Shown: in pieces, positions 1-64,000 of the stretch
How positions within the stretch are numbered: the first letter of the stretch is position 1
Layout of the letters: every line of letters begins with the position of its first letter
NCBI GenBank assembly: GCA_035762345.1
Contig: DASTPE010000079.1
Coordinates: forward strand, 408-64,407
Reading direction: 5' to 3'
DNA: 64,000 nt
Source: Burkholderiales bacterium
GTDB lineage: Bacteria > Pseudomonadota > Gammaproteobacteria > Burkholderiales > SG8-39
The notes under the pieces: model-generated
Told to the model about the DNA's origin: nothing
Seen by the model: only the letters and a program-made list of their open reading frames with translations
Database searches by the model: none
Program-made: the position numbers and the translations under genes

Positions 1-170
1 ACTCGCCGCTGCCGACGCTCGATTCGACGCGTCTCCTCGCGCGCGCGGCCCTGCGCAAGGCCGTCGGATAGCCGGCCGCTCGCATTCGCGTTTCGCATCC
101 AAGTGGTGCGGAAATACCGTTTGAGCGCGGCCAAGGACGCCGGCAAGCTACGCATGCAATGGAGGACGGC

Positions 171-314
171 ATGCGATCCCTTATCCGACTGTGGCGGTGG
201 TGGCTCAAGCGGCGCGCGCAGGCGCGCACGCGGCGCGAGCTGAACGAGCTAAGCGAGCATCTTCTCAAGGACATCGGCCTTCCCCGCGGCGTGATCGACT
301 CGCTGCACCGCTGA
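171..314 (+). CDS. DUF1127-type small basic protein (47 aa)
   Basis: Hand-translated ORF below the track size cut-off: MRSLIRLWRWWLKRRAQARTRRELNELSEHLLKDIGLPRGVIDSLHR. Arg/Trp-rich N-terminus, then the LKDIGL motif typical of DUF1127. Confidence 0.6.
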   Translation: MRSLIRLWRWWLKRRAQARTRRELNELSEHLLKDIGLPRGVIDSLHR

Positions 315-501
315 GCGGGATGCGCCGATGACGGGGGTCCCTCGAACCCGCAGCCTCGTCTAGCGCGCGAGCTTCTCCCGGAGCCGGCGATGCTGCTCGA
401 CGGCTTGGCTCTCACCGAAGTCGCTGAGCTCGAAGATCTGCCGGATCTCGACCTCCGCGCCGCCGTCGAACGGCGCCGGCCGGTTTCGACACCGGCCCGT
501 A

Positions 502-912
502 TCAGCCCGCGTTTCCGGGCGGATTGTCGGCGAACCACTGCGCGATGCCCGGCATGTCTTCCTCGAACCCGCCGGGAACCGAGAAATTGAGCACGCCGGC
601 TCGCGCGCTTCCCCGATTCTCGAAGTCGTGGGTCACGCCGCCCGGCACGAGGACGAACGAGCCCGCGGTCGCGTGCGTCCATTCGTTGCCGATGAGAAAG
701 CTCATCGTGCCTTCGATCACGAAGAAAACGTCGTCCTCCGGATGTGAGTGCGCGCCCGGTCCCTTGGTATGCGGCTCGAGCCACCATTCAGAGATCGAGT
801 AGCGGCTGGCGGTCTCGGCCCCGTCGGCCTTGAAGAGCGCCGAGATGCGGCCCATCGGGTAGCTGCGGCCTTTGCCGGTCCGCAGCAGGATCGGCTTGCG
901 TACTGCGGTCAC
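502..912 (-). CDS. cupin domain protein
   Basis: C-terminal 136 aa of track ORF 502..1194. Cupin motifs GPGAHSHPEDDVFFVIEG and GSFVLVPGGVTHDF. The GTG start overlaps the upstream stop (GTGA). The rest of the ORF is Arg-rich junk. Confidence 0.8.
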   Translation of the reverse strand: MTAVRKPILLRTGKGRSYPMGRISALFKADGAETASRYSISEWWLEPHTKGPGAHSHPEDDVFFVIEGTMSFLIGNEWTHATAGSFVLVPGGVTHDFENRGSARAGVLNFSVPGGFEEDMPGIAQWFADNPPGNAG

Positions 913-1235
913 TCGAGCGCCGCCTCGGCCGCTCGCGTAGCGAGTGCCTCGATACTTTCGAGGTACGCCATCCATTGCGCAGCGCATTCGGCGTGGGTGA
1001 AAACCAGCCGCGTCACGCAGCCTTGCGGGTGCAGCTCCCAGCGCAGCACGTCGGCGCCCCAGGCGCACTCGAGGACGCGCGGCGACTCGTAAACGGTGAT
1101 CTTCCCAGCGGCCTCGGAGAGCCCGCCGGGAAGGGCGAGGCGCAGCATTGCTCCTTGCTCGCCGAGCTCGGTGTTCTGGATGAGCGCCCGCCACAGATCC
1201 TCGGGCGGGCAGGGAACGAGTCGTTCGATGCGCAT
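909..1235 (-). CDS. SRPBCC/AHSA1-like ligand-binding family protein
   Basis: Track ORF 909..1325 trimmed to MRIERLVPCPPEDLWRALIQN..., an N-terminal signature of START/Bet v1-like SRPBCC proteins. The ATG lies 11 nt after the kinase stop. Confidence 0.65.
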   Translation of the reverse strand: MRIERLVPCPPEDLWRALIQNTELGEQGAMLRLALPGGLSEAAGKITVYESPRVLECAWGADVLRWELHPQGCVTRLVFTHAECAAQWMAYLESIEALATRAAEAALE

Positions 1236-1245
1236 ACGAGTTTTC

Positions 1246-4200
1246 CTACAAGTGCTTGGTGAGCGCGGCGAGCAGCGCGTCCTGGTCGATCGGCTTCTGC
1301 ACCACTTCGACCGGTGGGGCGCCAACCTCGGGTTCGGGGATGACGTCGGTGTAACCCGAGTACACGATGACCGGCAGCCCGGGGCGTACGGCGCGCAGCG
1401 CCTGAGCCAGATCGAGGCCGGTCATGCGCGGCATCGTATAGTCGGTGAGGAGCACGTCGAAGTCCTGCGGCGAGCGCATGAAGACATGCTTCGCCTCGGT
1501 GGCGGTCGTCACCGCGGTGACTTTCAGGCCCCAGCCCTGGAGCAGCTCGCGCATGAAGCGCGCGACCATCTGCTCGTCATCGACGAGGAGCACGCGCCCC
1601 TTGAGCGCCGACGTGGGAGCGGCGGCGCGCCGCCGCGCCGACACTTCGGTGGCCTGCTCCCCGGCCGCTGCGGGGAATAGAAGCCGGAAGCGCGCGCCCG
1701 CACTGCTCGATTCCACGAGGATATGGCCGCCGTGCTCGTGCACGATGCCGTGCACGATCGCGAGCCCCATGCCGGTGCCGCGCCCGGTCTCCTTGGTGCT
1801 GAAAAAAGGCTCGAACATGCGGTCCATCACTTCCGCGTTTATTCCGGGCCCCTCGTCGGCGACCGCGAGCTCCACGAAGCTGCCGCTCACTACGCCGCGG
1901 CAGCTCGCGCAGATCATGCCTTCGACGGCCTGATGCGCGACGGCGACCTGTACCGTGCCCCTGCCGCGCATCGCGTCGTGGGCGTTGATGCAGAGGTTCA
2001 TCAGCACCTGCTCTGCCTGCACGGGGTCGAGCAGCGCCGCGGGCAGGTCGGAGGCGAACTCGGGCACGATTTCGAGCGTGGCGGGAAGCGATGAGCGCAG
2101 CAGCCGGATCGCCTGGCGCACGACCGGCGCGAGCGCCAGCGCGCGCGCGGCGCCGCGCCGCCCGCGGCTGAAGACGAGCATCTGCTGGATCAGCTCGCGC
2201 GCGCGGTTGCACGCGAGCTCGAGGTGGTCGAGGTAGCTCGAGAGCTTGGCGTCGCCCGCGGCCGACGGACGCTCGGCGGCGAGCTGCGCGTACCCCTGGA
2301 TGCTAGTGAGGATGTTGTTGAAGTCGTGCGCGATGCCGCCGGCGAGGTGGCCGATCGCCTCCATCTTCTGCGCCTGCCGGAGCTGCGCCTCGAGCTGCGC
2401 GCGCTCGGCGTCGGCGCGCTTGCGCGCCGTGATGTCGCGCGCCATGCCGAGCGCGTGCGGTTTCCCACGGTAAGGCATGGGCACGGCGTTCATCTCGACG
2501 TCGATGCGCGCGCCGTCCTTGCGGTAGCCGTAGACGTCGAAGCGCACGGACTCACCGGCGATCACGCGCGCGTGCATCGCCTTCGCCAGCACCGCCATCT
2601 CCGGGCCGGCGAAGAACCAGCGCTTCTGGCTGATTACTTCGTCGCGCGTGAAGCCGCTCATCGCGAGGAACGCCGGATTGACGTCGACCACCTGTCCAGC
2701 GGCGTCGCGCAGCACTAAGGCATCGGTCGTGGCGTTGAAGACCGCGCGGTACTGCTCCTCGCTCGCACGCAGCGCCTCCACCGCGCGCTTACGCTCACTG
2801 ATGTCGCGACCGATCCACAGCACGTGCGGCCGGCCGCGATACTGCATGGGAAAGCCGCGCAGCTCGAAGTCCGCGGCCACGCCGTCCTTGCTCGCGCTGC
2901 GCGTCTCGATGAGCACGGGCTCCCCGGCGAGCGCTCGCCGGTGCAGCGCCTTGATCGGCTCGTTCATCTCGGGCGGGTTCGCCACCACGCGGTCCCGGCC
3001 GATCACCTCGTCGCGCGAATAGCCACTGGCACGCACGTACGCCGGGTTCACGTCGACGATGCGGAAGTCTGCGTCGCGCAGCACCATGGCGTCGGCCGAG
3101 GCATTGAAGATGGCGCGGTACTGCTCCTCGCTCGCGCGCAGCGCCTCCTCGACGCGCTTGCGCTCGCCGATGTCCCGGCCGATGTAGAGCACGTGCGGCT
3201 TGCCCTGGTGCCGCACGGGCACCGCGCGCAGCTCGCGCTGTTCACGCCGCCCGTCGCGGCGCACGCGCTCGGTATCGAGCACCATGGTCTCGCCAGCGAG
3301 CACCCTATGGTGCTGGGCCCTGAGGCGCTGTTCGAACTCGGCCGGATCGTTGCCGAGGACGTGGTCCTGGCCCACGGTCTCCTCGCGCGAGAACCCGCTG
3401 ACGGCGACGTAAGCGTCGTTGGCGTCGACCACGCGGAAATCGGCATCGCGTAGCACCATGGCGTCCTGGGACGCGTTGAAGATCGAGCGGTACTGCTCCT
3501 CGCTCACGCGCAGCGCTTCCTCGGCGCGCTTGCGCTCGCTGATGTCGCGGCCGATGTAGAGCACATGAGGCTTGCCTCGGTACTGCACCGGCACACCGCG
3601 CAGCTCGACATCGATCCGCCGGCCCTCCTTGCGCTCGCGATCGGTCTCCAAGACCATTGGCTCACCCGCGAGCACGCCGGCGTGGCGCGCCTTAAGAAGA
3701 CGGTCGAGCTCAACCGCGTCGTGGCCGAGCACGTGGTCGCGCCCGAGCACCTCCTCGCGCGTGCAGCCGAGCACCGCGAGGTAAGCTGCATTGATGTCGA
3801 CTAGGCGAAACTGGGCGTCGCGCAGCACCATCCAGTCCTGCGCGGCGTTGAAGATGGATCGGTACTGCTCCTCGCTCGCGCGCAGCGCTTCCTCGGCGCG
3901 CTTGCGTTCGCTGATGTCGCGCGCCACGTACAGCACGTGCGGCCGGCCCTGGTGCCGGATCGGGATGGCGCGCAACTCCACGTCGAGCTGGGTGCCATCT
4001 TTGCGCAGCCGCACTGTCTCGACGACAGCCGGCTCGCCTGCGAGCGCGCGCCGGTGGCGCGCCAGGATAGTCACGTCGGGTTCGACTGTGCCGCCGAGCA
4101 CGAAATCCTTGCCGAGCGCTTCCTCGCGCGAAAAGCCGGTCTGGGCCACGAACGCCGGGTTCACGTCGACGATGCGGAAATCTTCGTCGCGCAGCGCCAT

Positions 4201-4284
4201 GGCGTCCGCCGCGGCATTGAAGATGTCGCGGTAGCGCTCGCTTGCGCCGAGCACCTGCTGCAGGCCGTCTACCGGAAGCACCAC
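1246..4284 (-). CDS. cytoplasmic hybrid sensor histidine kinase (5x PAS - HisKA - HATPase - receiver)
   Basis: 1012-aa ORF. Five tandem PAS units, an H-box (IAHDFNNIL), ATPase boxes ([25 protein letters not shown]) and a C-terminal receiver (VLLVDDE...[12 protein letters not shown]). No hydrophobic TM segment. Confidence 0.93.
2409..4248 (-). repeat. intragenic tandem array of five PAS-encoding units (~370 bp period)
   Basis: The protein motif [22 protein letters not shown] recurs with a 123-125 aa period. The DNA string ggtactgctcctcgctc(g/a)c(g/a)cgcagcgc recurs at about 2748, 3118, 3489 and 3860. Confidence 0.8.
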
Positions 4285-4339
4285 GAAAGTCTACGCCGCG
4301 CGCCGCGTGCGGCCACCGTTTTTACCCGCCCGCTACGAT

Positions 4340-5104
4340 TTATACCTTCTGTTTACAAGGCACGAACATGTACCCGGCGCCCCGGATCGTCCGAATGGCG
4401 CTCGGCCGCTCGGCATCGTCCTCCAACTTGCGCCGCAGGCGGCCGATCAGGATGTCGATCGAGCGGTCGAAGGGCTCCCATTCGCGCTTGCGCGTAAGCG
4501 TGAGGAGCTCGTCGCGCGACAGCACTTGGTTCGGGCGCTCGACCAGCGCTTTCAGCAGATCGAACTCCATCGCAGTTAGCGCGACCTCGCGGCCATTCGA
4601 GTGCGCGAGCTGGTGCGAGCGCAGGTCGAGCATGCACTTGCCCACCGGAATGGAACCAGTTTCCGCTCGTGTCGTTTCAAACGCTTTGCTCTGCATGCGC
4701 CGCAGAACGCTCCGCAGCCGCGCGCGGACCTCGCGCAGGTCGAAGGGCTTCGTGATGTAGTCGTCGGCGCCGACCTCCAGGCCGACGACACGGTCGACCA
4801 CTTCGTCGGCGCCCGTGATCATGATGATTCCGACCTCGTAGCGCTCGCGCAGGTAGCGCGCGAGCGTAAGACCGTCCTCATCCGGCAGGCCGATGTCGAG
4901 CAGCACCACCGCGGGCGCGGCGCGCTCCATTTCGGCGCGCATCGCCTCGCCGCAGTCGGCGAGCGCCACCTCGTAGCCGTGCGTGGACAGGTACTCGGCC
5001 AGCAGGTTGCAGATCTCGGGGTCGTCGTCGACGACCAGGACGCGTACCGCGGTGTTCAGCGAGCCTACCTCTTCAGTCGCGGCGATTATACAAACGGTTT
5101 TCAT
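4340..5104 (-). CDS. OmpR/PhoB-family response regulator
   Basis: Receiver domain (VLVVDDDPEI, LLDIGLPDEDG, ITKPF) plus a winged-helix output domain (LTAMEFDLLKAL, IRTIRGAGYMF). It lies immediately upstream of the PAS kinase. Confidence 0.9.
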   Translation of the reverse strand: MKTVCIIAATEEVGSLNTAVRVLVVDDDPEICNLLAEYLSTHGYEVALADCGEAMRAEMERAAPAVVLLDIGLPDEDGLTLARYLRERYEVGIIMITGADEVVDRVVGLEVGADDYITKPFDLREVRARLRSVLRRMQSKAFETTRAETGSIPVGKCMLDLRSHQLAHSNGREVALTAMEFDLLKALVERPNQVLSRDELLTLTRKREWEPFDRSIDILIGRLRRKLEDDAERPSAIRTIRGAGYMFVPCKQKV

Positions 5105-5113
5105 ACGCGACCT

Positions 5114-5435
5114 AAACCATTAACCGCGAGCGGGACCATTGCGCACGCCTAGCTCAGCGTCAACGGCATGATCATGCTCGGCTCGGTACTCGAGCGCGAG
5201 ACGCAATTCGGCCGCCTGACGAAGCAGCCCGACGAGATCCGCGGCGCCGAGACCCAGTCGTCATACCGTCGTCGTCAACGATGCGGACGCTATCTACGCG
5301 CGGGCGAAGGCGGCCGGGGCGCGGATTGCGATCGACATCAAGGACGAGGACTACGGCGGCCGCGGCTTTTCCTGCTACGACGTCGAGGGTCATCTCTGGA
5401 GCTTTGGCACCTATGACCCATCGACCGCCGGCTGA
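5114..5435 (+). pseudogene. decayed VOC/glyoxalase-family gene (5' truncated, in-frame TAG, +1 frameshift)
   Basis: Reads ...TIAHA*LSVNGMIMLGSVLERETQFGRLTKQPDEIRGAETQSSY. The frame then shifts near 5257 into VVVNDADAIYARAKAAGARIAIDIKDEDYGGRGFSCYDVEGHLWSFGTYDP*. The TAG is at 5150-5152. The N-terminal third is missing under the regulator gene. Confidence 0.65.
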
Positions 5436-5504
5436 TACAAGCCGGCAACACGACGTTTTCAGAAGAGACGCACTGCATTAACCGCCGTTGCCTATGCTCG
5501 GCGC

Positions 5505-5870
5505 ATGACCGAACTAACGCTCCAGGCCGGCGAGACCCTGCGCATCAGGACCGGCCGTCGCTTGTTCCTCGTGATGCGCTCCGGATCGAGCTTCGAGGTC
5601 CGTGTCGTCGGGCGCGGCATTGGCGTGCGGCTCATGCGTGCCGCCTATGCCTGGTGGCTGAGTGTGCATCGGAGGGGCGCCCGGGTCGCGCGACGCTACA
5701 TGCAGGCCCGGCGTGAGGAAGCGCAGGCACGGCTGCTCGCGCAGCTCGATTCGCGCATCCTCAAGGACATCGGGATGGAGCCGCACCACGGCAGCTCGCT
5801 CGCCGAGCGCGTCCACGAGCACCGTCGCCACGAGGTCCTGCGCACGCTGGCCAGCCGGCTCGGGAGCTGA
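5505..5870 (+). CDS. hypothetical protein with DUF1127-like segment
   Basis: 121-aa ORF. An Arg-rich basic stretch is followed by LLAQLDSRILKDIGMEP, resembling the DUF1127 core. No other recognisable domain. Confidence 0.5.
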   Translation: MTELTLQAGETLRIRTGRRLFLVMRSGSSFEVRVVGRGIGVRLMRAAYAWWLSVHRRGARVARRYMQARREEAQARLLAQLDSRILKDIGMEPHHGSSLAERVHEHRRHEVLRTLASRLGS

Positions 5871-5893
5871 TGCCCGAGGTGCTGGCGCCGGGC

Positions 5894-6436
5894 CTACCGG
5901 AAGCTGTAGACGAAGCCGATGCTTAGCACGTCGACGTCCGTTTCGACCAGCTTGCCACCGCCCAGATTACTGTAGCGCTGCCATTCGCCGCGCACGCCCC
6001 AGTTGCGCGTGAAGTCGTAGCGCAGGCCGACGCCGTAGGTGAGGTCGGTATTGTCCTCATCGGCGAAGGGACCTTCGAGCTGGCCAAAGTAGCCGCCGAG
6101 CTTGGCGTAAAGGAAGAAGTTGCTGGTGAACGGAAAGGACGCGATCGCGACGAGCTCCCACGCCTTGCCCTCGGTGTCGCCAGCGCTCGTCGAGGCTTCA
6201 CCGAGCTCGTGGTAGCCGAACTCCGCCGCGAAGTGCTTGTTGAACTGGTAGCCGGCAAGGATCCGCAGGGCGGTGTCCTCGGCATCGCAGCTGCCGAAGC
6301 TTCCACAGGCGTCTTTGAAGTCCGAGCGTCCGGCCGAGGCGCCGATGTACAGGTTGCTCCAGACGGACTGCGCCGCCGCGGCGCCGGCGAAGGCCAGCGC
6401 CGCCGCCGCGCCGGCGGCGGCCAGCAGGCATTTCAT
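5894..6436 (-). CDS. small outer-membrane beta-barrel protein (OmpA-N/OmpW-like)
   Basis: Track ORF trimmed to the signal peptide MKCLLAAAGAAAALAFAGAAAAQS. Alternating beta-strand pattern with a C-terminal SIGFVYSFR. About 180 aa. Confidence 0.8.
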   Translation of the reverse strand: MKCLLAAAGAAAALAFAGAAAAQSVWSNLYIGASAGRSDFKDACGSFGSCDAEDTALRILAGYQFNKHFAAEFGYHELGEASTSAGDTEGKAWELVAIASFPFTSNFFLYAKLGGYFGQLEGPFADEDNTDLTYGVGLRYDFTRNWGVRGEWQRYSNLGGGKLVETDVDVLSIGFVYSFR

Positions 6437-6704
6437 AGAGTCTGCGCTCGGTCGAAATAAGAAACAAAGATCTTCGCCTTTTGCTGCGCGCCCATCAATC
6501 GGTGCACGCAAGCATCACGAACTTGCTGTGCCGCTCGAGTACCACGAGGGCTCTGCGCCATTCGGCCAGCTCTACCCGATGTCGTCTCCCCTGCTACGGA
6601 GGGAGTCTCCGTTTGACTACTGCCGAAGCATTACAACTGCAACATGACACTTGAAATCGGACGTTAGAATCGCGGGCTCGCGCTGGCTCAATCGGGGAAT
6701 CCGC

Positions 6705-7910
6705 ATGCGTTTCAAACAGCTTTTGCCGGTCCTCCTGAGCGCTGTGGTGGCGGCTTGCAGCCCTTCCAACGGCAGGGAAAAGGGCGGCAAAGACCACGGC
6801 GGTGGCCCCATGGGCGGCATGCAGGCCCCGGAAGTCTCGGTGGTCACGGCTGAGGTGCAGCCGCTGCCGGTCACATGGGAATACGTCGGCCAGACGGTCG
6901 GCTCGCGAGAGGTCGAAGTCCGCGCCCGCGTCACGGGCATCCTGCTTACCCGGAATTTCAAGGAAGGCGAGCGCGTCAAGAAGGGCCAATCTCTCTTCAC
7001 CATCGACCCGGAGCCGTTCAAGGCCGCAGCGGCGCGCGCGGAAGCCGATGTCGTGGCGGCGCAGGCGCGCTACGAGCAGGCAAAGCGCAACGCCGCGAGG
7101 CTCCGCCCGCTGTACGCGGAAAAGGCGGTGAGCCAGAAGGAGCACGACGACGCCGTGTCGGCCGAGGACATCGGGGCGGCGGACGTGAAGGCTGCGCAGG
7201 CCCGGCTCGTCGAAGCGAAGCTCAACCTCGAGTACACGAGGGTCGAGGCCCCGATTTCCGGGATTACCACACGCGCCATACCGTCCGAGGGCACGCTCGT
7301 CTCCGGCCCCAACGTGTTGCTCACGAGCGTGGTGCAGATCGACCCGATGTGGGTGAACTTCGGCATCGCCGACAACGAGCAGGCGCGCATCCAGAAGGAC
7401 GTGCAGGCCGGAAACCTCAAGCTGCCGCGCAACTTCGAAGTGGAGTTGCGGCTCGCCGACGGCAGCGTCTACCCGCAAAAAGGCAAGCTGGACTTCGCCG
7501 ACGTGCGTGTTTCCACGCAGACGGGTACCCGCGAGGCGCGCGCCGAGGTCCCCAATGCCGACGGTTACCTCCGCCCCGGGCAATTCGTACGCGTTGTCCT
7601 CAAGGGCGCGGTGATTCCCAATGCCGTGACTGTCCCTCAGAGAGCCGTGTTGGAGGGACCGCAGGGCAAGTTCGTCTACGTTGTGGATGAGAAAAGCACC
7701 GCGCAGCCTCGGCCCGTCGAGGCTGGGCAGTGGGCGGGAGAGCGCTGGGTGATCAGCTCGGGCTTGAAGGGCGGCGAGCGCGTGATCGTCGACGGGGTGA
7801 TGAAGATCGGGCCCGGCGCCCCGGTGAAGATCGCCGAGAAAAAGCCCGAAGCCCAGCCGGAGCAGAAGAAGATGGCCGAGAAGCCGGCCGAAAAGCAGGC
7901 GAAGAAATAA
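6705..7910 (+). CDS. RND efflux membrane-fusion (periplasmic adaptor) lipoprotein
   Basis: Lipobox LSAVVAAC. AcrA/MexA-like motifs (LFTIDPEPF, YTRVEAPISGI). Lys/Glu-rich tail. Stop overlaps the RND start (TAATG). Confidence 0.9.
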   Translation: MRFKQLLPVLLSAVVAACSPSNGREKGGKDHGGGPMGGMQAPEVSVVTAEVQPLPVTWEYVGQTVGSREVEVRARVTGILLTRNFKEGERVKKGQSLFTIDPEPFKAAAARAEADVVAAQARYEQAKRNAARLRPLYAEKAVSQKEHDDAVSAEDIGAADVKAAQARLVEAKLNLEYTRVEAPISGITTRAIPSEGTLVSGPNVLLTSVVQIDPMWVNFGIADNEQARIQKDVQAGNLKLPRNFEVELRLADGSVYPQKGKLDFADVRVSTQTGTREARAEVPNADGYLRPGQFVRVVLKGAVIPNAVTVPQRAVLEGPQGKFVYVVDEKSTAQPRPVEAGQWAGERWVISSGLKGGERVIVDGVMKIGPGAPVKIAEKKPEAQPEQKKMAEKPAEKQAKK

Positions 7911-10900
7911 TGTTGTCCCGTTTCTTCATCGACCGGCCGATTTTCGCGGCGGTCCTTTCCATCTTCGTCGTGCTGGCAGGGCTCGCGTCGATGCGCGTGC
8001 TGCCGATCGCGCAGTATCCGGAGATCGCGCCGCCGGTGGTGACGGTGACCGCGATCTATCCCGGGGCCTCGGCTGCGGTGCTCGAATCCACCGTCGCGGC
8101 GCCGATCGAAAACGCGATCAACGGCGTCGAGAACATGCTCTACATGAACTCGACCTCGTCGGCGAACGGCATGGTGCAGATCCAGGTCACCTTCGAGATC
8201 GGCACCGACATCGACCAGGCGACGCTCAACGTCAACAACCGCGCCAAGCAGGTCGAGCCGCGCCTGCCGCTCGAAGTACGCCGCCAGGGCCTCACCGTGG
8301 AGAAGGGTTCGTCGGCCTTCCTGCAGGTGATCGCGTTCTATTCGCCCGAGGGTCGCCACGACGACGTCTACATCTCGAACTACGTGACGCTGAATGTGCT
8401 CGACGAAATCAAGCGCGTTCGGGGGACGACGCTGGTCCAGATCTTCGGCGCCAAGGACTACGCGATGCGCATCTGGCTCAGGCCCGACCGGCTCGCGACG
8501 CTCAAGATGGCGCCGAGCGACGTGATCGACGCGCTGAACGAGCAGAACCAGCAGTACGCCGCGGGCAAGGTCGGCGAGACGCCCACCGCCGGGCAGCAGG
8601 AGCTCACCTACAGCGTGACCGCGAAGGGGCGGCTCTCCGAAGTTGGCGAGTTCGAGAACATCATCCTGCGTGCAAACGGCGACGGGTCGCTGCTCAGGCT
8701 CAAGGACGTCGCGCGCGTCGAGCTCGCTGCCAAGGACTATAGCTTCATCGGCAAGTACAACGGCCGGCCGGCAACGCTGATGGGCGTGTTCCTCCAGCCG
8801 GGCGCCAACCAGATCGAGGTCGGCAAGGCGGTGCGCACGAAGCTCACCGAGCTTTCGCAGCGATTCCCCGCGGGCTTCACCTACGCGATCCCCTTCGACA
8901 CCACCATGTTCGTCGAGGTGTCGATCCGCGAGGTAGTGATTACGCTGCTCGAGGCGATGCTGCTCGTGTTCGCCGTGGTGTATATCTTCCTGCAGGACTG
9001 GCGCGCGACCCTGATTCCATTCGCCGCGGTACCGGTATCGCTCATCGGCAGCTTCGCGGGGCTCTTCGCGCTCGGCTACTCGATCAATACCTCGACGCTC
9101 TTCGGCATGGTGCTCGCGATCGGCATCGTGGTCGACGACGCGATCGTCGTGCTCGAGAACGTCGAGCGCATCATGAAGGAAGAAGGGCTCGGGCCGCGCG
9201 ACGCGGCGGTGAAGGCGATGCAGGAGGTGACAAGCCCCATCATTGCCATCGTGCTCGTGCTGTGCGCGGTGTTCATCCCGATCGCGTTCCTCGGCGGCCT
9301 GACAGGCGAGCTCTACCGGCAGTTCGCGGTCACCATCTCGATCGCGGTGGTGATCTCCGGCTTCGTCGCGCTCACGCTCACCCCGAGCCTGTGCGCGGTC
9401 GTGCTCAAGAAGGAGCACAAACACGCCGACACCTGGTTCGGCTGGTTCAACCGCGGCTTCGCGCGCGTCACCGACCGCTACGAGAACGGCGTCGCCTGGA
9501 TGATCCGCCGCGGCGGCATCGCCCTCATCCTCTTTGCCGGCATGGTGGCGCTGACGGGCTTTCTCTGGCGCACCGTTCCGGGGTCGCTCGTGCCCGACGA
9601 GGACCAGGGCTGGTACTTCTCGCCGGTGATCCTGCCCGACGGGGCGTCGCTTGCGCGTACCGACAAGGTCGTCGAAGAGGTGAGCGCCGCGATCCGCTCC
9701 AATCCGTTCAACGAGCACGTGATGGCGTTTACCGGCTTCGACTTCGCCGGCGGGTTCGTGTTCCGCGAAAACGCGGCGACGATCTTCGTCACGCAGAAGC
9801 ACTGGGACGAACGCCCCATGCCGGTCGCGGCCCTCGTAGGCGAGTTCTACGGCAAGACCGCGCACATCAAGGAGGGCCTTGCCATCGCCTTCCCGCCGCC
9901 GGCGATCTTCGGCCTCGGCACCGCGGGCGGCTTCGAGTTCTATATCCAGAACCGCGGCGAAGGCGGCGCGAAGCGCCTCTGGGAGGTGACGCAGCAGTTC
10001 ATCGGCGCGGCCTCGAAGAGCCCGAAGATCGCGATGGCGAACACGTTCTGGCGCGCCAACGTGCCGCAGCTCTACGTCGACGTGGACCGCGAGAAGGCGA
10101 AATCGCTCGGCGTGCCGCTCGACGACATCTTCAACACCCTTGCCGCGACGCTTGGCAGCTACTACGTCAACGACTTCAACAAGTACGGCCGCACCTGGCA
10201 GGTGTTGCTGTCCGCGGAGCCGTCGCAGCGCGGTAGCCCCGAGGACGCGGGCGCCGTTTACGTGCGAAGCGAGAAGAAAGAGATGATCCCGCTGCGCTCG
10301 CTCGCGCGCATCGAGTATTCGAGCGGCCCCGGCACGCTCACGCGCTTCAACAACCTGCCGGCGGTGCAGGTCCTGGGGGCGGGCAGGCCGGGGGTGAGCT
10401 CGGGCGACGCAATCGCCGAAATCGAGCGCATCGCGAAAGAGGTGCTCCCGCCCGAGTTCAGCCTGGACTGGAGCGGCGCATCATTCCAGGAGAAGCGCTC
10501 GGGCGGAACCTCGGTCGTGGTGCTCGCTCTCGGCGCCCTGATGGCCTTCCTCATCCTTGCGGCGCAGTACGAGAAGTGGTCGCTGCCACTCTCGGTGATG
10601 CTCGCGCTGCCGTTCGGCACGTTCGGCGCGCTCGCCGCCGTGTGGCTGAGGGGACTGACGAATGATGTGTATTTCCAGATCGGCCTGGTAACCCTGCTCG
10701 GTCTCGCGGCGAAGAACGCGATCCTGATCGTCGAGTTCGCGGTGCTGAAGCACGAGGAAGGACTGTCGGCCTCGGCCGCGGCGGTCGAGGCCGCGCGGCT
10801 TCGCTTCCGGCCGATCCTGATGACCTCGCTCGCTTTCATCCTCGGCGTGCTGCCGCTGGCAACCTCGACCGGCGCGGGCGCGGGAGCCCGCGTGTCGGCC

Positions 10901-11107
10901 GGTACCGGCGTGATGGGTGGGATGCTTGCGGCCACGTTCCTCGCCATCTTCTTCGTGCCGACCTTCTTCAAGCTGCTCACCGACCGTCACCTCACCGAGA
11001 AGCGCTCGAGCCAGGAGATCAAGGAGGAAGCGGCGCATGCGCGCACCGTGACACATGCCCCGGTCCATCGTCCCCGCATCGCCCCGCACGGGGCGGGCGA
11101 CGAATGA
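7910..11107 (+). CDS. RND (HAE1) multidrug efflux permease, AcrB/MexB family
   Basis: Canonical N-terminus MLSRFFIDRPIFAAVLSIFVVLAG. 1065 aa with two large periplasmic loops and 12 TM-like segments. The first 60 codons of the track ORF are spurious. Confidence 0.95.
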   Translation: MLSRFFIDRPIFAAVLSIFVVLAGLASMRVLPIAQYPEIAPPVVTVTAIYPGASAAVLESTVAAPIENAINGVENMLYMNSTSSANGMVQIQVTFEIGTDIDQATLNVNNRAKQVEPRLPLEVRRQGLTVEKGSSAFLQVIAFYSPEGRHDDVYISNYVTLNVLDEIKRVRGTTLVQIFGAKDYAMRIWLRPDRLATLKMAPSDVIDALNEQNQQYAAGKVGETPTAGQQELTYSVTAKGRLSEVGEFENIILRANGDGSLLRLKDVARVELAAKDYSFIGKYNGRPATLMGVFLQPGANQIEVGKAVRTKLTELSQRFPAGFTYAIPFDTTMFVEVSIREVVITLLEAMLLVFAVVYIFLQDWRATLIPFAAVPVSLIGSFAGLFALGYSINTSTLFGMVLAIGIVVDDAIVVLENVERIMKEEGLGPRDAAVKAMQEVTSPIIAIVLVLCAVFIPIAFLGGLTGELYRQFAVTISIAVVISGFVALTLTPSLCAVVLKKEHKHADTWFGWFNRGFARVTDRYENGVAWMIRRGGIALILFAGMVALTGFLWRTVPGSLVPDEDQGWYFSPVILPDGASLARTDKVVEEVSAAIRSNPFNEHVMAFTGFDFAGGFVFRENAATIFVTQKHWDERPMPVAALVGEFYGKTAHIKEGLAIAFPPPAIFGLGTAGGFEFYIQNRGEGGAKRLWEVTQQFIGAASKSPKIAMANTFWRANVPQLYVDVDREKAKSLGVPLDDIFNTLAATLGSYYVNDFNKYGRTWQVLLSAEPSQRGSPEDAGAVYVRSEKKEMIPLRSLARIEYSSGPGTLTRFNNLPAVQVLGAGRPGVSSGDAIAEIERIAKEVLPPEFSLDWSGASFQEKRSGGTSVVVLALGALMAFLILAAQYEKWSLPLSVMLALPFGTFGALAAVWLRGLTNDVYFQIGLVTLLGLAAKNAILIVEFAVLKHEEGLSASAAAVEAARLRFRPILMTSLAFILGVLPLATSTGAGAGARVSAGTGVMGGMLAATFLAIFFVPTFFKLLTDRHLTEKRSSQEIKEEAAHARTVTHAPVHRPRIAPHGAGDE

Positions 11108-12486
11108 AAAGGCTTTCCGTCCTGCTGGCGTGCCTAGTTCTCGGTTGCATGGTGGGGCCGAAATACGAGAAGCCCGCGGTCGAGCTGCCCGAGGGCTGGA
11201 AGGAGACCGCGCCGCGCTTCGCTGAGGATGGGAGATGGTGGCGCGTTTATGGTGACCCTCAACTGGAAGCAACCATCGACGAAGCTTTGGCCGGCAACGC
11301 TGACTTACTGGTGGCGGCGGCGCGCGTGGACGAAGCGCGAGCGCTGCTCGATGAGGCGAACTCGTTCTTCTGGCCGTCGGTGAGCGCGCAGGCGAGCGCG
11401 AGCCGGCAGGAAGTGTCGACGCGCACCGCCACCTTCTTCTCAGGCATCCCGCGCGAGTACAACAGCCACCGCGCGACGCTGAACGTGTCCTACGAGCTCG
11501 ACCTCTTCGGCCGGCTGCGGTCGAATGCGGCGGCGGCGCGCGCCGAGCTCGAGGCGAACGAGGCTTCGCGCGAGGCCGTGCGTCTCGCGCTCGCGGCACA
11601 GGTGGCGAGGTCGTACTTCGCTTTGCGCGCTCTGGATGAGCAGGTCTTGCTCACAAGACGGAATGTTGCGCTGCGCGAAGAGGCGCTCGCGCTGCAGCGC
11701 CGCCGCTTGCAGGGCGGCGTGATCTCGGAGTTCGAACTGCGCCAGCTCGAGGCCGAGGCCGCAGTGGTGCGCGCGCAGCTCCCGCCGCTCGAGCGCGACC
11801 GCGAGCGCGAGGAAGTCGCGCTTTCGGTGCTACTTGGCCGCAGCCCCAAGCAGGTTTTTGAAGGGAATGTGAAAGTCAAAGAAGCGGCTGATGAAACACC
11901 CGGCCCGCCGGCGATTCCGTCCGGCCTGCCCTCCGAACTGCTGCTGCGCCGACCGGACTTGGTAGAGGCCGAGCGTCTGCTCGTTGCGGCGAACGCGCGC
12001 ATCGGCGTGGCGCGCGCTGAAATGTTTCCCTCGATCGCGCTGACTGGCTTCCTCGGCAGCGAAAGCGCAGCGCTTTCGAACCTCTTCTCCGGCAGCGCGG
12101 CTGCCACGTGGCAGATCGCGGCCTCGGTGACCCAGCCGATTTTCCAGGGCGGCCGCCTGCAGGCGCGCACCGAGCAGGCCGAGGCGCGCGAGCGTGCCGC
12201 GGTCACGCAATACCAGCAGGCGATCCGCGCCGCATTCGGCGAGGTGAGGAGCGCGCTCATCGCGCAGAGCCGCGCGCGCGAAAGCTACGAGGCGGAATCG
12301 GCGCGCGCCAACGCGCTCACCGAAAGCCTGCGCCTCGCACGGCTTCGCTATCAGAACGGCGTCGCGAGCCAGCTGGACGTGCTCGATGCCGAGCGCGGCC
12401 TGCTCGCGGCGCAGGTCGCGAGAGTGGATGCGTTGCGCGCGCATCGCGCCGCCGTAGCGGACCTGTTCCGCGCGCTCGGCGGCTAA
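11104..12486 (+). CDS. RND outer-membrane factor lipoprotein, NodT/OprM family
   Basis: Lipobox LVLGC. Two TolC-like repeats. ATGA overlap with the permease gene. Confidence 0.92.
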   Translation: MKRLSVLLACLVLGCMVGPKYEKPAVELPEGWKETAPRFAEDGRWWRVYGDPQLEATIDEALAGNADLLVAAARVDEARALLDEANSFFWPSVSAQASASRQEVSTRTATFFSGIPREYNSHRATLNVSYELDLFGRLRSNAAAARAELEANEASREAVRLALAAQVARSYFALRALDEQVLLTRRNVALREEALALQRRRLQGGVISEFELRQLEAEAAVVRAQLPPLERDREREEVALSVLLGRSPKQVFEGNVKVKEAADETPGPPAIPSGLPSELLLRRPDLVEAERLLVAANARIGVARAEMFPSIALTGFLGSESAALSNLFSGSAAATWQIAASVTQPIFQGGRLQARTEQAEARERAAVTQYQQAIRAAFGEVRSALIAQSRARESYEAESARANALTESLRLARLRYQNGVASQLDVLDAERGLLAAQVARVDALRAHRAAVADLFRALGG

Positions 12487-12737
12487 TGACCACCGCTTTT
12501 TGGTGCGTATTCGGCGCGGTCCTGCTTCCCTACATTTCGTTTGGCATTGCGCGGAACAGGGGCAGGGATGCGCAAGGCCGGCGGCTGCGCGACAACCGCA
12601 ACCCGCGAGACTTCTGGATCGATGCCCTGGCGTTCTACCTCGGTGAGAGGAGCACGCTGCGCTCGTCGCCGCAGTTTGCAAGCTCGGGTTGCGTGCTCGG
12701 GCTATTTATCGTCGCAGGCTTGGGGAGCAACGCATGA
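12486..12737 (+). CDS. MAPEG-like membrane protein, apparently internally deleted (83 aa)
   Basis: The N-terminus MTTAFWCVFGAVLLPY...DNRNPRD and the C-terminus STLRS...CVLGLFIVAG resemble the two ends of bacterial MAPEG proteins, but the middle is missing. TAATG and ATGA overlaps on both sides. Confidence 0.45.
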   Translation: MTTAFWCVFGAVLLPYISFGIARNRGRDAQGRRLRDNRNPRDFWIDALAFYLGERSTLRSSPQFASSGCVLGLFIVAGLGSNA

Positions 12738-13855
12738 AAACACTGTTGATGGTCGGTACGCGCAAAGGCGCGTGGCTGTTCCACGGGGACGCCTCGCGCA
12801 ATAGCTGGCGCCTCGACGGGCCGCATTTCCTCGGCCACATCTTCAATCACATCGTGCTCGATCCGCGCGACCGGCGCACGCTGCTCGCTGCGGCGAAAAC
12901 CGGGCATCTCGGGCCGACGATTTTCCGCTCGACCGACCGTGGCAAGATGTGGAAGGAAGCGGCGCAGCCGCCGGCATTCGCCAAGGCGGCGGACGGGAAG
13001 GGTCGCGCGGTCGACCACACGTTCTGGCTCACGCCCGGCCACGCTTCGCAGAGCGGCGTGTGGTTCGCCGGCACCTCGCCGCAGGGCCTTTTTCGCTCGG
13101 AAGACGGCGGCTCGAGCTGGTCGCCTTTCTCCGCCATCAACGACGACCCGCAGTACCGCGAGTGGATGGGAACCGTGCAGGACGGCACCCCGGACGGGCC
13201 GAAACTGCACTCGATCATCGTCGACCCGCGCGATCCGGCGCACATGTACTTCGCGATGTCGGGCGGCGGAGTGCATGAGTCGCTCGACGGCGGCCAAACT
13301 TTCAAGCCGCTGGTTAAGGGACTGGAGGTGGTGGAGGGCTTCGATCGCGCCAACGTGACTTTCCACGACCCGCATTGCATCCGCATCTGTCCGAGCAACC
13401 CCGACCGCCTCTACCAGCAGAACCATTGCGGCATCTATCGGCTCGATCGGCCTTCGAACGAATGGGTGCGCATCGGAAAGGCGATGCCCAAGCGCGTCGG
13501 CGACGTCGGCTTTCCCATGGTCGTGCACCCGCGTGACGCCGACACCGCTTGGGTCATGCCGATGGATGGCGGCACCGTATGGCCGCGCACCAGCCCCGAC
13601 GGGAAACCGGCCGTTTACCGGACAAAAGATGGAGGAAAGAGCTGGGAACGGCTCGATTCCGGAATGCCCGAAAAGCACGCGTGGTGGACAATCAAGCGCC
13701 AGGCGATGTGCGCGGACTCCGGCAAGCCGGTGGGGCTCTATTTCGGCACGACGAGCGGCGAGCTCTGGATGAGCGGCGACGAAGGGCGCAAATGGAAATG
13801 CATCGCGCGCCATTTGCCCGAAATCTACGCTGTGGAAGCCACGGAATTGGCGTGA
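12734..13855 (+). CDS. BNR/sialidase-like beta-propeller protein (cytoplasmic, function unknown)
   Basis: Track ORF trimmed to MKTLLMVGTRKGAWLFHGD. Repeated S-x-D-x-G-x-x-W motifs (STDRGKMW, SEDGGSSW, SLDGGQTF, TKDGGKSW, SGDEGRKW). No signal peptide. Confidence 0.8.
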   Translation: MKTLLMVGTRKGAWLFHGDASRNSWRLDGPHFLGHIFNHIVLDPRDRRTLLAAAKTGHLGPTIFRSTDRGKMWKEAAQPPAFAKAADGKGRAVDHTFWLTPGHASQSGVWFAGTSPQGLFRSEDGGSSWSPFSAINDDPQYREWMGTVQDGTPDGPKLHSIIVDPRDPAHMYFAMSGGGVHESLDGGQTFKPLVKGLEVVEGFDRANVTFHDPHCIRICPSNPDRLYQQNHCGIYRLDRPSNEWVRIGKAMPKRVGDVGFPMVVHPRDADTAWVMPMDGGTVWPRTSPDGKPAVYRTKDGGKSWERLDSGMPEKHAWWTIKRQAMCADSGKPVGLYFGTTSGELWMSGDEGRKWKCIARHLPEIYAVEATELA

Positions 13856-14109
13856 ACGTCCTGATTCCGAGCCCGCTCCATTCCTACACCGAGCGAGCGA
13901 AGGTGCAAGCCGATGGAACGACGCTCGCGGCGTTACTCGCCGATCTCGACCGTCGCTATCCCGGCATCCGCTTCCGTATGGTCGACGAGCAGGACCGCAT
14001 CCGCCGCCACATGCGCGTGTTCGTGAACGGCGACCAGGTGTTCGAGCTTTCGCGGACGCTCGATCCCGCCGATGAAGTCGTCATCGTCCAGGCGCTGACT
14101 GGCGGTTGA
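13852..14109 (+). CDS. MoaD/ThiS-family ubiquitin-like beta-grasp protein ending in GG
   Basis: 85 aa: VNVLIPSPLHSYTERAKV...VFVNGDQV...VVIVQALTGG*. The GTG start overlaps the propeller stop (GTGA). Confidence 0.75.
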   Translation: MNVLIPSPLHSYTERAKVQADGTTLAALLADLDRRYPGIRFRMVDEQDRIRRHMRVFVNGDQVFELSRTLDPADEVVIVQALTGG

Positions 14110-14152
14110 TCGGCTAGCGGAAAATCTTCTGCGCAGGTAAGGTTCCGCCGCG

Positions 14153-15148
14153 ATGGCGATCGGAAACGCGCGCGCGGCTCTCATCCTTCTCGTTCTCGGC
14201 GCTGCCGTGGGCATCCCCCGCGATCTCGAAGCGCAGGGACAGAAGACAGCGCGCGTCGGGCGCCTGTCTGCGACCTCGGCGGAGACCGACGCGGCGAGCA
14301 TGGCGGCGTTTCGCAGCCGCATGCGCGAGCTGGGCTGGGTCGAAGGCAAGAACTTCACCCTGGTGGCACGCTACGCGGAGGGCCGGGCCGCCCGTCTGCC
14401 CGAGCTCGCCGCCGAGCTGGTGCGCGAGCGCTTCGACGTGATCCTCGCGGGCTCGAGCCCGGGGGCCCTCGCGGCGAAGCGGGCGACCGGTGCCATACCG
14501 ATCGTCATGGTGACCACGGGGGACCCGGTTGTCGACGGCATCGTCAAAAGCCTCGCGCGGCCAGACGCCAACGTGACCGGCGTTACCGCGCTCGGTCAGG
14601 CGCTGAACACCAAGCGGCTCGAGCTGATCAAGGAAGCCGTGCCGGGCGCACGCCGGGTCGGCATGATCATCAATCCCGCGTCGCTTTACACCGCTCGTAT
14701 CTTCCAGGATCGGGAGCGCGCGGCGCGCGCTCTTGCGCTCGACGTCCGGCTGTTCGAGGTGCGCGAGCCGGACAATCTCGACGCGGCTTTCGCCGCAGCG
14801 CGCACCGAGCGAATGGACGCGCTCATGGTGCAGACCAATGCGCTGTTCATCACGCACCGCAAGCGGATCGTGGAGCTGGCGGCGCGCAACCGCGTTCCGG
14901 CGATCTATGGCGAGCGCGAGTTCGTGCACGCCGGCGGCCTCATGTTCTACGGCGCGAGCCTTGGAGACATGTACCGCGAGGCCGCGGTCTACGTCGATAA
15001 GATTCTTAGAGGCGCGAAGCCTGCCGACCTGCCGATCGAGCAGCCGGCGAAGCTAGAGCTCGTCATCAATCTGAAGGCAGCGAAGGCGCTCGGCATCACT
15101 ATTCCGCCCGCCATCCTGGCGCGGGCCGATCGCATCGTGGAAAACTAG
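14153..15148 (+). CDS. ABC-transporter substrate-binding protein (ABC_sub_bind-like), orphan
   Basis: Signal peptide, then RVGRLS...ELGWVEGKNFTLVARYAEGRAARLPELAAELV...IPIVMV...LKAAKALGITIPPAILARADRIVE, the typical pattern of this family. No permease or ATPase gene nearby. Confidence 0.8.
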   Translation: MAIGNARAALILLVLGAAVGIPRDLEAQGQKTARVGRLSATSAETDAASMAAFRSRMRELGWVEGKNFTLVARYAEGRAARLPELAAELVRERFDVILAGSSPGALAAKRATGAIPIVMVTTGDPVVDGIVKSLARPDANVTGVTALGQALNTKRLELIKEAVPGARRVGMIINPASLYTARIFQDRERAARALALDVRLFEVREPDNLDAAFAAARTERMDALMVQTNALFITHRKRIVELAARNRVPAIYGEREFVHAGGLMFYGASLGDMYREAAVYVDKILRGAKPADLPIEQPAKLELVINLKAAKALGITIPPAILARADRIVEN

Positions 15149-15150
15149 CG

Positions 15151-15915
15151 CTAGGTAAACACGTACGCGTCCATCGCGAGCACGCCGCTGTCGATCGCGT
15201 CGTACACGCGCTTGGGCCTGGCGTCCTCGGAGGCGGCGCCGAGCGCGAAGAAGAGCGGAAGGAAATGCTCGTCGGTCGGATGCGCGCGCGCACCGTGCGG
15301 CGAGCGCGAGCGGTATTCGACGAGGCTCTCGACGTCTTTTCGCTTGAGCTTCTCGAACACCCAGGCTTGGAATTCACGCGCGTACGGCTCCGGCTTCCCC
15401 TGCCCGCGCGCCCAGTCGCGCAGGTTGTGCGTCAGGTGGCCCGAGCCGATGATCAGCACGCCTTCTTCGGACAGCTTCCTTACTGCCTTTCCGAGGTTCA
15501 CGTGATGCCGCGGTCCGAGCGCGGGTTGCACCGAGATCTGCACCACCGGCACGTCGGCCCGCGGATACATATATAGAAGGGGCGACCACGCGCCGTGGTC
15601 GAGGCCGCGGCAGCCGTCGATGCCCGCGGTGAAACCCGCATCCTTGAGGAACATCTGCGCGCGCTTCGCGACTTCCGGCGCACCGGGGGCAAGGTAGCGC
15701 AGGCGGTAGAGCGGCTCAGGGAAGTTGTAGAAATCGTGGATCGTCTCGGGCTTTTCCGAGCCTGTAAGCATCGGCAGATTGGTTTCCCAGTGCGCCGACG
15801 CGATGAGGATCGCCTTCGGCTGCGGCAACCGCTCGGCGAGCGCCTTCCACGCCTCTCCAGCCGCTCCCGGCTGGAGGGCGTGCATCGGCGAACCGTGAGA
15901 AACGAAAACGCTCAT
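15151..15915 (-). CDS. class III extradiol dioxygenase, LigB/YgiD (4,5-DOPA dioxygenase-like) family
   Basis: MSVFVSHGSPMHAL...ILIASAHWE...HDFYNFP...VLIIGSGHLTHNL are conserved metal-ligand regions of YgiD-type enzymes. Confidence 0.85.
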   Translation of the reverse strand: MSVFVSHGSPMHALQPGAAGEAWKALAERLPQPKAILIASAHWETNLPMLTGSEKPETIHDFYNFPEPLYRLRYLAPGAPEVAKRAQMFLKDAGFTAGIDGCRGLDHGAWSPLLYMYPRADVPVVQISVQPALGPRHHVNLGKAVRKLSEEGVLIIGSGHLTHNLRDWARGQGKPEPYAREFQAWVFEKLKRKDVESLVEYRSRSPHGARAHPTDEHFLPLFFALGAASEDARPKRVYDAIDSGVLAMDAYVFT

Positions 15916-16529
15916 GCTGCTTTCTTCAGAAGTCCTTCGGCCTGAAGCGCTTCCTGCACTTTGGCCCGGGCGCCCACGCGCTTATGGTACGCGGCGATGT
16001 TCGGCCAGCGCACGAGGTCGATGCCCTGGGACTTCGACCAGCCGATGAGCACGAACGCGTAGGCATCCGCCACGCTGAATTGTTTGCCCATCAGGTACTC
16101 CTTGCCGGCGAGCTGCTTATCGAGCCAGTCGAAGCGCGTGGCGATGTTCTCTCTTGCGATCTTCTTGTACTCCTCGGGCGTGTTCGGCTTGAAGAGCGGC
16201 GAGAACTGTTTGTGGACTTCCGAGGTAAGGAAGTTCAGCCACTCCTGGAGCCGGTAGCGCTCGAATGTCCCCCACTTGGGCGCAAGACCGGCATCGGGCT
16301 TCTGGTCGGCGAGGTACTGCACGATCGCCGGGCCCTCGGTGAGGATCTCGCCGTTGTCGAGCTCGAGCGCGGGAACATAGCCGCGGCCGTTCACTTTCCA
16401 ATAGTCGCCGCCGCCCTCGATGGTCTTGTCCTTGGTGTTCACCTTCTTCAGCTCGACCCGGATGCCGAGCTCCCGCGCAACGATGTGGGGGGAAAGCGAG
16501 CACGCCCCGGGGGAATAATAAAGCTTCAT
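15912..16529 (-). CDS. gstA: glutathione S-transferase (GstA-like)
   Basis: MKLYYSPGACSLSPHIVARELGI...VPALELDNGEILTEGPAIVQYLAD... is collinear with E. coli GstA over the whole length. Confidence 0.85.
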   Translation of the reverse strand: MKLYYSPGACSLSPHIVARELGIRVELKKVNTKDKTIEGGGDYWKVNGRGYVPALELDNGEILTEGPAIVQYLADQKPDAGLAPKWGTFERYRLQEWLNFLTSEVHKQFSPLFKPNTPEEYKKIARENIATRFDWLDKQLAGKEYLMGKQFSVADAYAFVLIGWSKSQGIDLVRWPNIAAYHKRVGARAKVQEALQAEGLLKKAA

Positions 16530-16541
16530 ATAATCAGCCTC

Positions 16542-16961
16542 CTATTGTGTAAGTAAGCGCTTCGTAATCGGGGTTCCGAAAGCGAATCGGCCATCGCCGA
16601 GCAACGCAAGCACAAGCGATGCCGCGATCAGGAATGCCGGGTATTCCCAGCCGCCGTTCGCGGCGCTGAACACCCAGCCGTTGCCGGCATGAACCCAGGT
16701 GGCGCCGAGCAGGATTGGAATCAATGCCAGCGCGACGACGCGCGTGCCGATGCCCGCGACGAGCGCCACGCCGCCGATCAACTCGCCCCAGAACGTTACG
16801 TAGGCAAGCGCGCCCGGCAGGCCGAGCGACTCGAAGAACTGCGCCGTGCCCGGCAGCGTGAAGGTGAAGTACTTGAGCACGAGCGAGTGCGCGATGTACA
16901 TCAGGCCGAGCGAGACGCGCAGAACCAGCGCGGCATACGGGGCGGTGCGGTTATCAATCAT
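16542..16961 (-). CDS. DoxX-family membrane protein
   Basis: 139 aa with four hydrophobic helices and the DoxX pattern (LRVSLGLMYIAHS..., GLPGALAYVTFWGELIGG). Confidence 0.85.
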   Translation of the reverse strand: MIDNRTAPYAALVLRVSLGLMYIAHSLVLKYFTFTLPGTAQFFESLGLPGALAYVTFWGELIGGVALVAGIGTRVVALALIPILLGATWVHAGNGWVFSAANGGWEYPAFLIAASLVLALLGDGRFAFGTPITKRLLTQ

Positions 16962-17818
16962 GACGTCGTTTTCTCCGTGGTTGGGATGGTTCCAAGGCGC
17001 CCGGCGTGGTAGTCGACGAACGCCTGCTGGATTTCCTTCGGGGTGTTCATCACGAACGGACCGTAGCCTGCGACCGGCTCGTCGATCGGCGCGCCGTTCA
17101 TCACGAAGACGATCGCGTCGGTCTCCGCGGTGATTGTTGCCCGGTCGCCTTTGCGCTCGAAAACGGCGAGCTCGCCGGCCGTTACGGCTTCTCCGTTCAC
17201 TGCAATCTTTCCTTCGGGCACGTAGAGCCCCGCGCTGTAACCGTCACGAAGATCGAGCTCAACGGCATTGCCTGCCTTCAGCGTGACAAGCAGGAGGTTG
17301 ATCGGGGTGAAGGTTTGCGCCGGTCCTTTCACGCCGCGAAATTGCCCGGCGATGACGCGCACACCGTCGAGCACCGGGATGTCGCGCGCCGTCAGCGTCT
17401 GGTAGCGCGGCGGGGTCATCTTGAACTTCGCGGGCAGGTTGACCCAGAGCTGCAAGCCGTGGAAGCGGCCGCCACTGCGGGTCATCGCCTCGCTGTGGAA
17501 CTCCTTGTGCAGCAGCCCGGCGCCGGCGGTCATCCACTGGACGTCGCCAGGACCGATGCGGCCGCCGTTGCCCGCGGTGTCCTCGTGCTCGACTTCGCCT
17601 TCGAGGAGCACCGTCACGGTCTCGAAGCCGCGGTGGGGATGCCAGCCCACGCCGCGCGGCTTCTCCGCGGGCCCGAATTCGGCCGGGCCGAAATGATCGA
17701 GCAGCAGGAAAGGCGATAGCTCGGGCTGACGCTGGTAGTCGAGCACCGTGTGGACGGGGAAGCCGTCCCCGACCCAGTGCCCTTCGGGTTTGCGGTAGAT
17801 GCGGGAAATGTTTTTCAT
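16958..17818 (-). CDS. pirin-family protein
   Basis: Trimmed to MKNISRIYRKPEGHWVGDGFP. Pirin metal motif HPHRGFETVT plus the second cupin domain. The upstream 37 codons of the track ORF fall in an AT-rich promoter region. Confidence 0.9.
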   Translation of the reverse strand: MKNISRIYRKPEGHWVGDGFPVHTVLDYQRQPELSPFLLLDHFGPAEFGPAEKPRGVGWHPHRGFETVTVLLEGEVEHEDTAGNGGRIGPGDVQWMTAGAGLLHKEFHSEAMTRSGGRFHGLQLWVNLPAKFKMTPPRYQTLTARDIPVLDGVRVIAGQFRGVKGPAQTFTPINLLLVTLKAGNAVELDLRDGYSAGLYVPEGKIAVNGEAVTAGELAVFERKGDRATITAETDAIVFVMNGAPIDEPVAGYGPFVMNTPKEIQQAFVDYHAGRLGTIPTTEKTTS

Positions 17819-17873
17819 GCCTCGTAATATGAGGGTGCCTTGTATTGGGATAAAGTAGCGTAACAAGAACACA

Positions 17874-17885
17874 TAATCCCTATTA
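17874..17885. promoter_or_regulatory. candidate LysR-type dyad (TAAT-N4-ATTA) in the pirin/lysR divergent region
   Basis: TAATCCCTATTA lies 9 nt upstream of the LysR start, in the only AT-rich stretch between the divergent genes. Confidence 0.3.
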
Positions 17886-17893
17886 GTGGGACA

Positions 17894-18802
17894 ATGGACA
17901 AGCTCGTAGCGATTCGAGTTTTCGCGCAAGTCGTTGAATCAGGAAGTTTTGCCAAGGCGGCGGCCCGCCTCAGCCTGTCTACTTCCGCTACGTCCCGCCA
18001 CGTCGCCGAACTCGAGGCCCATTTGCAAAACCGGCTCCTCAACCGCACGACCCGGCGCGTAAGCCTCACCGAGAGCGGGCGCGCGTTTTACGAGCGCGCG
18101 GTGCAGCTCCTCGCCGATCTCGAGGAAGCCGAGCAGGAAGCCGCGCGCGCCGCAGTGGTGCCACGCGGCACGATCCGCCTCACCACCTCCGTCAATTTCG
18201 GCGTGCGACACCTCGCGCCGGCGATCGCAGAGTTTCTCGCCCGGCACGCGGAAGTGCGCTTCGACGTGTCGCTGTCGGATCGCGTGATCGATCTCATCGA
18301 GGAAGGCTTCGACCTCGCGGTGCGCATCGGCACCGCGGGCTCGGAAAACGTGGTGGCGCGCAAGCTCGGCGAAACGCGACTCGTGCCGTGCGCGTCGCCG
18401 CAGTACCTATCGGCCCATCCCACGCCGAAGACACCCGAGGATCTCGCCGCGCACAATTGCTTTACCTACGAGTACGTCACGCCGCGCAACGTGTGGCGTT
18501 TTCGCGATGCCCCCGGAGCCGAGCGCGCGGTGCGGATCGCCGGCACGCTGCATTCGAACAACGGCGACCTGCTGGCGGAGATCGCAGCGCGCGGCTGCGG
18601 CATCGTGTTCGAGCCGGCTTTCATCGTGGGGCCTGACGTGCGCGCAGGGCGCCTGGTTCCCCTGCTGCAGGAGTTCACGCCTCCACCGGTGCCGATTTAC
18701 GCCGTGTATCCGAGCCGCAAGCACCTCTCGGCCAAGGTGCGCACCTTCGTCGAGTTCCTGGTCGCGCGCTTCGAGCATTCGCAGGACTGGAGCTCGGCAT
18801 GA
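17894..18802 (+). CDS. LysR-family transcriptional regulator
   Basis: N-terminal HTH (FAKAAARLSLSTSATSRHVAELE) and a LysR substrate-binding domain. Divergent from the pirin operon. Confidence 0.92.
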   Translation: MDKLVAIRVFAQVVESGSFAKAAARLSLSTSATSRHVAELEAHLQNRLLNRTTRRVSLTESGRAFYERAVQLLADLEEAEQEAARAAVVPRGTIRLTTSVNFGVRHLAPAIAEFLARHAEVRFDVSLSDRVIDLIEEGFDLAVRIGTAGSENVVARKLGETRLVPCASPQYLSAHPTPKTPEDLAAHNCFTYEYVTPRNVWRFRDAPGAERAVRIAGTLHSNNGDLLAEIAARGCGIVFEPAFIVGPDVRAGRLVPLLQEFTPPPVPIYAVYPSRKHLSAKVRTFVEFLVARFEHSQDWSSA

Positions 18803-19884
18803 AGCGCGCGGGGCTTTTCGTTTTTCTGCTCGTTGTTCTGAGTAGCGTCCATGCCGCCGACTGGGTGATCGCCTCGCTCGCGCCGCGCGCCGACGCGGGC
18901 GGGCGCTTCGAGATCTTGGTCATTGCGCCGCCGGACGCGACGCCGCCCGACGAGTTGCGCGTGCGCATCCAGGCCGACGTCGCCGAGGTCGATCTGGAGT
19001 TCAAGCCGCTCGCGCCCGCCGACGGCGCGCGGCGCACCTACGTCGCGACCATGCCCGCGTTCGCCGCCGGGCCGGTCACGCTGCAGCTTGCCGATTTTCC
19101 GTCCAACACGCTCATGCTCGTCGCCGTGCGCCGCGACGCGCTGCAGACGCTGACCCAGCCGCTCGCCGGCAGCACCGAGCCGCCGCTTTCGGAGAACGAG
19201 CCGATGTACTTCATCGCCGGCTCGCGCGGCCCTACCACCGCGCGTTTTCAGATCTCCTTCAAGTACCGAATGTTCGACGCCACCTCGGGCTTCGGCCAGG
19301 GCCAACCGTGGCTCTCGGGCCTGTATCTGGGCTACACGCAAAACTCGCTGTGGGAGCTGTCGAGCGAGTCGGAGCCCTTCCGCGACACGAGCTACCGGCC
19401 GTCGCTCTTCTGGAAATGGGAGCGCACGAGCGGGACGGCGTTGTTCGACGGAGCGCGCGTGGGGCTCGAGCACGAGTCGAACGGCGACGAGGGCGAGCGC
19501 TCGCGCTCGCTGAATATCGCCTTCGTGCGCCCGGAATGGCAGTGGCGGCTGCGCGGCGGCGCGAGCTTCCAGTTCACGCCGAAGTTCTATGCCTATCTCG
19601 ACAAGGATGAGAACCCCGATATCGACGACTACCGCGGTTACGCCGACTGGCGGGTGCGCTACGACTCGGGCAACCTCTGGATCACCACCGCTGTGGTGCG
19701 CGTGGGCACCTCGGGCAAGGGCAGCTTGCAGCTCGACTTCGCGCGGCGCACGCGCGACTTCAGGTTCGGCGGCGTGAGCGGATACCTGTACGCACAGTAC
19801 TTCAACGGCTACGGCGAGGACATCCTCGATTACAACGTGCGCGGCAGGGCGCAGTTCAGAGTCGGCTTCGCGATCGTGCCCTAG
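18799..19884 (+). CDS. pldA: outer-membrane phospholipase A1
   Basis: Signal peptide. OMPLA catalytic block GLEHESNG and downstream RSLNI, plus the YRPSLFWKWE beta-barrel pattern. ATGA overlap with lysR. Confidence 0.8.
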   Translation: MKRAGLFVFLLVVLSSVHAADWVIASLAPRADAGGRFEILVIAPPDATPPDELRVRIQADVAEVDLEFKPLAPADGARRTYVATMPAFAAGPVTLQLADFPSNTLMLVAVRRDALQTLTQPLAGSTEPPLSENEPMYFIAGSRGPTTARFQISFKYRMFDATSGFGQGQPWLSGLYLGYTQNSLWELSSESEPFRDTSYRPSLFWKWERTSGTALFDGARVGLEHESNGDEGERSRSLNIAFVRPEWQWRLRGGASFQFTPKFYAYLDKDENPDIDDYRGYADWRVRYDSGNLWITTAVVRVGTSGKGSLQLDFARRTRDFRFGGVSGYLYAQYFNGYGEDILDYNVRGRAQFRVGFAIVP

Positions 19885-19887
19885 GAC

Positions 19888-19915
19888 AAAAAATCGGGTC
19901 TGATCCCGATTTTTT
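19888..19915. terminator. bidirectional hairpin terminator between convergent pldA and GNAT genes
   Basis: caAAAAAATCGGGtctgaTCCCGATTTTTTc is a perfect A/T-flanked stem-loop. Confidence 0.55.
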
Positions 19916-20475
19916 CAGGTGTCTTCGGTGCGCGGCGGGCGCCACGTGTACGGCACCGGGCCGGGGGCCCGAAGGACGCGCAGCATGCGCAGAGCGCCTT
20001 CCTTGCGGCCTTCGCCGCTGCGGTAGTAGCCGGGTACGAGTACCGTCTCGTAGAACCCCATCGCACGGTAAAAGCGTCTCGCCGCGTCGTTTCCTGTGCG
20101 CAACTCCAGATGGATGCTCGCCATGCCGGCGACGCGCGCAGAGTCGAGCAGCCAGTCGAGCATCCGCTGGCCGATTCCGAGGCGCCGATGCGACGGACGC
20201 ACCGCCAGCAACACGAGGTGTGCGCGCTCGTCGCCGAACTCCATGATGGCGAACCCAGCGATCGCGGTGCGCGCCGAAGATGCAGTGCCTTTAGCACCTT
20301 CGCACGCGACCACGGCGAGCGTTTCGCGGTCACGCATCGCGCGCAGCACGCGGCCCGCGTCGTACTTCCACCCGAGGCCCGACTCGATGAAGTCGCGGGA
20401 CATCGTCGCAATTGCTTGCGCGTCGCGCGACTCGGCGGGCCGGATGGTGATGGCGCGGGGCGTCATGACAGGCAT
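19915..20475 (-). CDS. GNAT-family N-acetyltransferase (RimI-like)
   Basis: Trimmed to MPVMTPRAITIRPAE. Acetyl-CoA motif VRPSHRRLGIGQRML. The upstream 60 codons are antisense to the sulfatase 5' region. Confidence 0.85.
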   Translation of the reverse strand: MPVMTPRAITIRPAESRDAQAIATMSRDFIESGLGWKYDAGRVLRAMRDRETLAVVACEGAKGTASSARTAIAGFAIMEFGDERAHLVLLAVRPSHRRLGIGQRMLDWLLDSARVAGMASIHLELRTGNDAARRFYRAMGFYETVLVPGYYRSGEGRKEGALRMLRVLRAPGPVPYTWRPPRTEDT

Positions 20476-20481
20476 TGTGCC

Positions 20482-21888
20482 ATGAGAAAATGGCCGCTGT
20501 CCTACGTGAAAACGCGAAAAAGGCCCAATCTCATCGTTGTCCTGGTGGACGACCTGCGGTTCGACGAGACGGGCGCGTCGGGTCATCCCTACATGAGCAC
20601 GCCGAACATCGACCGGCTGGCGCACGAGGGCGCGCGCTTCGCCAACGCATTCCATACCACGCCGCTGTGCTCACCCAACCGCGCCTCGATCGTCACCGGC
20701 CAATACGCCTCGCGCCACGGCATCATCGACAACGTCGGACGCGAGGCGATGAGCCACCGGCTCGCGAACTACCATCTCGAGTTGCAGCGCCTGGGCTACG
20801 AGACCGCGCACATCGGCAAATGGCACATGGGCAATGACGCGGCGCCGCGTCCCGGCTATGACACCTGGATAAGCTTCCGCGGCCAGGGAACGATCACGAA
20901 TCCGGTGTTCTGGGAAAACGGCGGCGAGAAGCAGCTCCGCGGCTACGTCACCGATCTCCTGAGCGAGCGCGCTGCCGAGTTCGTCGCGCGCCGGCGTGCG
21001 AAGCCGTTCGCGCTGTTCCTCGCGCACAAGGCGGTACATCCCGACGTGCAGCAAAAGCAGGACGGCACCATTGATCTCTCGACGATGCAGGGCTATGTGC
21101 TCCCCGCACGCCACGAAAATCTGTATCGCGGTGCAACGTATCCGCCGCGGCCCAACGTGAGACCCATAGCGCAGGTCCTCGAAGACAAGCCCGCCTGGCG
21201 CGAAGTATTCGAGCTTCGCGGCCGGCCCGAGAGCCGTGCGTTCCTCGACGGGCTGCAGAGCGGCACGCAGGAGGAGATCCGCCGGCGCGCAGCGATGTTG
21301 GCTTCGGTGGACGAGGGGATGGGCTTGCTTTTGCGCGAGCTCGACAAGACCGGGGTTCTCGACGACACGCTCATCCTCTTTCTCGGCGACAACGGCTTTT
21401 TCTTCGGCGAGCACGGCCTCGGCGCCGAGCGGCGCTTTGCCTACGAGGAGGGCATTCGCACCGCGTTCTTCGTGCGCTACCCGAAGCTCGCCAAGCCGGG
21501 CAGCGTGATCGAGTCGATGGTGCTCGCGCTCGACATCGCGCCGACCCTGATCGAGCTCGCCGGCGGGAAGCCAGGCCCGCAGATCCAGGGCCGGTCGATC
21601 GTGCCTTTGCTGAAAGGTCCCTCGCGTGACTGGCGCAAGTCCTTTCTGATCGAGTACTACAACGAATCGGCGTGGCCGTGGATCGTCGGCATGAGCTACA
21701 AGGCGGTCCGCACCGAGCGCGCCAAGCTCATTCACTGGGTGCACAAGCTGGGCGTCGACGAGCTCTACGACCTGAAGCGCGATCCGTATGAAATATGCAA
21801 TGTCATCCGCAAACCGGCCTACGGTAAAGTGCGCGCGCGTCTATACACCGAGCTAAAGAAGCTGGTGGGGGAGGCGGTCGGCTTGTAG
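20482..21888 (+). CDS. sulfatase (Cys-type formylglycine arylsulfatase family)
   Basis: Trimmed to MRKWPLSYVKTRKRPNLIVVLVDDLRFDE. FGly motif LCSPNRASIVTG and metal-site DD. No obvious signal peptide. Confidence 0.9.
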   Translation: MRKWPLSYVKTRKRPNLIVVLVDDLRFDETGASGHPYMSTPNIDRLAHEGARFANAFHTTPLCSPNRASIVTGQYASRHGIIDNVGREAMSHRLANYHLELQRLGYETAHIGKWHMGNDAAPRPGYDTWISFRGQGTITNPVFWENGGEKQLRGYVTDLLSERAAEFVARRRAKPFALFLAHKAVHPDVQQKQDGTIDLSTMQGYVLPARHENLYRGATYPPRPNVRPIAQVLEDKPAWREVFELRGRPESRAFLDGLQSGTQEEIRRRAAMLASVDEGMGLLLRELDKTGVLDDTLILFLGDNGFFFGEHGLGAERRFAYEEGIRTAFFVRYPKLAKPGSVIESMVLALDIAPTLIELAGGKPGPQIQGRSIVPLLKGPSRDWRKSFLIEYYNESAWPWIVGMSYKAVRTERAKLIHWVHKLGVDELYDLKRDPYEICNVIRKPAYGKVRARLYTELKKLVGEAVGL

Positions 21889-21911
21889 GCGCAGGAACCA
21901 AGGGGGCGGCA

Positions 21912-23138
21912 ATGAAAAAAGATAATGCGGCGGACCTTTCCAGCGACCTTGCGATAGATCTCTCGGACGAGCTCAAGTCGCACTCCCACGCGCGCGCGGC
22001 GAAAAAGCTCGCGAACCTCCACGGTTCGGTCATCGCCCGGGAGCTCATGCACCTGAGCCCCGGATTCGCGCAGGATGTGCTGGGCGCGCTGCCGACCGGC
22101 GCGCGCGAACGCGCAATCTCGGCGGCGCCCATCGACGTCGCTTCCCAATGGCAGCGCAACGCGATGTACGACCCGGGCACCGTCGGCCGCATGATGGAGC
22201 CGGTGATTGCCGCGTTCCCGCCCGAGAGCCAGGTCGGCGAGGTCATCGAAGAGCTGCGCGAGCTCGTGTCGCGAACGCTCATCACTTATGTCTACGCCGT
22301 GGACGAGGACGGGCATCTGCTTGGCATCGTCACAATGCGCGACCTGCTCTTCAGCACGCCCGACCGCACGCTCGAGGAGGTGATGCTGCGCGGCGCGTTT
22401 GCGCTGCACGCGGCGATGTCGATGGAGGACGCGATGCGGCTCGTGCTCGACCGGCATTATCCGGTCTATCCGGTCGTGGACGCCGAGCGGCGCCTGATCG
22501 GGCTGGTTCGCGGCCAAACCATGTTCGAGGCCCAGGCCTACGAGATCTCGCTGCAGGCTGGCACCATGGTCGGCCTGGAAAAGGAGGAGCGCCTGGCCAC
22601 GCCGTGGATGCGGAGCCTCAAGCTGCGTCACCCGTGGCTACAGCTGAATCTTCTCACCGCGTTCATCGCCGCCGCCGTGGTCGGGCTCTTCCAGGACACG
22701 ATCGACCGGCTCGTGATCTTGGCGCTGTTCCTGCCGGTGCTCGCCGGACAGTCGGGCAATACGGGTTGTCAGGCACTCGCGGTCACGCTGCGCAGCATGA
22801 CGCTCGGTGAGCTCAAGCCCGGGAGCGAGCGTCCGTTGATGGCGAAGGAAACCTGGGTCGGCTGCGTGAACGGGATCGGCGTCGGAATCGCAGCCGCGGT
22901 GGGCATGTACATCACCGCTTCGACCCAGAGCCAGGCCCAGCCGTGGATGCTGGCGCTCGTCGTCTTCCTTGCGATGGTGGCCGCGTGCATGGCGAGCGGC
23001 ATTTCCGGCGCGCTCATCCCGCTTACCTTGAAGCGCTTCGGCTTCGACCCGGCCACCGCCTCGAGCATCTTCCTCACGACCGCGACCGACGTGGTCAGCA
23101 TGGGGCTGCTGCTCGGGCTCGCGACCATACTGGTTTGA
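21912..23138 (+). CDS. mgtE: magnesium transporter MgtE
   Basis: MgtE N-domain, a CBS pair (LITYVYAVDEDGHLLGIVTMRDLL; YPVYPVVDAERRLIGLV) and the TM domain with GQSGNTGCQALAV and DVVSMGLLLGLA. Confidence 0.9.
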   Translation: MKKDNAADLSSDLAIDLSDELKSHSHARAAKKLANLHGSVIARELMHLSPGFAQDVLGALPTGARERAISAAPIDVASQWQRNAMYDPGTVGRMMEPVIAAFPPESQVGEVIEELRELVSRTLITYVYAVDEDGHLLGIVTMRDLLFSTPDRTLEEVMLRGAFALHAAMSMEDAMRLVLDRHYPVYPVVDAERRLIGLVRGQTMFEAQAYEISLQAGTMVGLEKEERLATPWMRSLKLRHPWLQLNLLTAFIAAAVVGLFQDTIDRLVILALFLPVLAGQSGNTGCQALAVTLRSMTLGELKPGSERPLMAKETWVGCVNGIGVGIAAAVGMYITASTQSQAQPWMLALVVFLAMVAACMASGISGALIPLTLKRFGFDPATASSIFLTTATDVVSMGLLLGLATILV

Positions 23139-23142
23139 GAAA

Positions 23143-23157
23143 CGGGGTCTGACCCCG
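23143..23157. terminator. GC hairpin CGGGGtctgaCCCCG after mgtE
   Basis: Perfect 5-bp stem with the same GGGTCTGAYCCC core as the hairpin at 19888-19915. There is no clean T-run, so terminator function is uncertain. Confidence 0.35.
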
Positions 23158-23173
23158 CTCTGACTCCGATTTC

Positions 23174-23326
23174 TTACTTGGGACCCGGGCAGGGCCGGAA
23201 CTCACAGTTCCTCGCCGGATCGCGTCCGACGTAACTGCCGTCGGGGCAGGCTTTCGCTTCCATCGTGCAGAAGACTTCGCTCGGCCTATCCGGCGTGCAT
23301 GCCGCCAGCAGGCAGAGCATGACCAT
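23174..23326 (-). CDS. small Cys-rich lipoprotein (50 aa), missing from the ORF track
   Basis: Hand translation: MVMLCLLAACTPDRPSEVFCTMEAKACPDGSYVGRDPARNCEFRPCPGPK*. Lipobox LLAAC. Contains the CPDGSxVxR...CEFxPCP pattern seen in small secreted proteins. Starts 8 nt after the SDR stop. Confidence 0.45.
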   Translation of the reverse strand: MVMLCLLAACTPDRPSEVFCTMEAKACPDGSYVGRDPARNCEFRPCPGPK

Positions 23327-23333
23327 GCAAAAT

Positions 23334-24032
23334 CTACACATAGATCATCTTGCGCGTCATTCCGCCGTCGACCACGAAGTTCTGCCCGGTGATGAAGCCC
23401 GCGGCCTCGGACAGCAGGAAAGCGACGAGCTCGGCGACATCGTCGTCGCGCCCGACCCGGCCGACCGGGTGCTGGGCGTGGTCCCTGGGGCGCACCGCCT
23501 GATGCGCGATCCAGCCGGGGCTTACGCAGTTCACGCGGACCTTGGGGCCGAAGCTGACCGCGAGCGCATGCGTGAGTCCGACAAGCCCGGCCTTCGCCGC
23601 GACGTAAGGCTCGGTATCGGGCTCCGACTGCAATGCTCGGGTGGATGCGATGTTGACGATCGCACCGCGTGCGCGGCGCAGGTGCGGGGCGGCGTGCTTC
23701 GTCATCAGGAATGCGCCGCTCAGGTTTACGCCGATGCGCCGGTTCCATTCGCGCAGGGGAAGCTTTTCCACCGGGCCCGTATGGGGATTCGCGAGCCCAG
23801 CGTTGTTCACCAGGCCGTCGAGCCGGCCGCAGCGCTTGACCACGGCGCGCACACACGCGCGTACCTGCGGCTCCCTGGAGACGTCGCATTTGACGAAAGG
23901 CAAGCCTTGCCAACGACGATCGGCCGCCTTCACGTCCGCGACCGCGACCTGCCAACCGCGCGCGACGAGAGCGAGCGCGATCGCGTGCCCGATGCCTTGC
24001 GCGCCGCCCGTCACCAAAGCGACTTTGTCCAC
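23334..24032 (-). CDS. short-chain dehydrogenase/reductase (SDR)
   Basis: GTG start preceded by AAGGGAGG. Rossmann motif VTGGAQGIG and catalytic YVAAK. The upstream part of the track ORF has no SDR homology. Confidence 0.88.
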
Positions 24033-24101
24033 GGGAGCCTCCCTTGGCGATTCTATTTGGACTAGACTTGCCCTCGGGGACCGGCTCGCAAGGAGGGCGC
24101 C

Positions 24102-24536
24102 ATGCAAGTGAAGGAGATCCTGCGCGTCAAGGGAAGCCGGCTGGTCGGCATCGACCCGGCAAGCCGGGCGGCGGACGCGGTGGCGACGATGGCAGGCGAA
24201 AACCTCGGCTCGCTCGTGGTCATGGAGCAGGGCCGCATGGTCGGCATGCTGACATTCCACGAGTTGCTGCGCGCTCTCGCCTCGCGCGGCGGCGCGCTCG
24301 GCGAGGTGAAGGTGGCCGAAATCATGCTGCGCAATCCCGTCACCGCAGCGCCCGACATGGAAGTGAACGACCTGCGCCGCACAATGATCGATACCGGCGC
24401 GCGCTACCTGCCGGTGATGCAGGACGGCAGGCTCCTTGGCGTGATCTCGTTCCGCGACGTGGCGAAGGCGGTGCTCGAAGAGCAGGACTTCGAGAACAAG
24501 ATGCTGAAGGGCTACATCAAGAATTGGCCCGCCTGA
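24102..24536 (+). CDS. CBS-domain pair protein
   Basis: 144 aa with two CBS motifs ([22 protein letters not shown]; [19 protein letters not shown]). Confidence 0.85.
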
Positions 24537-24553
24537 GCGCCGCCTGAGTCTAT

Positions 24554-25777
24554 TTGAACCGACGTAACGTCCTGCTCGGCGCGGGCGCCGCGCTCGCAGG
24601 TTCCGTTTCGCTCGCCGCGTGGCGCTACTGGCCCGAGCAGGGGTTCTGGAATCCCTGCCACGCGCGGCTGCCGCGCCGGCTGGCCGAGCACGAACTGGTC
24701 CGCGCCGCCTGGGGGGGCATCGACACCGCGCAGTGCTGGGACAGCCACTCGCATCTCATCGGAACCGGAGACTCGGCGAGCGGCATCTTCGTCAATCCGG
24801 CGACCGATAGCCTGCTCAATCCAGGCCAGTACGCGCGCAGGCTGTTTTTCCTGAACGCGGGCTGCGTGCACGACGCCCGACAGAGCATCGATCTCGCGTA
24901 CGTCGAGCGCATGCGCAATCTAATCGACGGCCTCGCGCCGGGGTGCAAGCTTGTCCTCTTTTCCTTCGATCGCGCTCACGACGCGGACGGCGTGCCCGAC
25001 ATCCCCCACACCATGTTCCACATCCCGGATGCGTATGCGCGCGACGTTGCACGCAAGTATCCGGATTATTTCGAGTGGGCGGCATCGATTCATCCCTATC
25101 GCAAGGACGCCATCGCAGCGCTCGAGCAGGCGAAGCGCGACGGCGCGCGCGCGGTGAAGTGGCTGCCCTCGGCGATGGGTATCGATCCCGCATCGCCGAA
25201 ATGCGACCGCTTTTATGAGGCTCTTTCCGGAAGCAACATGCCCTTGATTGCTCATGCGGGCCTCGAGCGAGCAGTGCTCGGGCGCGAAGACCACGACTTC
25301 GGCAACCCGCTGCGGCTGCGCCGCGCGCTCGAGGCCGGGGTGCGCGTGGTGATCGCGCATTGCGCGTCGATAGGCCAGGACCAGGACCTCGACCGCGGCC
25401 CGAACGGCCCTTATGTCGACAGCTTTTCGCTCTTCGTGCGGGTTTTCGAGCGATATCCCTCCTGTTACGGCGATATCTCCGCCATGACGCAGGTGAACCG
25501 CGCCGGCCCGGCGCTCGCGCGCGTGGTCGAGGAGCAGGACTGGCACGCCCGGCTGCTCAACGGCTCGGACTATCCGCTGCCGGGCATCATGCCGATCTTC
25601 TCCGTCGACTACCTGGTCTCGCTTGGAATGATCGACGCCTCGGCCGCGGATGTGCTGCGCGAGATCCGGTTGCACAACCCGCTGCTGTTCGATTTCGTGC
25701 TCAAGCGAAGCCTCAGATCGGGGGGCAAATCACTTGCGGCGCGCGTGTTCGAGACGCGCGGATTTTTCATGAGATGA
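24554..25777 (+). CDS. amidohydrolase-family (TIM-barrel metal hydrolase) protein with Tat-like signal
   Basis: TTG start. [17 protein letters not shown] is a twin-arginine-like leader. The HSH, HP, VIAHC and D..P segments are consistent with the amidohydrolase_2 fold. Confidence 0.75.
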
Positions 25778-25784
25778 TTTCCCG

Positions 25785-26885
25785 ATGTCGGGCAACAGCT
25801 TCGGCACGCTGTACTGCGTGAGCTCGTTCGGCGAGTCCCATGGACCCGCGTACGGGGGCGTGGTCGACGGCTGCCCGCCAGGTCTTCAATTAAGCAATCA
25901 AGACATCCAAAAAGAGCTCGACCGCCGCAAGCCCGGCTCGTCGCGCCACGTCACGCAGCGCCGCGAGTCCGACGCGGTCGAGATCGTTTCGGGCGTCTAC
26001 GAAGGCCGCACCACCGGCACCGCGATCGGATTCCTGATCCGCAACGAGGACCAGCGCTCGAAGGACTATGCCGCAATCGCCGAAAAGTTTCGCCCCGGCC
26101 ACGCCGATTACACCTACTGGCAGAAGTACGGCGTGCGCGATGCGCGCGGCGGAGGGCGCGCCTCGGCGCGCGAGACCGTGGTGCGCGTCGCGGCCGGCGC
26201 GATTGCGAGGAAATGGTTGCGCGAGCGCTACGGTGTGGTGATCCGCGGCTATCTCGCCCAGCTCGGTGCGATAAGAATTCCGTTCCAGGCCTGGGCGGCG
26301 GTCGACGGCAATCCTTTTTTCTCTCCCAACAACGACGTCCTGAAAACCTTGGAAGCGTTCATGGACGAGCTGCGCGCAAGCGGCGACTCGTGCGGGGCGC
26401 GTATCAACGTCGTCGCGCAGGGCGTGCCGGTAGGATGGGGCGAGCCGGTATACGGGCGGCTCGACGCCGACATCGCCTGGGCGATGATGTCAATCAACGC
26501 GGTCAAGGGGGTCGAGATCGGCGCGGGGTTTGCCGCGATCGAGCAAAAGGGCAGCGAGCATGGCGATGAGATGACCCCCGAAGGGTTCATCGGCAACAAC
26601 AACGGCGGCGTGCTCGGCGGCATCTCCACCGGGCAGGACGTCACCGTGTCGCTCGCACTCAAGCCCACGTCGAGCATCCGTCTGCCACGGCGCACCATCG
26701 ATGTGCGCGGCAATCCGACCACCATAGAAACCACGGGGCGGCACGATCCCTGCGTGGGCATTCGCGCGACCCCGATAGCCGAGGCAATGCTCGCCTGCGT
26801 TCTCATGGATCATGCGCTGCGTCATCGCGCCCAATGCGGCGATGTCACGCCGCCGACGGTAGTAAAGGGGCCTAAAATCAATTAG
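25785..26885 (+). CDS. aroC: chorismate synthase
   Basis: [33 protein letters not shown]..., [10 protein letters not shown] and RHDPCVG are hallmark blocks. Confidence 0.95.
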
Positions 26886-26928
26886 TATGCCCGCAAAGCT
26901 GGCCACAGAACCCCCAAGAGAGAAGAAC

Positions 26929-27165
26929 ATGGGCAACAAAGGGCAGTTGCTACAAGACCCGTTTCTCAACACGTTGCGCAAGGAGCACGTTCCCGTTTCG
27001 ATCTACCTGGTGAACGGGATCAAGCTGCAGGGGCAGATCGAGTCGTTCGATCAGTACGTCGTGCTGCTGCGCAACTCCGTCACTCAGATGGTGTACAAGC
27101 ACGCCATCTCGACCGTCGTGCCGTCTCGTCCCATCAACCTCGGCGCCGAAAAGGACTCCGAATAA
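26929..27165 (+). CDS. hfq: RNA chaperone Hfq
   Basis: [49 protein letters not shown]...[10 protein letters not shown] (Sm1/Sm2). Confidence 0.96.
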
Positions 27166-27183
27166 GCTTTTGCTAGACGCTTC

Positions 27184-28332
27184 TTGCTAGAACTGCCTGC
27201 CGCAGCCGCCGATCCGCAGGCGGCGATCATCGTTTGCCTGGACTTCGGCGAGCCGAACTATGAAGAGGCGGTGGAGGAGGTGGTGCGCCTGGTGCAGAGC
27301 GCCGGCGTGCTGCGCCACCGGGTGCTGAAGGGCAGGCGCAGCAAGCCCGACCCGCGCTTCTACGCCGGAGCCGGCAAGGTCGACGAGATCGCCGCTGCCG
27401 CGGCCGAGCTGAATGCGATGTACGTGGTGTTCGACCACGCGCTTTCGCCGGCGCAGGAAAGGAATATCGAGAAGGCGATCGCGCGGCGCGTGATGGACCG
27501 CACCGAGCTCATCCTCGAGATCTTTGCGCAGCGCGCGCGGACCGCGGAAGGCAAGCTCCAGGTCGAGCTTGCGCAACTCGAGCATCTCTCGACGCGCCTG
27601 GTGCGCGGCTGGACGCACCTGGAGCGCCAGCGCGGCGGGCTGGGCAAGACCGGCGGGCCGGGCGAGGCTCAGCTCGAGCTCGACCGGCGCTACATCGCGA
27701 ACCGGGTTCGGGTTCTGAGAAAAAAGCTGGAGGGGTTGAAAAGGCAAAGAACCGTCCAACGGCGCGCGCGTGCGCGCGGCGACGTGCTCTCGGCGTCGAT
27801 CGTCGGCTACACCAACGCCGGCAAGTCGACGCTCTTCAACGCGCTCACCGGCGCGGCCGCGTACGAAGCCGATCAGCTCTTCGCCACGCTCGACACCACC
27901 ACGCGCCGCGTGTGGCTGCCCGACGCCGGCAACGTGGTGATTTCCGACACGGTGGGCTTCATCCGCAATCTGCCGCACGGGCTGGTGGCGGCGTTCCGCG
28001 CGACGCTCGAGGAGACGGTGCACGCTGATCTGCTGCTCCATGTGGTCGATGCCTCGTCCAGCATGCGCGATGAGCAGGTCGAAGCCGTGGATAAAGTCCT
28101 TGCCGAGATCCCCGCGGGCGCGGCGCCGCGCCTGCTCGTCTGGAACAAGATCGACCTCGCAGGCCTGGAGCCGGCGGTCGAGCGCGACCAGTATGGTAGG
28201 ATTTCCCGCGTATTCGTGAGCGCGCGCACCGGCGTCGGGTTGGAGTGGCTGCGCGGCGCGCTCGCGGAATTCGCAAAAGCCCGGGCCGCGCAGCGACGCG
28301 CGACCGAACTGCGCCTTCAACTCACTAGATAA
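27184..28332 (+). CDS. hflX: GTPase HflX
   Basis: TTG start. G1 GYTNAGKST, G3 DTVGF and G4 NKID. Conserved position after hfq. Confidence 0.93.
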   Translation: MLELPAAAADPQAAIIVCLDFGEPNYEEAVEEVVRLVQSAGVLRHRVLKGRRSKPDPRFYAGAGKVDEIAAAAAELNAMYVVFDHALSPAQERNIEKAIARRVMDRTELILEIFAQRARTAEGKLQVELAQLEHLSTRLVRGWTHLERQRGGLGKTGGPGEAQLELDRRYIANRVRVLRKKLEGLKRQRTVQRRARARGDVLSASIVGYTNAGKSTLFNALTGAAAYEADQLFATLDTTTRRVWLPDAGNVVISDTVGFIRNLPHGLVAAFRATLEETVHADLLLHVVDASSSMRDEQVEAVDKVLAEIPAGAAPRLLVWNKIDLAGLEPAVERDQYGRISRVFVSARTGVGLEWLRGALAEFAKARAAQRRATELRLQLTR

Positions 28333-29523
28333 ATGTCCTTGAACGACCCCAACTGGGGGCGCGGCTCCCGCGGGCCGCAGGGTCCCGGCGGCGGTAACCA
28401 GGGTCCGCCGGACCTTGACGAGCTGTGGCGCAACTTCAACCGCAGGCTCTCCGAGCTTTTCGGCCGCCGGCGCGGCGGCGGCGACGAGCCGCCGCGGCCG
28501 CCGAGCGCGCGCGGCCTCGGCGGGGGCGCCGGCGTGCTGGTCGCCCTCGTGTTCGCGGTGTGGCTCGCGAGCGGGTTCTATATCGTGGTGGAAGGCCAGC
28601 GCGGGGTGGTGCTGACCTTCGGCCGCTACTCGCAGGAGACCATGCCGGGCCTGCGCTGGCGCCTGCCGTGGCCGATCCAGTCGAACGAGATCGTGAACCT
28701 CGCGCAGGTGCGCACGCTCGAAGTCGGCTACCGCAACAACGTGCGCACCAAGGTTCTCAAAGAGTCGCTCATGCTGACCGACGACGAGAACATCGTCGAT
28801 CTGCAGTTCGCCGTGCAGTATCTGGTGAAGGACGCGCGCGACTTCGTATTCAACGTGCGCCGGCCCGACGACTCGGCGATGCAGATCGCCGAGACCGCGA
28901 TGCGCGAGGTGATCGGCAAGAGCCGCATGGACGCGATCCTGTACGAGACCCAAATCGACGTCGCCAACCGCGCGCGCGACCTTATGCAGACGATCCACGA
29001 CCGCTACGGCACCGGCATCACCGTCAGCACGGTGACGATCCAGAACGCGCAGCCGCCCGAGCAGGTGCAGGCGGCATTCGACGATGCAGTCAAGGCGAAC
29101 CAGGACCGCGAGCGGCAGAAGAACGAGGGCCAGGCCTACGCCAACGACGTCATCCCACGCGCGCGCGGGGCGGCGGCGCGCCTCGGCGAGGAGGCGCAGG
29201 GCTACCGCCAGCGCGTGATCGCCAACGCCGAGGGCGAGGCCTCGCGCTTCAGGCAGGTGCTCGCGGAGTACGCCAAGGCGCCCGCGGTGACGCGCGAGCG
29301 CATCTACATCGAAACCATGCAGGCGATCCTTACCTCGACCAGCAAGATCATGATGGACTATCGCGGCTCGGGGAACCTGCTCTACCTGCCGCTCGAGAAG
29401 GTGATGCAGAGCGCCGGCGCGGCGGAAGGCGCGGCCCCGAGCGCCGCGCCCGCGGCGCCGCCGGCCGAGCCCGGGCCGCGCTCGCGCGAGACCCTCAGGA
29501 ATCGGGAAAGGGGCGATCGGTGA
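28333..29523 (+). CDS. hflK: protease modulator HflK
   Basis: Gly/Pro-rich N-terminus, a single TM segment and an SPFH/band-7 domain. Confidence 0.93.
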   Translation: MSLNDPNWGRGSRGPQGPGGGNQGPPDLDELWRNFNRRLSELFGRRRGGGDEPPRPPSARGLGGGAGVLVALVFAVWLASGFYIVVEGQRGVVLTFGRYSQETMPGLRWRLPWPIQSNEIVNLAQVRTLEVGYRNNVRTKVLKESLMLTDDENIVDLQFAVQYLVKDARDFVFNVRRPDDSAMQIAETAMREVIGKSRMDAILYETQIDVANRARDLMQTIHDRYGTGITVSTVTIQNAQPPEQVQAAFDDAVKANQDRERQKNEGQAYANDVIPRARGAAARLGEEAQGYRQRVIANAEGEASRFRQVLAEYAKAPAVTRERIYIETMQAILTSTSKIMMDYRGSGNLLYLPLEKVMQSAGAAEGAAPSAAPAAPPAEPGPRSRETLRNRERGDR

Positions 29524-30407
29524 TGCGCGCGCTGGGGCCCGTTGTCGCGATCGTCGCGGTGCTCGCGCTCATCGCCTCGAGCGCGATGTTCACCGTCGAT
29601 CAGCGGCAGAACGCGATCGTGTTCCAGCTCGGCGAGGTGAAGGAAGTGATCAATCGCTCGGGGCTGCACTTCAAGTGGCCGCTCCTTCAGAACGTGCGCC
29701 ACTTCGACATGCGCATCCTCACCTACGACGACGCCGATCCGCTGCGCTTCCTTACTCAGGGCAACCGCCCGGTGCTTGTGGATTCGTTCGTCAAGTGGCG
29801 CATCGCCGACGTACGCCAGTACTACGTCTCGGTGCAGGGCGACGAATTCCGCGCCGCCACCCGCATCCGCCAGACGGTATCGGGCACGCTGCGCGAGGAG
29901 TTCGGCACCCGCACCCTGCACGACGTCGTCTCGGGCGAGCGCGAGGTGATCATGAGCCAGGTGCGCGACAAGGTCGACCAGGACCTGAAGAGGATCGGAG
30001 TCGAGATCATCGACGTGCGGCTGAAGCGCGTCGACTTGCCGACCGAGGTGAGCGAGTCGGTGTACCGGCGCATGGAGGCGGAAAGGAAGCGCATCGCGAA
30101 CGAGCTGCGCTCGACCGGGGCGGCCGAAGCCGAGAAGGTGCGCGCCGACGCCGACCGGCAGCGCGAGGTGATCCTCGCGGAAGCCTACCGCGACGCGCAG
30201 AACGTGCGCGGCCAGGGCGACGCACGGGCGGCGGCGATCTACGCCGCGACGTTCAACCAGAACCCCGAGTTCTACTCGTTCTACCGCAGCATGGAGGCTT
30301 ACCGCTCAACCTTCCGCGGGCGCAACGACCTCATGCTGCTCGAGACCAACTCCGACTTCCTGCGCTACTTCAGGGACTCGCTAGGCAAGCCCGCGCAGCG
30401 CAAATAG
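29523..30407 (+). CDS. hflC: protease modulator HflC
   Basis: MRALGPVVAIVAVLALIASSAMFTVDQRQNAIVFQLGEV..., an SPFH domain. ATG overlaps the hflK stop. The first 366 codons of track ORF 28425..30407 are out-of-frame hflK. Confidence 0.93.
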   Translation: MRALGPVVAIVAVLALIASSAMFTVDQRQNAIVFQLGEVKEVINRSGLHFKWPLLQNVRHFDMRILTYDDADPLRFLTQGNRPVLVDSFVKWRIADVRQYYVSVQGDEFRAATRIRQTVSGTLREEFGTRTLHDVVSGEREVIMSQVRDKVDQDLKRIGVEIIDVRLKRVDLPTEVSESVYRRMEAERKRIANELRSTGAAEAEKVRADADRQREVILAEAYRDAQNVRGQGDARAAAIYAATFNQNPEFYSFYRSMEAYRSTFRGRNDLMLLETNSDFLRYFRDSLGKPAQRK

Positions 30408-30411
30408 CGCC

Positions 30412-30596
30412 ATGGGAACGACGTTCCTCATGGCGCTCGCCCTGATGCTGATCCTCGAGGGCGTGCTTCCCTTCCTCGCGCCGAATCTCTGGCGAGACAC
30501 CTTCCGCAAGATCACGCAGATGACCGACGGGCAGATCCGCTTCGTCGGCCTGTCGTCCATGATTGTCGGCCTGCTGCTCCTGCTGTGGGCGCGCAC

Positions 30597-30600
<4 letters not shown>
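30412..30600 (+). CDS. DUF2065-family small membrane protein
   Basis: 62 aa with two hydrophobic helices, in the conserved position after hflC. Confidence 0.7.
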
Positions 30601-32842
<2,242 letters not shown>

Positions 32843-32898
32843 CGACATCGAGGCGTTAGCTTCGAGCGGGCGCGGGATTCTTTTGTCATCTCGCAATG

Positions 32899-32929
32899 AC
32901 GCGTTGTCGCGCGCCGCGCACGCGTTTTT
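32899..32929 (+). terminator. rho-independent terminator after purA
   Basis: ACGCGTtgtcGCGCGcCGCGCACGCGT followed by TTTTT. Confidence 0.5.
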
Positions 32930-32980
32930 CCGAGCGTAGCTACAGCGCGGCGGCGCTCCGCGGCGCAGAATGGCCGCGCG

Positions 32981-33295
32981 ATGTATTCGGATATCGACAA
33001 GGCGCGTGCGCAGCACGCGGCGCTCAGGCATATCGTCGAGCGCCACGTCGGCGCGGCCGACTGGCGCGCGCTGCATCGGGTGCTGGACCTGTGCCGTCAC
33101 ACCGCGGTTGCGATCGAAGACTGCTACTGCCGCGACAAGCTGCGCCTGGTGGAAGACCTCTCTGCCGAGATGCTCTCTCGCGGCGAGACCCGCGCGCCGC
33201 TTCTCAAGCAGCGCATCCTCGATGCGCTCGATCTTTTCGCAAGCCGGCTCTACAGCCTGGAGACGCGGCGCCGCGCCGCCCTTACTGGCTGTTAG
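32981..33295 (+). CDS. hypothetical protein (104 aa)
   Basis: The only one of three overlapping plus-frame ORFs with a non-degenerate, helical-looking composition (MYSDIDKARAQHAALRHIVERHV...). No recognisable family. Confidence 0.4.
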   Translation: MYSDIDKARAQHAALRHIVERHVGAADWRALHRVLDLCRHTAVAIEDCYCRDKLRLVEDLSAEMLSRGETRAPLLKQRILDALDLFASRLYSLETRRRAALTGC

Positions 33296-33668
33296 CTTGA
33301 TCAGCGCCGGACAACCAAAGCGTCGCCGCGTCCACGGTTAAGAACAGCCGGACGTTCACGCCCCGGTTTCTTGCCGCGAGCTCAGCGAAATGCGGCATCG
33401 CCGGATCATCCGTGATGGGTTGCACATAAGCGATCCTGCTCAGCTTGCTGCCCTCGGGCGCCCGTTGGGAAATGACATCCAGTATGGCACCGGTGTTCAG
33501 GCTCGGACCCGAGAGCTGCATTTCGAGCAAGAGGGCAGAATAACCGCTCTGCACGCAAGCAGCATAAGCTTCCTCCAGGAACCTTCGCGCATTGGCGGGC
33601 GTGCGCTCTCCGACGACCTTTGCATGCAGATAGGTCGGCCGTTTCTCGAGGACTAATTCGTACGACAT
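33282..33668 (-). CDS. hypothetical protein (128 aa)
   Basis: Trimmed to MSYELVLEKRPTYLHAKVVGERTPANARRFLEE.... Lies in a region of visibly lower GC. No confident family. Confidence 0.5.
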   Translation of the reverse strand: MSYELVLEKRPTYLHAKVVGERTPANARRFLEEAYAACVQSGYSALLLEMQLSGPSLNTGAILDVISQRAPEGSKLSRIAYVQPITDDPAMPHFAELAARNRGVNVRLFLTVDAATLWLSGADQANSQ

Positions 33669-33731
33669 CAGGTCTAAAGCTCGGGCGAGGCTAAAGCAAG
33701 CGATAATCGGACCATGAGTAAGCAAAGCTGG

Positions 33732-33767
33732 AAAACTTGTTGCCGGGGGAAAACTTGCTGCCGGGGG
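33732..33767. repeat. perfectly abutting 18-bp tandem duplication (1 mismatch)
   Basis: AAAACTTGTTGCCGGGGG / AAAACTTGCTGCCGGGGG, ending 12 nt from the 3' end of tRNA-Leu. Confidence 0.85.
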
Positions 33768-33779
33768 CTAGCGCAACGT

Positions 33780-33867
<88 letters not shown>

Positions 33868-33885
33868 GGGGAGGCGCGATTTTAG

Positions 33886-36021
33886 TTGCAGGTATCTGAA
33901 GTGTCAAAGAAAAAAGCGAAAAGAACCGCGTTGCGGCGAAGGCAGCGATCGAACCGCGACGCTCCTGATCCACAACGCATCCTCGACGCGCTGAACGCCG
34001 CGCGCGCGCCTCTTATGCGCGAGGATCTCGCGGCGCGGCTGCGCATCCCGCGCCACGCGCGGCGCGAATTCGAGCGCTCGCTGGCCGAACTCGAGCGCGC
34101 GGGCGATGTGGTGCAGAACCGCGCCGGCAGCCTGCTTGTGGCGAGGCGCCTCGCGCTCGTCGCGGGTCGCGTCGAGGGCCATCCGGACGGGCACGGTTTC
34201 CTCGTGCCCGACGAAGGCGGCGCACCGATTTTCCTCACCCCGGCGGAGATGCGCAGCCTCATGCACGGCGACCGCGCGGCGGTGCGCGTCGCTGGCCGCG
34301 ACATGCGCGGCCGCGCAATCGGCGAAGTGGTCGAAGTGCTCGAGCGAGCGAATCGCCGCATCGTCGGCCGGCTGCACTCCGAGCACGGTGTGCTCTTCCT
34401 CGTGCCGGAGGATCGACGCATCGCGCACGACATCCTGGTGCCGCCCGCCGAGACGGGCAGAGCGAAGGCGGGGGAGGTGGTCACCGTCGACCTCGTCGCC
34501 CAGCCCGGACCCCACGCCCAGCCGGTCGGACGGGTCGCCGAGGTGCTCGGCCATCACGCCGACCCCGGTATGGAAATCGAGATCGCGGTGCGCAAGTTCG
34601 ACCTGCCGCACGAGTTTTCTCGGAAGGCTCTGGCCCAGGCGCGCTCGCTGCCTGATGAAGTCACCGAGCTTGAAAACCGCAAGGACCTGCGCGAGCTGCA
34701 CTTCGTGACGATCGACGGGGAGACCGCCAAGGACTTTGACGATGCGGTGTACGCGCGGCGCGAGGAGAAGGGCTGGCGTCTGTGGGTCGCGATCGCCGAC
34801 GTGAGCCATTACGTGCGCCCGGGCGACGCGCTCGACCGTGACGCGCGCGAGCGCGGCACCTCGGTGTACTTCCCGCGGCGGGTGATCCCGATGCTGCCGG
34901 AGAAGCTGTCGAACGGGCTATGCTCGCTCAATCCGAACGTCGAGCGCCTCGCGATGGTGTGTGAGATGGCGATTACGTCGGAAGGTGAGGTCGCGCGCTA
35001 CAAGCTCTACGTCGGCGTGATCCGTTCTCGCGCCCGGCTCACGTACACCGAAGTCTGGGACAGGCTCTCCTCGGGCAAAGCCCCCGAGAACCTGCGGATG
35101 CTCTACGAGCTTTTCCATGCGCTTTTTGCCGAGCGCAACCGCCGCGGGGCGATCGACTTCGAGACGGTCGAGACGCGCATGGTGTTCGACGCACGCGGCA
35201 AGATCGAGCGCATCGTGCCCGAACCGCGCAACGATGCGCACCGCATCATCGAGGAGTGCATGCTCGCGGCGAACGTGTGCGCCGGCAATTTCCTCGCTAG
35301 TCGCGGGCAACCGGCGCTCTACCGAGTGCACGATGTGCCGGCGGCGGACAAGGTCGCCGCGCTGCGCGATTTCCTGGCCGAGCTGGGTCTCCAGCTCCCC
35401 GGCGGCGACGTCCCGCGGCCGAAAGACTACGCGCGGCTGCTCGAACGCATCCGCAAGCGGCCGGATTTCGGCCTGCTGCAGACCATTCTCCTGCGCTCGC
35501 TCAAGCAGGCGGTGTACAGCCCGAGCAACGTCGGCCACTTCGGCCTCGCTTTCGATGCCTATGTGCATTTCACCTCACCGATCCGGCGCTATCCCGACCT
35601 CCTGGTCCACCGCGCGATCAAGGCCGCGCTCTCACACAAGAAATATGTCGAAGAGGACTGGGAGGCGCTCGGCCGCCATTGCTCGGAAACCGAGCGACGC
35701 GCCGACGAAGCGAGCCGCGACGTGGAGAACTGGCTCAAGTGCTACTACATGCGCGACCACGTCGGCGGTACGTTCTCCGGCAGCATCACCGGGGTAGTGC
35801 CGTTCGGCCTCTTCGTGACGCTGGACGACTACTTCGTCGACGGCCTGGTCCACATCTCCGAGCTCGGCCGCGACTACTTCCAGTTCGATGCCGCGCGTCA
35901 CATGCTTCTCGGCGAGCGTACCGGCCGGCGCTACCGCCTCGCGGACCGGATGACGGTCCGGCTGGTGCGCGTCGATCTGGACACGCGCAAGATCGATCTC
36001 GTTCCTCATGAGAGAACCTAG
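33886..36021 (+). CDS. rnr: ribonuclease R
   Basis: Lys-rich N-terminus, cold-shock-like domains, RNB catalytic domain (FVTIDGETAKDFDDAV, HFGLAFDAYVHFTSPIRRYPDL) and a C-terminal S1 domain. Start is TTG 33886 or GTG 33901. Confidence 0.93.
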   Translation: MQVSEVSKKKAKRTALRRRQRSNRDAPDPQRILDALNAARAPLMREDLAARLRIPRHARREFERSLAELERAGDVVQNRAGSLLVARRLALVAGRVEGHPDGHGFLVPDEGGAPIFLTPAEMRSLMHGDRAAVRVAGRDMRGRAIGEVVEVLERANRRIVGRLHSEHGVLFLVPEDRRIAHDILVPPAETGRAKAGEVVTVDLVAQPGPHAQPVGRVAEVLGHHADPGMEIEIAVRKFDLPHEFSRKALAQARSLPDEVTELENRKDLRELHFVTIDGETAKDFDDAVYARREEKGWRLWVAIADVSHYVRPGDALDRDARERGTSVYFPRRVIPMLPEKLSNGLCSLNPNVERLAMVCEMAITSEGEVARYKLYVGVIRSRARLTYTEVWDRLSSGKAPENLRMLYELFHALFAERNRRGAIDFETVETRMVFDARGKIERIVPEPRNDAHRIIEECMLAANVCAGNFLASRGQPALYRVHDVPAADKVAALRDFLAELGLQLPGGDVPRPKDYARLLERIRKRPDFGLLQTILLRSLKQAVYSPSNVGHFGLAFDAYVHFTSPIRRYPDLLVHRAIKAALSHKKYVEEDWEALGRHCSETERRADEASRDVENWLKCYYMRDHVGGTFSGSITGVVPFGLFVTLDDYFVDGLVHISELGRDYFQFDAARHMLLGERTGRRYRLADRMTVRLVRVDLDTRKIDLVPHERT

Positions 36022-36736
36022 AGTCGTCTTCGGCTTCCATGCCGTGCTCGCACGGCTGCGCGCCGACCCGAAGTCCGTGATCGAGATCTTCCTCGATGAG
36101 ACGCGCAACGACGCGCGCGGCAGGGATCTCGTCGCAATGGCCGAGCGCGCCGGCGTGCGCGTCATGCGGGTTCCCACCAAGCGGCTGGACGGCTTCTACG
36201 GCGGCGGTAGGCACCAGGGAGTCGTGGCGCGCGTGGAGGTGAAGAACGTTCTCGACAACCTCACCCAGATTCTCGAACAGGTCAACAATCCCCTGCTTCT
36301 CGTGCTCGACGGCGTAACGGACCCTCACAATCTCGGTGCCTGCCTCCGGGTGGCGAATGCTGCGGGTGCGCAAGCGGTAATCGCGCCGCGCGACCGTGCG
36401 GCGGGCATTACTCCGGTTGTCTCGAAGGTGGCCAGCGGCGCCGCCGAAGCCACGCCCTACCTGATGGTCACCAACCTCGCCCGCACGCTCGCCGAGCTGA
36501 AGGAGCGCAACATCTGGGTCGTGGGCGCCGATGAAGGCGCCGACGAAACGCTCTATGAGGCTGATCTTCCTCGATCAATTGCGTGGGTGCTCGGCGCCGA
36601 AGGCGAGGGCATGCGCCGCCTCACGCGCGAGAGCTGCGACCTTCTCGTGCGCATCCCGATGCGGGGCGAAGTGGAAAGCCTGAATGTCGCGGTGTCGGCC
36701 GGGATTTGTCTGTTCGAGTCCGTGCGGCGGCGGTAA
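36008..36736 (+). CDS. rlmB: 23S rRNA (guanosine-2'-O)-methyltransferase RlmB
   Basis: SpoU/TrmH fold (LLVLDGVTDPHNLGACLR, VLGAEGEGMR, SLNVAVSAGI), in the conserved position after rnr. Confidence 0.9.
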   Translation: MREPRVVFGFHAVLARLRADPKSVIEIFLDETRNDARGRDLVAMAERAGVRVMRVPTKRLDGFYGGGRHQGVVARVEVKNVLDNLTQILEQVNNPLLLVLDGVTDPHNLGACLRVANAAGAQAVIAPRDRAAGITPVVSKVASGAAEATPYLMVTNLARTLAELKERNIWVVGADEGADETLYEADLPRSIAWVLGAEGEGMRRLTRESCDLLVRIPMRGEVESLNVAVSAGICLFESVRRR

Positions 36737-36746
36737 CATTTCAGAC

Positions 36747-37382
36747 ATGCGCGCGCTGGTCATCGACGATCATCCGCTGATCCAGGAAATCGTGCCGGCC
36801 GTGCTCGCCAAGGCGCTTGGCGAAGTCGCGGTCGCCACTGAGTCGACTTTGGAAGCTGGAATCGCGCGCGCCGCGCGCGACGAGATTCCGGAGCTCGTCG
36901 TCCTCGACCTCGGCTTGCCCGGCTGCCAGGGACTCGAGGCGCTGGCGCGCTTCCGCTCCAAGTTTCCGGAGATACCGCTCGTCGTGCTGTCGTGCACCTG
37001 CGATCGCGATTCGATTCGTGCCGCATTCGAAGCCGGGGCGGCCGGATACATTCCCAAGACTTCGAAGCCAGACGTAATGATCGCCGCGATCAGGGTCGTG
37101 GCCGCAGGCGGAAGGTATGTGCCTCCCGAAGCGCTCGAGGACGCGGCGGGCAAAATGCGGCCGGCGCCGCGCGTCACGGCCGCATTCGAGCTGACGCAGC
37201 GCCAAGAGCAGGTGCTGCGGCTCATCCTCAAGGGCCATAACAACGAGCGCATCGCCGCCGAGCTCTCGATCGCCTGCAACACGGTGAAACAGCATGTGCA
37301 TGCGATCTTCACCGCTCTGGGGGTCTCCACGCGCGCCGAAGCGGTCATCGCTGCGACGCGTCGCGGCTTCTTGCCGGGCTGA
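36747..37382 (+). CDS. NarL/LuxR-family response regulator (orphan)
   Basis: Trimmed to [12 protein letters not shown]. Receiver ([13 protein letters not shown]) plus a LuxR HTH ([36 protein letters not shown]). Confidence 0.88.
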
Positions 37383-37570
37383 TCGCAAGAACCGTCCTTG
37401 GCCGCCATGGTCTCCCTGGAGAAGGTGAAGCAGGAGCTCGGCATCGGCGGCGTAGGGTAGGCACGAGTTTCCAGTTTTCCAGTACAATCCCGCCCCTTCC
37501 TGGTCGCACCGTACGCATGACGGTCGGCCTCATTACCAAAATGACCCATGGGAAAGGAGCAGAACCAAGC

Positions 37571-37975
37571 ATGCGGCATTACGAGATCGTTTTCATCGTC
37601 CATCCCGACCAGAGCGAGCAGGTGCCGCAGATGGTCGAGCGTTACAAGGGCCTCATCGCCCAGCGCAACGGCACCGTGCATCGCCTCGAGGACTGGGGCC
37701 GCCGGCAGCTCGCCTACCCGATCGCCAAGGTTCACAAGGCGCACTACGTGCTCATGAACATCGAGTGCGACAACGAAACGCTGAAGGAGCTCGAGCACTC
37801 GTTCAAGTTCAGCGACGCGGTGCTGCGGCACCTGATCGTCGCGATGCCCAAGGCGCATACCACGCCCTCGCCGATGATGCGCGAGGAGAAGTCGAAGTCG
37901 CTGATGGAGCGGGGCGCCGGCGCCTCCGGCGAGGTGGCGCCTGAACCGGGTCGAGCTGAGCGGCCAGCTGCTTGA
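37571..37975 (+). CDS. rpsF: 30S ribosomal protein S6
   Basis: [29 protein letters not shown]...[11 protein letters not shown]. Confidence 0.93.
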
Positions 37976-38264
37976 GCTGGGGGCGTTGCGTTACACGCCG
38001 GCCGGCGTTGCCGCGGTCGAGTTCAGGCTCGCGCACCGTTCCGAGCAGGACGAGGCGGGCGGGCGCAGGAGGGTCGAGGCCGAGGTGAGCGCGGTGGCTT
38101 TCGACACCCAGGCGAAGCTGCTCGCGGGCAGGCCGCTCGGCAGCGCCGTGAGAGTAGAGGGATTTCTGGGAGCAAAGAGCAAGCGTTCCAAGCGGCTCGT
38201 GCTCCATGTGACCAAGATCGAATTCATCGAAGGAGAGCAACATGCCACCGCCCCGCAGAGGTAA
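37941..38264 (+). CDS. priB: primosomal replication protein PriB (start codon uncertain, possibly CTG)
   Basis: (L/M)[42 protein letters not shown].... The conserved N-terminus extends 15 codons upstream of the first canonical start (TTG 37986). GAGG lies 6 nt before CTG 37941. Confidence 0.75.
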
Positions 38265-38535
38265 AGGCAAGGGTAAAGGGAAGTTCGCCAAGGACAAGAA
38301 AGACCGCGGCCAGCGGGCGCTCTTCCGCCGGCGCAAGTTCTGCCGCTTCACCGCCGAGAAAGCGGAGTGGATCGACTACAAGGACGTCGAGACGCTGAAG
38401 GATTTCATCAACGAGACGGGCAAGATCATCCCGGCGCGCATCACCGGGACCGCCTCGGGCTACCAGCGCCAGCTGTCGGAGGCGATCAAGCGGGCGCGCT
38501 TCCTGGCGCTGCTGCCCTATACGGACCTGCACTGA
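38242..38535 (+). CDS. rpsR: 30S ribosomal protein S18
   Basis: [43 protein letters not shown]... Confidence 0.93.
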
Positions 38536-38554
38536 GATCGAAGTCCATACCGCT

Positions 38555-39004
38555 ATGGAAGTGATACTTCTCGAGAAAATCGCGAACCTGGGCGAGCTCG
38601 GCCAGGTGGTGAAGGTGAAGGACGGCTACGCGCGCAACTATCTCATTCCGCACGGCAAGGCGAAGCGTGCGACCGAGGAGAACCGCAAGGCGTTCGAGGC
38701 GCGCCGCGTCGAGCTCGAGCAGGCGCAGGCCAGCGCGCTCGCCAAGGCGCAGGAGCGCGCCGGCAAGCTCGACGGCCTGACGCTGCAAATCATGCAAAAG
38801 GCGGGGCCCGACGGCCGATTGTTCGGCTCGGTCACCAACTACGACATCGTGGAAGCGCTCAAAAAGCAGGGTCATGAGGTGGAGCGCGCGCAGATCCGCA
38901 TGCCGCAGGGGCCGCTCAAGCAGGTGGGCGACTTTCCGATTCAGATCGCGCTGCACACCGACGTCGCCGTCACCATCACGGTCTCGGTGCTCGGCGAGCA
39001 ATAA
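38555..39004 (+). CDS. rplI: 50S ribosomal protein L9
   Basis: [36 protein letters not shown]... Confidence 0.95.
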
Positions 39005-39024
39005 GCGCTTAGTCCCGGCGAGAA

Positions 39025-39047
39025 GCGGCCGCTGCGGCCCTTTTTTT
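39025..39047 (+). terminator. weak hairpin + T7 run after rplI
   Basis: GCGGCCgctGCGGCCC followed by TTTTTTT. The stem is short and GC-rich. Confidence 0.4.
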
Positions 39048-39306
39048 GCGGTTGCATGGATGTTTATACAGTAATAGACTGACGTGACGTGTCAAGAAAT
39101 TTAATTTGGACTTGTACAGCGCCATCCACAAAGTACCGACAGCCTGCTCACAGGCTATCCACAGGCGCCAGGGCCTGCTAGCCCCGGATGATCAAATTTT
39201 TGGCAGCGCCGCGGCGCGAAAGCGTTCGTAAAGCCCGCGTTTCGACTTATCAAATCGAAAACCGGGTGTCGCTTCCTATGATGCGCGCCGGGGAGGTCAC
39301 CACAAG

Positions 39307-40731
39307 ATGCCCGTTGCACAAACGGTAGCGCGACACGACGTCGCGGACCCGCAGCTCGTCGCGCTCAGGCTGCCGCCGCATTCCGTCGAAGCGGAGCAGT
39401 CCCTGCTCGGCGCGCTGGTTCTCGACAATCAAGCATTCGACCGCGTCGCTGACCTCGTTTCCGCGGACGATTTTTACCGCGACGACCACCGCCGCATCTG
39501 GCGCCACATCGCGCGCCTGGTGGAGGCGAGCCGGCCCGCCGACGTAGTCACGGTGTCCGAGTCGATCGAAGCGAGCGAGGACAAGGACAAGACCGGCGGG
39601 GCGGCCTACCTCGCGGCGCTTGCGCAGAACACGCCGAGCGCGCTCAACATCCGGCGTTACGCCGAGCTCGTGCGCGAGCGCGCGGTGCAGCGGCGCCTCG
39701 CGCAGGTCGCCACCGAGATCGCCGAGACCGCGCTCGCCCCGACCGGCAAGGAGGTGGGGCAACTTCTCGACGAGGCGGAGTCGAGGATCTTCCAGATCGC
39801 GGAGTCGGGCGCGCGCAAGGACCAGGGCCTGATCGGCATCAGCCCGGTTCTTGCCAGGGTCTTCGAGCGCATCGACCACCTCCACAGCCAGGACAATCCC
39901 TCCGACGTCACCGGAGTTCCTTCCGGCTTCGTCGACCTCGACCGCAAGACCGCCGGATTGCAGCCGGGGGACCTGATCATCGTGGCCGGACGCCCGTCGA
40001 TGGGAAAAACCGCGCTTGCGCTCAATATTGCGGAGCACGTCGCCCTGCATCCCAGCGTCGGCCTGCCCGTGGCGATCTTCAGCATGGAAATGAGTGCGAC
40101 CCAGCTCGCCATGCGCATGCTTTCATCGATGGCCAGGGTCGATCAGACCAAGCTGCGCACGGGAAGGCTCGACAACGAGGAATGGGCCAACCTCACCGAC
40201 GCGATCGGCAAGCTGAACGAAGCGCGCATTCACGTGGACGAGACGGCGGCCCTCAACGCTTTGGAACTCCGCGCGCGGGCGCGGCGCATGAAGCGCGAAT
40301 ACGGCAAGCTCGGCCTGGTGGTCGTCGACTACCTGCAGCTCATGTCGGCCACCTCTCAGGGCGAGAACCGCGCGACCGAGATATCGGAGATCTCGCGCTC
40401 GCTCAAGGCACTCGCCAAGGAGCTCGATGTCCCGGTGATCGCGCTCTCGCAGCTCTCGCGCGCGGTCGAGCAGCGCAACGACCGCCGGCCGCTGATGTCC
40501 GACCTGCGTGAATCGGGCGCGATCGAGCAGGACGCCGACGTGATCCTTTTCATCTTTCGCGAAGAGGTCTATGCCCCGGAAAAAGAGGAAGCGAGGGGCA
40601 GAGCGGAAGTCATCATCGGAAAGCAGAGAAACGGGCCCATAGGTACTATTGCGCTTACGTTCATGGGGCAGTTCACTCGCTTCGCGAACGCCCTTGCCTT
40701 CGAGGGAGGCGGACAATGGCCGAACCGCTGA
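39307..40731 (+). CDS. dnaB: replicative DNA helicase DnaB
   Basis: PPHSVEAEQSLLGALVLDN, Walker A GRPSMGKT, and SLKALAKELDVPVIALSQLSR. Confidence 0.96.
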   Translation: MPVAQTVARHDVADPQLVALRLPPHSVEAEQSLLGALVLDNQAFDRVADLVSADDFYRDDHRRIWRHIARLVEASRPADVVTVSESIEASEDKDKTGGAAYLAALAQNTPSALNIRRYAELVRERAVQRRLAQVATEIAETALAPTGKEVGQLLDEAESRIFQIAESGARKDQGLIGISPVLARVFERIDHLHSQDNPSDVTGVPSGFVDLDRKTAGLQPGDLIIVAGRPSMGKTALALNIAEHVALHPSVGLPVAIFSMEMSATQLAMRMLSSMARVDQTKLRTGRLDNEEWANLTDAIGKLNEARIHVDETAALNALELRARARRMKREYGKLGLVVVDYLQLMSATSQGENRATEISEISRSLKALAKELDVPVIALSQLSRAVEQRNDRRPLMSDLRESGAIEQDADVILFIFREEVYAPEKEEARGRAEVIIGKQRNGPIGTIALTFMGQFTRFANALAFEGGGQWPNR

Positions 40732-40964
40732 TCGCGCAGAAATCCCCTTATGCCGTCGAGCTCGCCCCCGGAGACTACTGGTGGTGCCGCTGCGGGCAGT
40801 CGAAGCGCCAGCCGTTCTGCGACGGCTCGCACAAGACGACGGAGTTCACGCCGGTAAAGTTCACCATGTCCGAGGCGCAGAAGATCTGGCTGTGCGGCTG
40901 CAAGCGCAGCGGCAACAAGCCCTTCTGCGACGGGTCACACAAAAAGCTCGCTTCTACTTCTTAG
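40716..40964 (+). CDS. CDGSH iron-sulfur domain protein (two motifs)
   Basis: CRCGQSKRQPFCDGSH and CGCKRSGNKPFCDGSH. Confidence 0.85.
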   Translation: MAEPLIAQKSPYAVELAPGDYWWCRCGQSKRQPFCDGSHKTTEFTPVKFTMSEAQKIWLCGCKRSGNKPFCDGSHKKLASTS

Positions 40965-41787
40965 CTGCGGTCCACTTCCCCTCCGCGCCTTTCTCGTCGC
41001 GGAAGCTGCCCTCCATCTTGGCGCCGCTGACGCGGCCGGTGAAGTCGCGGCGCACGCGGTTCTGATCGACGTAGGCAAAGCTGATCGCCGTGCCGCGCAG
41101 CTTGACATCGCGCAGCCCGGCGTGGATCGGGCCGAAAGCGAGGGTGCCGCTCACCTTCTGGAAGGTCTGCTCGAGCGTCATCTCGTGTTGCTGGCCGCCT
41201 GCGTCCAGGTTCCAGTTTCCCATGACGTTGGCGGGCACGATCCAGAAGTAGGCGCGCCGTCCGTCGAGGGTGGAGATCTCGTCGGCTTCCCAGTCCTCCA
41301 TGCTGAACGAGTGCGACACGACGCGCGTGCCCGGCCGCATCGACAGGAGCTGCGGCCTGAGCTTCATGTTGAGGGCGGGCAGGAGGTACAGCGTGATCAC
41401 CGTGGCCTGGGTGAAGTCGGTGGCGAAGATGTCGCCGTGCCGGATCTGCGCCTTGCCCGCGCCGGTTCCCGCGACGCCCGCTTTCTGCGCGTTCTCGTTC
41501 GCATGCTTCACCATCTCGGGGTTGTACTCGATGCCCACGGCGCGGGCGCCGAACTTCTTCGCCGCCATGATCGCGATCTTGCCGTCGCCCGCGCCCAGGT
41601 CCCACACATAATCGTTGGGCGTGACCTGCGCCATCACCAGCATGCGCTCGACCACGTCGTCGGGCGTCGGCACCCAGATGACGTCCTTGCCGGACTGGCC
41701 GACCTGCGGCGTGTACTGCGCTGCGGCGAGCGCCGCAAACGTTGAGAGGAAGAGAGCGATCGGGAGGCGGGCAAGAGCGGTCATCAC
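40954..41787 (-). CDS. class I SAM-dependent methyltransferase with N-terminal signal/anchor and C-terminal beta-rich domain
   Basis: MMTALARLPIALFLSTFAALAAAQ leader, and motif I VWDLGAGDGKIAI. Confidence 0.78.
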   Translation of the reverse strand: MMTALARLPIALFLSTFAALAAAQYTPQVGQSGKDVIWVPTPDDVVERMLVMAQVTPNDYVWDLGAGDGKIAIMAAKKFGARAVGIEYNPEMVKHANENAQKAGVAGTGAGKAQIRHGDIFATDFTQATVITLYLLPALNMKLRPQLLSMRPGTRVVSHSFSMEDWEADEISTLDGRRAYFWIVPANVMGNWNLDAGGQQHEMTLEQTFQKVSGTLAFGPIHAGLRDVKLRGTAISFAYVDQNRVRRDFTGRVSGAKMEGSFRDEKGAEGKWTAAKK

Positions 41788-41872
41788 GGTTTCCGGAGGA
41801 AGAAAGGCTGCGAAATGTAGCAGAAAGGGGTCCCGCCTTGGCGAAACACCTTCCTGCTCGGATTATTCCTTG

Positions 41873-43339
41873 CTAGAGCACGTCGGCGGCGTGGTCGGCG
41901 AGTCGCGAGCGCTCGCCGCGGGCGAGCGTGACGTGCCCGGCGTGCCCCCAGTCCTTCATGCGGTCGACGACGTAGGTGAGGCCCGACGATCCTTCAGTAA
42001 GGTAAGGCGTGTCGATCTGCGCGATGTTGCCCAGGCACACCACCTTGGTGCCCGGGCCCGCGCGCGTGACCAGGGTCTTCATCTGCTTGGGCGTCAGGTT
42101 CTGCGCCTCGTCGATGATGAGCCACTTGTTGACGAAAGTGCGGCCGCGCATGAAGTTGAGTGACTTGATCCTGATGCGCGAGCGCACGAGGTCGCGCGTC
42201 GCGGCGCGGCCCCACTCGCCGCCCGACTCGTCCGAGGCGTTGAGCACGTCGAGATTGTCCTCGAGCGCGCCCATCCAGGGCTGCATCTTCTCCTCCTCGG
42301 TGCCCGGCAGGAAGCCGATGTCCTCGCCGAGCGGAACCGTCACCCGAGTCATGATGATCTCCGAGTAGCGCTTCTCGTCGAGCACCTGGGTGAGCCCGGC
42401 GGCGAGCGCGAGCAGCGTCTTGCCGGTCCCTGCCTGGCCGAGGATCGTGACGAAGTCGACCGCCGGATTCATGAGCAGATTGAGCGCGAAGTTCTGCTCG
42501 CGGTTGCGCGCGGTAACGCCCCACACCGAGTTCTTGGCGTGAGTGTAGTCGCGCAGCGTCTCGAGCACTGCGACGCGGCCGAAGGCTTCCTTCACCAGGG
42601 CGTGGAGCGGCCGCTCGCCCGACTCGTCGTACACGAATTCGTTCACGTGGAGCTTTGGCACCAGCGGCCCGCGCACGCGGTAGTAAGTATGACCTTCCTT
42701 CTTCCACGACTCCATGTCCTTGCCGTGCGTGTTCCAGAAGTCGCGCGGCAGCGCGCGCACGCCGGTGTAGAGCAGGTCGGCGTCCTCGAGCACCTTGTCG
42801 TTGGTGTAATCCTCGGCGGCGAGCCCGAGCGCGCGCGCCTTGATGCGCATGTTGATGTCCTTCGACACCAGCACCACCTCGCGCTCGGGGTGCTTTTGCT
42901 GCAACGCGCGCACTACGGCGAGGATCTGGTTGTCGGTGCGGCCCGAGGCGAGCGTTGCCGGCAGCTCGCCGTTGATGGCTTCGGTCTGCAGAAAAAGCCG
43001 CCCCTTCGACTGCTGAGCGTCCCTGATCTTGAGCGCGAGGCCTTTCTTGATCGAGTCGACATCCGCGCTCACGATCTCGTCGAGGAATCGGCTCGCTTGG
43101 CGAGCGTTACGCGAGACGTCCGAAAGCCCGCGCTTGTGCTGGTCGAGCTCTTCCAGGGTCGCGATCGGCAGGTAGAGGTCGTGCTCGTCGAAGCGGAAGA
43201 GACTCGTCGGATCGTGCATCAGCACGTTCGTATCGATGACGAAGAGCTTCTTCGGCTTGGCTTGCTTGCGGGACGACTTCACGGCGAGGACGGACTCACT
43301 CTCTACTGCGGGCGGCTCGACATCATAATGCTTTAACAA
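41873..43339 (-). CDS. PIN-PhoH (PhoH2/YlaK-like) ATPase
   Basis: N-terminal PIN (FVIDTNVLMHDP), Walker A GQAGTGKT, and the PhoH C-terminal block. Confidence 0.9.
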   Translation of the reverse strand: MLKHYDVEPPAVESESVLAVKSSRKQAKPKKLFVIDTNVLMHDPTSLFRFDEHDLYLPIATLEELDQHKRGLSDVSRNARQASRFLDEIVSADVDSIKKGLALKIRDAQQSKGRLFLQTEAINGELPATLASGRTDNQILAVVRALQQKHPEREVVLVSKDINMRIKARALGLAAEDYTNDKVLEDADLLYTGVRALPRDFWNTHGKDMESWKKEGHTYYRVRGPLVPKLHVNEFVYDESGERPLHALVKEAFGRVAVLETLRDYTHAKNSVWGVTARNREQNFALNLLMNPAVDFVTILGQAGTGKTLLALAAGLTQVLDEKRYSEIIMTRVTVPLGEDIGFLPGTEEEKMQPWMGALEDNLDVLNASDESGGEWGRAATRDLVRSRIRIKSLNFMRGRTFVNKWLIIDEAQNLTPKQMKTLVTRAGPGTKVVCLGNIAQIDTPYLTEGSSGLTYVVDRMKDWGHAGHVTLARGERSRLADHAADVL

Positions 43340-43778
43340 AGTTCAATACCTCCTGGACGTGGCCCGGCACTTTCACCCCGCGCCATTCGCGCACCACCCT
43401 TCGTTTTTCGTCAAGCAGGAAGGTGCTGCGCTCGATGCCGCGGACCTTTCTTCCGTACATGTTCTTCATCTTGATCACGCCGAACAGCTTGCACGCGGTC
43501 TCCTCCGCGTCCGAGAGCAGCTCGAACGGAAACTTCATCTTCGCCTTGAATCCCTCGTGCGACTTGAGCGAGTCGCGGGAGATACCGAACACTTCGGCGC
43601 CCGCGTTCGTGAATTGCCGGTGCAGATCCCTGAAGTCGGCGCCCTCGGTGGTGCAGCCCGGCGTATCGTCCTTCGGATAGAAATAGAGGAGCAGCTTGCT
43701 GCCACGAGCGCTCGAGAGCCTGAAGATGCCGCCGCCGGTGCTGGGAAGGCTGAAGTCCGGAACCGGCTTGCCGAGCAT
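43323..43778 (-). CDS. bcp: thiol peroxidase Bcp (peroxiredoxin)
   Basis: LLYFYPKDDTPGCTTE peroxidatic Cys motif. 151 aa. Confidence 0.92.
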   Translation of the reverse strand: MLGKPVPDFSLPSTGGGIFRLSSARGSKLLLYFYPKDDTPGCTTEGADFRDLHRQFTNAGAEVFGISRDSLKSHEGFKAKMKFPFELLSDAEETACKLFGVIKMKNMYGRKVRGIERSTFLLDEKRRVVREWRGVKVPGHVQEVLNFVKAL

Positions 43779-43889
43779 TTCCAGAGTTTCTTATGCCTCT
43801 TCCGAGCAATGCGCTGTAACGCATTCATTGAACACAACTAATGTTTCCAATGCAAGCGCGCGCTGCGGGGTCCTGATTGGTAAGGCTTT

Positions 43890-44756
43890 TTAGCCGCGCA
43901 GGAACCGGCGTAGCTCTGCAAGAAGCTCCTTCGGCTTCTCCTCGGGGATGAAATGCCCGCACTGCAACGCGCGGCCGCGCACATCGCGCGCCACTTCGCC
44001 CCAGTCGGCGAGGCAGTCGAAAAGCGCCTCGATCACACCCTGCCGGCCCCAGAGCGCGAGGACCGGGATCTTGAGCTTCCTGTGCAAGTCCTTCCTGTCG
44101 TGCACGAGGTCGATGGTGGCGGCCGCGCGGTAGTCCTCGCAAGTGGAATGTGCATCAAAGCAGCGTGCGTACTCGGCGAGCGCGCGCCGGTCGAACACCC
44201 TGAGCCCGGTCTTTCCCCTGCCGAGGCGCTTCAAGATGTAGGCCGGGCCCATGCCCTTCAGCATCTGCTCGGGCAGCGGCGCCTCCTGGATCAGGAAAAA
44301 CCAGTGATAGTAGGCCTTGGCGAACTGCAGGGTGGTGCTTTCGTACATCTTGAGCGTGGGCGAGATGTCGAGCACGGTGAGCGTCTGCACGCGCCGGCCG
44401 TGGTCGCGCGCCATGCGGTGTGCGACGCGGCCGCCGCGGTCGTGGCCGACGACGTGGAACTTGATGAAGCCGAGCGCTTCCATCGCCTCGACCATGTCGA
44501 GCGCCATCGCGCGCTTCGAGTAATTCGCGTGGCCCGGAACGTCGCGCGGCTTCGACGAGTCGCCGTAGCCGCGCAGGTCCGCGCACACCACGGTGTAGTC
44601 GTGCGCGAGCGCCGGCGCGACCTTGTGCCAGATGACGTGCGTTTGCGGGTAACCGTGGAGCAGCAGCACCGGCGGGCCCTCGCCGCCCGCGACGAGGTTG
44701 ATGGTCGCTCCGCTCGCTCGGATTCTTTTCCTAATGAAGCCCGGAAAAAGGCTCAT
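43890..44756 (-). CDS. alpha/beta hydrolase, haloacetate dehalogenase/epoxide hydrolase-like
   Basis: Trimmed to MSLFPGFIRKRIR. HGYPQT oxyanion region, Asp nucleophile elbow VVGHDRGG, and a C-terminal GHFIPEE. Confidence 0.85.
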   Translation of the reverse strand: MSLFPGFIRKRIRASGATINLVAGGEGPPVLLLHGYPQTHVIWHKVAPALAHDYTVVCADLRGYGDSSKPRDVPGHANYSKRAMALDMVEAMEALGFIKFHVVGHDRGGRVAHRMARDHGRRVQTLTVLDISPTLKMYESTTLQFAKAYYHWFFLIQEAPLPEQMLKGMGPAYILKRLGRGKTGLRVFDRRALAEYARCFDAHSTCEDYRAAATIDLVHDRKDLHRKLKIPVLALWGRQGVIEALFDCLADWGEVARDVRGRALQCGHFIPEEKPKELLAELRRFLRG

Positions 44757-45121
44757 TCGAATAAGAGCGCGGCTGCGACCCTGCGTTCCTCGGCGACGAG
44801 GATGTTGTAAGTGCGGCACGCAGCCTGCAGGTCCATCACCTCGAGTCCAATCCCCGCCTGCGCGAGCGGCGCGGTGAGCCGCGGATGCGGAAAGCGCTGG
44901 CGCGGGCCGGTGCCGAGCAGCACGATTTCGACGCCGAGCTCCTTCAGGAACCGGAAATCCTCCCCGGTGAGCGCCTCGAAGCGCTCGACGGACCAATCCT
45001 CGACACGATCGGCGAGTACCACCAGACTCGAGGCGCGCCGCTCGCCGTTCACCATCACGTAGCCTTCGCCGTATCCCGTAATGGTGTTGACGCCGCTCGG
45101 ACGGGACGCCTGGAGTTTCAC
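44753..45121 (-). CDS. Mth938-like (DUF498) domain protein
   Basis: 122 aa with ITGYGEGYVMVNGERR...VLLGTG...GIGLEVMDLQAACRTYNIL. Confidence 0.7.
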   Translation of the reverse strand: MKLQASRPSGVNTITGYGEGYVMVNGERRASSLVVLADRVEDWSVERFEALTGEDFRFLKELGVEIVLLGTGPRQRFPHPRLTAPLAQAGIGLEVMDLQAACRTYNILVAEERRVAAALLFE

Positions 45122-45135
45122 GCTAGAATTCTACA

Positions 45136-46332
45136 ATGCGTGAGTTTTCAAGGATTAAGCGGCTGCCGCCGTACGTCTTCAACATCACCAACGAGCTCAA
45201 GATGGCGGCGCGGCGGCGCGGCGACGACGTCATCGATCTGTCGATGGGGAACCCCGACGGCCCGACGCCGAAGCACATCGTCGAGAAGCTGGTCGAGGCG
45301 TCGCAACGAATCGATACGCACGGCTACTCGGTCTCGCGCGGCATCCCGAGGCTGAGAAAAGCCATCGCAGACTGGTATCGGCGCCGCTACGCGGTCGAGC
45401 TCGATCCCGACGCCGAGGCGATCGTCACCATCGGCTCGAAGGAAGGTCTCGCGCATCTCCTGCTCGCGTGCCTGGAGCGCGGCGATACCGTGCTCGTGCC
45501 GAACCCGTCGTACCCGATCCACATCTACGGGGCGATCATCGCCGGCGCCGACATCCGCTCGGTCCGCTTGACGCCCGGCGTGGATTTCTTCGCCGAGCTC
45601 GAGCGCGCGATCCGCGAGCTCACGCCGAAGCCCAAGATGCTGGTCATCGGCTTCCCGTCGAATCCGACCGCGCAATGTGTCGATCTGAATTTCTTCGAAA
45701 AGATCATCGCTCTTGCGAGGCAGCACGACATCCTCGTCGTGCACGACCTGGCGTATGCCGACATTGTGTTCGACGGATACAAAGCGCCTTCCATCATGCA
45801 AGTGCCGGGAGCGCGGGACGTGGCGGTCGAGTTCTTCACCATGTCGAAGAGCTACAACATGGCCGGCTGGCGCATCGGCTTCATGGTCGGCAACCGCGAC
45901 CTCGTGAGCGCGCTCGCGCGCATCAAGAGCTACCACGACTACGGCAGCTTTACGCCGATCCAGGTGGCGTCGATCGTCGCGCTCGAAGGGCCCCAGGAGT
46001 GCGTCGAGGAAATTAGAAGCGGCTATGAAAAGAGACGCAATGTCATGGTGAAGGGCCTGCACGACATCGGCTGGAGGGTCGAGGTGCCGAAGGCCTCGAT
46101 GTACCTCTGGGCCAAGATCCCCGAGCCCTACGCCGGCCTCGGCTCGATCGAGTTCACCAAGCGCCTGCTCGAAGGCGCGCGCATCGCAGTCGCGCCCGGC
46201 GTCGGCTTTGGCGACTACGGCGACGACCATGTGCGCATCGCGCTGATCGAAAACGAGCACCGCCTGCGCCAGGCGGTGCGCGGCATCCGCGATATGTTCA
46301 GAAAGGACGGACTGCTCAGAGGGGCGGCATGA
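45136..46332 (+). CDS. class I/II PLP-dependent aminotransferase (alanine transaminase-like)
   Basis: [18 protein letters not shown], and the [13 protein letters not shown]-lysine block. Conserved neighbour of hom-thrC. Confidence 0.9.
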
Positions 46333-46357
46333 TGCCGCCGCAAAAAGCAGGCGCGGC

Positions 46358-46957
46358 GTGATCTACCCCAAGCCCGCTACGCTCGAGGGCCACGGGGTTC
46401 GCCTCGAGCCGCTTACCCCCGAGCACGAGAAGGCCCTGATGGAGGCCGCGAAAGATGGCCGGCTGTGGGAGCTTTTCTTCACCAGCGTGCCTGAGACCGA
46501 GAATACGAAGCGCTACATTGAAGACGCGCTCAAGGGGCAGGAGCGCAGCGACATGCTGCCCTGGGCGGTGCGCGAGCTGACGAGCGGCGCAATCGTAGGC
46601 TCGACGCGCTACCACGACATCATCCCGGCGGCCGACCGGGTCGAAATCGGCTGGACCTGGTACGCGCAGCGCGTACAGCGCACGCACGTGAACACCGCAT
46701 GCAAGCTGCTCCTCTTCGGCTACGCGTTCGAGTCGCTAAAGTGCAAGGTGGTGGGACTTCGCACCGACAACTTCAACTTCCGCTCGCAGCGCGCGATCGA
46801 GGCGCTCGGCGCGAAGAAGGACGGCGTCATCCGGCACCACTGGCCGCGCCGCGATGGCACGGTTCGGGACAGCGTCATGTACAGCGTGCTCGTGCACGAG
46901 TGGCCGGAGGTGAAGCGGCATCTCGAATTGCGGCTGAAGAGAAATGAAACCCATTAA
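46358..46957 (+). CDS. GNAT-family N-acetyltransferase (RimJ/RimL-like)
   Basis: LEGHGVRLEPLTPEHEKAL...RVEIGWTWYAQRVQRTHVNTACKLLLFGYAFE...NFRSQRAIEALGA. Confidence 0.8.
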   Translation: MIYPKPATLEGHGVRLEPLTPEHEKALMEAAKDGRLWELFFTSVPETENTKRYIEDALKGQERSDMLPWAVRELTSGAIVGSTRYHDIIPAADRVEIGWTWYAQRVQRTHVNTACKLLLFGYAFESLKCKVVGLRTDNFNFRSQRAIEALGAKKDGVIRHHWPRRDGTVRDSVMYSVLVHEWPEVKRHLELRLKRNETH

Positions 46958-48254
46958 GGTAGGCCTGCTCGGCATCGGCACGGTCGGCGGTGGCACCTGG
47001 GACGTGCTGAATCGCAACGCCGACGAGATCCAGCGGCGCGCCGGGCGCGCGATCCGCATCGCGGTGGTCGCAGACAAAGATCTCGAACGGGCACAAAAGA
47101 TCGTTGGGCAAAAGGCCAAGATTGTCAGCGACGCCTTCGGCGTCGTGCGCGGCGACGAGGTCGAGATCGTGGTCGAACTGATCGGTGGCTATACCGTGGC
47201 ACGAGACCTCGTGCTCGAGGCGATCGCCCACGGCAAGCACGTGGTCACCGCGAACAAGGCGCTGCTCGCCACGCACGGCAACGATATTTTTGCCGCCGCG
47301 CAGAAGAAAGGCGTCATGGTGGCATTCGAGGCGGCAGTAGCGGGAGGAGTGCCGATCATCAAGGCGCTGCGCGAGGGACTGTCGGCGAACCGCATCGAGT
47401 GGATCGCCGGCATCATCAACGGCACGTCGAACTTCATCCTCTCGGAGATGCGCGACAAGGGGATCGCGTTCGCCGACGCGCTGAGGGACGCTCAGCGTCG
47501 CGGCTACGCCGAGGCCGACCCCACCTTCGACATCGAGGGCGTCGACGCCGCGCACAAGCTGACGATCCTCTCGGCGCTCGCTTTCGGCATCCCGATGCAG
47601 CTCGACAATTGCTTCCGCGAGGGCATCCAGAAGCTGACGAGGGCCGACATCGGCTATGCCGAAGAGCTCGGCTACCGCATCAAGCTGCTCGGCATCACGA
47701 AGCGAGCCGCCAAGGGAATCGAGCTTCGCGTGCATCCCACGCTGGTGCCGGCGCGGCGGCTGATCGCCAACGTCGAGGGCGTGATGAACGCGATCCTCGT
47801 CAAGGGCGACGCCGTCGGGCCGACCCTCTACTACGGCGCGGGCGCCGGCGCGCAGCCGACCGCGAGCGCGGTGGTCGCCGACCTGGTCGACGTGACGCGC
47901 CTCATTACCGCCGACCCCGAGCAGCGCGTACCTCACCTCGCGTTCCAGCCCGACCAGCTCTCGGACGAGAGAGTTCTGTCCATCGATGAAATTGAAACCT
48001 CGTACTACCTGCGCATGCGCGTGCAGGACAAGCCCGGCGTGCTCGCCGACATCACGCGCATCCTCGCCGACTCGAGCATCTCGATCGAGGCCATGGTGCA
48101 GAAGGAGCCGGGCGAGGGCGAGCGCCAGGTCGATATCGTGCTCCTCACCAACCGCGCGCTCGAGGCGGACGTGAACCGCGCGATCGGCGCGGTCGAGCGG
48201 CTACCGACCGTGCTGGGCCCTGTCACCCGAATCCGGCTGGAGCAGCTGCTATGA
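46944..48254 (+). CDS. hom: homoserine dehydrogenase
   Basis: GLLGIGTVGGG NAD site, catalytic domain and a C-terminal ACT domain. Confidence 0.95.
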   Translation: MKPIKVGLLGIGTVGGGTWDVLNRNADEIQRRAGRAIRIAVVADKDLERAQKIVGQKAKIVSDAFGVVRGDEVEIVVELIGGYTVARDLVLEAIAHGKHVVTANKALLATHGNDIFAAAQKKGVMVAFEAAVAGGVPIIKALREGLSANRIEWIAGIINGTSNFILSEMRDKGIAFADALRDAQRRGYAEADPTFDIEGVDAAHKLTILSALAFGIPMQLDNCFREGIQKLTRADIGYAEELGYRIKLLGITKRAAKGIELRVHPTLVPARRLIANVEGVMNAILVKGDAVGPTLYYGAGAGAQPTASAVVADLVDVTRLITADPEQRVPHLAFQPDQLSDERVLSIDEIETSYYLRMRVQDKPGVLADITRILADSSISIEAMVQKEPGEGERQVDIVLLTNRALEADVNRAIGAVERLPTVLGPVTRIRLEQLL

Positions 48255-48445
48255 GAGCGCTTTTCTGCGTGCTCGCGCTTGTCCTCAGCGTGCCGGCTTT
48301 CGCCCAGGAAGAAAAACCGCCCGCAAAAAAGCCGGTCGCCAAGAAGCAGCAGCCTGCCGCCCTCAAGCCGAAAGCGCACAGCAAGCCGACGCCTGAGCAG
48401 GTCCGCAGGTTTAGCGAGCTCGAGAAGCAGCACAAGACGCAATAG
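48251..48445 (+). CDS. small secreted Lys/Pro-rich protein (64 aa)
   Basis: Signal peptide MRALFCVLALVLSVPAFAQ, then a low-complexity KP-rich region. ATGA overlap with hom. Confidence 0.5.
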   Translation: MRALFCVLALVLSVPAFAQEEKPPAKKPVAKKQQPAALKPKAHSKPTPEQVRRFSELEKQHKTQ

Positions 48446-48450
48446 GCCGC

Positions 48451-49818
48451 TTGCGCTACATCAGCACCCGCGGCGCCGCGCCGCCGAAGCGCTTTACCGA
48501 GATCCTGCTCGAGGGGCTTGCGCCGGACGGCGGGCTCTACGTCCCCGAGACCTGGCCGAAAGCCGATCTCGCCGCCTGGAGGGGCCTTGGCTACGCCGAG
48601 CTCGCGTTCCAGGTGCTGTCGCGCTTCATCGACGACCTCCCGGAGCTCGAAGCCCTGGTGCGGCGCGCCTACAGTCCGCGCCGCTTTGGCGGCGAGGAGG
48701 TGACGCCGGTGAAGACGCTCGAGCCGGGGCTGCACCTGCTTGCCCTGTCGAACGGGCCGACGCTCGCGTTCAAGGACATCGCTTTGCAGCTCCTGGGCGA
48801 GCTTTTCGAATGGGTTCTGACGAAGCACAACCAATCGCTGAATATTCTGGGGGCTACGTCCGGCGATACCGGTTCGGCGGCGGAGTATGCGATGCGCGGC
48901 AAGCGCGGCATCCGCGTGTTCATGCTGTCGCCGCACAAGCGCATGACGCCGTTCCAGGCGGCGCAGATGTACTCGCTGCAGGACGCGAATATTCACAACC
49001 TCGCGGTCAAGGGCGCGTTCGACGACTGCCAGGACGTGGTGAAGAAGGTGAATGCCGACGCCGCGTTCAAGGCGCGGCATCGCATCGGAGCCGTGAACTC
49101 CATCAACTGGGCGCGCGTGGCGGCGCAGGTGGTTTACTACTTCAAGGCGTACTTTGCGCTGACCCGCAGCGACAGGGAGCAGGTGTCGTTTGCCGTTCCG
49201 TCGGGGAACTTCGGCAACATCTACGCCGGCTACGTCGCGCGGCAGATGGGGCTGCCGATCCGCAGGCTAGTGCTTGCGACCAACGAGAACGATGTCCTGG
49301 ACGAGTTCTTCCGCACCGGGAAGTACCGGGTGAAGCGAAAGGTGATTGCGACGACCAGCCCCTCCATGGACATCTCGAAAGCCTCGAATTTCGAGCGCTA
49401 CGTTTTCGACGTGGTTGGCCGCGACCCGACGCGCGTAAGGGAGCTGTGGCAGCGGCTCGACGCCGAAGGCGAGTTCGACTTGGCACGCGTGCCGCAATCG
49501 GTTTTCGTGTCCGGGAAGAGCACCCATGCGGATCGGCTCGCCACCATCAGAATGGTTTTCTCGAAATACGGGGTGATGATCGATCCCCATACCGCCGACG
49601 GCGTGAAGGTCGGCCTGGAGCACCGGGAGCCCACGGTGCCCCTTGTGTGCCTCGAGACGGCGGCGCCTGCCAAATTCGCGCGCGTTCTGCGCGAGGCGCT
49701 CGGCCGGGAGCCCGAGCGTCCAGCCGAGCTGCGCGACCTCGAACGCCTGCCGCAGCGCGTAACGGTGATAGAGCCCGCCGCCGCCGCGGTCAAGCGCTAT
49801 ATTGCCTCGCACACATGA
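48451..49818 (+). CDS. thrC: threonine synthase
   Basis: MRYISTRG...GLAPDGGLYVP..., and the PLP-lysine block GPTLAFKD. Confidence 0.95.
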   Translation: MRYISTRGAAPPKRFTEILLEGLAPDGGLYVPETWPKADLAAWRGLGYAELAFQVLSRFIDDLPELEALVRRAYSPRRFGGEEVTPVKTLEPGLHLLALSNGPTLAFKDIALQLLGELFEWVLTKHNQSLNILGATSGDTGSAAEYAMRGKRGIRVFMLSPHKRMTPFQAAQMYSLQDANIHNLAVKGAFDDCQDVVKKVNADAAFKARHRIGAVNSINWARVAAQVVYYFKAYFALTRSDREQVSFAVPSGNFGNIYAGYVARQMGLPIRRLVLATNENDVLDEFFRTGKYRVKRKVIATTSPSMDISKASNFERYVFDVVGRDPTRVRELWQRLDAEGEFDLARVPQSVFVSGKSTHADRLATIRMVFSKYGVMIDPHTADGVKVGLEHREPTVPLVCLETAAPAKFARVLREALGREPERPAELRDLERLPQRVTVIEPAAAAVKRYIASHT

Positions 49819-50183
49819 GCGAGAAGAACGTGCTCGGCGGCGATCTGCTCGCCTGCAGCTACGATCCGCTCACCGGCTATTTCCGCGACGGCTGCTGCGC
49901 GACCCACGGGCAGGAAGGCGTCGCGCATCTCGTCTGCGTGCAGGTGACGCGCGAGTTCCTGGAATTCAGCGTCGCGCGCGGTAATGACCTCGTCACGCCG
50001 CGGCCCGAGCTACGCTTCCGGGGCCTGCAGCACGGCAACCGCTGGTGCCTGCACGTGCTGCGGTGGATCGAGGCATGGGAGGCGGGGCGCGCGCCGCGCG
50101 TGATCCTCGAGGCGACGCACGAGGACGTGTTGAACTACGTGCCGCTGTCCGCGCTCAAGCGCTATGCGCTCGACTTGAACTAA
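49815..50183 (+). CDS. DUF2237-family protein
   Basis: MSEKNVLGGDLLACSYDPLTGYFRDGCCAT...GNDLVTPRPE...NRWCLHVLRW. ATGA overlap with thrC. Confidence 0.75.
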   Translation: MSEKNVLGGDLLACSYDPLTGYFRDGCCATHGQEGVAHLVCVQVTREFLEFSVARGNDLVTPRPELRFRGLQHGNRWCLHVLRWIEAWEAGRAPRVILEATHEDVLNYVPLSALKRYALDLN

Positions 50184-50904
50184 GCTTCGCCAGCGCCTCG
50201 CGGTCGAGGATCGAGATCTCGCGGCGCGAAACCTCGATCACGCCTCCGGCGGCGAACTGGCGCAGCAGGCGCGACAGGGTTTCCTTCTTCACTCCGAGCC
50301 GCGCCGCGACCAGCGTCTTGCTGACCGGCAGGCGCACGACCGTACCGCCGTTGCCGTCGCTGTTACCTTCGGGAGAGTTTGCAAGCGCGCCGAGGTACGA
50401 CGCCAGGCGCTGCGCGCCGCGCTGCATCGCAGACTCGACTTCGGCAAGCAACTCGAGCGCGTGCTCGGCGAGCAGCAGCGCCACTGCGCGTCCAAAGCGC
50501 GCATCGCGGTCCATGAGAGCGAAGATCGCCGCTACCGGGATCACGACGAGCTTCGAGTCGACGAGCGCGATCGCCCCGCTGTGGCTGGGGCGCCCGAGGA
50601 GCGAGGTCGCTTCGCCGAACGTTTGCCCCGCAGGGACGAGATGGAGCACGCGCTCCTCGCCGTCCTGGCCACGCAGGCTGAGCTTCACCGCGCCATAGGC
50701 AAGTCCGAACACTCCCGGCAGCCTCGCGCCGCGCTCCACGATGATCGTGCCCCGCGGGGCGCTTATCACCCAGCACTGCTTGATGAGCGAGCCGAGTTGG
50801 GCGGGGGCTACGTCACGGAAGATGCGCAGTCGCGGCACAAGCCCCTGCACGAGCCGCGCGTCCAGAACTGCACTAGCCACCGGGCGAACTACCATGTCGT
50901 TCAT
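50155..50904 (-). CDS. Crp/Fnr-family transcriptional regulator (no Fnr-type Cys cluster)
   Basis: Trimmed to MNDMVVRP (alternative ATG at 50895). cNMP-like beta-roll, and an HTH whose recognition helix KETLSRLL carries the E--SR motif of FNR/Dnr-class proteins. Only one Cys in the protein. Confidence 0.88.
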   Translation of the reverse strand: MNDMVVRPVASAVLDARLVQGLVPRLRIFRDVAPAQLGSLIKQCWVISAPRGTIIVERGARLPGVFGLAYGAVKLSLRGQDGEERVLHLVPAGQTFGEATSLLGRPSHSGAIALVDSKLVVIPVAAIFALMDRDARFGRAVALLLAEHALELLAEVESAMQRGAQRLASYLGALANSPEGNSDGNGGTVVRLPVSKTLVAARLGVKKETLSRLLRQFAAGGVIEVSRREISILDREALAKLSSSRAHSA

Positions 50905-50931
50905 ATATTGCACCGCAGCAGCGGCGCCATG

Positions 50932-50945
50932 TTGACTTAAATCAA
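50932..50945. promoter_or_regulatory. FNR/Dnr-type box TTGACTTAAATCAA
   Basis: Read directly. The box centre is about 43 nt upstream of the regulator's second ATG (50895) and 144 nt upstream of the decahaem gene. Confidence 0.6.
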
Positions 50946-50979
50946 CGATGTCAGTGTCGCCGCTATTTCGCCGAACACT

Positions 50980-50993
50980 TTGATTTAAGTCAA
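50980..50993. promoter_or_regulatory. FNR/Dnr-type box TTGATTTAAGTCAA (exact reverse complement of the box at 50932)
   Basis: Read directly. The centre lies 48 bp from the first box and about 96 nt upstream of the decahaem ATG. Confidence 0.6.
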
Positions 50994-51082
50994 CGGGCAC
51001 ATTCGATTTCGCAAGCCTGATGGGCACCGCATCGGCATCATCAGCGAAACGCCGTATCGGTTTGTGTTTGAGGGAGGACCGA

Positions 51083-52054
51083 ATGGTTATAAGAACCGCG
51101 GCCTGCATCGCCGCTGCCCTAGTCATCGCCAGCGTGCCGGCGCATGCGCAGGCACCGGCACCGCGGAAACCGGCTCCGGAAGCCGAGGTCTGCAAGAACT
51201 GCCACGCCGACTACGTCGAAAGCTACTTCAGGACGAAGCACGGCCAGGGCGGCAATGCCTTAGGTCCCGACTGCAAGACCTGCCACCTGAATTCAGAGGC
51301 GCACGCCGCCGCGGGCGGCGGCAAAGGTGCAGGCGGCATCCTCGGGTTCAATGACAGGGCCCAGCCTGCCGAGCGCAGGGCCGGCGTCTGCCTGAGCTGC
51401 CACCAAGGCAACCGCCACCTCGCGTTCTGGGACTCAGGCCAGCACCGCAAGCAGGACGTCGCGTGCAACGACTGCCATAGTCTGCACGGCACGCCCGGGC
51501 CGGGCTCAACTATCGCGCTGAAGGCGCCGAATCCCAAGGTCAGTCCCTACGTGACGACCGAGCGGCAGCTGCAGTACGAGACTTGCACGACTTGCCATCG
51601 GCAGATCCGCTCGCAGCTCCACAAGCCGTCGCATCACCCGATCATCGAAGGCAAGCTCAAATGCACCGACTGCCATAACCCGCACGGAGCGCTGTCCAAG
51701 GCCATGGTCAACGCCGAGTCGATCCCGCAGCTATGCACGACCTGCCATGCCGAGAAGCGCGGGCCGTACGTGTGGGGCCATCCGCCGGTCGAGGAGAACT
51801 GCCTGACCTGCCACAACCCGCACGGCTCGAACCATAACCGCCTCCTTGCGGAGAAGGCGCCGAACGTTTGCCAGGACTGCCATGACGCCTCGCGCCACCC
51901 CGGGACGATCTACGACGGAAGCGGCGGCTGGAACTTCTTCCCGCCGTCTACGGCACCGAACACCCGGCTCATCTCGCGCGGCTGCATCAACTGCCACTAC
52001 CACATCCACGGCAGCAATGCTCCCGCCATGCGGGGCAAGTTCTTCCTGCGATAG
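51083..52054 (+). CDS. periplasmic decahaem c-type cytochrome, MtrA/MtoA/PioA/DmsE family
   Basis: Signal peptide MVIRTAACIAAALVIASVPAHAQ. Ten CxxCH motifs (CKNCH CKTCH CLSCH CNDCH CTTCH CTDCH CTTCH CLTCH CQDCH CINCH). About 320 aa. GAGGGAGGA lies before the ATG. Confidence 0.9.
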   Translation: MVIRTAACIAAALVIASVPAHAQAPAPRKPAPEAEVCKNCHADYVESYFRTKHGQGGNALGPDCKTCHLNSEAHAAAGGGKGAGGILGFNDRAQPAERRAGVCLSCHQGNRHLAFWDSGQHRKQDVACNDCHSLHGTPGPGSTIALKAPNPKVSPYVTTERQLQYETCTTCHRQIRSQLHKPSHHPIIEGKLKCTDCHNPHGALSKAMVNAESIPQLCTTCHAEKRGPYVWGHPPVEENCLTCHNPHGSNHNRLLAEKAPNVCQDCHDASRHPGTIYDGSGGWNFFPPSTAPNTRLISRGCINCHYHIHGSNAPAMRGKFFLR

Positions 52055-52063
52055 GAGGCGGAC

Positions 52064-54184
52064 ATGAAACCTAGACTCCTCTCGGTCCTGGTCGCAAATC
52101 TCTTCGTCGCCGCCGCACCTGCGCTCGCCCAGGACGCGATGGAAGTGTCCGGGTCGGTGAGCGCAGGAATCCGCTATATCGATAACAACGCGGCCGATCC
52201 CTCGAAGTTCACCGAGTACCGCGACCTGGAAGACGGCACCTCGGGTATTTTCGGGTTCGAGTTTCGCGGCCGCAGCCAGAACAATTATTTCAATGCCTAC
52301 GGCGAGAATCTCGGGAACGACGACCAGTACCTTGACTTGAATGGCGGCCGCTACCAGACGTTCAAGTACCGCATCTACAGCGACCACCTGCGGCACAACC
52401 TCGGCTCGGGCCCGGGCGCGCTTTCCCCCTTCTCCGGAATCGGCGGTGCAACTATCACTGCGCCTTTCCCCCTGCCCGCGGTGGGAACGTGGAACAGCTT
52501 TGACCATGCCTACAAGCGCCGTGATACCGGCGGCATGTTCGAATGGCAGAAGGCTTCGCCGTGGTATTTCCGCGTCGACGCGAACGAGATCCGGCGAGAT
52601 GGCATCAACGTTTATGCCGGGGCGAACGGGACGAGCCCGGGCAACGGCTTCACCGACCTGCCGGTGCCGATCGACTGGCTGACGCGCAACTACGCGGCCG
52701 AGGTCGGCTACTCGACCAAGCGCGGACATATGGCGGTCAACCTCAGCTACAGCACGTTCGAGAACGAGAACCAAGTGCTGCGCTGGTCGAACCGCTTTTT
52801 CGCCAACGGCCTGGACACCACGGTGCTGCCGCCGGATAACGACCTCATCCGCGTCGCGGTCAACGGCAACCTGAGACAGCTGCCGATCGATTCGACCCTC
52901 GCGGGGCGGTTCACCTACAGCAAGCTGACCAATTCCGTCCCGATGCAGCTCAACATGCTTTCCACCGGCGGCGCGTTCCCGGCCACGAATCCGAGCCAGG
53001 GTAACTTCGAGGGCGACGTCGTCAAGTACACCCTCGGGCTGGCGTTCAACTCCCGACCGACCCAGGCGCTCGACACCAAGGTCTATTACAACTGGATCAA
53101 GGAAGAGAACGACTCGACGCACATGAACTTCGTGCCGGGGACCGGTCTCACCGGCGGGACGTGCACGACTGTCGATTGCTCGAACCATCTCTTCGGGTAC
53201 GAAAAGCACCAGATCGGAGCCGAAGCGGGCTACCGCCTGACGCGTGCGAACAAGTTCACCGGCGGGCTCGAATGGACCGATATCGATCGCGAGCGCGAGG
53301 ATTTCGACCACAACGAAGAGTGGCGCGCGTTCGTCGAGTGGAAGAACAGCTCGTTCGACTGGATGACGTCGCGGATCAAGTACCAGTACATGGAGCGCAC
53401 TGGGGATTTCAACCCGAACATCCCCGTGCTTACCCAGAATCCCATGGATCTCTTCGTGCGGCGTTTCGACGTCGCGAACGTAGAGCAGAACCTGGTCAAG
53501 CTCGCCCTCGACTTCGCCCCGGCGCCGCTGTTCGACATCGGCGTCGAGGCGATCTACAAGGAGAACAAGTACAAGGACACGATCCTCGGCCGCACCGAGG
53601 ATACGCGCCACGAGCTTTACGGCAGCGTAAGCTACGGCGATCCGAAGAGGTGGCGGGTGCATCTCTTCGGTGACATCGAATACGTCAAGTTCGACTCGTT
53701 CCACCGCGTCGGCACCGGAAATCCCGATCCGGGTTCAGGATCGAACGCCACCACTTTCAACTGGGCTTCGAAGAACGAAGACGACTCCTGGCAGGTCGGC
53801 ATCGGCGCCGACTGGGCGGCGCTGCCGCGCCTGATGATCAAGGCCTCGCTCATCTACGCCGAGACCGATGGGCACACGGACTTTACGGTCGCGCCCGGCG
53901 GCCCGACGACCCCGTTCGCGCCGATCGAAGCGAGCGACGACACGACGCGGGTCTCGTTCAATCTCAAGGGGATCTATCAGCTCGACCGGCAGTGGGAGCT
54001 TACGGCCGGCTATGCCTACGAGAAATATCGCTATAGCGACATCGCCTACGACAATACGCGGTACGTGGCTCCCTTGCCGCCCGCAGGCCTTACTAACACT
54101 GCCTCGAGCATCGTCACCGGGCAGTTCTCGTTCCAGAACTACGAAGCGCACATCGCCTACCTCGTCGCGAAGTATCGCTTCTAG
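52064..54184 (+). CDS. MtrB/MtoB/PioB-family outer-membrane porin for the decahaem cytochrome
   Basis: 706 aa. Signal peptide ...AAAPALAQD. Gly/Asn/Tyr-rich amphipathic strand pattern throughout, C-terminal ...YLVAKYRF, and position directly after the decahaem gene. Confidence 0.85.
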   Translation: MKPRLLSVLVANLFVAAAPALAQDAMEVSGSVSAGIRYIDNNAADPSKFTEYRDLEDGTSGIFGFEFRGRSQNNYFNAYGENLGNDDQYLDLNGGRYQTFKYRIYSDHLRHNLGSGPGALSPFSGIGGATITAPFPLPAVGTWNSFDHAYKRRDTGGMFEWQKASPWYFRVDANEIRRDGINVYAGANGTSPGNGFTDLPVPIDWLTRNYAAEVGYSTKRGHMAVNLSYSTFENENQVLRWSNRFFANGLDTTVLPPDNDLIRVAVNGNLRQLPIDSTLAGRFTYSKLTNSVPMQLNMLSTGGAFPATNPSQGNFEGDVVKYTLGLAFNSRPTQALDTKVYYNWIKEENDSTHMNFVPGTGLTGGTCTTVDCSNHLFGYEKHQIGAEAGYRLTRANKFTGGLEWTDIDREREDFDHNEEWRAFVEWKNSSFDWMTSRIKYQYMERTGDFNPNIPVLTQNPMDLFVRRFDVANVEQNLVKLALDFAPAPLFDIGVEAIYKENKYKDTILGRTEDTRHELYGSVSYGDPKRWRVHLFGDIEYVKFDSFHRVGTGNPDPGSGSNATTFNWASKNEDDSWQVGIGADWAALPRLMIKASLIYAETDGHTDFTVAPGGPTTPFAPIEASDDTTRVSFNLKGIYQLDRQWELTAGYAYEKYRYSDIAYDNTRYVAPLPPAGLTNTASSIVTGQFSFQNYEAHIAYLVAKYRF

Positions 54185-54196
54185 TCCCCGCGTCGC

Positions 54197-54222
54197 GGCC
54201 CGGGTGGTCAACCGCCCGGGCC
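54197..54222 (+). promoter_or_regulatory. intercistronic GC stem-loop (8-bp perfect stem)
   Basis: GGCCCGGGtggtcaaccgCCCGGGCC, 13 nt after the porin stop. No T-run follows. TTATACAAT follows at about 54232. Confidence 0.45.
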
Positions 54223-54272
54223 CACGATGCGTTATACAATCCAATCGGCTCTACACCCCGGAGGGAGACTTC

Positions 54273-54554
54273 ATGAAAGCAAGCGTGCTTGTGATTGCCG
54301 CTGCGGCGGCGCTGGCGGCGGGTGCGGCGTATGCCCAGTCGGGCGCGGACGTGCTCAAGTCGAAGGGCTGTCTGAACTGCCACGAGGCCGACAAGAAGAA
54401 GGTCGGGCCTGCGTTCAAGGACATCGCGGCCAAGCAGAAGGGCAAGCAGGCCGAGCTGGTCGCGAAGCTAAAGGAAGGCAAGGGCCACCCGAAGATCGCC
54501 GCGTCGGACGCCGAGCTGAACGCTGCCGTGCAGGCGGTCCTCGCGACAAAATAG
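54273..54554 (+). CDS. MtoD-like class I monohaem cytochrome c (no Met in mature protein)
   Basis: Signal peptide MKASVLVIAAAAALAAGAAYAQS, a single CLNCH and a GKGHPK segment. The mature sequence contains no methionine. Confidence 0.85.
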   Translation: MKASVLVIAAAAALAAGAAYAQSGADVLKSKGCLNCHEADKKKVGPAFKDIAAKQKGKQAELVAKLKEGKGHPKIAASDAELNAAVQAVLATK

Positions 54555-54572
54555 TCTGAGAAGCGCCGCCGC

Positions 54573-55199
54573 TTGGATTCCCGGGTCGCACTCATAGCGC
54601 TCGCCGCGTCGGCGGCGCTCGTCATGCCTCAGCAGAGTGCGGCACAGGCGCGCAGCGGCAAGGAAGTCGTCGAGTCCACCTGCATTACCTGTCACGGCAG
54701 CGGCGCGCAGGGCGCGCCGAAGATCGGCGACCGCAAGGCCTGGAGCCAGCGCGCCAACCAGGGCTTGTCGAGCCTTACGCTGAGCGCGATCAAGGGGATC
54801 CGCAACATGCCGCCGCACGGCGGCAACACGGGTCTCACCGATCTCGAGCTCGCCCGCGGCGTCGCCTACATGGTGAACGCCTCGGGCGGCAAGTGGACCG
54901 AGCCTGCGAGCGCTACCGAGCTCAAGGCCGAGCGCGGCGGCGCGCAGGTGGTGAAGGCTCAGTGCTCCAAATGCCACCAGGACGGCAAGGGCGGGGCGCC
55001 GAAAATCGGCGATCGCGAAGCGTGGAGCAAGCGCCTCAACCAGGGAATCGACCGGGCGGTGAGCTCGGCGATCCACGGCCACGGCGGCATGCCGCCGCGC
55101 GGCGACAAGGCCGACCTGACCGACGGCGAAGTACGCGCCGCGATCCTCTACATGTTCAATCCGAAGACGCCGCCCAAGGCCGAGGCGAAGAAGAAGTAA
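54573..55199 (+). CDS. dihaem cytochrome c5-type protein
   Basis: Signal peptide. Two repeats of C(I/S)(T/K)CH...GAPKIGD(R)(K/E)AWSxR...MPP(H/R)G. Confidence 0.85.
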   Translation: MDSRVALIALAASAALVMPQQSAAQARSGKEVVESTCITCHGSGAQGAPKIGDRKAWSQRANQGLSSLTLSAIKGIRNMPPHGGNTGLTDLELARGVAYMVNASGGKWTEPASATELKAERGGAQVVKAQCSKCHQDGKGGAPKIGDREAWSKRLNQGIDRAVSSAIHGHGGMPPRGDKADLTDGEVRAAILYMFNPKTPPKAEAKKK

Positions 55200-55204
55200 G
55201 GCGG

Positions 55205-56341
55205 TTACTTGGCCGGCTGCGCGGCGTAGGTCGCGGACAGGCTTTCGATGATGCTGTCGCTGTAGGGCAGGCTCATCTTGTGCATCATCGAACTCTCGCG
55301 CCTGTCGTCCCGATAGGCTCTCAGTGCCATGATCAGGTAGTCCCGGTCCTGCCCTTTGATCTTGGGTACGACCATGCCCGGGATCTCGGCCTCTGCGCCA
55401 TGGCAGCGCTCGCAGCGCTCGGTGAGGTCTTTGACCAGGGTCTGGCCTTTCTCCGCAGCTTTCGATTTCTGCACCGAATAGAACGCGGCGATGTTCTGGA
55501 TGTCCTTTTCGCTCAGCCCGGTGACGTAGAGGCGCATGTTCTCCCGCTTGCGGGTCGTGCGGTAGGCCTTGATGGCGTCGACGAGGTAGCGCGCGTCCTG
55601 CCCCGCGAGGCTTGGCGTGCTGGTGTCGGTGCTTACGCCGTTCGCGCCGTGACATCCACCGCATACAGCGCTTAAAGGCTCGCCCGCCACCGGGTCGCCG
55701 AAAGCCGACACGCCGCGAGGCGTCGGCGCTTGGGAGGCGAAATAAAGCGCGAGGCTCTCCATGTCGAGCCTGGACATGCCCGGCAACAGGGCGTGCATTG
55801 GCGCCGCCTTGCGCTCCTTCTTCAGGTATTCCTGGATTGCGATGACGAGGTACTGCGGTTGCTGGCCGGCCAGGCTCGGCGTTCCGGAAATCTTGCTGTT
55901 GCCGTCGTCGCCATGGCACTTGGCGCAGGCGCTCGCCAGGGCCTTGCCCCGGTCATACGGGGAAACCTGCGTCGCGTCCTTTGCGGCGCCGGAGTCGACG
56001 GGCGGCAGGCTCGCGTAGTAAGCGGCGAGGTTGACTGCGTCCGGGTCGCTCATGTGCGCCGCGATTTCCCTCAGCGCCGCGTGCGTGCGCTTGCCTTCCT
56101 TGTAGGCCTTCAGCGCCGCCACGAGGTAGCGCTCGCGCTGAGCCGCCAGGTGCGGAATGGCCGGCGCGGTGCCTTTGCCGTCCAAGCCGTGGCATGCCTT
56201 GCATTCGCGCTCGGCGAAGGCCTTGCCCGCGGCAAGATCCACCGGGACCGGCTTCCCGACTCCCGCTTTCGTTGGCGCGGAATCCTGGTCGGTGCAGCCG
56301 AGCAGCGCGATCAATAGCAACCCCAGCTTGAGACTTTTCAT
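55205..56341 (-). CDS. tetrahaem c4-type cytochrome lipoprotein (four class I domains)
   Basis: Start at MKSLKLGLLLIALLGC (lipobox; GAGGAA 4 nt upstream). Motifs CKACH, CAKCH, CGGCH and CERCH, each followed by P(S/H)LAGQ...YL...Y..G.R. Confidence 0.85.
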   Translation of the reverse strand: MKSLKLGLLLIALLGCTDQDSAPTKAGVGKPVPVDLAAGKAFAERECKACHGLDGKGTAPAIPHLAAQRERYLVAALKAYKEGKRTHAALREIAAHMSDPDAVNLAAYYASLPPVDSGAAKDATQVSPYDRGKALASACAKCHGDDGNSKISGTPSLAGQQPQYLVIAIQEYLKKERKAAPMHALLPGMSRLDMESLALYFASQAPTPRGVSAFGDPVAGEPLSAVCGGCHGANGVSTDTSTPSLAGQDARYLVDAIKAYRTTRKRENMRLYVTGLSEKDIQNIAAFYSVQKSKAAEKGQTLVKDLTERCERCHGAEAEIPGMVVPKIKGQDRDYLIMALRAYRDDRRESSMMHKMSLPYSDSIIESLSATYAAQPAK

Positions 56342-56362
56342 GGATTCCTCGAGCACGATTGG

Positions 56363-57166
56363 TCAGCCGACGTCGGTAGCCTCGCCTTCCTGCCTCTGCA
56401 GGACCACCGATGGCGGATGGGAGAACCACATCTGGTACATCGACACCACCCACATGAAGGCGAATGACAGGCCCATCAGGGCGCCGCCGGCGATCACCAC
56501 CCAGGCGAACGGGTGGTACACCTTGGTGAAGTACCACGACCCGATGTCCATCGTGAGAGCGACGAACGGGAACGCGACGACGGTGCACTTGAACCAGACC
56601 GGCCGCACATAGGCGTGGCTGAAAATTGTTCCGAGGATGAAAAAGACAAAAGTCAGGCCGAAGAAGTGGATGTGCGAGACGCGCACGAGCGTGAAGAGGG
56701 CCGTACCGGTATCGCGCTCGATGACTTTCTGTACGTTGTCGTAGCCGTTCAGGTTCGGCAGGTGCGGATTGCTACCGTCGTGGCACGCCAGGCAGCGCCG
56801 GTCGAACGTCGTGCGGATCTCCTTTTCGTAGCGCGCGCGCTCGCCGCCTTCCTGCGCCCAGGAGACGAGCGTTGTGAGCTCCTCGCGTGGCAGCATTCCC
56901 GCCATCGATCCGCGCAGCGCCGCTTCGAGGCGCGAGCCCTTGCCGCTGCCGCTGTACGCGATCACCACGTCCTCGTAGGACAGCGTACGCGGATTGCCGT
57001 CCTTGCCGGAGTAGGTGTGGAACAAGTAAATCATGGCGAAGAGGTACGCAGTCCCGAGGATCAGCAAGGTCGCCGTATACAGCACGCGCAGGCTGTACGG
57101 CAGCTCCGAGAAATGCCGATAAAGGCGGTGCAGCGGCACGTCATTCACATTCGCGTCCTTTTTCAC
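56363..57166 (-). CDS. integral membrane protein with one CxxCH in a soluble loop (uncharacterised)
   Basis: GTG start overlapping the upstream stop (GTGA). One TM segment, then a roughly 110-aa loop containing RRCLACHDGSNPHLPNL, then three or four further TM segments. 267 aa. Confidence 0.7.
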   Translation of the reverse strand: MKKDANVNDVPLHRLYRHFSELPYSLRVLYTATLLILGTAYLFAMIYLFHTYSGKDGNPRTLSYEDVVIAYSGSGKGSRLEAALRGSMAGMLPREELTTLVSWAQEGGERARYEKEIRTTFDRRCLACHDGSNPHLPNLNGYDNVQKVIERDTGTALFTLVRVSHIHFFGLTFVFFILGTIFSHAYVRPVWFKCTVVAFPFVALTMDIGSWYFTKVYHPFAWVVIAGGALMGLSFAFMWVVSMYQMWFSHPPSVVLQRQEGEATDVG

Positions 57167-58359
57167 TTGCCGGCTTTCTTGCCCGCGGGTGCCGGCACGA
57201 TCACGTAAGTCACGGCACGGGCGGTCTGGCGCGCATAGTGGGCCGAGATATCCTTCACATCGCTCTCGCTCATTAATGCGGACATGGCGGCCATGGCCGT
57301 ACTCTTGCGCGCCCCCTTGCGGTAGTCGTGCAGCACCTGCTCGAGCCAGTCGGCGCGCTGCGCGGCGAGGCGCGGCATGAGCGGGTCGGTGCTGTTGCCG
57401 TTGGGACCGTGGCAGCGGTCGCAGCGCTCCGACCACTCAGCAAGCGTCAGCGGGCGGCGTACGTTGAGCGGCTGTGGCTGCTGGGCCGCGTAGTAGGCCG
57501 CGATGTCGTGCATCGCCTTCTCGTTGAGATCCGCCGCCGCTCCCTTCATCGATTCGTCCTTGCGCGAGCCGTCCTTGTACGCCTGGGTGGCAGCCGCCAG
57601 GTACTGCGCGTCCTGGCCGGCGAGGCTCGGTGTCGCCGGATTTCCGCTGACTCCCTGATCGCCGTGACAGGCGCCGCAGGCCGCCGCAGCCTTCTTGCCC
57701 GCTGCTGCGTCGCCGACGGCAGGGGTCTGCGCCCGAGCGGGTTTTTGTAGTGCATAGAAGAGCGCCAAGTTGCCCAGGTCGGCGTCGCTCACGCCCGCGG
57801 CCAGTGCCTTCATCATGTCGTTAGGGCGCTGGCCGCTCTTGTAGGCTGCCATCGCCGCAATAAGATACTTCGGATCGAGAGCGACCAGGCTCGGCATGCC
57901 GGGCATCGCGCTGACGCCGGCCTCTCCGTGGCAGGCTCCACAGGCCGCAGCCGCCGCCTTGCCCGCCTGCAACGGATCGGATTTGGCCGCAGCCGCTTTG
58001 CCGGGTGCCGCCGCGGGACGCGGCGGATCGAGGCTCGCGTAGTAGGCCGCCACTTTGACGAGCGCATCGTCGCTCAAGTACCGCACGATTCCGGTCATGG
58101 CGCCCTGCACGCGAGCGCCATGGCGATAGGCCCGTAGCTGGAGGTCGAGATACGCCGCGCGCTGCGCGGCGAGGTGCGGCACGCCCTTGGTTGCGCTTAC
58201 TCCGTTCGCGCCGTGACAGCGTGCGCAGGAGGCTTCCGCGATGCGCTTGCCCTCCGCGATCTCGACCGTCGTGGCATACACGGCCCGAAGCTCGTCCTCT
58301 GCAGGACTTGCGGCGAGTGCCGCAGTGCTGACCAGCAAGCCCGCCCACAGGATCTTCAT
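57163..58359 (-). CDS. tetrahaem c4-type cytochrome (four class I domains)
   Basis: C-terminal 398 aa of track ORF 57163..59466. Signal peptide MKILWAGLLVSTAALAAS. Motifs CARCH, CGACH, CGACH and CDRCH. ATGA overlap with the NrfD-like gene. Confidence 0.85.
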   Translation of the reverse strand: MKILWAGLLVSTAALAASPAEDELRAVYATTVEIAEGKRIAEASCARCHGANGVSATKGVPHLAAQRAAYLDLQLRAYRHGARVQGAMTGIVRYLSDDALVKVAAYYASLDPPRPAAAPGKAAAAKSDPLQAGKAAAAACGACHGEAGVSAMPGMPSLVALDPKYLIAAMAAYKSGQRPNDMMKALAAGVSDADLGNLALFYALQKPARAQTPAVGDAAAGKKAAAACGACHGDQGVSGNPATPSLAGQDAQYLAAATQAYKDGSRKDESMKGAAADLNEKAMHDIAAYYAAQQPQPLNVRRPLTLAEWSERCDRCHGPNGNSTDPLMPRLAAQRADWLEQVLHDYRKGARKSTAMAAMSALMSESDVKDISAHYARQTARAVTYVIVPAPAGKKAGK

Positions 58360-59531
58360 GATGCGGTCTTGTGCTCCCAAGGGGGAAGGAGCCGGGTGAT
58401 TCCCAGCAATACAACCAATGGCGCAACGACCAGCGCGAGGGCACTGATCAAGCCTTCCTTGCCGAAGATCTGCATCGGGTACTCGAGCAGCCCCTTGCCC
58501 GTCTTCGAGATCTCTTGGCCGCCGATGACGACGTTCCAGCGCATCATGAACACTGAGAGCAGCACCAGGCAGGCGCTCAGCGTGACGCCCAAGACCAGCG
58601 CTCTGCCCGCGGTGCCGCGCCAGATCATATAGGACAGCCACGCAAGCGGCACGATCGCACCGATACCGAATTGCAGCACGAAGTACGGGATCAGGAGCGG
58701 CCCGGTCACATAGGCCATGATCATCTCGATGCCTTCCCGGGCCTTGTAGACGATGTTGGCGAATTCCAGCCCCTCGAGAACGAAGGCAACGATGATGAAT
58801 GCCCACACGGTATAGGCGAGGCCCTTCACGCACGCGAGATCGATCGGGACCCTGCGCAACTTGCACGACAGCACATAGAGCACGATGAGCAGCGCCACGC
58901 CGGAGATGATGGCCGAGAACAGGAACACGAGCGGCATCAGGTCCGAAGACCACCACTCGCGCGACTTGAGGGAGCCGAACACGAAACCGACGTAGCCGTG
59001 CAGGCCGTGCGCGCCGGGGATGCCGGCGATCGCCAGCCAGAAGATCCATTTCCGGTCGACGCGCAAGGCGCCCTCCGAAACGTCGTACGAGCCGAGCGTG
59101 AGCACGCGGTAGAACGCGCCCAAAGGTCCTTTTCTCTTCTGCGCCTGCGCCACGATATAGGGGCGAAACGCGAACCACGTCTCCACGATCAGCAGCACGA
59201 TGTAAAAAGTCGCGAAGTAGCCGAAGGCCGCCATGGCCGAGGTCCAATGCGGCGTGAGCAGGTTGTTGAAGGCGCGCTCGGGATGGCCAAGATGCAAAAG
59301 CAGCGGCAGCGGCACGAATAACATGAAGCACAGCGAGGTCAGGAGCGCGAGGTGGGCAACGGGCTTCAGGCGCTCGAAACCGAACACCTGGTAGAGGCTC
59401 GACACCGTAAACGCCCCGGCGACCAGGCCGGTGATGTACGGGTAGACGACGATGGCCACCGACCATTCGATCACGGTCTCGTTCGGGTACACCCAGCCGG
59501 CGTAGGGAGCATAGTGGATGAGAGGTTCCAC
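58356..59531 (-). CDS. NrfD/PsrC/ActC-family quinone-interacting membrane subunit
   Basis: 391 aa with about 10 TM segments. N-terminus MEPLIHYAPYAGWVYPNETVIEWSVAIVVYPYITGLVAG is typical of polysulfide-reductase NrfD-type proteins. Confidence 0.88.
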   Translation of the reverse strand: MEPLIHYAPYAGWVYPNETVIEWSVAIVVYPYITGLVAGAFTVSSLYQVFGFERLKPVAHLALLTSLCFMLFVPLPLLLHLGHPERAFNNLLTPHWTSAMAAFGYFATFYIVLLIVETWFAFRPYIVAQAQKRKGPLGAFYRVLTLGSYDVSEGALRVDRKWIFWLAIAGIPGAHGLHGYVGFVFGSLKSREWWSSDLMPLVFLFSAIISGVALLIVLYVLSCKLRRVPIDLACVKGLAYTVWAFIIVAFVLEGLEFANIVYKAREGIEMIMAYVTGPLLIPYFVLQFGIGAIVPLAWLSYMIWRGTAGRALVLGVTLSACLVLLSVFMMRWNVVIGGQEISKTGKGLLEYPMQIFGKEGLISALALVVAPLVVLLGITRLLPPWEHKTAS

Positions 59532-60361
59532 TAGCTCACCTCCTTGTCGATGCCGACATAGAACACGTTCGGCCCATTGCCGGTCTCCGGCTTGAGCACG
59601 TGTACGCGGTTGTTGCGGACGAACAGGCTAATCGCGCTTTGCTTGTCGTTGAGATCACCGAAGACGCGTGCGCCGACCGGACAAGCGTCGACGCAGGCGG
59701 GCTGCAGGCCGCTGGTGATGCGGTGATAGCACCACGTGCACTTGTCGGATACGCCCTTTTCTTCGTCGAAGAAGCGCGCGCCGTAGGGACAGGCCTGCAC
59801 GCAGTACCGGCAGCCGATGCAGTATTCATGGTCGATGAGCACCACCCCGTCTTTGGCCTTGTAGGTCGCGCCGACCGGGCACACCTGCACACAGGGCGGG
59901 TGCTCGCACTGGTTGCACAGCTTGGGGACGAAGAAGGCCTTCTCGACTTTCGCGTTCTGGTAGCGGTTGGCGAACCGGTACTCGCGCTGCGAGCCGGAGG
60001 CGGCGATGTTGACCGGGTCGGCGTGGCTGTCGATGCGCGGCCTCGCTTCTCCCTCCAGGTAGACGTAGCGCTCCACCCAGGTGCGGAAATGATGCGCGGT
60101 GAGCGGCACCTTGTTCTCGACCTTGCACGCCTCGACGCAACGCAGGCAGCCGATGCATTTCGTGGCGTCGACGCCGAAAGCCCAGCGGTGCTTCGTCCAG
60201 TCGTAGTCCGCCGTCGGAAAGGATTTCGGGGGCGTAACCGATTCGGTTTTCGCGCCGACTTTGGCGAGCGATGCCGCCGTGCCCGCAGCTACGGCAGCAG
60301 CGCCGAGCTTGCGCAGAAAGTGGCGCCTGGCAAGCAATCCGCTGATTGCCTCGCGCTTCAC
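59531..60361 (-). CDS. Tat-exported 4x[4Fe-4S] ferredoxin subunit (NrfC/PsrB/ActB2-like)
   Basis: GTG start overlapping the upstream stop. Twin-arginine leader LLARRHFLRKLGAAAVAAG. Four Cys clusters (CIGCLRCVEAC, CNQCEHPPCVQVCP, CIGCRYCVQACP, CTWC...CVDACP). No molybdopterin-like domain. Confidence 0.88.
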   Translation of the reverse strand: MKREAISGLLARRHFLRKLGAAAVAAGTAASLAKVGAKTESVTPPKSFPTADYDWTKHRWAFGVDATKCIGCLRCVEACKVENKVPLTAHHFRTWVERYVYLEGEARPRIDSHADPVNIAASGSQREYRFANRYQNAKVEKAFFVPKLCNQCEHPPCVQVCPVGATYKAKDGVVLIDHEYCIGCRYCVQACPYGARFFDEEKGVSDKCTWCYHRITSGLQPACVDACPVGARVFGDLNDKQSAISLFVRNNRVHVLKPETGNGPNVFYVGIDKEVS

Positions 60362-61386
60362 GGCTTCTTCCCGCAGCCCTGCGCGGCGTAGTACGCGGCG
60401 AGGTTCGCGATGTCGGCGTCGCTCAGGCCCCTGACGACGCCGGCCATCATCGGATCCTTGCGCAGGCCGGCCCTGAACGCCTTGAGGGTGTTCGCGAGGT
60501 ACACCGCCTTCTGGGCGGCGATGTTCGGCCACCCGGGATTTGCTCCGACGCCCGTCTCGCCGTGACAAGCGGAGCAGTTCTTCGCCAGAGCCTTGCCCGC
60601 CGCGGCGTCGCCCGTCGCGCTTGCGCTCGCCGCGGGCTTGCAGCTCAAGGCAGCGTAGTAGGCGGCGAGATCCTGGATCTCCGCATCGCTCAAGGTCTTC
60701 GCCACCGGCGACATCATGACGTCGGACTGGGCGCCGGACCTGTAGGCACCGAGGATGGCGACCAGGTAGGCGGCGTTCTGGCCTGCCAGGTTGGGCCAGC
60801 TGTCGTTCGGGCTGATTCCATCGGCGCCGTGGCAGCCGGCACAGCTCTCCGCGTGCTTCCTAGCGCCCGAGGCGGCGTCGCCGCCCGCCGGCGCCACGAC
60901 GCCGGCGAGCTTCGGCGCATGCGGGTTGTGGCAGACGGCGCATTGCTGGCCCGCGCCGTGCTGGGCGAGATCGATCTGCGGCTGCGTGCGCGGCCTCTCG
61001 GCCATGCGCTCATGGCACAGAGCGCAGAGCCGCCGGGTGTCGGAAGGAACCGGCAGCTTTCCCTCCTGCGGATGCTTCTGCGCCGCGCCATGACAGACTT
61101 CGCACGCCACCGTTTTGTGGTTCGCGGCAGACCACTGGGCGTGGCGCTCGCTGTGGCAGCCCTGGCAATAGGCCGAGGTCCGGAACACCGGCTCGTGGGC
61201 CGCGATCTCGGCCACTGAGCCGGCGCGGTAGTGGCCGAACTCATAGAAGGACTCGGCAGTGAAATACCACTTCGCGACCAGGGCGGCGGCAAACCCCGCA
61301 CCCAGCAGCACGAGCAGTCGGAAGACGTGCCTAGGCAGCGCCGGCCCCCAGCCATAAAGTGAACTCCCGTCCCCCGACCGTAGCAA
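60358..61386 (-). CDS. membrane-anchored hexahaem cytochrome c (4-haem NrfB/ActA-like module + two c4-type domains)
   Basis: TTG start and an N-terminal TM segment (FRLLVLLGAGFAAALVA). Motifs CQGCH, CEVCH, CALCH and CAVCH (paired-CxxCH type), then CAGCH and CSACH in class I domains. Confidence 0.85.
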   Translation of the reverse strand: MLRSGDGSSLYGWGPALPRHVFRLLVLLGAGFAAALVAKWYFTAESFYEFGHYRAGSVAEIAAHEPVFRTSAYCQGCHSERHAQWSAANHKTVACEVCHGAAQKHPQEGKLPVPSDTRRLCALCHERMAERPRTQPQIDLAQHGAGQQCAVCHNPHAPKLAGVVAPAGGDAASGARKHAESCAGCHGADGISPNDSWPNLAGQNAAYLVAILGAYRSGAQSDVMMSPVAKTLSDAEIQDLAAYYAALSCKPAASASATGDAAAGKALAKNCSACHGETGVGANPGWPNIAAQKAVYLANTLKAFRAGLRKDPMMAGVVRGLSDADIANLAAYYAAQGCGKKP

Positions 61387-61429
61387 GCCGCTCCCGACGC
61401 CGCTTGATCTACGTCAAAGGGGAAGGACT

Positions 61430-63589
61430 TCAGCCGGCGCGCACGAGGAAGCCCCGCAGTACGAGCAGGAGCAGAATCAGCCCGATCGTTATCAGGACAA
61501 AGCCGAGGAAGGCCGAGCCGATCGTCATCGGCCGCGATGGCGCGTTCACCAGGTGCTTCTCGAGCTCGCCGGACTTCTTCAGCCGTTCGTACTCGAGCGC
61601 GTGCTCACGCCTGAACTCGTCGAGCGACACCGAGCCCGTGAACATTACGATGTCGAGCGGGAACTTGTCCGGCCGGAAGTGGTTGTTGAAGAAGTGCACC
61701 GTGAACAGGAAGACCGCGGCGAGCACCGCCTCTTCTCCGTGCACGATGGTGGCGACGTTGAATATCCATCCCGGCAGGATCGACGCCGTGGCCTCGGGGA
61801 CTGCGAGCATGAAGCCGCTGCCGCCGATGATCGCCATGCCCCAGAACACCGCCCAGTAGTCGAACTTCTCCCAGTAGGTCCAGCGGTCGAATTGCGGGCG
61901 CGGCCGCATGCCGACGAACCACTGGAACATGGCGATGATGTCCTGCAGGTCCTGCCAGTTCGGCACCAGCGAGTTTGGCCCGAACCAATCGAACGTGCGC
62001 AAGCGCGGCAGGATGCGCGCGCCCACCACATAGACCAGGTGGATGAAGAAGATCCCAAGCATGAGGGTGGCGGCGACGCGGTGCACGACCGCGGCCTCTT
62101 TCGGGCTGCCGAACATGCGCACCACAAGCTGCGCCCAGGGCATCTCGGCGAAGAACACCGCCATCCCGGTGAGGACAAGCGTCATCACGCTAATCGCGAA
62201 GATGAGGTGCGCAAGCCGCCACATCGGCGCGAAGCGCTGGAACTGCTTGCCCTGCGGGTGCAGATGCAGGCCGACGACATGCGGGCTCGTCTTTCCTTCC
62301 TTGCGATCGCGCCATTCGCGGTAGAACCAGAGCGCGGTGTGCGTCCAGAAGAAAACGAACACGCCGATGAGCAGCGCGACCATGAACTTGGTTGCGACCC
62401 ACACCTGCGGATAACGCTCGAAGTCATACGGCGTGGCGTGCGGCTGAAAGCTCACGAAGCCCGGGGTCGCGTTCTTGTGGCACTGCTGGCAGGTCGCGAG
62501 GCGATTGTTGGGATGAACGCGTGAGGCGGGATCGGCTACGCGCTGCACGTTATGCCCGCTGTGGCAGTCGGAGCACTTGGCGGTATACGCGTAGCCCAGC
62601 CGGTGCACCTGGCCGTGATAGGTGTGGATGTAGGTGCGGTAGCTCTCGACGTGGCAGTTGCCGCAGTTCTGCGTGATCGCCACTTTCGTGGACGCTGCCG
62701 CCGGCGACTGGATGTCGTGCGTGGTGTGGCAGTCGGAGCAGATCGCCGCCACCGGGTTTCCTTTTTGCAGCACTTCGACGCCATGCACGGAGTTCTTGTA
62801 GACGCCGACCTGCTTCTCGTGGCACTTGCCGCAGACCAGCGGAATGCTCAGGCGCCAGTCGGCGCGCCCGGTGCTGCCGATCGGGTAAATGTAATGCGCA
62901 TCGTGGCAGTTGTAGCAGGTCGCGTTGGTGCGCGACTGGTCGTCGCGCCGCGGCCGCGCGTGCACCGACTTGAGATAGCGGTCGATCTGCTCGACCACCA
63001 CGCCGAGGCGCTCGTAGTCCTTCCTGCGGTCCTCTTCCAGGGTCCTCCACGTGTCCTGGTGGCACTGGATGCAGCCCACGCGGATCGGGCCGGTGCGCTT
63101 GTGCGGGATCTCGGTGATGTCGGTGTGGCACTCGACGCATCGGCGCTTCGCATGCACGCTGAGCTCGAACTTCTCCTTCACCACGTGGAGCGGGCGCGGC
63201 CTGCCATCGGGTCCGGGCATGGTAAAGCCCTCGTTGCCGTGGCAGCCGAAGCAGGTCGCGTTGTCGAGCGGCATCGCCGGTGCCGCGGCGGCTTCGGGTT
63301 TCGGCTTTCCAGCGGGCTTCTGCTGCAAGTACGCGACGATGGCCTGCAGCTCTCCTGCGCTGGCGTCGACCGGCATCGGATGGCCCTTGCCGGCGCGCAG
63401 CGCGCCGATCAGCTTGGATTCGGCGCCCCGGTACTTCGCCGCGGCCTCCCGCAGCGCCGGGCCCATCTTCTTCTCGTCCAACGCGTGGCAGCCGAGGCAA
63501 CCTTTCGACTGCAGAAGCGCCTCGCCGGATTGCGCACGCGCAAGCGGCGTGAATGCAATCAACGCCGCCGCCAGGACCCAGACCCGCAT
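61430..63589 (-). CDS. decahaem c-type cytochrome fused to a C-terminal 6-TM cytochrome b-like domain (CbcL-like)
   Basis: Trimmed to MRVWVLAAALIAFTPLARAQ (GGAGG upstream). One class I domain (CLGCH) plus nine further CxxCH motifs, then six hydrophobic helices with conserved His (RLAHL, VVHRV, FIHL, IVHGEE, TVHFFNNH). 719 aa. Confidence 0.85.
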   Translation of the reverse strand: MRVWVLAAALIAFTPLARAQSGEALLQSKGCLGCHALDEKKMGPALREAAAKYRGAESKLIGALRAGKGHPMPVDASAGELQAIVAYLQQKPAGKPKPEAAAAPAMPLDNATCFGCHGNEGFTMPGPDGRPRPLHVVKEKFELSVHAKRRCVECHTDITEIPHKRTGPIRVGCIQCHQDTWRTLEEDRRKDYERLGVVVEQIDRYLKSVHARPRRDDQSRTNATCYNCHDAHYIYPIGSTGRADWRLSIPLVCGKCHEKQVGVYKNSVHGVEVLQKGNPVAAICSDCHTTHDIQSPAAASTKVAITQNCGNCHVESYRTYIHTYHGQVHRLGYAYTAKCSDCHSGHNVQRVADPASRVHPNNRLATCQQCHKNATPGFVSFQPHATPYDFERYPQVWVATKFMVALLIGVFVFFWTHTALWFYREWRDRKEGKTSPHVVGLHLHPQGKQFQRFAPMWRLAHLIFAISVMTLVLTGMAVFFAEMPWAQLVVRMFGSPKEAAVVHRVAATLMLGIFFIHLVYVVGARILPRLRTFDWFGPNSLVPNWQDLQDIIAMFQWFVGMRPRPQFDRWTYWEKFDYWAVFWGMAIIGGSGFMLAVPEATASILPGWIFNVATIVHGEEAVLAAVFLFTVHFFNNHFRPDKFPLDIVMFTGSVSLDEFRREHALEYERLKKSGELEKHLVNAPSRPMTIGSAFLGFVLITIGLILLLLVLRGFLVRAG

Positions 63590-63613
63590 ACCCCCGCCTC
63601 CCCGGTGGATTAT

Positions 63614-63627
63614 TTGACGCCCATCAA
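63614..63627. promoter_or_regulatory. FNR/Dnr-type box TTGACGCCCATCAA
   Basis: Read directly, in the divergent region between the CbcL-like operon and the hemerythrin gene. Confidence 0.6.
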
Positions 63628-63670
63628 TAATGGACCCGGGCGCCGACCGCCAGCAAGTTCCCCACCGCCT

Positions 63671-63684
63671 TTGACCAGGATCAA
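63671..63684. promoter_or_regulatory. FNR/Dnr-type box TTGACCAGGATCAA
   Basis: Read directly. The centre lies 57 bp from the previous box and 41.5 nt upstream of the hemerythrin ATG. Confidence 0.6.
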
Positions 63685-63718
63685 TCCTCCGCCAGCGCAC
63701 GCTGGTAGCGTCCAAGCC

Positions 63719-64000
63719 ATGGCAGCGCTCAATCCAATCGCCGTGTGGCACGAGGAGCACGTCTACTTTAACCAGCTGCTGCACCTCCTGCAGCGCGAGG
63801 TCGACGTGTTTCACACCGGAAACCGGCCGAACTACGAGCTGATGTTCGACATCGTCTCGTACCTGCGCGAATACTCCGACCGGTTCCATCACCCGCGCGA
63901 GGACGAGGCGTTCGCGCGCTTGGCGAAGCGCTGCCCGCACATGGAGCTGCCGCTTGCGCGTCTCGCGCAGGAGCACCGCGTGATCGCGCAGTCGGGCGAG
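63719..64000 (+). CDS. hemerythrin (HHE cation-binding) domain protein, 3' end outside window
   Basis: Hand-translated open frame running to the window edge: MAALNPIAVWHEEHVYFNQLLHLLQREVDVFHTGNRPNYELMFDIVSYLREYSDRFHHPREDEAFARL...QEHRVI. H/E ligand spacing is typical of hemerythrin-like proteins. Absent from the track because it is unterminated. Confidence 0.7.
   Translation, partial: MAALNPIAVWHEEHVYFNQLLHLLQREVDVFHTGNRPNYELMFDIVSYLREYSDRFHHPREDEAFARLAKRCPHMELPLARLAQEHRVIAQSGE

Follow-up and report, generated by a model that had tools for sequence, protein, structure and literature searches.

The locus described here raises the question of whether an outer-membrane porin-cytochrome pair and a convergent operon of cytochromes and membrane proteins act as one extracellular electron-transfer system, which of its parts are already known, and in which direction electrons would pass through it. 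It lies at 50155-64000 of a 64,000-nt stretch of DNA from a Burkholderiales bacterium (GCA_035762345.1 DASTPE010000079.1:408-64407), which was analysed as a whole and is called the window below; the source genome is that of an uncultured soil/groundwater Burkholderiales. Judged from its sequence, it is probably a chromosomal, hypoxia-regulated Mto-type extracellular electron-transfer locus, a reading to which we give a probability of about 0.55.

Gene content and the outer-membrane conduit

The genes and coordinates proposed in an earlier note on this DNA were borne out by gene calls (Table 1), and its family assignments, with c5 kept as a putative label for the dihaem, were upheld by Pfam, NCBIfam-type model and PDB matches. 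All reading frames of the locus are intact. The sum of 38 haem motifs was confirmed by a CxxCH count over eight locus genes (10+1+2+4+1+4+6+10 = 38). These are 38 of the 39 motifs in a six-frame translation of the entire window, and no further ORF of at least 60 aa in that translation carries one. The reported 5-bp gap between the convergent operons was also seen (TAA GGCGG TTA), as were start/stop overlaps at all but two junctions of the minus-strand operon: there are four overlaps (GTGA, TAGTG, ATGA and GTGA) and two gaps, one of 43 nt that separates decaB from the hexahaem gene and one of 6-21 nt that separates mem1 from the c4 lipoprotein gene. Five genes are thereby translationally coupled, namely those for the hexahaem, the 4x[4Fe-4S] protein, NrfD, the c4 tetrahaem (with NrfD as its upstream and mem1 as its downstream partner) and the Aq_1264_TM protein, with the c4 lipoprotein gene next. 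In what follows, decaB is the decahaem-b fusion gene and mem1 the Aq_1264_TM gene with one CxxCH; the seven-gene set comprises mtoC (decaB) and the genes for the hexahaem, FeS protein, NrfD, c4 tetrahaem, Aq_1264_TM protein and c4 lipoprotein, and the six-gene block is this set without mtoC.

Table 1. Genes and putative regulatory elements of the locus, with positions counted from the first nucleotide of the window.
Feature	Position	Strand	Description
Crp/Fnr-family regulator (FixK/FtrB-like)	50155-50904	-	HTH_Crp_2 6.7e-17, cNMP_binding 2.2e-14
Two FNR/FixK-type boxes	50932-50993		TTGACTTAAATCAA at 50932, TTGATTTAAGTCAA at 50980; divergent regulator/mtoA intergenic region
mtoA	51083-52054	+	Periplasmic decahaem cytochrome, DmsE/MtrA family, signal peptide, 10 CxxCH
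mtoB	52064-54184	+	Outer-membrane porin, MtrB/PioB family, 706 aa
mtoD-like	54273-54554	+	Class I monohaem cytochrome, 1 CxxCH
Dihaem	54573-55199	+	Periplasmic class I cytochrome c, 2 CxxCH, two MPP(H/R)G motifs
c4 tetrahaem lipoprotein	55205-56341	-	Two c4-type dihaem units, 4 CxxCH, lipobox LLGC
mem1	56363-57166	-	Inner-membrane haem-c protein, PF27139 'Aq_1264_TM', one CxxCH
c4 tetrahaem	57163-58359	-	Periplasmic, two c4-type units, 4 CxxCH
NrfD	58356-59531	-	NrfD/PsrC-family integral membrane quinone-interacting subunit, about 8-9 TM helices
FeS protein	59531-60361	-	Tat-exported NrfC/PsrB/DsrO-like ferredoxin, four [4Fe-4S] motifs
Hexahaem	60358-61386	-	TM-anchored, 6 CxxCH; start uncertain, TTG at 61386 or further downstream
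FNR/FixK-type box	61404-61417		TTGATCTACGTCAA, in the 43-nt decaB/hexahaem gap
decaB (mtoC)	61430-63589	-	Putative MtoD-MtoC fusion, 10 CxxCH
Two FNR/FixK-type boxes	63614-63684		TTGACGCCCATCAA, TTGACCAGGATCAA; divergent decaB/hemerythrin intergenic region
Hemerythrin HHE-domain protein	63716-64000	+	PF01814 7.5e-8; cut by the window end, divergent from decaB

The MtoAB-type porin-cytochrome pair that had been recognised on the plus strand is upheld by family models. MtoA scored 225 bits against TIGR03508, passing the cut-off of 192.2, and matched Paired_CXXCH at 5e-31. MtoB aligned with PF11854 (E=3.2e-77) over protein residues 43-706 and profile positions 3-635 of 635; against TIGR03509 it reached 232.6 bits, marginally short of the cut-off of 240. 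Only 9 nt separate the two genes, whose products are predicted to be an outer-membrane conduit of the MtrAB/MtoAB/PioAB type. A survey of CxxCH-containing ORFs found no MtrC/OmcA-type surface cytochrome within the 64-kb window.

Downstream of the pair are two predicted soluble periplasmic carriers, an MtoD-like monohaem, putatively bis-His, and a dihaem class I cytochrome. The mature monohaem protein contains no Met; its PDB matches include c551 (9e-10) and MtoD (4XXL, 1.3e-6), and it shares 49% identity with the decaB N-terminal domain. In that paralogous domain the His of a 'KGHP' motif is invariant and the adjacent Met is not, and this conserved His is a candidate distal ligand of the monohaem. 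MtoD itself is bis-His, with ligands His47/His95, and its potential in ES-1 is +155 mV (PMC4412085). The dihaem protein consists of two Cytochrome_CBB3 domains (2.9e-28), and its gene also adjoins mtoD in five relatives.

Two inner-membrane modules and their precedents

The earlier note had read the minus-strand operon as two distinct quinone-type membrane modules with ten c4-like domains, which agrees with our analysis. It had also taken MtoC to be a NapC/NirT tetrahaem, concluded that the CymA slot is empty, and treated the decahaem-b fusion as an unrecognised quinone module. As published, MtoC is instead a member of the CbcL/MtrH/MtoC family that joins a nonahaem c domain to a b domain of HydC/FdnI type containing six TM helices, and mtoABCD clusters encode it in both Gallionella ES-2 and Dechloromonas RCB (PMC6295460, PMC5566968). 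The product of decaB is of the same kind, so that the inner-membrane slot is filled by a known partner; the absence of a NapC/NirT protein itself stands, as no CymA-type (PF03264) candidate was found in the hexahaem or the rest of the window.

In decaB an extra monohaem domain of MtoD type is joined through a Pro/Ala linker to a nonahaem domain, which has the nine remaining CxxCH and is followed by an FdnI-like dihaem-b domain with six predicted TM segments. An alignment of relatives shows nine additional conserved His in the nonahaem domain, consistent with bis-His ligation, and invariant His at positions 417, 461, 503, 517, 617, 632 and 637. Matches to b-type models were weak: Ni_hydr_CYTB in Pfam gave 4.8e-5 and 23.6 bits, below the cut-off of 30.1, and the FDH gamma model TIGR01583 gave 1.5e-4 over residues 450-671. 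The best Foldseek match of the decaB model, itself of low confidence (pLDDT 58), was FdnI (1KQF_C; probability 1.00, TM 0.68). Relatives occur in at least 591 species genomes, and an MtoA-like gene lies at most 10 kb from the decaB homologue in 29 of 80 species loci. Homologues in Gallionella, Sideroxydans and Rhodoferax MAGs are 51-54% identical to decaB, and some of them adjoin mtoD and mtoA. MtoC and MtrH proteins are mutually 55-59% identical and about 35% identical to CbcL (PMC6295460); we take the range found here as matching the published intra-clade range. With its nonahaem c domain, six-TM dihaem-b domain and clustering with mtoA, mtoB and mtoD, decaB is assigned to the CbcL/MtrH/MtoC family by domain layout, clustering and identity to MAG homologues. 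The nearest named relatives come from MAGs of Gallionella, Sideroxydans, Sulfuritalea and Thiobacillus.

The locus thus resembles the mtoABCD clusters of Gallionella capsiferriformans ES-2 and Dechloromonas aromatica RCB, in which the MtoA decahaem, MtoB porin, MtoD and MtoC are co-encoded (PMC5566968, PMC6295460). Here, however, mtoC is on the opposite strand, carries the fused MtoD-type domain and is the first gene of an operon that contains six other redox genes, and an additional dihaem cytochrome follows mtoD. CbcL of Geobacter sulfurreducens shares with decaB a chain of nine bis-His c haems and, after it, a b domain of HydC/FdnI type with six TM helices, and is a quinone-pool partner in extracellular electron transfer (PMC6295460, PMC13591261), but it lacks an MtoD domain, stands alone and has no porin-cytochrome pair beside it.

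The second module begins with the hexahaem, in which an N-terminal helix (a single TM segment, 20-38) precedes a compact tetrahaem domain and, at the C-terminus, a dihaem domain of c4 type (residues 169-333, 5.8e-23 to cytochrome c4). The tetrahaem domain matched no NapC/NirT/NrfH/NetB family in searches with Pfam, family models and a profile, and the protein matched no NrfB/NetB pentahaem model; the profile returned weak generic multihaem hits only. A NapC/NirT core, as in CymA, ImoA or CbcS, was considered and rejected, PF03264 being unmatched and the profile having no NrfH/CymA-type match. The FeS protein (276 aa) has the twin-arginine motif RRHFLRKLG and 16 Cys across its four cluster motifs. 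It matched Fer4_11 at 5e-28, barely passed the DsrO model (203 bits, cut-off 200), stayed below the TtrB cut-off (218 bits, cut-off 416), and is related in the PDB to PsrB (2VPW, 3.8e-44), ArrB (1.9e-40) and ActB (3.9e-25). NrfD matched PF03916 (E=1.6e-34, residues 21-339) and, weakly, the DsrP and NrfD models; sequence and profile searches found no relative of solved structure. As in NetBCD and NrfBCD, a Tat-exported NrfC-like 4x[4Fe-4S] subunit is thus accompanied by an NrfD-family membrane subunit.

The periplasmic c4 tetrahaem has Pfam Cytochrom_C and CBB3 matches, and the two c4 tetrahaems are 40% identical to each other. Against the PdsA-like dihaem model the periplasmic protein gave 3e-34, below the cut-off, the scores of the two being about 115 bits against a required 330. 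Tandem class I dihaem units, as in cytochrome c4, were found in the lipoprotein and the hexahaem C-terminus (PDB cytochrome c4 matches of 6e-21 to 6e-23, with 6e-21 for the lipoprotein). In 37 of the 47 metagenome loci that are informative, mem1 directly follows the periplasmic tetrahaem gene, and the lipoprotein gene adjoins decaB or mem1 homologues in many loci.

The family of mem1 was assigned via the precomputed Pfam PF27139 match that is present on all close homologues. TM1 is followed by a periplasmic CxxCH domain and three TM helices. Conserved family-wide are the CxxCH, Met88, Asp207 and, where TM2 ends on the periplasmic side, S-H165-x-H167; in the mem1 family the Met is near-invariant, His167 invariant and Asp207 near-invariant (37/38). 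A candidate site at the periplasmic membrane face would comprise the c haem, the Met, His167 of the S-H-x-H motif and Asp207. Relatives form 718 clusters at 50% identity, all named 'hypothetical' at source, and a structure prediction was unusable (pLDDT 50). We found no description of an Aq_1264_TM haem protein in the searchable literature.

An NrfCD-type module serving such conduits has precedents. In Aeromonas hydrophila, NetBCD combines an NrfC-like FeS protein, an NrfD-like subunit and a multihaem c into a quinol dehydrogenase for the Mtr conduit, and PdsA is a c4-like dihaem periplasmic shuttle (PMC8805035). The hexahaem, by contrast, is not NetB/NrfB-like, MtrC is absent here, and the cytochromes corresponding to PdsA are tetrahaems, one of them a lipoprotein. 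Geobacter Cbc4 (CbcS-CbcT-CbcU) likewise unites a multihaem c anchored in the membrane with a 4x[4Fe-4S] protein and an integral membrane subunit, and its proposed role in extracellular electron transfer is that of a quinone:cytochrome c oxidoreductase (10.1101/2025.04.14.648717). The tetrahaem core of CbcS is NapC/NirT-like, whereas the hexahaem has no such match and an additional c4 dihaem domain; nor does Cbc4 have associated c4 tetrahaems or an Aq_1264_TM protein. Characterised relatives of both membrane modules (CbcL, Cbc4 and NetBCD) work in metal reducers.

The pairing of a b-type with an NrfCD-type module is not unprecedented either, since a dihaem-b subunit and a multihaem-c/4x[4Fe-4S]/NrfD-like trio occur in one operon or complex in DsrMKJOP (and Hmc-type) systems, and quinone cycling between the two modules of DsrMKJOP has been proposed (PMC8076601). 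The locus differs in having no cytoplasmic DsrK/HmcF-type subunit, an FdnI-like b domain fused to cytochrome c, and an MtoAB rather than dsr context. An identification as DsrMKJOP was rejected: DsrK and the NarI-like DsrM are absent from the operon, and the DsrO model alone was marginally passed. Alternative complex III (ActABCDEF) is similar in its TM-anchored multihaem, FeS subunit, NrfD-like subunit and lipid-anchored cytochrome c exit, but the operon has a single NrfD-like gene (not ActC and ActF), no ActD and other cytochromes; this identification was also rejected, as the FeS protein comprises the ferredoxin part only, without the molybdopterin-like ActB1 part.

Recurrence and regulation

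The seven-gene set occurs in the same order in four relatives (L001, L002, L081 and L083) and shuffled in Alpha- and Gammaproteobacteria, with MtoA/MtoB-like genes at most 10 kb away in four loci. The six-gene block with mtoC recurs, its order shuffled, in MAGs of Beta-, Gamma- and Alphaproteobacteria as well as in contigs from soil and groundwater; two Gallionella MAGs have the order mtoC-mtoD-mtoA. No published description of the seven-gene set was found in the searchable literature. The earlier statement that the combination is not a described system holds for this set, but both of its membrane modules have precedents: known is the MtoAB/MtoD/MtoC conduit, and undescribed is the conserved inner-membrane/periplasmic cytochrome set attached to mtoC.

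FNR/FixK-type boxes lie at all three transcription-unit starts, and the Crp/Fnr regulator gene adjoins. Five exact matches to TTGAYNNNNRTCAA were found in the 64 kb against 0.09 expected, all of them inside the locus. Boxes are also present upstream of mtoA homologues in four relatives, directly upstream of hexahaem homologues in seven and upstream of decaB homologues in nine, and TTGATCTACGTCAA could serve the six-gene block as an internal promoter element. The best NCBIfam match of the regulator is FtrB (89 bits, below the cut-off), and its DNA-recognition motif E--SR reads KETLSRLL; because it has a single Cys, it is not a [4Fe-4S] FNR. FNR-type control is compatible with anaerobic reduction and microaerobic oxidation alike.

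The link between operon and conduit is frequent but not obligatory, since L001 and L081 carry the operon without MtoAB within 10 kb and in L002 it adjoins mtoD and the dihaem gene, with mtoAB absent at the corresponding position. The close relative L041 has mtoABD, the dihaem gene and mtoC without the six-gene block, which is therefore a separable module. The minus-strand operon could accordingly be a general hypoxic quinol:cytochrome c oxidoreductase that passes electrons through c4 to a cbb3 oxidase or denitrification, its adjacency to MtoAB reflecting shared regulation. The FNR box of the block's own and PDB matches to c4 in cbb3 entries (8SMR/8SNH) point the same way, c4 cytochromes being classical donors to cbb3 oxidases. 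We nevertheless consider this unlikely: the block is repeatedly linked to mtoC, mtoD, the dihaem gene and MtoA/B-like genes in three proteobacterial classes, MtoC at the operon head carries a fused MtoD-type domain, and the convergent ends are so closely spaced. That the genes are chance neighbours or a decaying cytochrome remnant without joint function is highly improbable. Nothing was found in favour of this explanation, and the conservation data contradict it: relatives of 26-90% identity retain the haem, Fe-S and His ligand motifs, synteny and regulator boxes are conserved, and the locus has intact frames and four translationally coupled junctions.

Direction of electron flow and a possible supercomplex

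If the locus is an Mto-type extracellular electron-transfer system, MtoC would connect a low-potential bis-His haem chain to quinone via its dihaem b domain. The five coupled genes may encode one membrane complex built like Cbc4, NetBCD or DsrJOP (multihaem c, NrfC and NrfD), which we infer from gene overlap only; it would link the quinone pool, by electron exchange, to c4 haems of high potential, and the c4 proteins could possibly lead onward to a terminal oxidase. MtoC and this complex would give MtoAB two quinone-pool routes of different potential. Branched high- and low-potential periplasmic routes have recently been shown for the ES-1 Mto pathway (PMC13390432).

We agree with the earlier note that the direction of flow is unreadable from sequence. 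Electron uptake, by oxidation of Fe(II), a mineral or reduced humics under low oxygen, appears slightly favoured because MtrC is absent and MtoD and c4/class I cytochromes, which are high-potential in general, are present. The reverse would be anaerobic metal or humic reduction, with quinol oxidised by MtoC and by the hexahaem-FeS-NrfD module and electrons passed through periplasmic cytochromes to MtoAB. The FNR/FixK boxes of the locus suit this, as anaerobic respiration typically involves such boxes. CbcL is a quinol oxidase needed for low-potential acceptors, with nine low-potential bis-His haems (PMC13591261), whose nine distal His are retained in decaB; Aeromonas NetBCD and the dihaem PdsA supply MtrCAB (PMC8805035); and the CbcL/MtrH/MtoC family is considered bidirectional (PMC6295460). 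Reduction is still the rather less probable account, given that the window has no MtrC/OmcA-type surface cytochrome, that an MtoD-type carrier (+155 mV in ES-1, PMC4412085) and ten usually high-potential c4-type domains would be poor donors to a low-potential decahaem, and that the nearest named relatives lie in the four MAG genera given above.

We tentatively propose, while regarding it as doubtful, that the five coupled proteins, the MtoD-MtoC fusion and the c4 lipoprotein may form an undescribed hypoxia-induced inner-membrane supercomplex that serves the Mto conduits of uncultured soil/groundwater Proteobacteria as their main terminus at the cytoplasmic membrane, with Aq_1264_TM supplying a new periplasmic-side quinone or metal site. 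If true, the Aq_1264_TM protein would in effect fill the role that CymA-type proteins have elsewhere.

The hemerythrin gene divergent from decaB is found in the same position in three relatives.

Gene content and identity of MtoC

By ORF listing and motif counting, all of the genes and coordinates in the earlier note were reproduced (table). The locus comprises a Crp/Fnr regulator gene, a plus-strand operon of four genes and a convergent minus-strand operon of seven, the ends of the two operons being 5 nt apart as claimed. The CxxCH total of 10+1+2+4+1+4+6+10 = 38 was likewise confirmed by motif count. In a six-frame translation of all 64 kb, 38/39 CxxCH motifs fall in the eight haem genes of the locus, and the motif is absent from every other ORF of at least 60 aa in the window. 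Neighbouring genes of the minus-strand operon overlap at all junctions but two, as had been described, with the four overlaps reading GTGA, TAGTG, ATGA and GTGA; the gaps are 43 nt following the first gene and 6-21 nt preceding the last. Elsewhere in the window the genes are those of an ordinary chromosome (RND efflux, DnaB, RNase R, PhoH, homoserine dehydrogenase, threonine synthase), and GC content is even throughout. At the far end lies the gene for a hybrid sensor kinase (1012 aa, with a receiver domain and five or more PAS domains), for which no link to the locus is apparent.

Features of the locus and of the surrounding window (window coordinates)
Feature	Position	Strand	Remark
Hybrid sensor kinase	1246-4284	-	far end of the window
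Crp/Fnr regulator gene			neighbour of mtoA
Two FNR/FixK-type boxes	50932-50993		between regulator gene and mtoA; exact pattern match
Plus-strand operon	51083-55199	+	mtoA, mtoB, MtoD-like monohaem, dihaem
MtoD-like monohaem gene	54273-54554	+	stand-alone
Minus-strand operon	63589 down to 55205	-	seven genes
c4 tetrahaem lipoprotein	55205-56341	-	last gene of the operon
Membrane protein with one CxxCH (mem1)	56363-57166	-	
Region of the hexahaem start	61338-61417		GGGAG then ATG
One FNR/FixK-type box	61404-61417		43-nt gap before hexahaem gene; exact pattern match
mtoC (decahaem-cytochrome b fusion)	61430-63589	-	first gene of the operon
MtoD-type domain of the fusion	63290-63589	-	N-terminal
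Two FNR/FixK-type boxes	63614-63684		between mtoC and hemerythrin gene; exact pattern match
Hemerythrin fragment	window edge		beside the minus-strand operon

The plus-strand proteins were assigned by profile. The decahaem cytochrome scored above the cut-off of the DmsE/MtrA-family model (225 vs 192 bits), and the 706-aa protein matched MtrB_PioB over its full length (3e-77). The monohaem protein, the mature part of which is Met-free, belongs to the c551/c552/MtoD class (c551, 9e-10; MtoD 4XXL, 1.3e-6), and two class I domains were found in the dihaem cytochrome.

The decahaem-cytochrome b fusion is MtoC, the known inner-membrane partner, present here as an MtoD-MtoC fusion. Its N-terminal ~90 residues form an MtoD-type class I domain that shares 49% identity with the stand-alone MtoD-like protein. 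In this domain the His of a 'GHP' motif (a candidate distal ligand) is invariant and the neighbouring Met variable, a pattern consistent with bis-His ligation of the MtoD kind (PMC4412085). The middle, nonahaem part has nine additional conserved His, and six TM helices are predicted in the C-terminal part. For the model of this six-TM domain, FdnI (1KQF_C) was the sole convincing structural match (prob 1.00, TM 0.68), and the formate dehydrogenase gamma model matched weakly, end to end. Published accounts of the CbcL/MtrH/MtoC family, known from Fe(III) reducers as well as Fe(II) oxidisers, give its members nine c haems and a b domain of six TM helices that resembles HydC/FdnI; in Gallionella ES-2 and Dechloromonas RCB, MtoC is encoded within mtoABCD clusters (PMC6295460, PMC5566968, PMC8805035). 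Relatives of the fusion were found in at least 591 species-level genomes, and the gene order in Gallionella MAG loci is mtoC-mtoD-mtoA.

Because this architecture is the published one and relatives lie beside mtoD and mtoA, two premises of the earlier note have to be abandoned: MtoC is not a NapC/NirT protein, published MtoC being a nonahaem c plus six-TM b protein like the one found here, and the inner-membrane slot considered empty is filled by this partner. The observations in that note stand, and so does part of its interpretation, but not the part built on these premises. Many homologues are annotated by JGI as 'cytochrome c551/c552/cytochrome b subunit of formate dehydrogenase', which indicates that the MtoD-MtoC fusion is common, and the gene fusion itself argues for MtoD-type domains working directly with MtoC.

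The six-gene block behind mtoC

The hexahaem protein has a single N-terminal TM helix, a compact tetrahaem domain and a C-terminal dihaem domain. The tetrahaem domain matched neither NapC/NirT nor NrfB/NetB, and a hidden CymA was rejected, as a profile built from the TM-plus-tetrahaem part retrieved no NapC/NirT/NrfH structure and there was no Pfam match. Its annotated TTG start codon is uncertain, since an FNR box is centred ~24 nt upstream of it and homologues, which begin 'MPKH', start where the window has CTG. The ATG that follows a GGGAG in this region is out of frame.

The Fe-S protein carries a twin-arginine signal and four Cys motifs; its nearest solved relatives are PsrB, ArrB and ActB, and the cut-off of the DsrO model was marginally passed. 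The NrfD assignment by Pfam is solid (1.6e-34), and no solved structure was matched by this subunit, either by single sequence or by profile; it may be of the PsrC-like or the ActC/DsrP-like subfamily. The two tetrahaem cytochromes are paralogues (40% identical). Cytochrome c4 structures were matched by the lipoprotein and by the dihaem domain of the hexahaem protein, while the periplasmic tetrahaem showed class I domains and a PdsA-like match. At residues ~80-100 of the lipoprotein, within its first c4 domain, Leu occupies the usual distal Met position, with a His three residues before it, and the other three c4-type domains retain the distal Met; one haem of this protein may thus differ in ligation.

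The membrane protein with one CxxCH (mem1) belongs to Pfam PF27139 ('Aq_1264_TM'), a family of 718 clusters at 50% identity whose source names are all 'hypothetical', and no description of an Aq_1264/PF27139 protein was found in the searched literature. Conserved across members down to 26% identity are the CxxCH, Met88 (35/38), His165 (34/38), His167 (38/38), Asp207 (37/38) and a small number of Gly and Trp residues. By predicted topology, CxxCH domain, HxH motif and Asp are all on the periplasmic side, and a quinone or metal site on that side is a speculative possibility. The AlphaFold model (pLDDT 49.6) was too poor for a fold search. Two other candidates were rejected: a transmembrane dihaem-b wire, because His13, 18, 184 and 218 are kept only in close relatives and lost family-wide, and a PCC3/PCC4-type inner-membrane protein, because mem1 does not have the five TM helices and two HX13H motifs of those proteins (PMC5566968).

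An anchored multihaem c, a 4x[4Fe-4S] protein and an NrfD-like subunit make up a known kind of quinone:cytochrome c module, represented by NrfBCD, Nhc, Qrc and ACIII (PMC8076601) and also by Geobacter Cbc4 (10.1101/2025.04.14.648717). In Aeromonas, NetBCD with the c4-like dihaem PdsA feeds MtrCAB (PMC8805035). DsrMKJOP resembles the locus in placing a b-type subunit alongside an NrfCD-type trio; its dihaem-b subunit and trio belong to one complex, and quinone cycling between them has been proposed (PMC8076601). Given these modules and the DsrMKJOP precedent, the combination of b-type and NrfCD-type modules, which the earlier note did not recognise as a described system, is not new in principle. 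MtoC together with NrfC, NrfD or cytochrome c4 was not found described in the searched literature. Every module has a known relative, and the locus is neither a new principle nor a categorically new system; the MtoABCD core adds a new member to a known type, and it is the conserved genes attached to it, the fusion of MtoD with MtoC and the probable FNR regulon that set the whole apart.

Shared regulatory boxes and a proposed electron route

The FNR/FixK-type pattern TTGAY-N4-RTCAA has five exact matches in the 64-kb window, against 0.09 expected by chance, and all are inside the locus. Boxes occupy the same three position types in related loci of three proteobacterial classes, alphaproteobacterial loci included. 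Since the five boxes are shared across the three sites of the locus, both convergent operons probably form one low-oxygen regulon, and the box before the hexahaem gene points to a separate promoter for the six-gene block. The neighbouring regulator is of the Crp/Fnr family (best match FtrB, below cut-off), with an E--SR recognition motif and a single Cys. Matches in a consensus promoter and terminator scan were at chance level and uninformative.

For iron oxidisers, the path of electrons between MtoAB/MtrAB conduits and the quinone pool was redrawn in ES-1 in 2026: the quinone-reducing ImoA is served by PmcA and not by high-potential MtoD (PMC13390432). Because the ES-1 pathway splits in exactly this way into high- and low-potential routes, the proposal of two branches of different potential is reasonable. 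The parts list, its conservation and the common regulatory motif are direct observations. In the route proposed here, MtoAB would carry electrons over the outer membrane, and the MtoD-like and dihaem cytochromes, perhaps with the c4 tetrahaems, would span the periplasm. MtoC, with a low-potential bis-His chain and dihaem b, would connect to quinone, as would the hexahaem-FeS-NrfD-c4-mem1 unit, the c4 haems of which are probably high-potential; the c4 proteins could instead lead to an oxidase. The absence of MtrC from the window and the presence of MtoD- and c4-type cytochromes tip the balance slightly towards electron uptake. Reduction, with electrons moving outward, is favoured by the parts that CbcL, Cbc4 and NetBCD play in reducers, and FNR-type control is compatible with either direction. 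The locus is a concrete, testable candidate for the branched (high-/low-potential) inner-membrane end of the pathway.

Conservation and separability of the modules

The comparison covered 80 species loci seeded with the MtoC fusion and 80 metagenome contigs seeded with mem1. MtoC and the c4 lipoprotein occur together in 35/80 species loci; 24 of the MtoC-seeded loci include the c4 tetrahaem and mem1 as well, and 9 more the NrfCD trio. The exact gene order of the window recurs in four loci (L001, L002, L081, L083), and the same modules are found in shuffled order in Hyphomicrobiales, Xanthobacteraceae and Gammaproteobacteria, with MtoA/MtoB-like genes no more than 10 kb away in L012, L018 and L040. 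Among the metagenome contigs, the c4 tetrahaem gene immediately precedes mem1 in 37 of 47 informative cases, and the lipoprotein gene adjoins mem1 in 30/48.

In the close relative L041 (CAWENY010000021.1, 9300-16900), mtoA-mtoB-mtoD-dihaem is convergent with mtoC and the six-gene block is missing. L002 (9100-12200) carries all seven genes of the minus-strand operon together with mtoD and the dihaem gene, and mtoAB is missing from the corresponding position. The modules are thus separable, and are gained and lost independently. In many uncultured Burkholderiales, as well as elsewhere among the Beta-, Gamma- and Alphaproteobacteria that inhabit soils and groundwater, MtoC is accompanied by a conserved set of genes for a pair of c4 tetrahaems and the uncharacterised membrane protein mem1, frequently joined by an NrfCD-type module, with probable FNR/FixK-type control. 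This set supplies new marker genes for environmental surveys of extracellular electron transfer.

In L081 (GCA_004297625.1, SCTY01000043.1, 320-6941 and 19500-22196), the seven-gene operon neighbours a haem-maturation cluster that is complete (ccmABCDEFGHI), and is followed by a pair of response-regulator genes and then by a second multihaem cytochrome and a separate cytochrome b gene. On the complete gammaproteobacterial MAG chromosome of L012 (OY970328.1), an 833-aa ORF with 10 CxxCH (1502-4003, minus strand), which matches no window protein, sits between an MtoA-like decahaem gene and a mem1/c4 tetrahaem pair.

Follow-up and report, generated by a model that had tools for sequence, protein, structure and literature searches.

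The window, a 64-kb stretch of a Burkholderiales MAG, carries a 13-kb cytochrome locus that lies between the divergently oriented gene of a Crp/Fnr-family regulator and a hemerythrin gene (Table 1). The four-gene mtoA-like operon beside the regulator gene opens with a periplasmic decahaem cytochrome of the DmsE/MtrA family followed by an MtrB/PioB porin, the gene pair expected of MtoAB/PioAB/MtrAB porin-cytochrome systems. A minus-strand operon reads toward it from the other end, and its first gene encodes a fusion of a ten-haem cytochrome c (10 CxxCH motifs) with a cytochrome b561-like membrane domain, with a signal peptide and a Shine-Dalgarno sequence (GGAGG) before ATG 63589. The six genes that follow encode, in order, a six-haem cytochrome, a 4Fe-4S protein, an NrfD-like membrane protein, a tetrahaem c4-like cytochrome, a membrane protein, and a second tetrahaem c4-like cytochrome. 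The six-haem cytochrome gene (60358–61386) probably has its true start at ATG 61355, after a frameshift.

Table 1 Genes, FNR-type boxes, and predicted promoter elements at the locus (window coordinates)
Feature	Position	Strand	Remarks
Crp/Fnr-family regulator	50155–50895	−	Pfam cNMP_binding and HTH_Crp_2
Predicted −10 hexamer, regulator	50905–50910	−	CAATAT
Box 1	50932–50945		TTGACTTAAATCAA (minus-strand reading TTGATTTAAGTCAA); exact; proximal box in the promoter of the regulator gene
Box 2	50980–50993		TTGATTTAAGTCAA; exact; mtoA-like operon promoter, rightward-reading
Putative −10-position block, mtoA-like operon	51014–51021	+	AGCCTGAT; AGCCCAAT in orthologues
mtoA-like operon, four genes	51083–55199	+
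MtrA/MtoA-like decahaem cytochrome	51083–52054	+	TIGR03508 (DmsE-family decahaem), 225 bits, cutoff 192
MtrB/PioB porin	52064–54184	+	Pfam MtrB_PioB, 261 bits; TIGR03509, 232.6 bits, just below cutoff 240
Small monohaem cytochrome c	54273–54554	+	mtoA-like operon
Dihaem cytochrome c	54573–55199	+	mtoA-like operon
Six downstream genes, minus-strand operon	55205–61386	−	From Pfam results and CxxCH counts
Predicted −10 hexamer, internal promoter	61377–61382	−	TACGGT, 21 nt after box 5
Box 5	61404–61417		TTGATCTACGTCAA; exact; 43-nt gap separating the multihaem/cytochrome b gene from the six-haem cytochrome gene
Multihaem/cytochrome b fusion	61430–63589	−	First gene of minus-strand operon; Pfam Ni_hydr_CYTB
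Box 3	63614–63627		TTGACGCCCATCAA; centre 31.5 nt from ATG 63589
Candidate multihaem promoter	63627–63656	−	TTGCTG (63656–63651), 18 nt, CATTAT (63632–63627)
Box 4	63671–63684		TTGACCAGGATCAA; exact; predicted class II box of hemerythrin promoter
Predicted extended −10, hemerythrin	63703–63711	+	TGgTAGCGT, 21 nt after box 4
Hemerythrin gene	63719–64000	+	Truncated by window end; Pfam Hemerythrin, E 7e-8

An exhaustive scan of the window returned five exact TTGAY-N4-RTCAA sites, all conforming to the FNR box (TTGAT-N4-ATCAA, with a TTGA-N6-TCAA core), against 0.09 expected from 100 dinucleotide-preserving shuffles, none of which reached five. This agrees with an earlier note on this DNA, which had judged the motif rare by chance in sequence of about two-thirds G+C (65.6% measured). 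All five are intergenic and fall between 50.9 and 63.7 kb, and the remaining 51 kb, which holds housekeeping genes, contains none; when one mismatch was allowed, only three further sites appeared elsewhere (17298 and 26484, both intragenic, and 23890, intergenic), within chance range of the 2.2 expected. Boxes precede every transcription unit of the 13-kb locus as well as the regulator and hemerythrin genes. The earlier note had described four of them, in two divergent intergenic regions, and was correct as to their coordinates and sequences, the within-pair spacings of 48 and 57 bp (measured start to start), and the exact reverse complementarity of boxes 1 and 2, which holds over 15 nt, but it missed box 5. 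The TTGAC/TTGAT half-site asymmetry to which it drew attention is present in all five window boxes; across 186 unique boxes from related loci, however, the half-site combinations (C/T 98, T/T 46, C/C 42) fit the random 50:25:25 expectation, and asymmetry is not a property of the element. The family consensus from these sites is TTGAyCTAGrTCAA.

Approximately 90 loci encode orthologues of the regulator at 45–100% identity, all with an invariant E--SR helix; those at 45–84% identity were recovered with peptide patterns built from the invariant helix-turn-helix. At least one exact box (one to three per locus) precedes the regulator gene in 69 of the 73 loci with at least 194 bp of upstream DNA in the metagenome scan. 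Exact boxes are far from uniformly distributed in the related loci, numbering 122 in the 21.9 kb upstream of regulator genes versus 46 in 412 kb elsewhere, an approximately 50-fold difference in density, with the proviso that many of the metagenomic loci are mutually related, so that the counts cannot be treated as independent. One or two boxes lie in the regulator/cytochrome intergenic region of each orthologue locus retrieved via exact proteins, and all exact boxes in L004–L016, the loci with gene calls checked, are intergenic. The layout, boxes included, is kept in related soil bacteria, and box position is conserved across orthologues down to 45% identity. The inner bases differ somewhat, with CTGC in boxes before the regulator gene and CTAG on the target side.

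The boxes also keep a fixed distance to promoter-like features. In 115 of 367 unique site-directions (31%) the box is followed at exactly 21 nt by an xAxxxT hexamer, compared with ∼2.5% at other offsets, and the distances that separate box centres from ATGs opening long ORFs peak at 40.5 (18 cases) and 41.5 nt (16 cases). The 21-nt distance predicts a box centre at −40.5/−41.5 for boxes 1, 4, and 5, and a similar position for box 2. The ATG often follows the −10-like hexamer by 6 to 8 nt, which supports the prediction of leaderless transcripts. Neither intergenic region yielded a −35/−10 promoter in a consensus scan, as expected where promoters are activator dependent; class II-type promoters that lack a −35 element are normally inactive without their activator. 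The earlier proposal of class II geometry, with leaderless or near-leaderless regulator and hemerythrin mRNAs, had been built on box-centre-to-ATG distances of 43.5 nt (box 1, ATG 50895) and 41.5 nt (box 4, ATG 63719); both distances are accurate, and the family-wide hexamer and ATG positions argue for the predicted geometry.

At the regulator promoter, orthologues also bear a box at the position of box 1, and a −10-like hexamer follows it by 21 nt on the minus strand. The −10 assignment is made from position and from orthologues of 54–85% identity, which have CAATAT, CAGTAT, CAGCAT, CATCAT, or CATCTT there. Transcription would start at ∼50897–50898, 2 to 3 nt before ATG 50895, leaving the alternative ATG 50904 upstream of the start site; the NCBI start call is GTG 50880. 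The orthologous site of box 2 is the best-conserved box (consensus GTTGATCTAGATCAAC), and the block on its mtoA side keeps its place 21 to 28 nt beyond the box in orthologues whose spacers diverge in sequence as well. This block, taken as the −10 position, is a weak TATAAT match, in that position 2 of CCTGAT/CCCAAT is not the usual A; the predicted start at ∼51028 would give a leader of ∼55 nt to ATG 51083. Box 5 marks a predicted internal promoter that would serve the six genes after the multihaem/cytochrome b fusion, with a start near 61370 followed by a Shine-Dalgarno sequence (GGGAG, 61368–61364) and ATG 61355. A box occupies the same gap in L010 (2602) and L012 (1337), where same-offset hexamers (TACGGT and TAGGGT, respectively) are each followed after 6 nt by the ATG of a c4-type cytochrome.

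Box 4, the 57-bp spacing, and the downstream −10 are kept in L010 (TGgTAGCGT, ATG 8 nt later) and in L004 (TGaTAGCGT, ATG of a POR gamma gene 7 nt later). As ATG 63719 follows the extended −10 by only 7 nt, the hemerythrin mRNA is predicted to be leaderless. Box 3 behaves differently, with no −10-like hexamer 21 to 22 nt after it on either side. Its placement is kept in L010 and L004, 30.5 to 31.5 nt from the ATG in 3/3 loci possessing it, a distance that rules out a class II activator site for the multihaem gene. The candidate multihaem promoter, whose hexamers are both identical in the window, L010, and L004, scores below the consensus-scan threshold; with low confidence, it would start near 63620, the centre of box 3. 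Given its distance from the ATG, box 3 probably covers the core promoter or start site and is a putative operator in a repressing or modulating position. In Escherichia coli, FNR sites positioned across a transcription start are repressive, those of the fnr gene among them.

The earlier description of the adjacent regulator, with a KETLSR helix and without the N-terminal Cys cluster, was accurate: the recognition helix reads KKETLSR, and the single Cys is invariant in a 14-sequence alignment. The helix-turn-helix (LPVSKTLVAARLG[VI][KT]KETLSRL) is likewise invariant in these sequences, which are 55–100% identical, and the assignment of the boxes as FNR/Dnr/FixK-type operators suited to an E--SR helix is borne out in silico. 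The protein is not FNR proper, having one Cys versus the four [4Fe-4S] ligands (C-x2-C-x5-C plus a central Cys) and scoring 36.7 bits against a cutoff of 228 with the NCBIfam Fnr model. FixK was rejected (30 bits with its NCBIfam model, whose cutoff is 300; the PDB matches at E ≤ 0.01 did not include FixK2), as was FtrB, whose equivalog PRK09392 is the best-scoring NCBIfam model yet reaches 89.2 bits against a cutoff of 211. The best solved-structure match is Pseudomonas aeruginosa DNR (3dkw, E 8e-20, 29% identity), and the NCBIfam matches include no Dnr model. No His is invariant across the aligned family, and all members have Arg in place of DNR His187, a haem ligand; no recognizable sensor residues were found.

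Box-associated genes in relatives encode POR, hemerythrin, rubrerythrin, HemN, a UbiE-like methyltransferase, lactate permease, LutA, FrdA, Usp, and KatG. No nir, nor, or nos genes were among the identified genes beside ∼200 boxes in ∼650 kb of related loci, in which cluster representatives were annotated, and the box-associated genes of the window include no denitrification genes. These low-oxygen-type functions point to a low-oxygen or anaerobic-redox regulon rather than an NO regulon. The gene set looks like an Anr/FNR low-oxygen regulon; that of Anr includes hemN, an oxygen-binding hemerythrin, and lactate metabolism.

The reading that we consider probable, if by no means certain, is that the five boxes are operators at which a dimeric activator of the Crp/Fnr family, equipped with an E--SR recognition helix, governs a low-oxygen regulon. 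Centred ∼40.5 to 41.5 bp upstream of the start, the dimer would activate four −10-only promoters in class II fashion: one at the regulator gene, one ahead of the mtoA-like operon, one inside the minus-strand operon (61404), and one at the hemerythrin gene. The hemerythrin and regulator mRNAs would be leaderless or near-leaderless. The box at 63614, over the multihaem/cytochrome b core promoter, would more likely limit or repress. The adjacent Cys-less regulator would be the most likely binder, activating its own gene. It probably belongs to the second tier of a cascade, as Dnr, FixK, and FtrB do, and its level, and perhaps its activity, may depend on a primary oxygen sensor such as canonical FNR.

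One of several alternatives, rather unlikely but the one that we take most seriously, is that the main binder is a canonical oxygen-sensing FNR/Anr encoded elsewhere and that the Cys-less regulator is just one regulon member, comparable to dnr under Anr, that reads some or none of the boxes. A bona fide FNR is encoded 0.8 kb from an orthologue of 59% identity (L035/L038); it is 42% identical to Escherichia coli FNR, has C-x2-C-x5-C plus the central Cys, and carries an ETVSR helix. Because such a protein would recognize identical sites, binding may fall to it instead of the local regulator, or to both. The earlier notion of one regulon of the adjacent regulator is upheld as to boxes at all units and weakened as to the regulator's exclusive role. 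Consistent with an FNR/Anr binder, hemN, usp, frdA, hemerythrin, and lactate genes are classic FNR/Anr targets, no sensor is evident in the local regulator, the binding sites of Anr overlap those of Dnr in Pseudomonas, and regulator-side and target-side boxes differ in their inner bases. Against it, the regulator's helix, invariant in the 14 aligned sequences down to 55% identity and bearing the residues that read FNR boxes, suggests that this protein itself reads a conserved FNR-type site, and boxes accompany its gene in nearly all loci counted; that no FNR gene was seen in the 64-kb window has little bearing on the rest of the genome.

The earlier note had proposed a Dnr/NnrR-like sensor, of NO, haem, or another redox cue, with the locus in its regulon; the version weighed here is a sensor of NO (or haem) with the locus as its dedicated regulon. 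The DNR structural match, the JGI annotation of several orthologues as 'dissimilatory nitrate respiration regulator', the missing Cys cluster, and haem-based NO sensing in the DNR/HcpR group all fit that proposal, which we nevertheless find improbable given the low identity to DNR, the Arg at the His187 position, the lack of an invariant His, boxes that reach hemN, frd, POR, usp, and lactate genes, and the failure of nir, nor, or nos to appear beside boxes in a partial annotation. It is very improbable that the boxes are mainly repressor sites through which a Crp/Fnr-type protein shuts the cluster off under some condition. Box 3 would suit such a role, as would a box 6 nt before the TATATT −10 of a DUF2237-thrC promoter in the group of 45–47% identity, but most boxes sit at the exact class II activator position of promoters without a −35 element, which would normally be silent unless activated. 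The shortness of the motif is all that favours chance matches or nonfunctional remnants, and enrichment, positional conservation, and fixed spacing to −10-like hexamers effectively refute that explanation already.

The favoured activator model is reminiscent of Rhodopseudomonas palustris TIE-1, in which pioABC, the MtrAB-type iron-oxidation operon of that alphaproteobacterium, is driven by FixK boxes through a class II site (PMC3050613). In both systems, a Crp/Fnr regulator that lacks an Fe-S sensor accompanies an operon for an MtrA-type decahaem cytochrome and an MtrB/PioB porin, two TTGA-N6-TCAA boxes lie before that operon, and the proximal box is at the class II position (−44.5 in TIE-1; predicted here); TIE-1 pioABC is induced by anoxia, and its FixK also controls other anaerobic genes (PMC3050613). 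In contrast to this Burkholderiales locus, where the regulator gene, preceded by a box of its own, is transcribed divergently from the operon, fixK of the alphaproteobacterium does not adjoin pioABC and is under FixLJ, and the pioA leader is 177 nt versus ∼55 nt predicted in the window, where several regulon members are predicted to be leaderless (PMC3050613). P. aeruginosa Anr-Dnr likewise has a Cys-less second-tier Crp/Fnr regulator that recognizes FNR-type boxes, one of which precedes its gene, and overlapping master and second-tier sites, but Dnr senses NO via haem and drives nir/nor/nos, none of which was identified at the window locus, whose putative targets are cytochromes for extracellular electron transfer along with general anaerobic genes. 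Class II FNR promoters of E. coli share TTGAT-N4-ATCAA near −41.5 (predicted here), absence of a −35 element, and the E--SR helix; the window regulator differs in lacking the four Cys ligands of the [4Fe-4S] cluster, and many promoters of its family are predicted to give leaderless mRNAs. Oxygen sensing activates Cys-less Crp/Fnr paralogues in Caulobacter (FtrB, under FixK) and in Dinoroseobacter shibae (FnrL and three Dnr), with regulated targets unlike those of the window (PMC5398030). Regulation through FNR-type boxes is already known, and control of this type is conventional. Boxes before every operon and the same layout in related soil bacteria indicate that here a low-oxygen-type transcription factor very probably turns on the 13-kb cytochrome cluster, which is of the iron-oxidation type.

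An exhaustive scan of both strands of the window for the exact FNR-type motif TTGAY-N4-RTCAA returned five matches against 0.09 expected from dinucleotide-preserving shuffles, and none of 100 such shuffles reached five. The four boxes described in the earlier note were recovered exactly where it had placed them, while a fifth match, TTGATCTACGTCAA (box 5), was absent from its list. All five boxes are intergenic and fall between 50.9 and 63.7 kb, so that each of the locus's five transcription units is preceded by one; over 15 nt, box 1 is the reverse complement of box 2. The remaining 51 kb, which is housekeeping in content (hflX, hflK, purA, rnr, dnaB, aroC, hom, thrC, an RND pump, and a PAS histidine kinase), contained no exact box in the same scan. 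Allowing one mismatch added only three sites elsewhere in the window, approximately the chance level. The sole intergenic one-mismatch site, TTGACGAAAGGCAA at 23890–23903, lies ∼170 nt upstream of a CBS-domain gene (24066–24536) and after an MgtE-type transporter gene, and is probably a chance occurrence. All five exact boxes pair a TTGAC with a TTGAT half-site, an asymmetry that had been put forward as a shared feature of the set. However, 186 unique boxes from the family comprise 98 C/T, 46 T/T, and 42 C/C pairs, matching random expectation, and the asymmetry is uninformative. A search of 49.5–64 kb against Rfam gave no match at E ≤ 0.1.

Genes of the cytochrome cluster, mapped by GC3 frame analysis, Pfam, and NCBIfam, and exact FNR-type boxes with associated −10-like elements (strand in box rows refers to the element)
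Feature	Position	Strand	−10-like element	Form in orthologues
Crp/Fnr-family regulator	50155–50895/50904	−		
Box 1	50932–50945	−	CAATAT, 50910–50905	CAATAT, CAGTAT, CAGCAT, CATCAT, CATCTT
Box 2	50980–50993		AGCCTGAT block, 51014–51021, weak	AGCCCAAT
DmsE/MtrA-family decahaem cytochrome	51083–52054	+		
MtrB/PioB porin	52064–54184	+		
Small monohaem cytochrome c	54273–54554	+		
Dihaem cytochrome c	54573–55199	+		
Tetrahaem c4-like cytochrome	55205–56341	−		
Membrane protein	56363–57133	−		
Tetrahaem c4-like cytochrome	57163–58362	−		
NrfD-like protein	58356–59531	−		
4Fe-4S protein	59531–60343	−		
Six-haem cytochrome	60358–61386	−		
Box 5	61404–61417	−	TACGGT, 61382–61377	TACGGT, TAGGGT
Ten-haem cytochrome fused to cytochrome b561-like domain (multihaem gene)	61430–63589	−		
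Box 3	63614–63627			
Box 4	63671–63684		TGgTAGCGT, 63703–63711	identical in L010; TGaTAGCGT in L004
Hemerythrin, cut off	63719 to window end	+		

On the minus strand, the genes between 63589 and 55205 make up one convergent operon. Within the six-haem cytochrome gene, a good Shine-Dalgarno sequence, GGGAG (61368–61364), is followed by ATG 61355, which lies in a different frame from the high-GC3 coding frame, for which the only in-frame upstream start, TTG 61386, precedes the predicted start site. One G added to the G5 run at 61349–61345 would join ATG 61355 to the coding frame and yield the N terminus MAGGPALPRHVFRLLVLLGAG..., a proper signal anchor; the frame break at 61345–61349 probably reflects either a miscounted homopolymer in the assembly or a genuine frameshift. 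Between the porin and small monohaem cytochrome c genes, the stretch 54189–54240 includes a very stable GC hairpin (−37 kcal/mol, z −5.5) with a loop around GTCAACC, followed by GCGTTATACAATCC and a −10-like TACAAT at 54235–54240. The arrangement GTCAACC ... GCGTTATACAAT also precedes the homologous gene in related loci L001, L004/5, L010, L019, L022, L025, and L028; the hairpin region contains no FNR box and may represent an internal promoter or RNA stability element. Encoded at 1246–4290, 46 kb from the cluster, a large hybrid histidine kinase that combines five PAS domains with a receiver is a possible redox or oxygen sensor, and no link between it and the boxes was found.

Orthologous loci were gathered by three routes, namely a genome scan, exact-protein look-ups, and one metagenome scan, yielding ∼90 partly interdependent loci (∼650 kb; L numbers) spanning 45–100% identity to the regulator protein. 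The genome scan with the regulator gave a single close relative, L001, which stops short of the fifth-box region and is unusable for footprinting because its intergenic region is too similar (91% identical); two 30%-identity paralogues from that scan (L002 and L003) had no exact box. In every exact-protein locus, the stretch separating the regulator gene from the divergent gene beside it contained one or two exact boxes, and at least one was present in 69 of the 73 metagenome loci for which 194 bp or more of upstream DNA was available. In the metagenome set, 122 boxes were found in 21.9 kb of upstream regions versus 46 in 412 kb elsewhere, where density is still well above the chance density measured in the window. 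The 57-bp-spaced box pair before the multihaem gene recurs in L004 and L010, and the box in the gap after it in L010 and L012. Among L004, L006, L008, L010, L012, and L014–L016, the regulator gene usually adjoins DUF2237-thrC-hom, with different neighbours in L010, L012, and L015. The divergent cargo differs by locus, comprising either mtoAB-type modules and c4-type cytochromes or NapC/NirT-type and monohaem cytochromes; one variant is a 498-aa protein without a Pfam hit. Also frequent near the regulator are frdABCD, a UbiE-like methyltransferase, Complex-I-like 30/49 kDa subunits, lutABC, and POR genes. The overall picture resembles a constant regulator set among anaerobic/redox genes that change from locus to locus, and this candidate regulator is widespread in Burkholderiales metagenomes from soil and sediment.

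Placement of an FNR-type box at −41.5 is a textbook mechanism of activation. Across the loci, an xAxxxT hexamer stands exactly 21 nt after the box in 115 of 367 unique site-directions (31%), versus ∼2.5% at other offsets; with the −10 at −12 to −7, this offset puts the box centre at −40.5/−41.5, the class II position. Promoter scans found no consensus sigma-70 −35/−10 promoter in either divergent region of the window, which is the appearance of activator-dependent promoters. Besides that of the regulator, transcription starts are predicted at about 51028 (plus), 61370 (minus), and 63718–63719 (plus), and for the multihaem gene near 63620 (minus). Measured from the box centre, distances to the ATGs of long high-GC3 ORFs peak sharply at 40.5 (18 cases) and 41.5 (16 cases), where the ATG follows the −10-like hexamer by 6 to 8 nt. 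Automatic ORF choice 3′ of boxes was noisy in high-GC DNA, with several clusters being spurious antisense ORFs; only clusters confirmed by Pfam or backed by the collection's own gene calls were used. Families in this spacing class include POR gamma, rubrerythrin, HemN-like, Usp, FrdA, c4 cytochrome, and hemerythrin, as well as the regulator gene itself within the 45–47% identity group.

The suggestion in the earlier note of leaderless or near-leaderless transcripts for the regulator and hemerythrin genes gains support as a prediction. The hemerythrin ATG lies 7 nt after TAGCGT, and the N terminus LNPIAxWHEEH precludes an alternative start. For the regulator, the predicted start site (∼50897–50898) falls 2 to 3 nt short of ATG 50895, with ATG 50904 lying upstream of it, and conserved promoter geometry favours ATG 50895 as the likely translation start. 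In orthologues of 64–72% identity, the regulator instead has a leader of ∼12–16 nt that contains AAAGG as its Shine-Dalgarno sequence. Automatic callers place the regulator start inconsistently (50880–50904 in the window; 10001 in L004; 605 in L008) and often cross the operator or the −10: the NCBI start in the window is GTG 50880, the 269-aa call in L004 takes in the box at 10019, and that in L008 uses an ATG within the CAATAT hexamer. In eight loci of the 45–47% group (L074, L075, L078, L079, L081, L086, L087, and L089), one box is shared by two divergent genes. This box is 40.5 nt from the POR gamma ATG, a leaderless, activating position, and 6 nt before the TATATT −10 of the DUF2237-thrC operon, where it overlaps the promoter and possibly occupies a repressing position.

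Box 3 is centred 31.5 nt from the multihaem gene ATG, as is approximately the case in L010 and L004; this ATG is preceded by GGAGG and needed for the signal peptide. A TTGCTG-18 nt-CATTAT arrangement between boxes 3 and 4 is common to the window, L004, and L010, and a promoter so formed would start at the box 3 centre, placing the box in a repressing or limiting position. We tentatively propose that box 3 may be a repressing or limiting operator, reminiscent of the promoter-overlapping box before DUF2237-thrC in the 45–47% identity group. Assignment of box 3 as a class II site for either neighbour was rejected upon inspection by eye: no −10-like hexamer is present at 21 to 24 nt on either side, and the start site would land within the multihaem coding sequence. 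Also rejected by eye was a sigma-54 −24/−12 element in the conserved GGGGAACTTGCTGGCG block between boxes 3 and 4, as the −24 GG is not kept in L004 or L010.

The regulator has cNMP-binding and HTH_Crp_2 domains, with Cys41 as its only Cys and a KKETLSR recognition helix. Among proteins of solved structure it is closest to P. aeruginosa DNR (3dkw; E 8e-20, 29% identity), whose QPETFSR helix aligns with KKETLSR. The top NCBIfam model, FtrB, fell far short of its cutoff (89 versus 211 bits), and the Fnr and FixK models scored ∼30–37 bits; the regulator stands as an unassigned Cys-less Crp/Fnr subfamily. An identical protein is on record from a ‘Burkholderiales bacterium’ MAG. When 14 sequences (55–100% identity to the window protein) were aligned, the helix-turn-helix LPVSKTLVAARLG[VI][KT]KETLSRL proved invariant, as did one Cys, in KQCW/KHCW, and no His was invariant. 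A cyclic nucleotide is unlikely as the ligand, the equivalent of the phosphate-cassette Arg being, on comparison by eye, a nonconserved His. No Crp/Fnr paralogue was detected in the window by tblastn with the regulator; L096 (10314–10853) and L097 (10845–11384), from the 46%-identity group, each carry a second Crp/Fnr gene directly 3′ of the anchor regulator.

Genes preceded by boxes in the related loci encode POR, hemerythrin, rubrerythrin, HemN, a UbiE-like methyltransferase, lactate permease, LutA, FrdA, Usp, and KatG, a set matching the Anr regulon of Pseudomonas, which takes in hemN, oxygen-binding hemerythrin, and lactate metabolism. A canonical FNR is encoded 0.8 kb upstream of a 59%-identity regulator orthologue in L035 (1839–2612) and also L038 (605–1252). 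At 42% identity to E. coli FNR, this protein combines an N-terminal C-x2-C-x5-C motif (CSTCNLRELC...C) and a further, central Cys with a helix reading ETVSR; a response-regulator gene precedes its gene, and no exact box was found in front of the latter. The lineage can thus have both proteins, which together with the Anr-like gene set favours a low-oxygen regulon; on this sequence evidence, we consider it fairly probable that the local Cys-less regulator would be its direct, self-activating binder. The proximity of a canonical FNR with an ETVSR helix is also consistent with FNR being the main binder and the local regulator gene one of its targets, as Anr activates dnr in Pseudomonas, where Anr and Dnr sites overlap. 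We regard FNR as main binder as a serious though rather unlikely rival, and the two arrangements are compatible with each other. Betaproteobacteria have DNR orthologues, and DNR itself binds an FNR-like box. The earlier note had pictured a Dnr/NnrR-like sensor, with NO as one possible signal. An NO-sensing Dnr-type role now appears very improbable, as the box-preceded genes look Anr-like, no nir, nor, or nos gene is among those identified in the related loci, and the regulator has an Arg aligned with DNR His187.

Target-side (cytochrome-side) boxes are nearer the perfect palindrome GTTGATCTAGATCAAC than those at the regulator's own promoter, which read TTGAyCTGCrTCAA, a difference that might reflect discrimination between two proteins or shared ancestry only. 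Quite unlikely as a joint proposal, and offered as speculation, is that the regulator would define an uncharacterised Crp/Fnr subfamily directly sensing an extracellular-electron-transfer cue, such as Fe(II), haem, or periplasmic redox state, one tier below canonical FNR. Two E--SR proteins would then divide the two kinds of site between them, and the regulator would activate the leaderless class II promoter set while holding down the multihaem gene via promoter-overlapping box 3. If true, this dual action would set the ratio of electron-transfer modules.

To our knowledge, the regulation of MtoAB-type iron-oxidation/electron-uptake clusters in Betaproteobacteria is largely unknown. A full-text literature search found no paper mentioning MtoA, MtoB, and FNR together, and a Gallionellaceae pangenome paper has a CRP-domain protein in its gene list only. 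The closest documented case to the window boxes is FixK-pioABC of R. palustris TIE-1, in which two FixK boxes lie upstream of an MtrA/MtrB-type iron-oxidation operon and the proximal one, at a class II position (−44.5), is bound by purified FixK (PMC3050613). The element itself is a canonical FNR-type operator set; new here are the link of this regulator to an MtoAB-type cluster in Burkholderiales and the predicted leaderless promoter set. The outcome is a testable wiring diagram of five operators, predicted start sites, and a candidate regulator, with several gene starts corrected where automatic callers ran through operators. It also yields, for one proteobacterial lineage, a clean collection of class II promoters predicted to be leaderless, and it predicts that the cluster is tied to low-oxygen physiology, a counterpart to what is seen for FixK and pioABC in a phototroph.

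Follow-up and report, generated by a model that had tools for sequence, protein, structure and literature searches.

Alternative Complex III (ACIII) is itself a quinol oxidase, porin-cytochrome conduits of the Mtr/Mto type are reversible, and c4-type His/Met domains are typical of high-potential carriers in iron oxidisers. Adjacent mtoA and mtoB genes without mtrC are the arrangement described for oxidisers (PMC5566968). A preprint on Ferrigenium straubiae reports that a trio of genes with the same gene order and haem architecture as A-B-C below ranks with the most strongly induced genes when Fe(II) is oxidised with nitrate as acceptor (bioRxiv 10.64898/2026.01.22.701106), a condition under which Fe(II)-derived electrons must reach Nar, which is quinol-dependent. 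Here we describe the anatomy, homologies and synteny of an operon, U-A-B-C-D-E-F, in a 64,000-nucleotide stretch (the window) of contig DASTPE010000079.1 from a Burkholderiales bacterium. Our preferred reading, held with moderate confidence, is that this operon encodes a quinone/cytochrome c oxidoreductase within an Mto-type locus, which during iron oxidation would pass electrons from periplasmic cytochromes into the quinone pool and serve extracellular electron uptake.

Layout of the locus

The original prediction described a six-gene unit. An ORF check placed all six genes, A to F, on the minus strand between 55205 and 61386, but the operon begins one gene further upstream, at U (61430-63592), and is thus a seven-gene operon running on the minus strand from 63592 to 55205. 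The features of the locus are as follows.

50155..51195, minus strand: Crp/Fnr-family regulator (PF13545 and PF00027; best match FtrB/Fnr-like), divergent from mtoA
51020..52054, plus strand: mtoA, MtoA/MtrA-type periplasmic decahaem cytochrome, ten CxxCH (TIGR03508, 224.7 bits, cut-off 192.2)
52064..54184, plus strand: mtoB, MtoB/MtrB/PioB-type outer-membrane porin (PF11854, 261 bits; TIGR03509, 232.6 bits, cut-off 240.05)
54294..54554, plus strand: c1, small monohaem class I cytochrome in the MtoD position, sharing 48% identity with the N-terminal domain of U
54573..55199, plus strand: c2, periplasmic dihaem class I cytochrome (PF13442, E value 2.9e-28), syntenic in relatives
55205..56341, minus strand: F, lipoprotein tetrahaem cytochrome, four c4-type domains, four CxxCH, lipobox LLGC
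56363..57166, minus strand: E, 267 aa, periplasmic monohaem c domain with one CxxCH, four TM helices; PF27139 (Aq_1264_TM)
57163..58359, minus strand: D, periplasmic tetrahaem cytochrome, four c4-type class I domains, four CxxCH, Sec signal peptide
58356..59531, minus strand: C, NrfD-family integral membrane subunit, ActC-like, 391 aa (PF03916 NrfD, E value 1.6e-34)
59531..60361, minus strand: B, Tat-exported Fe-S protein, 276 aa, twin-arginine ARRHFLRKLG, four Cys4 cubane motifs
60358..61386, minus strand: A, membrane-anchored hexahaem cytochrome, one N-terminal TM helix, six CxxCH
61430..63592, minus strand: U, MtoC/CbcL-like inner-membrane cytochrome, ten CxxCH, five hydrophobic helices
63593..63718: divergent intergenic region of 126 bp between the starts of U (63592) and the hemerythrin-domain gene (63719)
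63719..64000, plus strand: 5' part of a hemerythrin-domain gene that runs off the window (PF01814, E value 7.3e-8), divergent from the operon

When the sequence was re-checked, the order of the genes, their haem-binding and cubane motifs, the lipobox and the Tat signal were all as first claimed, as were the junction overlaps GTGA (A/B), TAGTG (B/C), ATGA (C/D) and GTGA (D/E); E and F are separated by 21 nt. The 3' end of the operon lies tail to tail with mtoA, mtoB and the two small cytochrome genes, c2 and F being convergent with stop codons 5 bp apart. The mtoA, mtoB, small-cytochrome and MtoC/CbcL-like U genes, which set the physiological context, did not figure in the original prediction. 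The true start of mtoA is probably near 51083, and the coordinates of the Crp/Fnr regulator are those of its longest ORF, the true start probably being internal. No mtrC-type extracellular cytochrome was found in the window. The 126-bp intergenic region is presumed to hold the promoter of the operon; a scan of 63593-63718 for the sigma-70 consensus found no site. The hemerythrin-domain product, a candidate O2/NO/iron sensor, is likewise encoded upstream of U in one related locus (L019).

Subunits of the operon

The first four haems of A lie in a multihaem segment and the last two in class I domains that make up a c4-type dihaem unit. Four extra histidines are invariant and match the four haems of the multihaem segment (bis-His). 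Each of the six motifs is a plain CxxCH whose haem has an invariant distal His or Met, and there is no catalytic-type haem site; comparison of A with the active sites of NrfA, NirS and NirK revealed nothing beyond generic multihaem packing. The C-terminal half of A matches the cytochrome c4 6q2u_A (E value 5.8e-23), the c4-type domains match the Acidithiobacillus ferrooxidans c4 (1h1o; E value 1.2e-17), and the N-terminal part has a weak match to ActA (8k9e_A; E value 0.005). The start of A is uncertain: it is either the TTG at 61386 or a CTG at 61338 that takes the place of the canonical ATG of relatives.

B is of the NrfC/PsrB/DsrO type, with a match to PF13247. The prediction that it comprises the ferredoxin part only, with no molybdopterin-like domain, held, its alignment to ActB being confined to the C-terminal Fe-S part (residues 680-828 of 949). 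Among NCBIfam models B scored 217.7 bits to TtrB and 203.4 bits to DsrO (cut-off 200), and it matched PsrB 2vpw_B with an E value of 3.8e-44.

C would carry the putative quinone site and proton path. When its family profile was searched against the PDB, only ActC chains were matched (E values 1e-18 to 2e-15), and an AF2 model of C (pTM 0.78) gave its best fold match to ActC (TMq 0.67-0.76), followed by ActF (about 0.55) and PsrC (0.39). Identity between C and ActC is only about 15%. In the alignment His139 and Ser164 of ActC correspond to His80 and Ser98 of C, so that the quinone-pocket TMH2 histidine and the family-wide serine are conserved, but Asp169 and Asp253, two of the three quinone-site residues of ActC, are not. 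C scored 33 bits against the DsrP model (cut-off 350), and both C and B fell far below the NrfD and NrfC cut-offs; C matched no named family at cut-off, and none of 35 subfamily members approached one. In the source databases homologues of C are annotated as 'polysulfide reductase'. Among the window ORFs scanned C was the sole match to PF03916, no second NrfD-like gene (ActF) was found, and no molybdopterin-type family was matched, in agreement with the original prediction. Since C is ActC-like by profile and fold, the pseudo-molybdopterin domain and ActF are absent and no named family is reached at cut-off, it is fair to call the module a 'stripped-down ACIII-like' one that connects quinone and cytochrome c.

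F is a paralogue of D, and each domain of D has its best partner in the domain of the same number in F (33-45% identity). Relatives of D have four CxxCH and N-termini resembling Sec signal peptides, and the lipobox is present in 15 of 15 homologues of F. The ten class I domains of A, D and F align as one c4-type family with an axial Met at the aligned position in nine of the ten, the first domain of F having Leu; they would be of high-potential type and may be the points of electron entry and exit. Among NCBIfam models PdsA ranks first for D, for F and for the C-terminal half of A, at 83-118 bits against a cut-off of 330. E, likely an accessory subunit, had no relative in the PDB by sequence or by fold.

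U carries a signal peptide, a single class I haem domain and nine more CxxCH, and its C-terminal part is a TM domain of the cytochrome b type. The protein gave weak profile matches to Ni_hydr_CYTB and FdnI. This decahaem-cytochrome b fusion agrees with the published description of CbcL/MtrH/MtoC (PMC6295460).

Conservation and gene order in related genomes

The close relatives found were all uncultured MAGs. A-B-C and D-E-F occur together in 12 of the 12 related MAG loci with enough flank (protein identity 57-97%), and the cluster is therefore not a chance arrangement. U is kept beside the cluster in nine related loci, and a copy of c1 sits between U and A in most relatives. The link to Mto is not obligatory, since in L001, L005, L007 and L008 the cluster has no mtoAB beside it. 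The order of the blocks varies (U-D-E-F-A-B-C in L013, A-B-C-U-D-E-F in L016, opposite strands in L009), D-E-F shifting as a block independently of A-B-C, and D and F therefore need not be subunits.

The hexahaem/Fe-S/NrfD trio A-B-C is a conserved unit across Burkholderiales MAGs and Gallionellaceae; in Gallionellaceae iron oxidisers it stands alone or with other partners. A homologue in a Ca. Ferrigenium MAG is about 55% identical to C, and the 4+2 haem architecture of A also occurs in Gallionella. None of the Gallionellaceae-type operons seen has D or F, while E comes directly after the trio, again with neither D nor F, in Gallionella sp. (L020) and in a metagenome locus (L023). In L002 the trio stands alone. 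It also occurs within a metal-resistance island, or neighbours genes for FAD oxidases, PSCyt1 or NnrS (the last in L021 and L022), surroundings that fit a more general quinone-coupling role. The core trio is widespread and probably makes up an uncharacterised membrane complex of three proteins, a distant relative of ACIII. The composition had been called unusual, but the trio is not rare, with thousands of metagenomic homologues and a same-architecture trio in a 2026 preprint. The notion of ten c4 domains decorating the module stands for the two fused to A, which are conserved, but not for D and F, which sister Gallionellaceae operons lack and which move with E in a block of their own. The NrfD/Fe-S pair did not fall squarely inside a characterised clade having the same accessory cytochromes, nor were the c4-like genes found to be transcribed independently and to serve an unrelated oxidase.

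Proposed electron path and described systems

A, B and C would form one complex, a minimal relative of ACIII and DsrJOP, through which the quinone pool and periplasmic c-type cytochromes exchange electrons, C reacting with quinone at a site on its periplasmic side. In the direction we infer, electrons from extracellular Fe(II) would pass through MtoA in MtoB to c1 and c2, then by way of the c4 arrays F (lipid-anchored) and D (soluble), which may be lineage-specific tetrahaem relays, to A, and finally through the Fe-S chain of B to quinone at C, proton flow through C paying for the uphill step. U could provide a parallel quinone-active route, and the quinol produced would supply quinol-dependent reductases such as Nar, as well as reverse electron transport.

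The direction of electron flow is not readable from sequence, and it is possible, though we doubt it, that the trio works forward, oxidising quinol and reducing the c4 domains, with D and F delivering electrons to oxidases of the cbb3/aa3 types, to denitrification enzymes that depend on cytochrome c, or via MtoAB to extracellular acceptors, and the whole substituting for or supplementing bc1. The nearest structural relative, ACIII, is a quinol:cytochrome c oxidoreductase (PMC8076601), cbb3 oxidases classically receive electrons from c4 cytochromes (matches included 6q2u and related entries), and Mtr/Mto conduits and CbcL/MtoC occur in reducers and oxidisers alike. In Aeromonas the NrfBCD-like NetBCD with the dihaem PdsA feeds MtrCAB outward; however, the PdsA scores of D, F and A lie far under cut-off. 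Also against forward flow are the lack of an mtrC-type gene in the window and the fact that His/Met domains of high potential are poor Fe(III) donors. Furthermore, Fe(II) already keeps the cytochrome c pool of a lithotrophic Fe(II) oxidiser reduced, so that induction specific to nitrate-reducing growth is harder to explain.

It is unlikely that D, E and F make up a separate periplasmic/membrane module, of oxidase donors or a partner of U, co-located with but outside the A-B-C complex. The block rearrangements, the Gallionellaceae-type operons without D and F and the solitary trio of L002 favour such a module, but the C/D and D/E overlaps imply co-translation, the two blocks are co-located in every locus with enough flank, and E accompanies the trio in L020 and L023.

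We give very little weight to the idea, raised in the Ferrigenium preprint, that the trio itself acts as the terminal reductase of nitrite or another nitrogen oxide, with quinol as electron source: induction specific to denitrifying growth, a ProFunc suggestion (bioRxiv 10.64898/2026.01.22.701106) and the nearby NnrS genes speak for it, but A offers neither a catalytic-type haem site nor active-site similarity to NrfA, NirS or NirK, and the preprint's authors call it 'highly speculative'. Least probable of all is a DsrJOP-, Ttr- or Psr-like sulfur module, as the DsrO and TtrB scores of B and the annotation of C homologues might suggest, given the DsrP score of C, the lack of dsrMK genes and of a molybdopterin catalytic subunit in the operon or window, and the distance of all 35 subfamily members from any named family.

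Among described systems, ACIII (ActABCDEF; 6BTM, 6F0K, 6LOD, 8K9E) shares with the window module an ActC-type subunit with the quinone-pocket TMH2 His and conserved Ser, an N-terminal TM anchor on the multihaem subunit, a periplasmic Fe-S chain and, presumably, electron entry or exit via class I cytochrome domains. It differs in having a pseudo-molybdopterin B1 domain, ActF, and ActD and ActE, neither detectable here; in its five haems, against four bis-His and two c4 haems in A; in the two quinone-site aspartates; and in ActB2, from which B stands further than from PsrB, TtrB and DsrO. DsrJOP (of DsrMKJOP) likewise combines a periplasmic membrane-anchored cytochrome, a Tat Fe-S protein and an NrfD-like subunit, DsrP shares major group (C) with ActC in the Calisto-Pereira dendrogram, and B marginally reaches the DsrO cut-off; however, DsrM and DsrK are both lacking here, C gives no match to DsrP, and DsrJ is trihaem whereas A is hexahaem with c4 domains. 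Aeromonas hydrophila NetBCD with PdsA and E. coli NrfBCD also join a cytochrome to NrfC-like and NrfD-like subunits without a molybdoenzyme, and NetBCD works with the c4-like shuttle PdsA serving an Mtr porin-cytochrome conduit, but A matches neither NetB nor NrfB, C belongs to the ActC/DsrP rather than the NrfD group, and NetBCD sends electrons outward. With the Mto pathway of Sideroxydans, Gallionella and Dechloromonas (MtoA, MtoB, MtoD, MtoC/CymA) the locus shares decahaem MtoA, porin MtoB, a small monohaem cytochrome and an MtoC/CbcL-like inner-membrane cytochrome, whereas mto clusters in published descriptions have no NrfCD-type module or c4 arrays. The 'novel membrane-bound redox complex' of F. 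straubiae (bioRxiv 10.64898/2026.01.22.701106, section 6.5.5), compared by its published description, agrees in gene order, in its haems (four bis-His, two His/Met), in having four [4Fe-4S] clusters and in a membrane subunit that resembles those of ACIII and Psr. It is reported as three genes only, whereas in the window genes for an MtoC-like protein, for two tetrahaem c4 cytochromes and for a PF27139 protein belong to the operon of the trio, beside mtoAB.

Gene cluster and its setting in an Mto locus

The six minus-strand genes at 55205-61386 on which the original prediction was built were present exactly as described, and all of their start/stop overlaps (GTGA, TAGTG, ATGA and GTGA) were found, with E and F separated by 21 nt. 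The unit is larger than those six genes: a further gene, U, lies 43 nt upstream of A, and because U is divergent from a hemerythrin-domain gene that starts at 63719, the operon is U-A-B-C-D-E-F. The reading of the interval as a stripped-down ACIII-like quinone module was largely right, but it was incomplete in extent and context, and it went too far in treating the c4 arrays as an inherent part of the complex.

Genes of the operon and its divergent neighbor (window coordinates)
61430-63592, minus: U, MtoC/CbcL-like, with a signal peptide, a single class I domain, nine additional CxxCH and a five-helix domain at the C-terminus
60358-61386, minus: A, hexahaem cytochrome with one N-terminal TM helix and six CxxCH
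59531-60361, minus: B, Fe-S protein of 276 aa with a twin-arginine motif and four Cys4 cubane motifs
58356-59531, minus: C, NrfD-like membrane subunit of 391 aa (Pfam NrfD, PF03916, E=1.6e-34)
57163-58359, minus: D, c4-type cytochrome with a Sec signal peptide and four CxxCH
56363-57166, minus: E, PF27139 (Aq_1264_TM) protein with four TM helices and one CxxCH in a periplasmic stretch
55205-56341, minus: F, c4-type cytochrome with a lipobox (LLGC) and four CxxCH
63719-64000, plus: hemerythrin-domain gene, divergent from the operon

The A-B-C genes are translationally coupled to the c4 arrays and to the membrane monohaem protein. The hemerythrin-domain gene, which is likewise divergent from the operon in a close relative (L019), could be an O2-, NO- or iron-sensing partner of the locus. 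At the other end, the operon converges on a plus-strand unit encoding a decahaem cytochrome, a porin, and monohaem and dihaem cytochromes; the stop codons of F and of the dihaem gene are 5 bp apart (55199-55205), with no terminator-like hairpin between them. Scans for consensus promoters and terminators yielded nothing informative. A Crp/Fnr regulator gene is divergent from, and directly upstream of, the decahaem/porin unit, and the remainder of the window, which derives from a Burkholderiales MAG, consists of ordinary chromosomal housekeeping genes. The homologs of A begin with MPKH or MHKH at an ATG in 13 of 13 cases, and the corresponding codon in the window (61336-61338, minus) is CTG (LPRH), so that A either starts at an upstream TTG (61386), uses a non-canonical CTG, or carries a MAG assembly or consensus error.

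The decahaem protein belongs to the DmsE/MtrA family (TIGR03508, 224.7 bits against a cut-off of 192.2), and the porin is of the MtrB/PioB type (PF11854, 261 bits; TIGR03509, 232.6 bits, just under the cut-off of 240.05). A decahaem MtrA/MtoA together with an MtrB/PioB porin constitutes an Mto/Mtr conduit, and with no mtrC-type gene in the window it is of the oxidizer type. A-B-C, the c4 arrays and E are embedded in an oxidizer-type Mto locus. U, with ten CxxCH and five TM helices overall, has a C-terminal domain with weak matches to cytochrome b PF01292 and to FdnI (TIGR01583). Its architecture agrees with the published description of CbcL, MtrH and MtoC, from which the likeness is drawn, in which a periplasmic multihaem c domain is joined to a cytochrome b membrane domain of the HydC/FdnI type (PMC6295460). 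In most relatives a 96-aa monohaem cytochrome gene lies between U and A (e.g. L001 7782-8072); the window (61387-61429) and L019 lack it there, and the sole copy is on the opposite strand at 54294-54554.

Subunits of the cluster

A phmmer search of the PDB with C found no match, and a profile built from 35 diverse members of its subfamily matched only ACIII subunit C chains there (E=1.1e-18 to 2.4e-15), with ActF and PsrC unmatched. Foldseek with the AF2 model of C (pTM 0.78) ranked four ActC chains at the top (TMq 0.67-0.76); ActF followed at about 0.55, and PsrC reached 0.39. By these profile, HMM and fold comparisons C is an ActC-type NrfD-like subunit, although at an identity of only about 15% it is a relative of ActC and not an ortholog. 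The ActC quinone site includes His139, Asp169 and Asp253, with a family-wide Ser164 (PMC8076601). His139 aligns with His80 of C and Ser164 with Ser98, both conserved; the position of Asp169 is taken by Phe and that of Asp253 by Val or Ile, so that neither aspartate is conserved. C and the other 34 subfamily members fell far under every NCBIfam equivalog cut-off (NrfD, DsrP, HybB, QrcD, TtrC and HmcC); C scored 32.5 bits against NrfD TIGR03148 (cut-off 347.6) and 33.3 bits against DsrP (cut-off 350). When all 1.84 billion cluster representatives were scanned with phmmer, only 1475 relatives emerged at E<=0.001, and the clade is therefore distinct. Some other ActC-like NrfD subfamily members read as fusions (P0243, P0322, P0380 and P0382): by eye, two are extended at the C-terminus by about 400 residues resembling NHL/beta-propeller repeats, and the other two are NrfD-NrfC fusions in which a Tat motif precedes a four-cubane Fe-S domain.

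B scored 217.7 bits against TtrB, above its score of 203.4 bits against DsrO, which only marginally exceeds the DsrO cut-off of 200. With that marginal score and no Dsr context, the DsrO name is likely an over-annotation. NrfC is not a suitable name either (TIGR03149, 157.1 bits against a cut-off of 377.6).

The ten class I domains predicted originally were parsed and aligned, two in A, four in D and four in F. They align as one c4-type family, nine of them sharing an axial Met in the same alignment column, and PF00034 and PF13442 were found in the C-terminal half of A, in D and in F. The C-terminal half of A matched solved c4 structures (6q2u_A, E=5.8e-23; 1etp; Acidithiobacillus c4 1h1o, E=1.2e-17). 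Judged from sequence, the tandem domains with their CxxCH and predicted axial Met are those of cytochrome c4. Each domain of D pairs best with the domain at the same position in F, indicating that the two are whole-gene paralogs, and the lipobox of F is kept in 15 of 15 homologs. PdsA membership of D and F was ruled out by score (NF049874, 118 and 115 bits, with A at 83, against a cut-off of 330). In addition to the histidines of the CxxCH motifs, four His are invariant in A, a number sufficient for four bis-His haems. An N-terminal profile of A gave a weak match to ActA (8k9e_A, E=0.005) covering the anchor and first haem only, and A had no match to NetB or NrfB. A NapC/NirT (CymA-like) identity for its tetrahaem part was set aside, as faint precomputed matches occurred in relatives and none in the scan of the window proteins.

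E had no sequence or fold match to PDB chains, including those of ACIII, the fold test being weak because the AF2 model was poor (pLDDT 60.6). Its profile matches in the PDB were chance ones (S100, and a haem-motif stretch of hydrazine synthase), and a Pfam S_100 match (24 bits, at the end of TM1) was likewise spurious. Some NCBI records call E homologs 'protein S100', a propagating misannotation. A literature search on Aq_1264 and PF27139 found nothing, and this locus provides a first functional context for the family.

The locus encodes an ActC-like subunit that keeps two quinone-pocket residues, together with an Fe-S protein exported by the Tat system and a periplasmic cytochrome anchored in the membrane; we infer that these three act as a quinone/cytochrome c oxidoreductase.

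Conservation of the trio and a possible electron route

About 8000 homologs of C were scored, many of them at least 85% identical, and the cluster recurs in 16 loci from MAGs of uncultured Burkholderiales and Betaproteobacteria. All matches from a scan of a genome collection with E were uncultured MAGs, and the search thus revealed no cultured organism carrying all seven genes. The mtoAB genes adjoin the cluster in L011, L012, L014 and L019, L013 and L016 have more divergent MtoA/MtoB-like genes in the vicinity, and mtoAB is not present beside it in L001, L005, L007 and L008. In L008 (9552-12121, compared with 50155-55199 in the window) the dihaem and monohaem cytochrome genes, DUF2237 and Crp are kept, with mtoA and mtoB missing between the monohaem gene and DUF2237; this synteny indicates that mtoAB is a presence/absence polymorphism at the site.

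A serious rival explanation is that D-E-F is a module separate from A-B-C. The two blocks occur together in each of the 12 loci whose flanks are long enough, and their arrangement varies, being U-D-E-F-A-B-C in L013, A-B-C-U-D-E-F in L016 and on opposite strands in L009. In L002 the trio stands alone (8185-11170), with a C 88% identical to that of the window, in a mercury/copper resistance island. That island encodes MerR, MerT, a P-type ATPase and a mercuric reductase-like protein, and an 83-aa PF27139 fragment lies nearby (2712-2963). The sister clade of C comprises Gallionellaceae and Ca. Ferrigenium (C identity about 55%, range 52-56%), and its operons continue after A-B-C with a PF27139 protein and an FAD oxidase (L020, L023), with small monohaem or PSCyt1 genes (L021, L024) or with NnrS (L022). 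In Gallionella the A homolog has the same 4+2 haem architecture and the E homolog retains its CxxCH. From this synteny, the conserved functional unit is the A-B-C trio, E is its recurrent fourth partner, and D and F are additions specific to the uncultured betaproteobacterial lineage; with D and F absent from the sister-clade operons and D-E-F moving as a separate block, their c4 arrays are not intrinsic to the complex as originally supposed.

The FAD_binding_4/FAD-oxidase_C gene that follows the trio and the PF27139 gene lies at 9654-11057 in Gallionella sp. L020 and at 11261-12712 in metagenome locus L023. A distant member of the C subfamily, P0245 (867 aa), has an NrfD domain plus about 470 residues that by eye resemble an FAD-linked oxidase. 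These cases hint at a cytoplasmic flavoenzyme partner of the trio in some lineages. NnrS genes lie near the trio in Nitrosomonadales-type loci (L022 10963-12141; L021 374-1567). NnrS proteins are haem-copper membrane proteins linked to NO stress, and their presence fits a connection with denitrifying conditions.

For the passage of Fe(II)-derived electrons into the quinone pool of neutrophilic and above all nitrate-reducing iron oxidizers, the candidates so far are reverse bc1, ACIII, MtoC/CymA and SHP complexes. Here a compact, conserved and putatively quinone-active module lies directly beside mtoAB and an MtoC-like gene, and its position in the Mto locus makes the trio a concrete candidate for connecting cytochrome c with the quinone pool during iron oxidation, with A, B, C and E as the short list of proteins. 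In the favored, inward route, electrons would pass from Fe(II) through MtoA, the monohaem and dihaem cytochromes, F/D, A and B to quinone at C, powered by proton flow through C. Forward flow through the trio, as in ACIII to which C is related, is a serious rival. The inward direction is favored because MtoAB without MtrC and His/Met c4 domains fit electron uptake, because the cytochrome c pool of a lithotroph is already reduced by Fe(II), and because Nar depends on quinol during nitrate-reducing growth, a need that would explain the induction seen in Ferrigenium. We tentatively speculate that the trio and the PF27139 protein may be a pmf-driven cytochrome c:quinone reductase (a 'reverse mini-ACIII'), a simpler ACIII relative without the pseudo-molybdopterin and ActF modules, which would supply the missing Fe(II)-to-quinone-pool step in neutrophilic and nitrate-reducing iron oxidizers and would here be wired to MtoAB through eight-haem c4 relays that include a lipid-anchored one.

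Comparison with known systems

The cluster differs from ACIII in several subunits. ActB has a large molybdopterin-like B1 fused to an Fe-S B2, whereas B has the Fe-S part only, aligns solely to residues 680-828 of the 949 of ActB, and resembles PsrB, TtrB and DsrO more closely than it does ActB. ACIII also has a second NrfD-like subunit, ActF, which this cluster lacks. As originally predicted, neither a pseudo-molybdopterin domain nor an ActF gene was present: no molybdopterin-type family was matched among the window ORFs scanned, and no second PF03916 product was found among them or in the related loci. ActA is a pentahaem protein with an N-terminal TM anchor, whereas A combines its anchor with four bis-His and two c4 haems. 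No counterpart was found for ActD or ActE (a membrane subunit and a monohaem lipoprotein), and E matches no ACIII chain. With respect to DsrMKJOP, no DsrMK-like partner genes occur in the operon or its neighbors, and with respect to NrfBCD/NetBCD and PdsA, no protein here qualified as NrfD, NrfC, NrfB/NetB or PdsA. The trio is therefore best described, at the level of its predicted proteins, as an ACIII/DsrJOP-type module without the pseudo-molybdopterin domain and ActF. An NrfD/ActC-type subunit that occurs without those two modules bears on the assembly of ACIII.

Three iron-oxidizer papers make no mention of an NrfD-type or Fe-S module in the context of iron oxidation: 'NrfD', 'polysulfide' and '4Fe-4S' are absent from the text of PMC5566968, 'NrfD', 'polysulfide' and 'Psr' from PMC10734462, and 'NrfD' from PMC8805035. 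A 2026 preprint on Ferrigenium straubiae describes three adjacent genes for a 'novel membrane-bound redox complex' (bioRxiv 10.64898/2026.01.22.701106, section 6.5.5), encoding a hexahaem cytochrome (four bis-His and two His/Met), a four-[4Fe-4S] protein and an ACIII/Psr-like membrane subunit, which were among the genes most strongly up-regulated in nitrate-reducing Fe(II) oxidation. Its authors propose proton translocation by the complex, and grade nitrite reduction by it as 'highly speculative' (10.64898/2026.01.22.701106). Compared with that published description, A-B-C has an identical gene order and architecture. The trio is a predicted NrfCD/ACIII-type quinone module that is widespread and whose core has recently been flagged by others.
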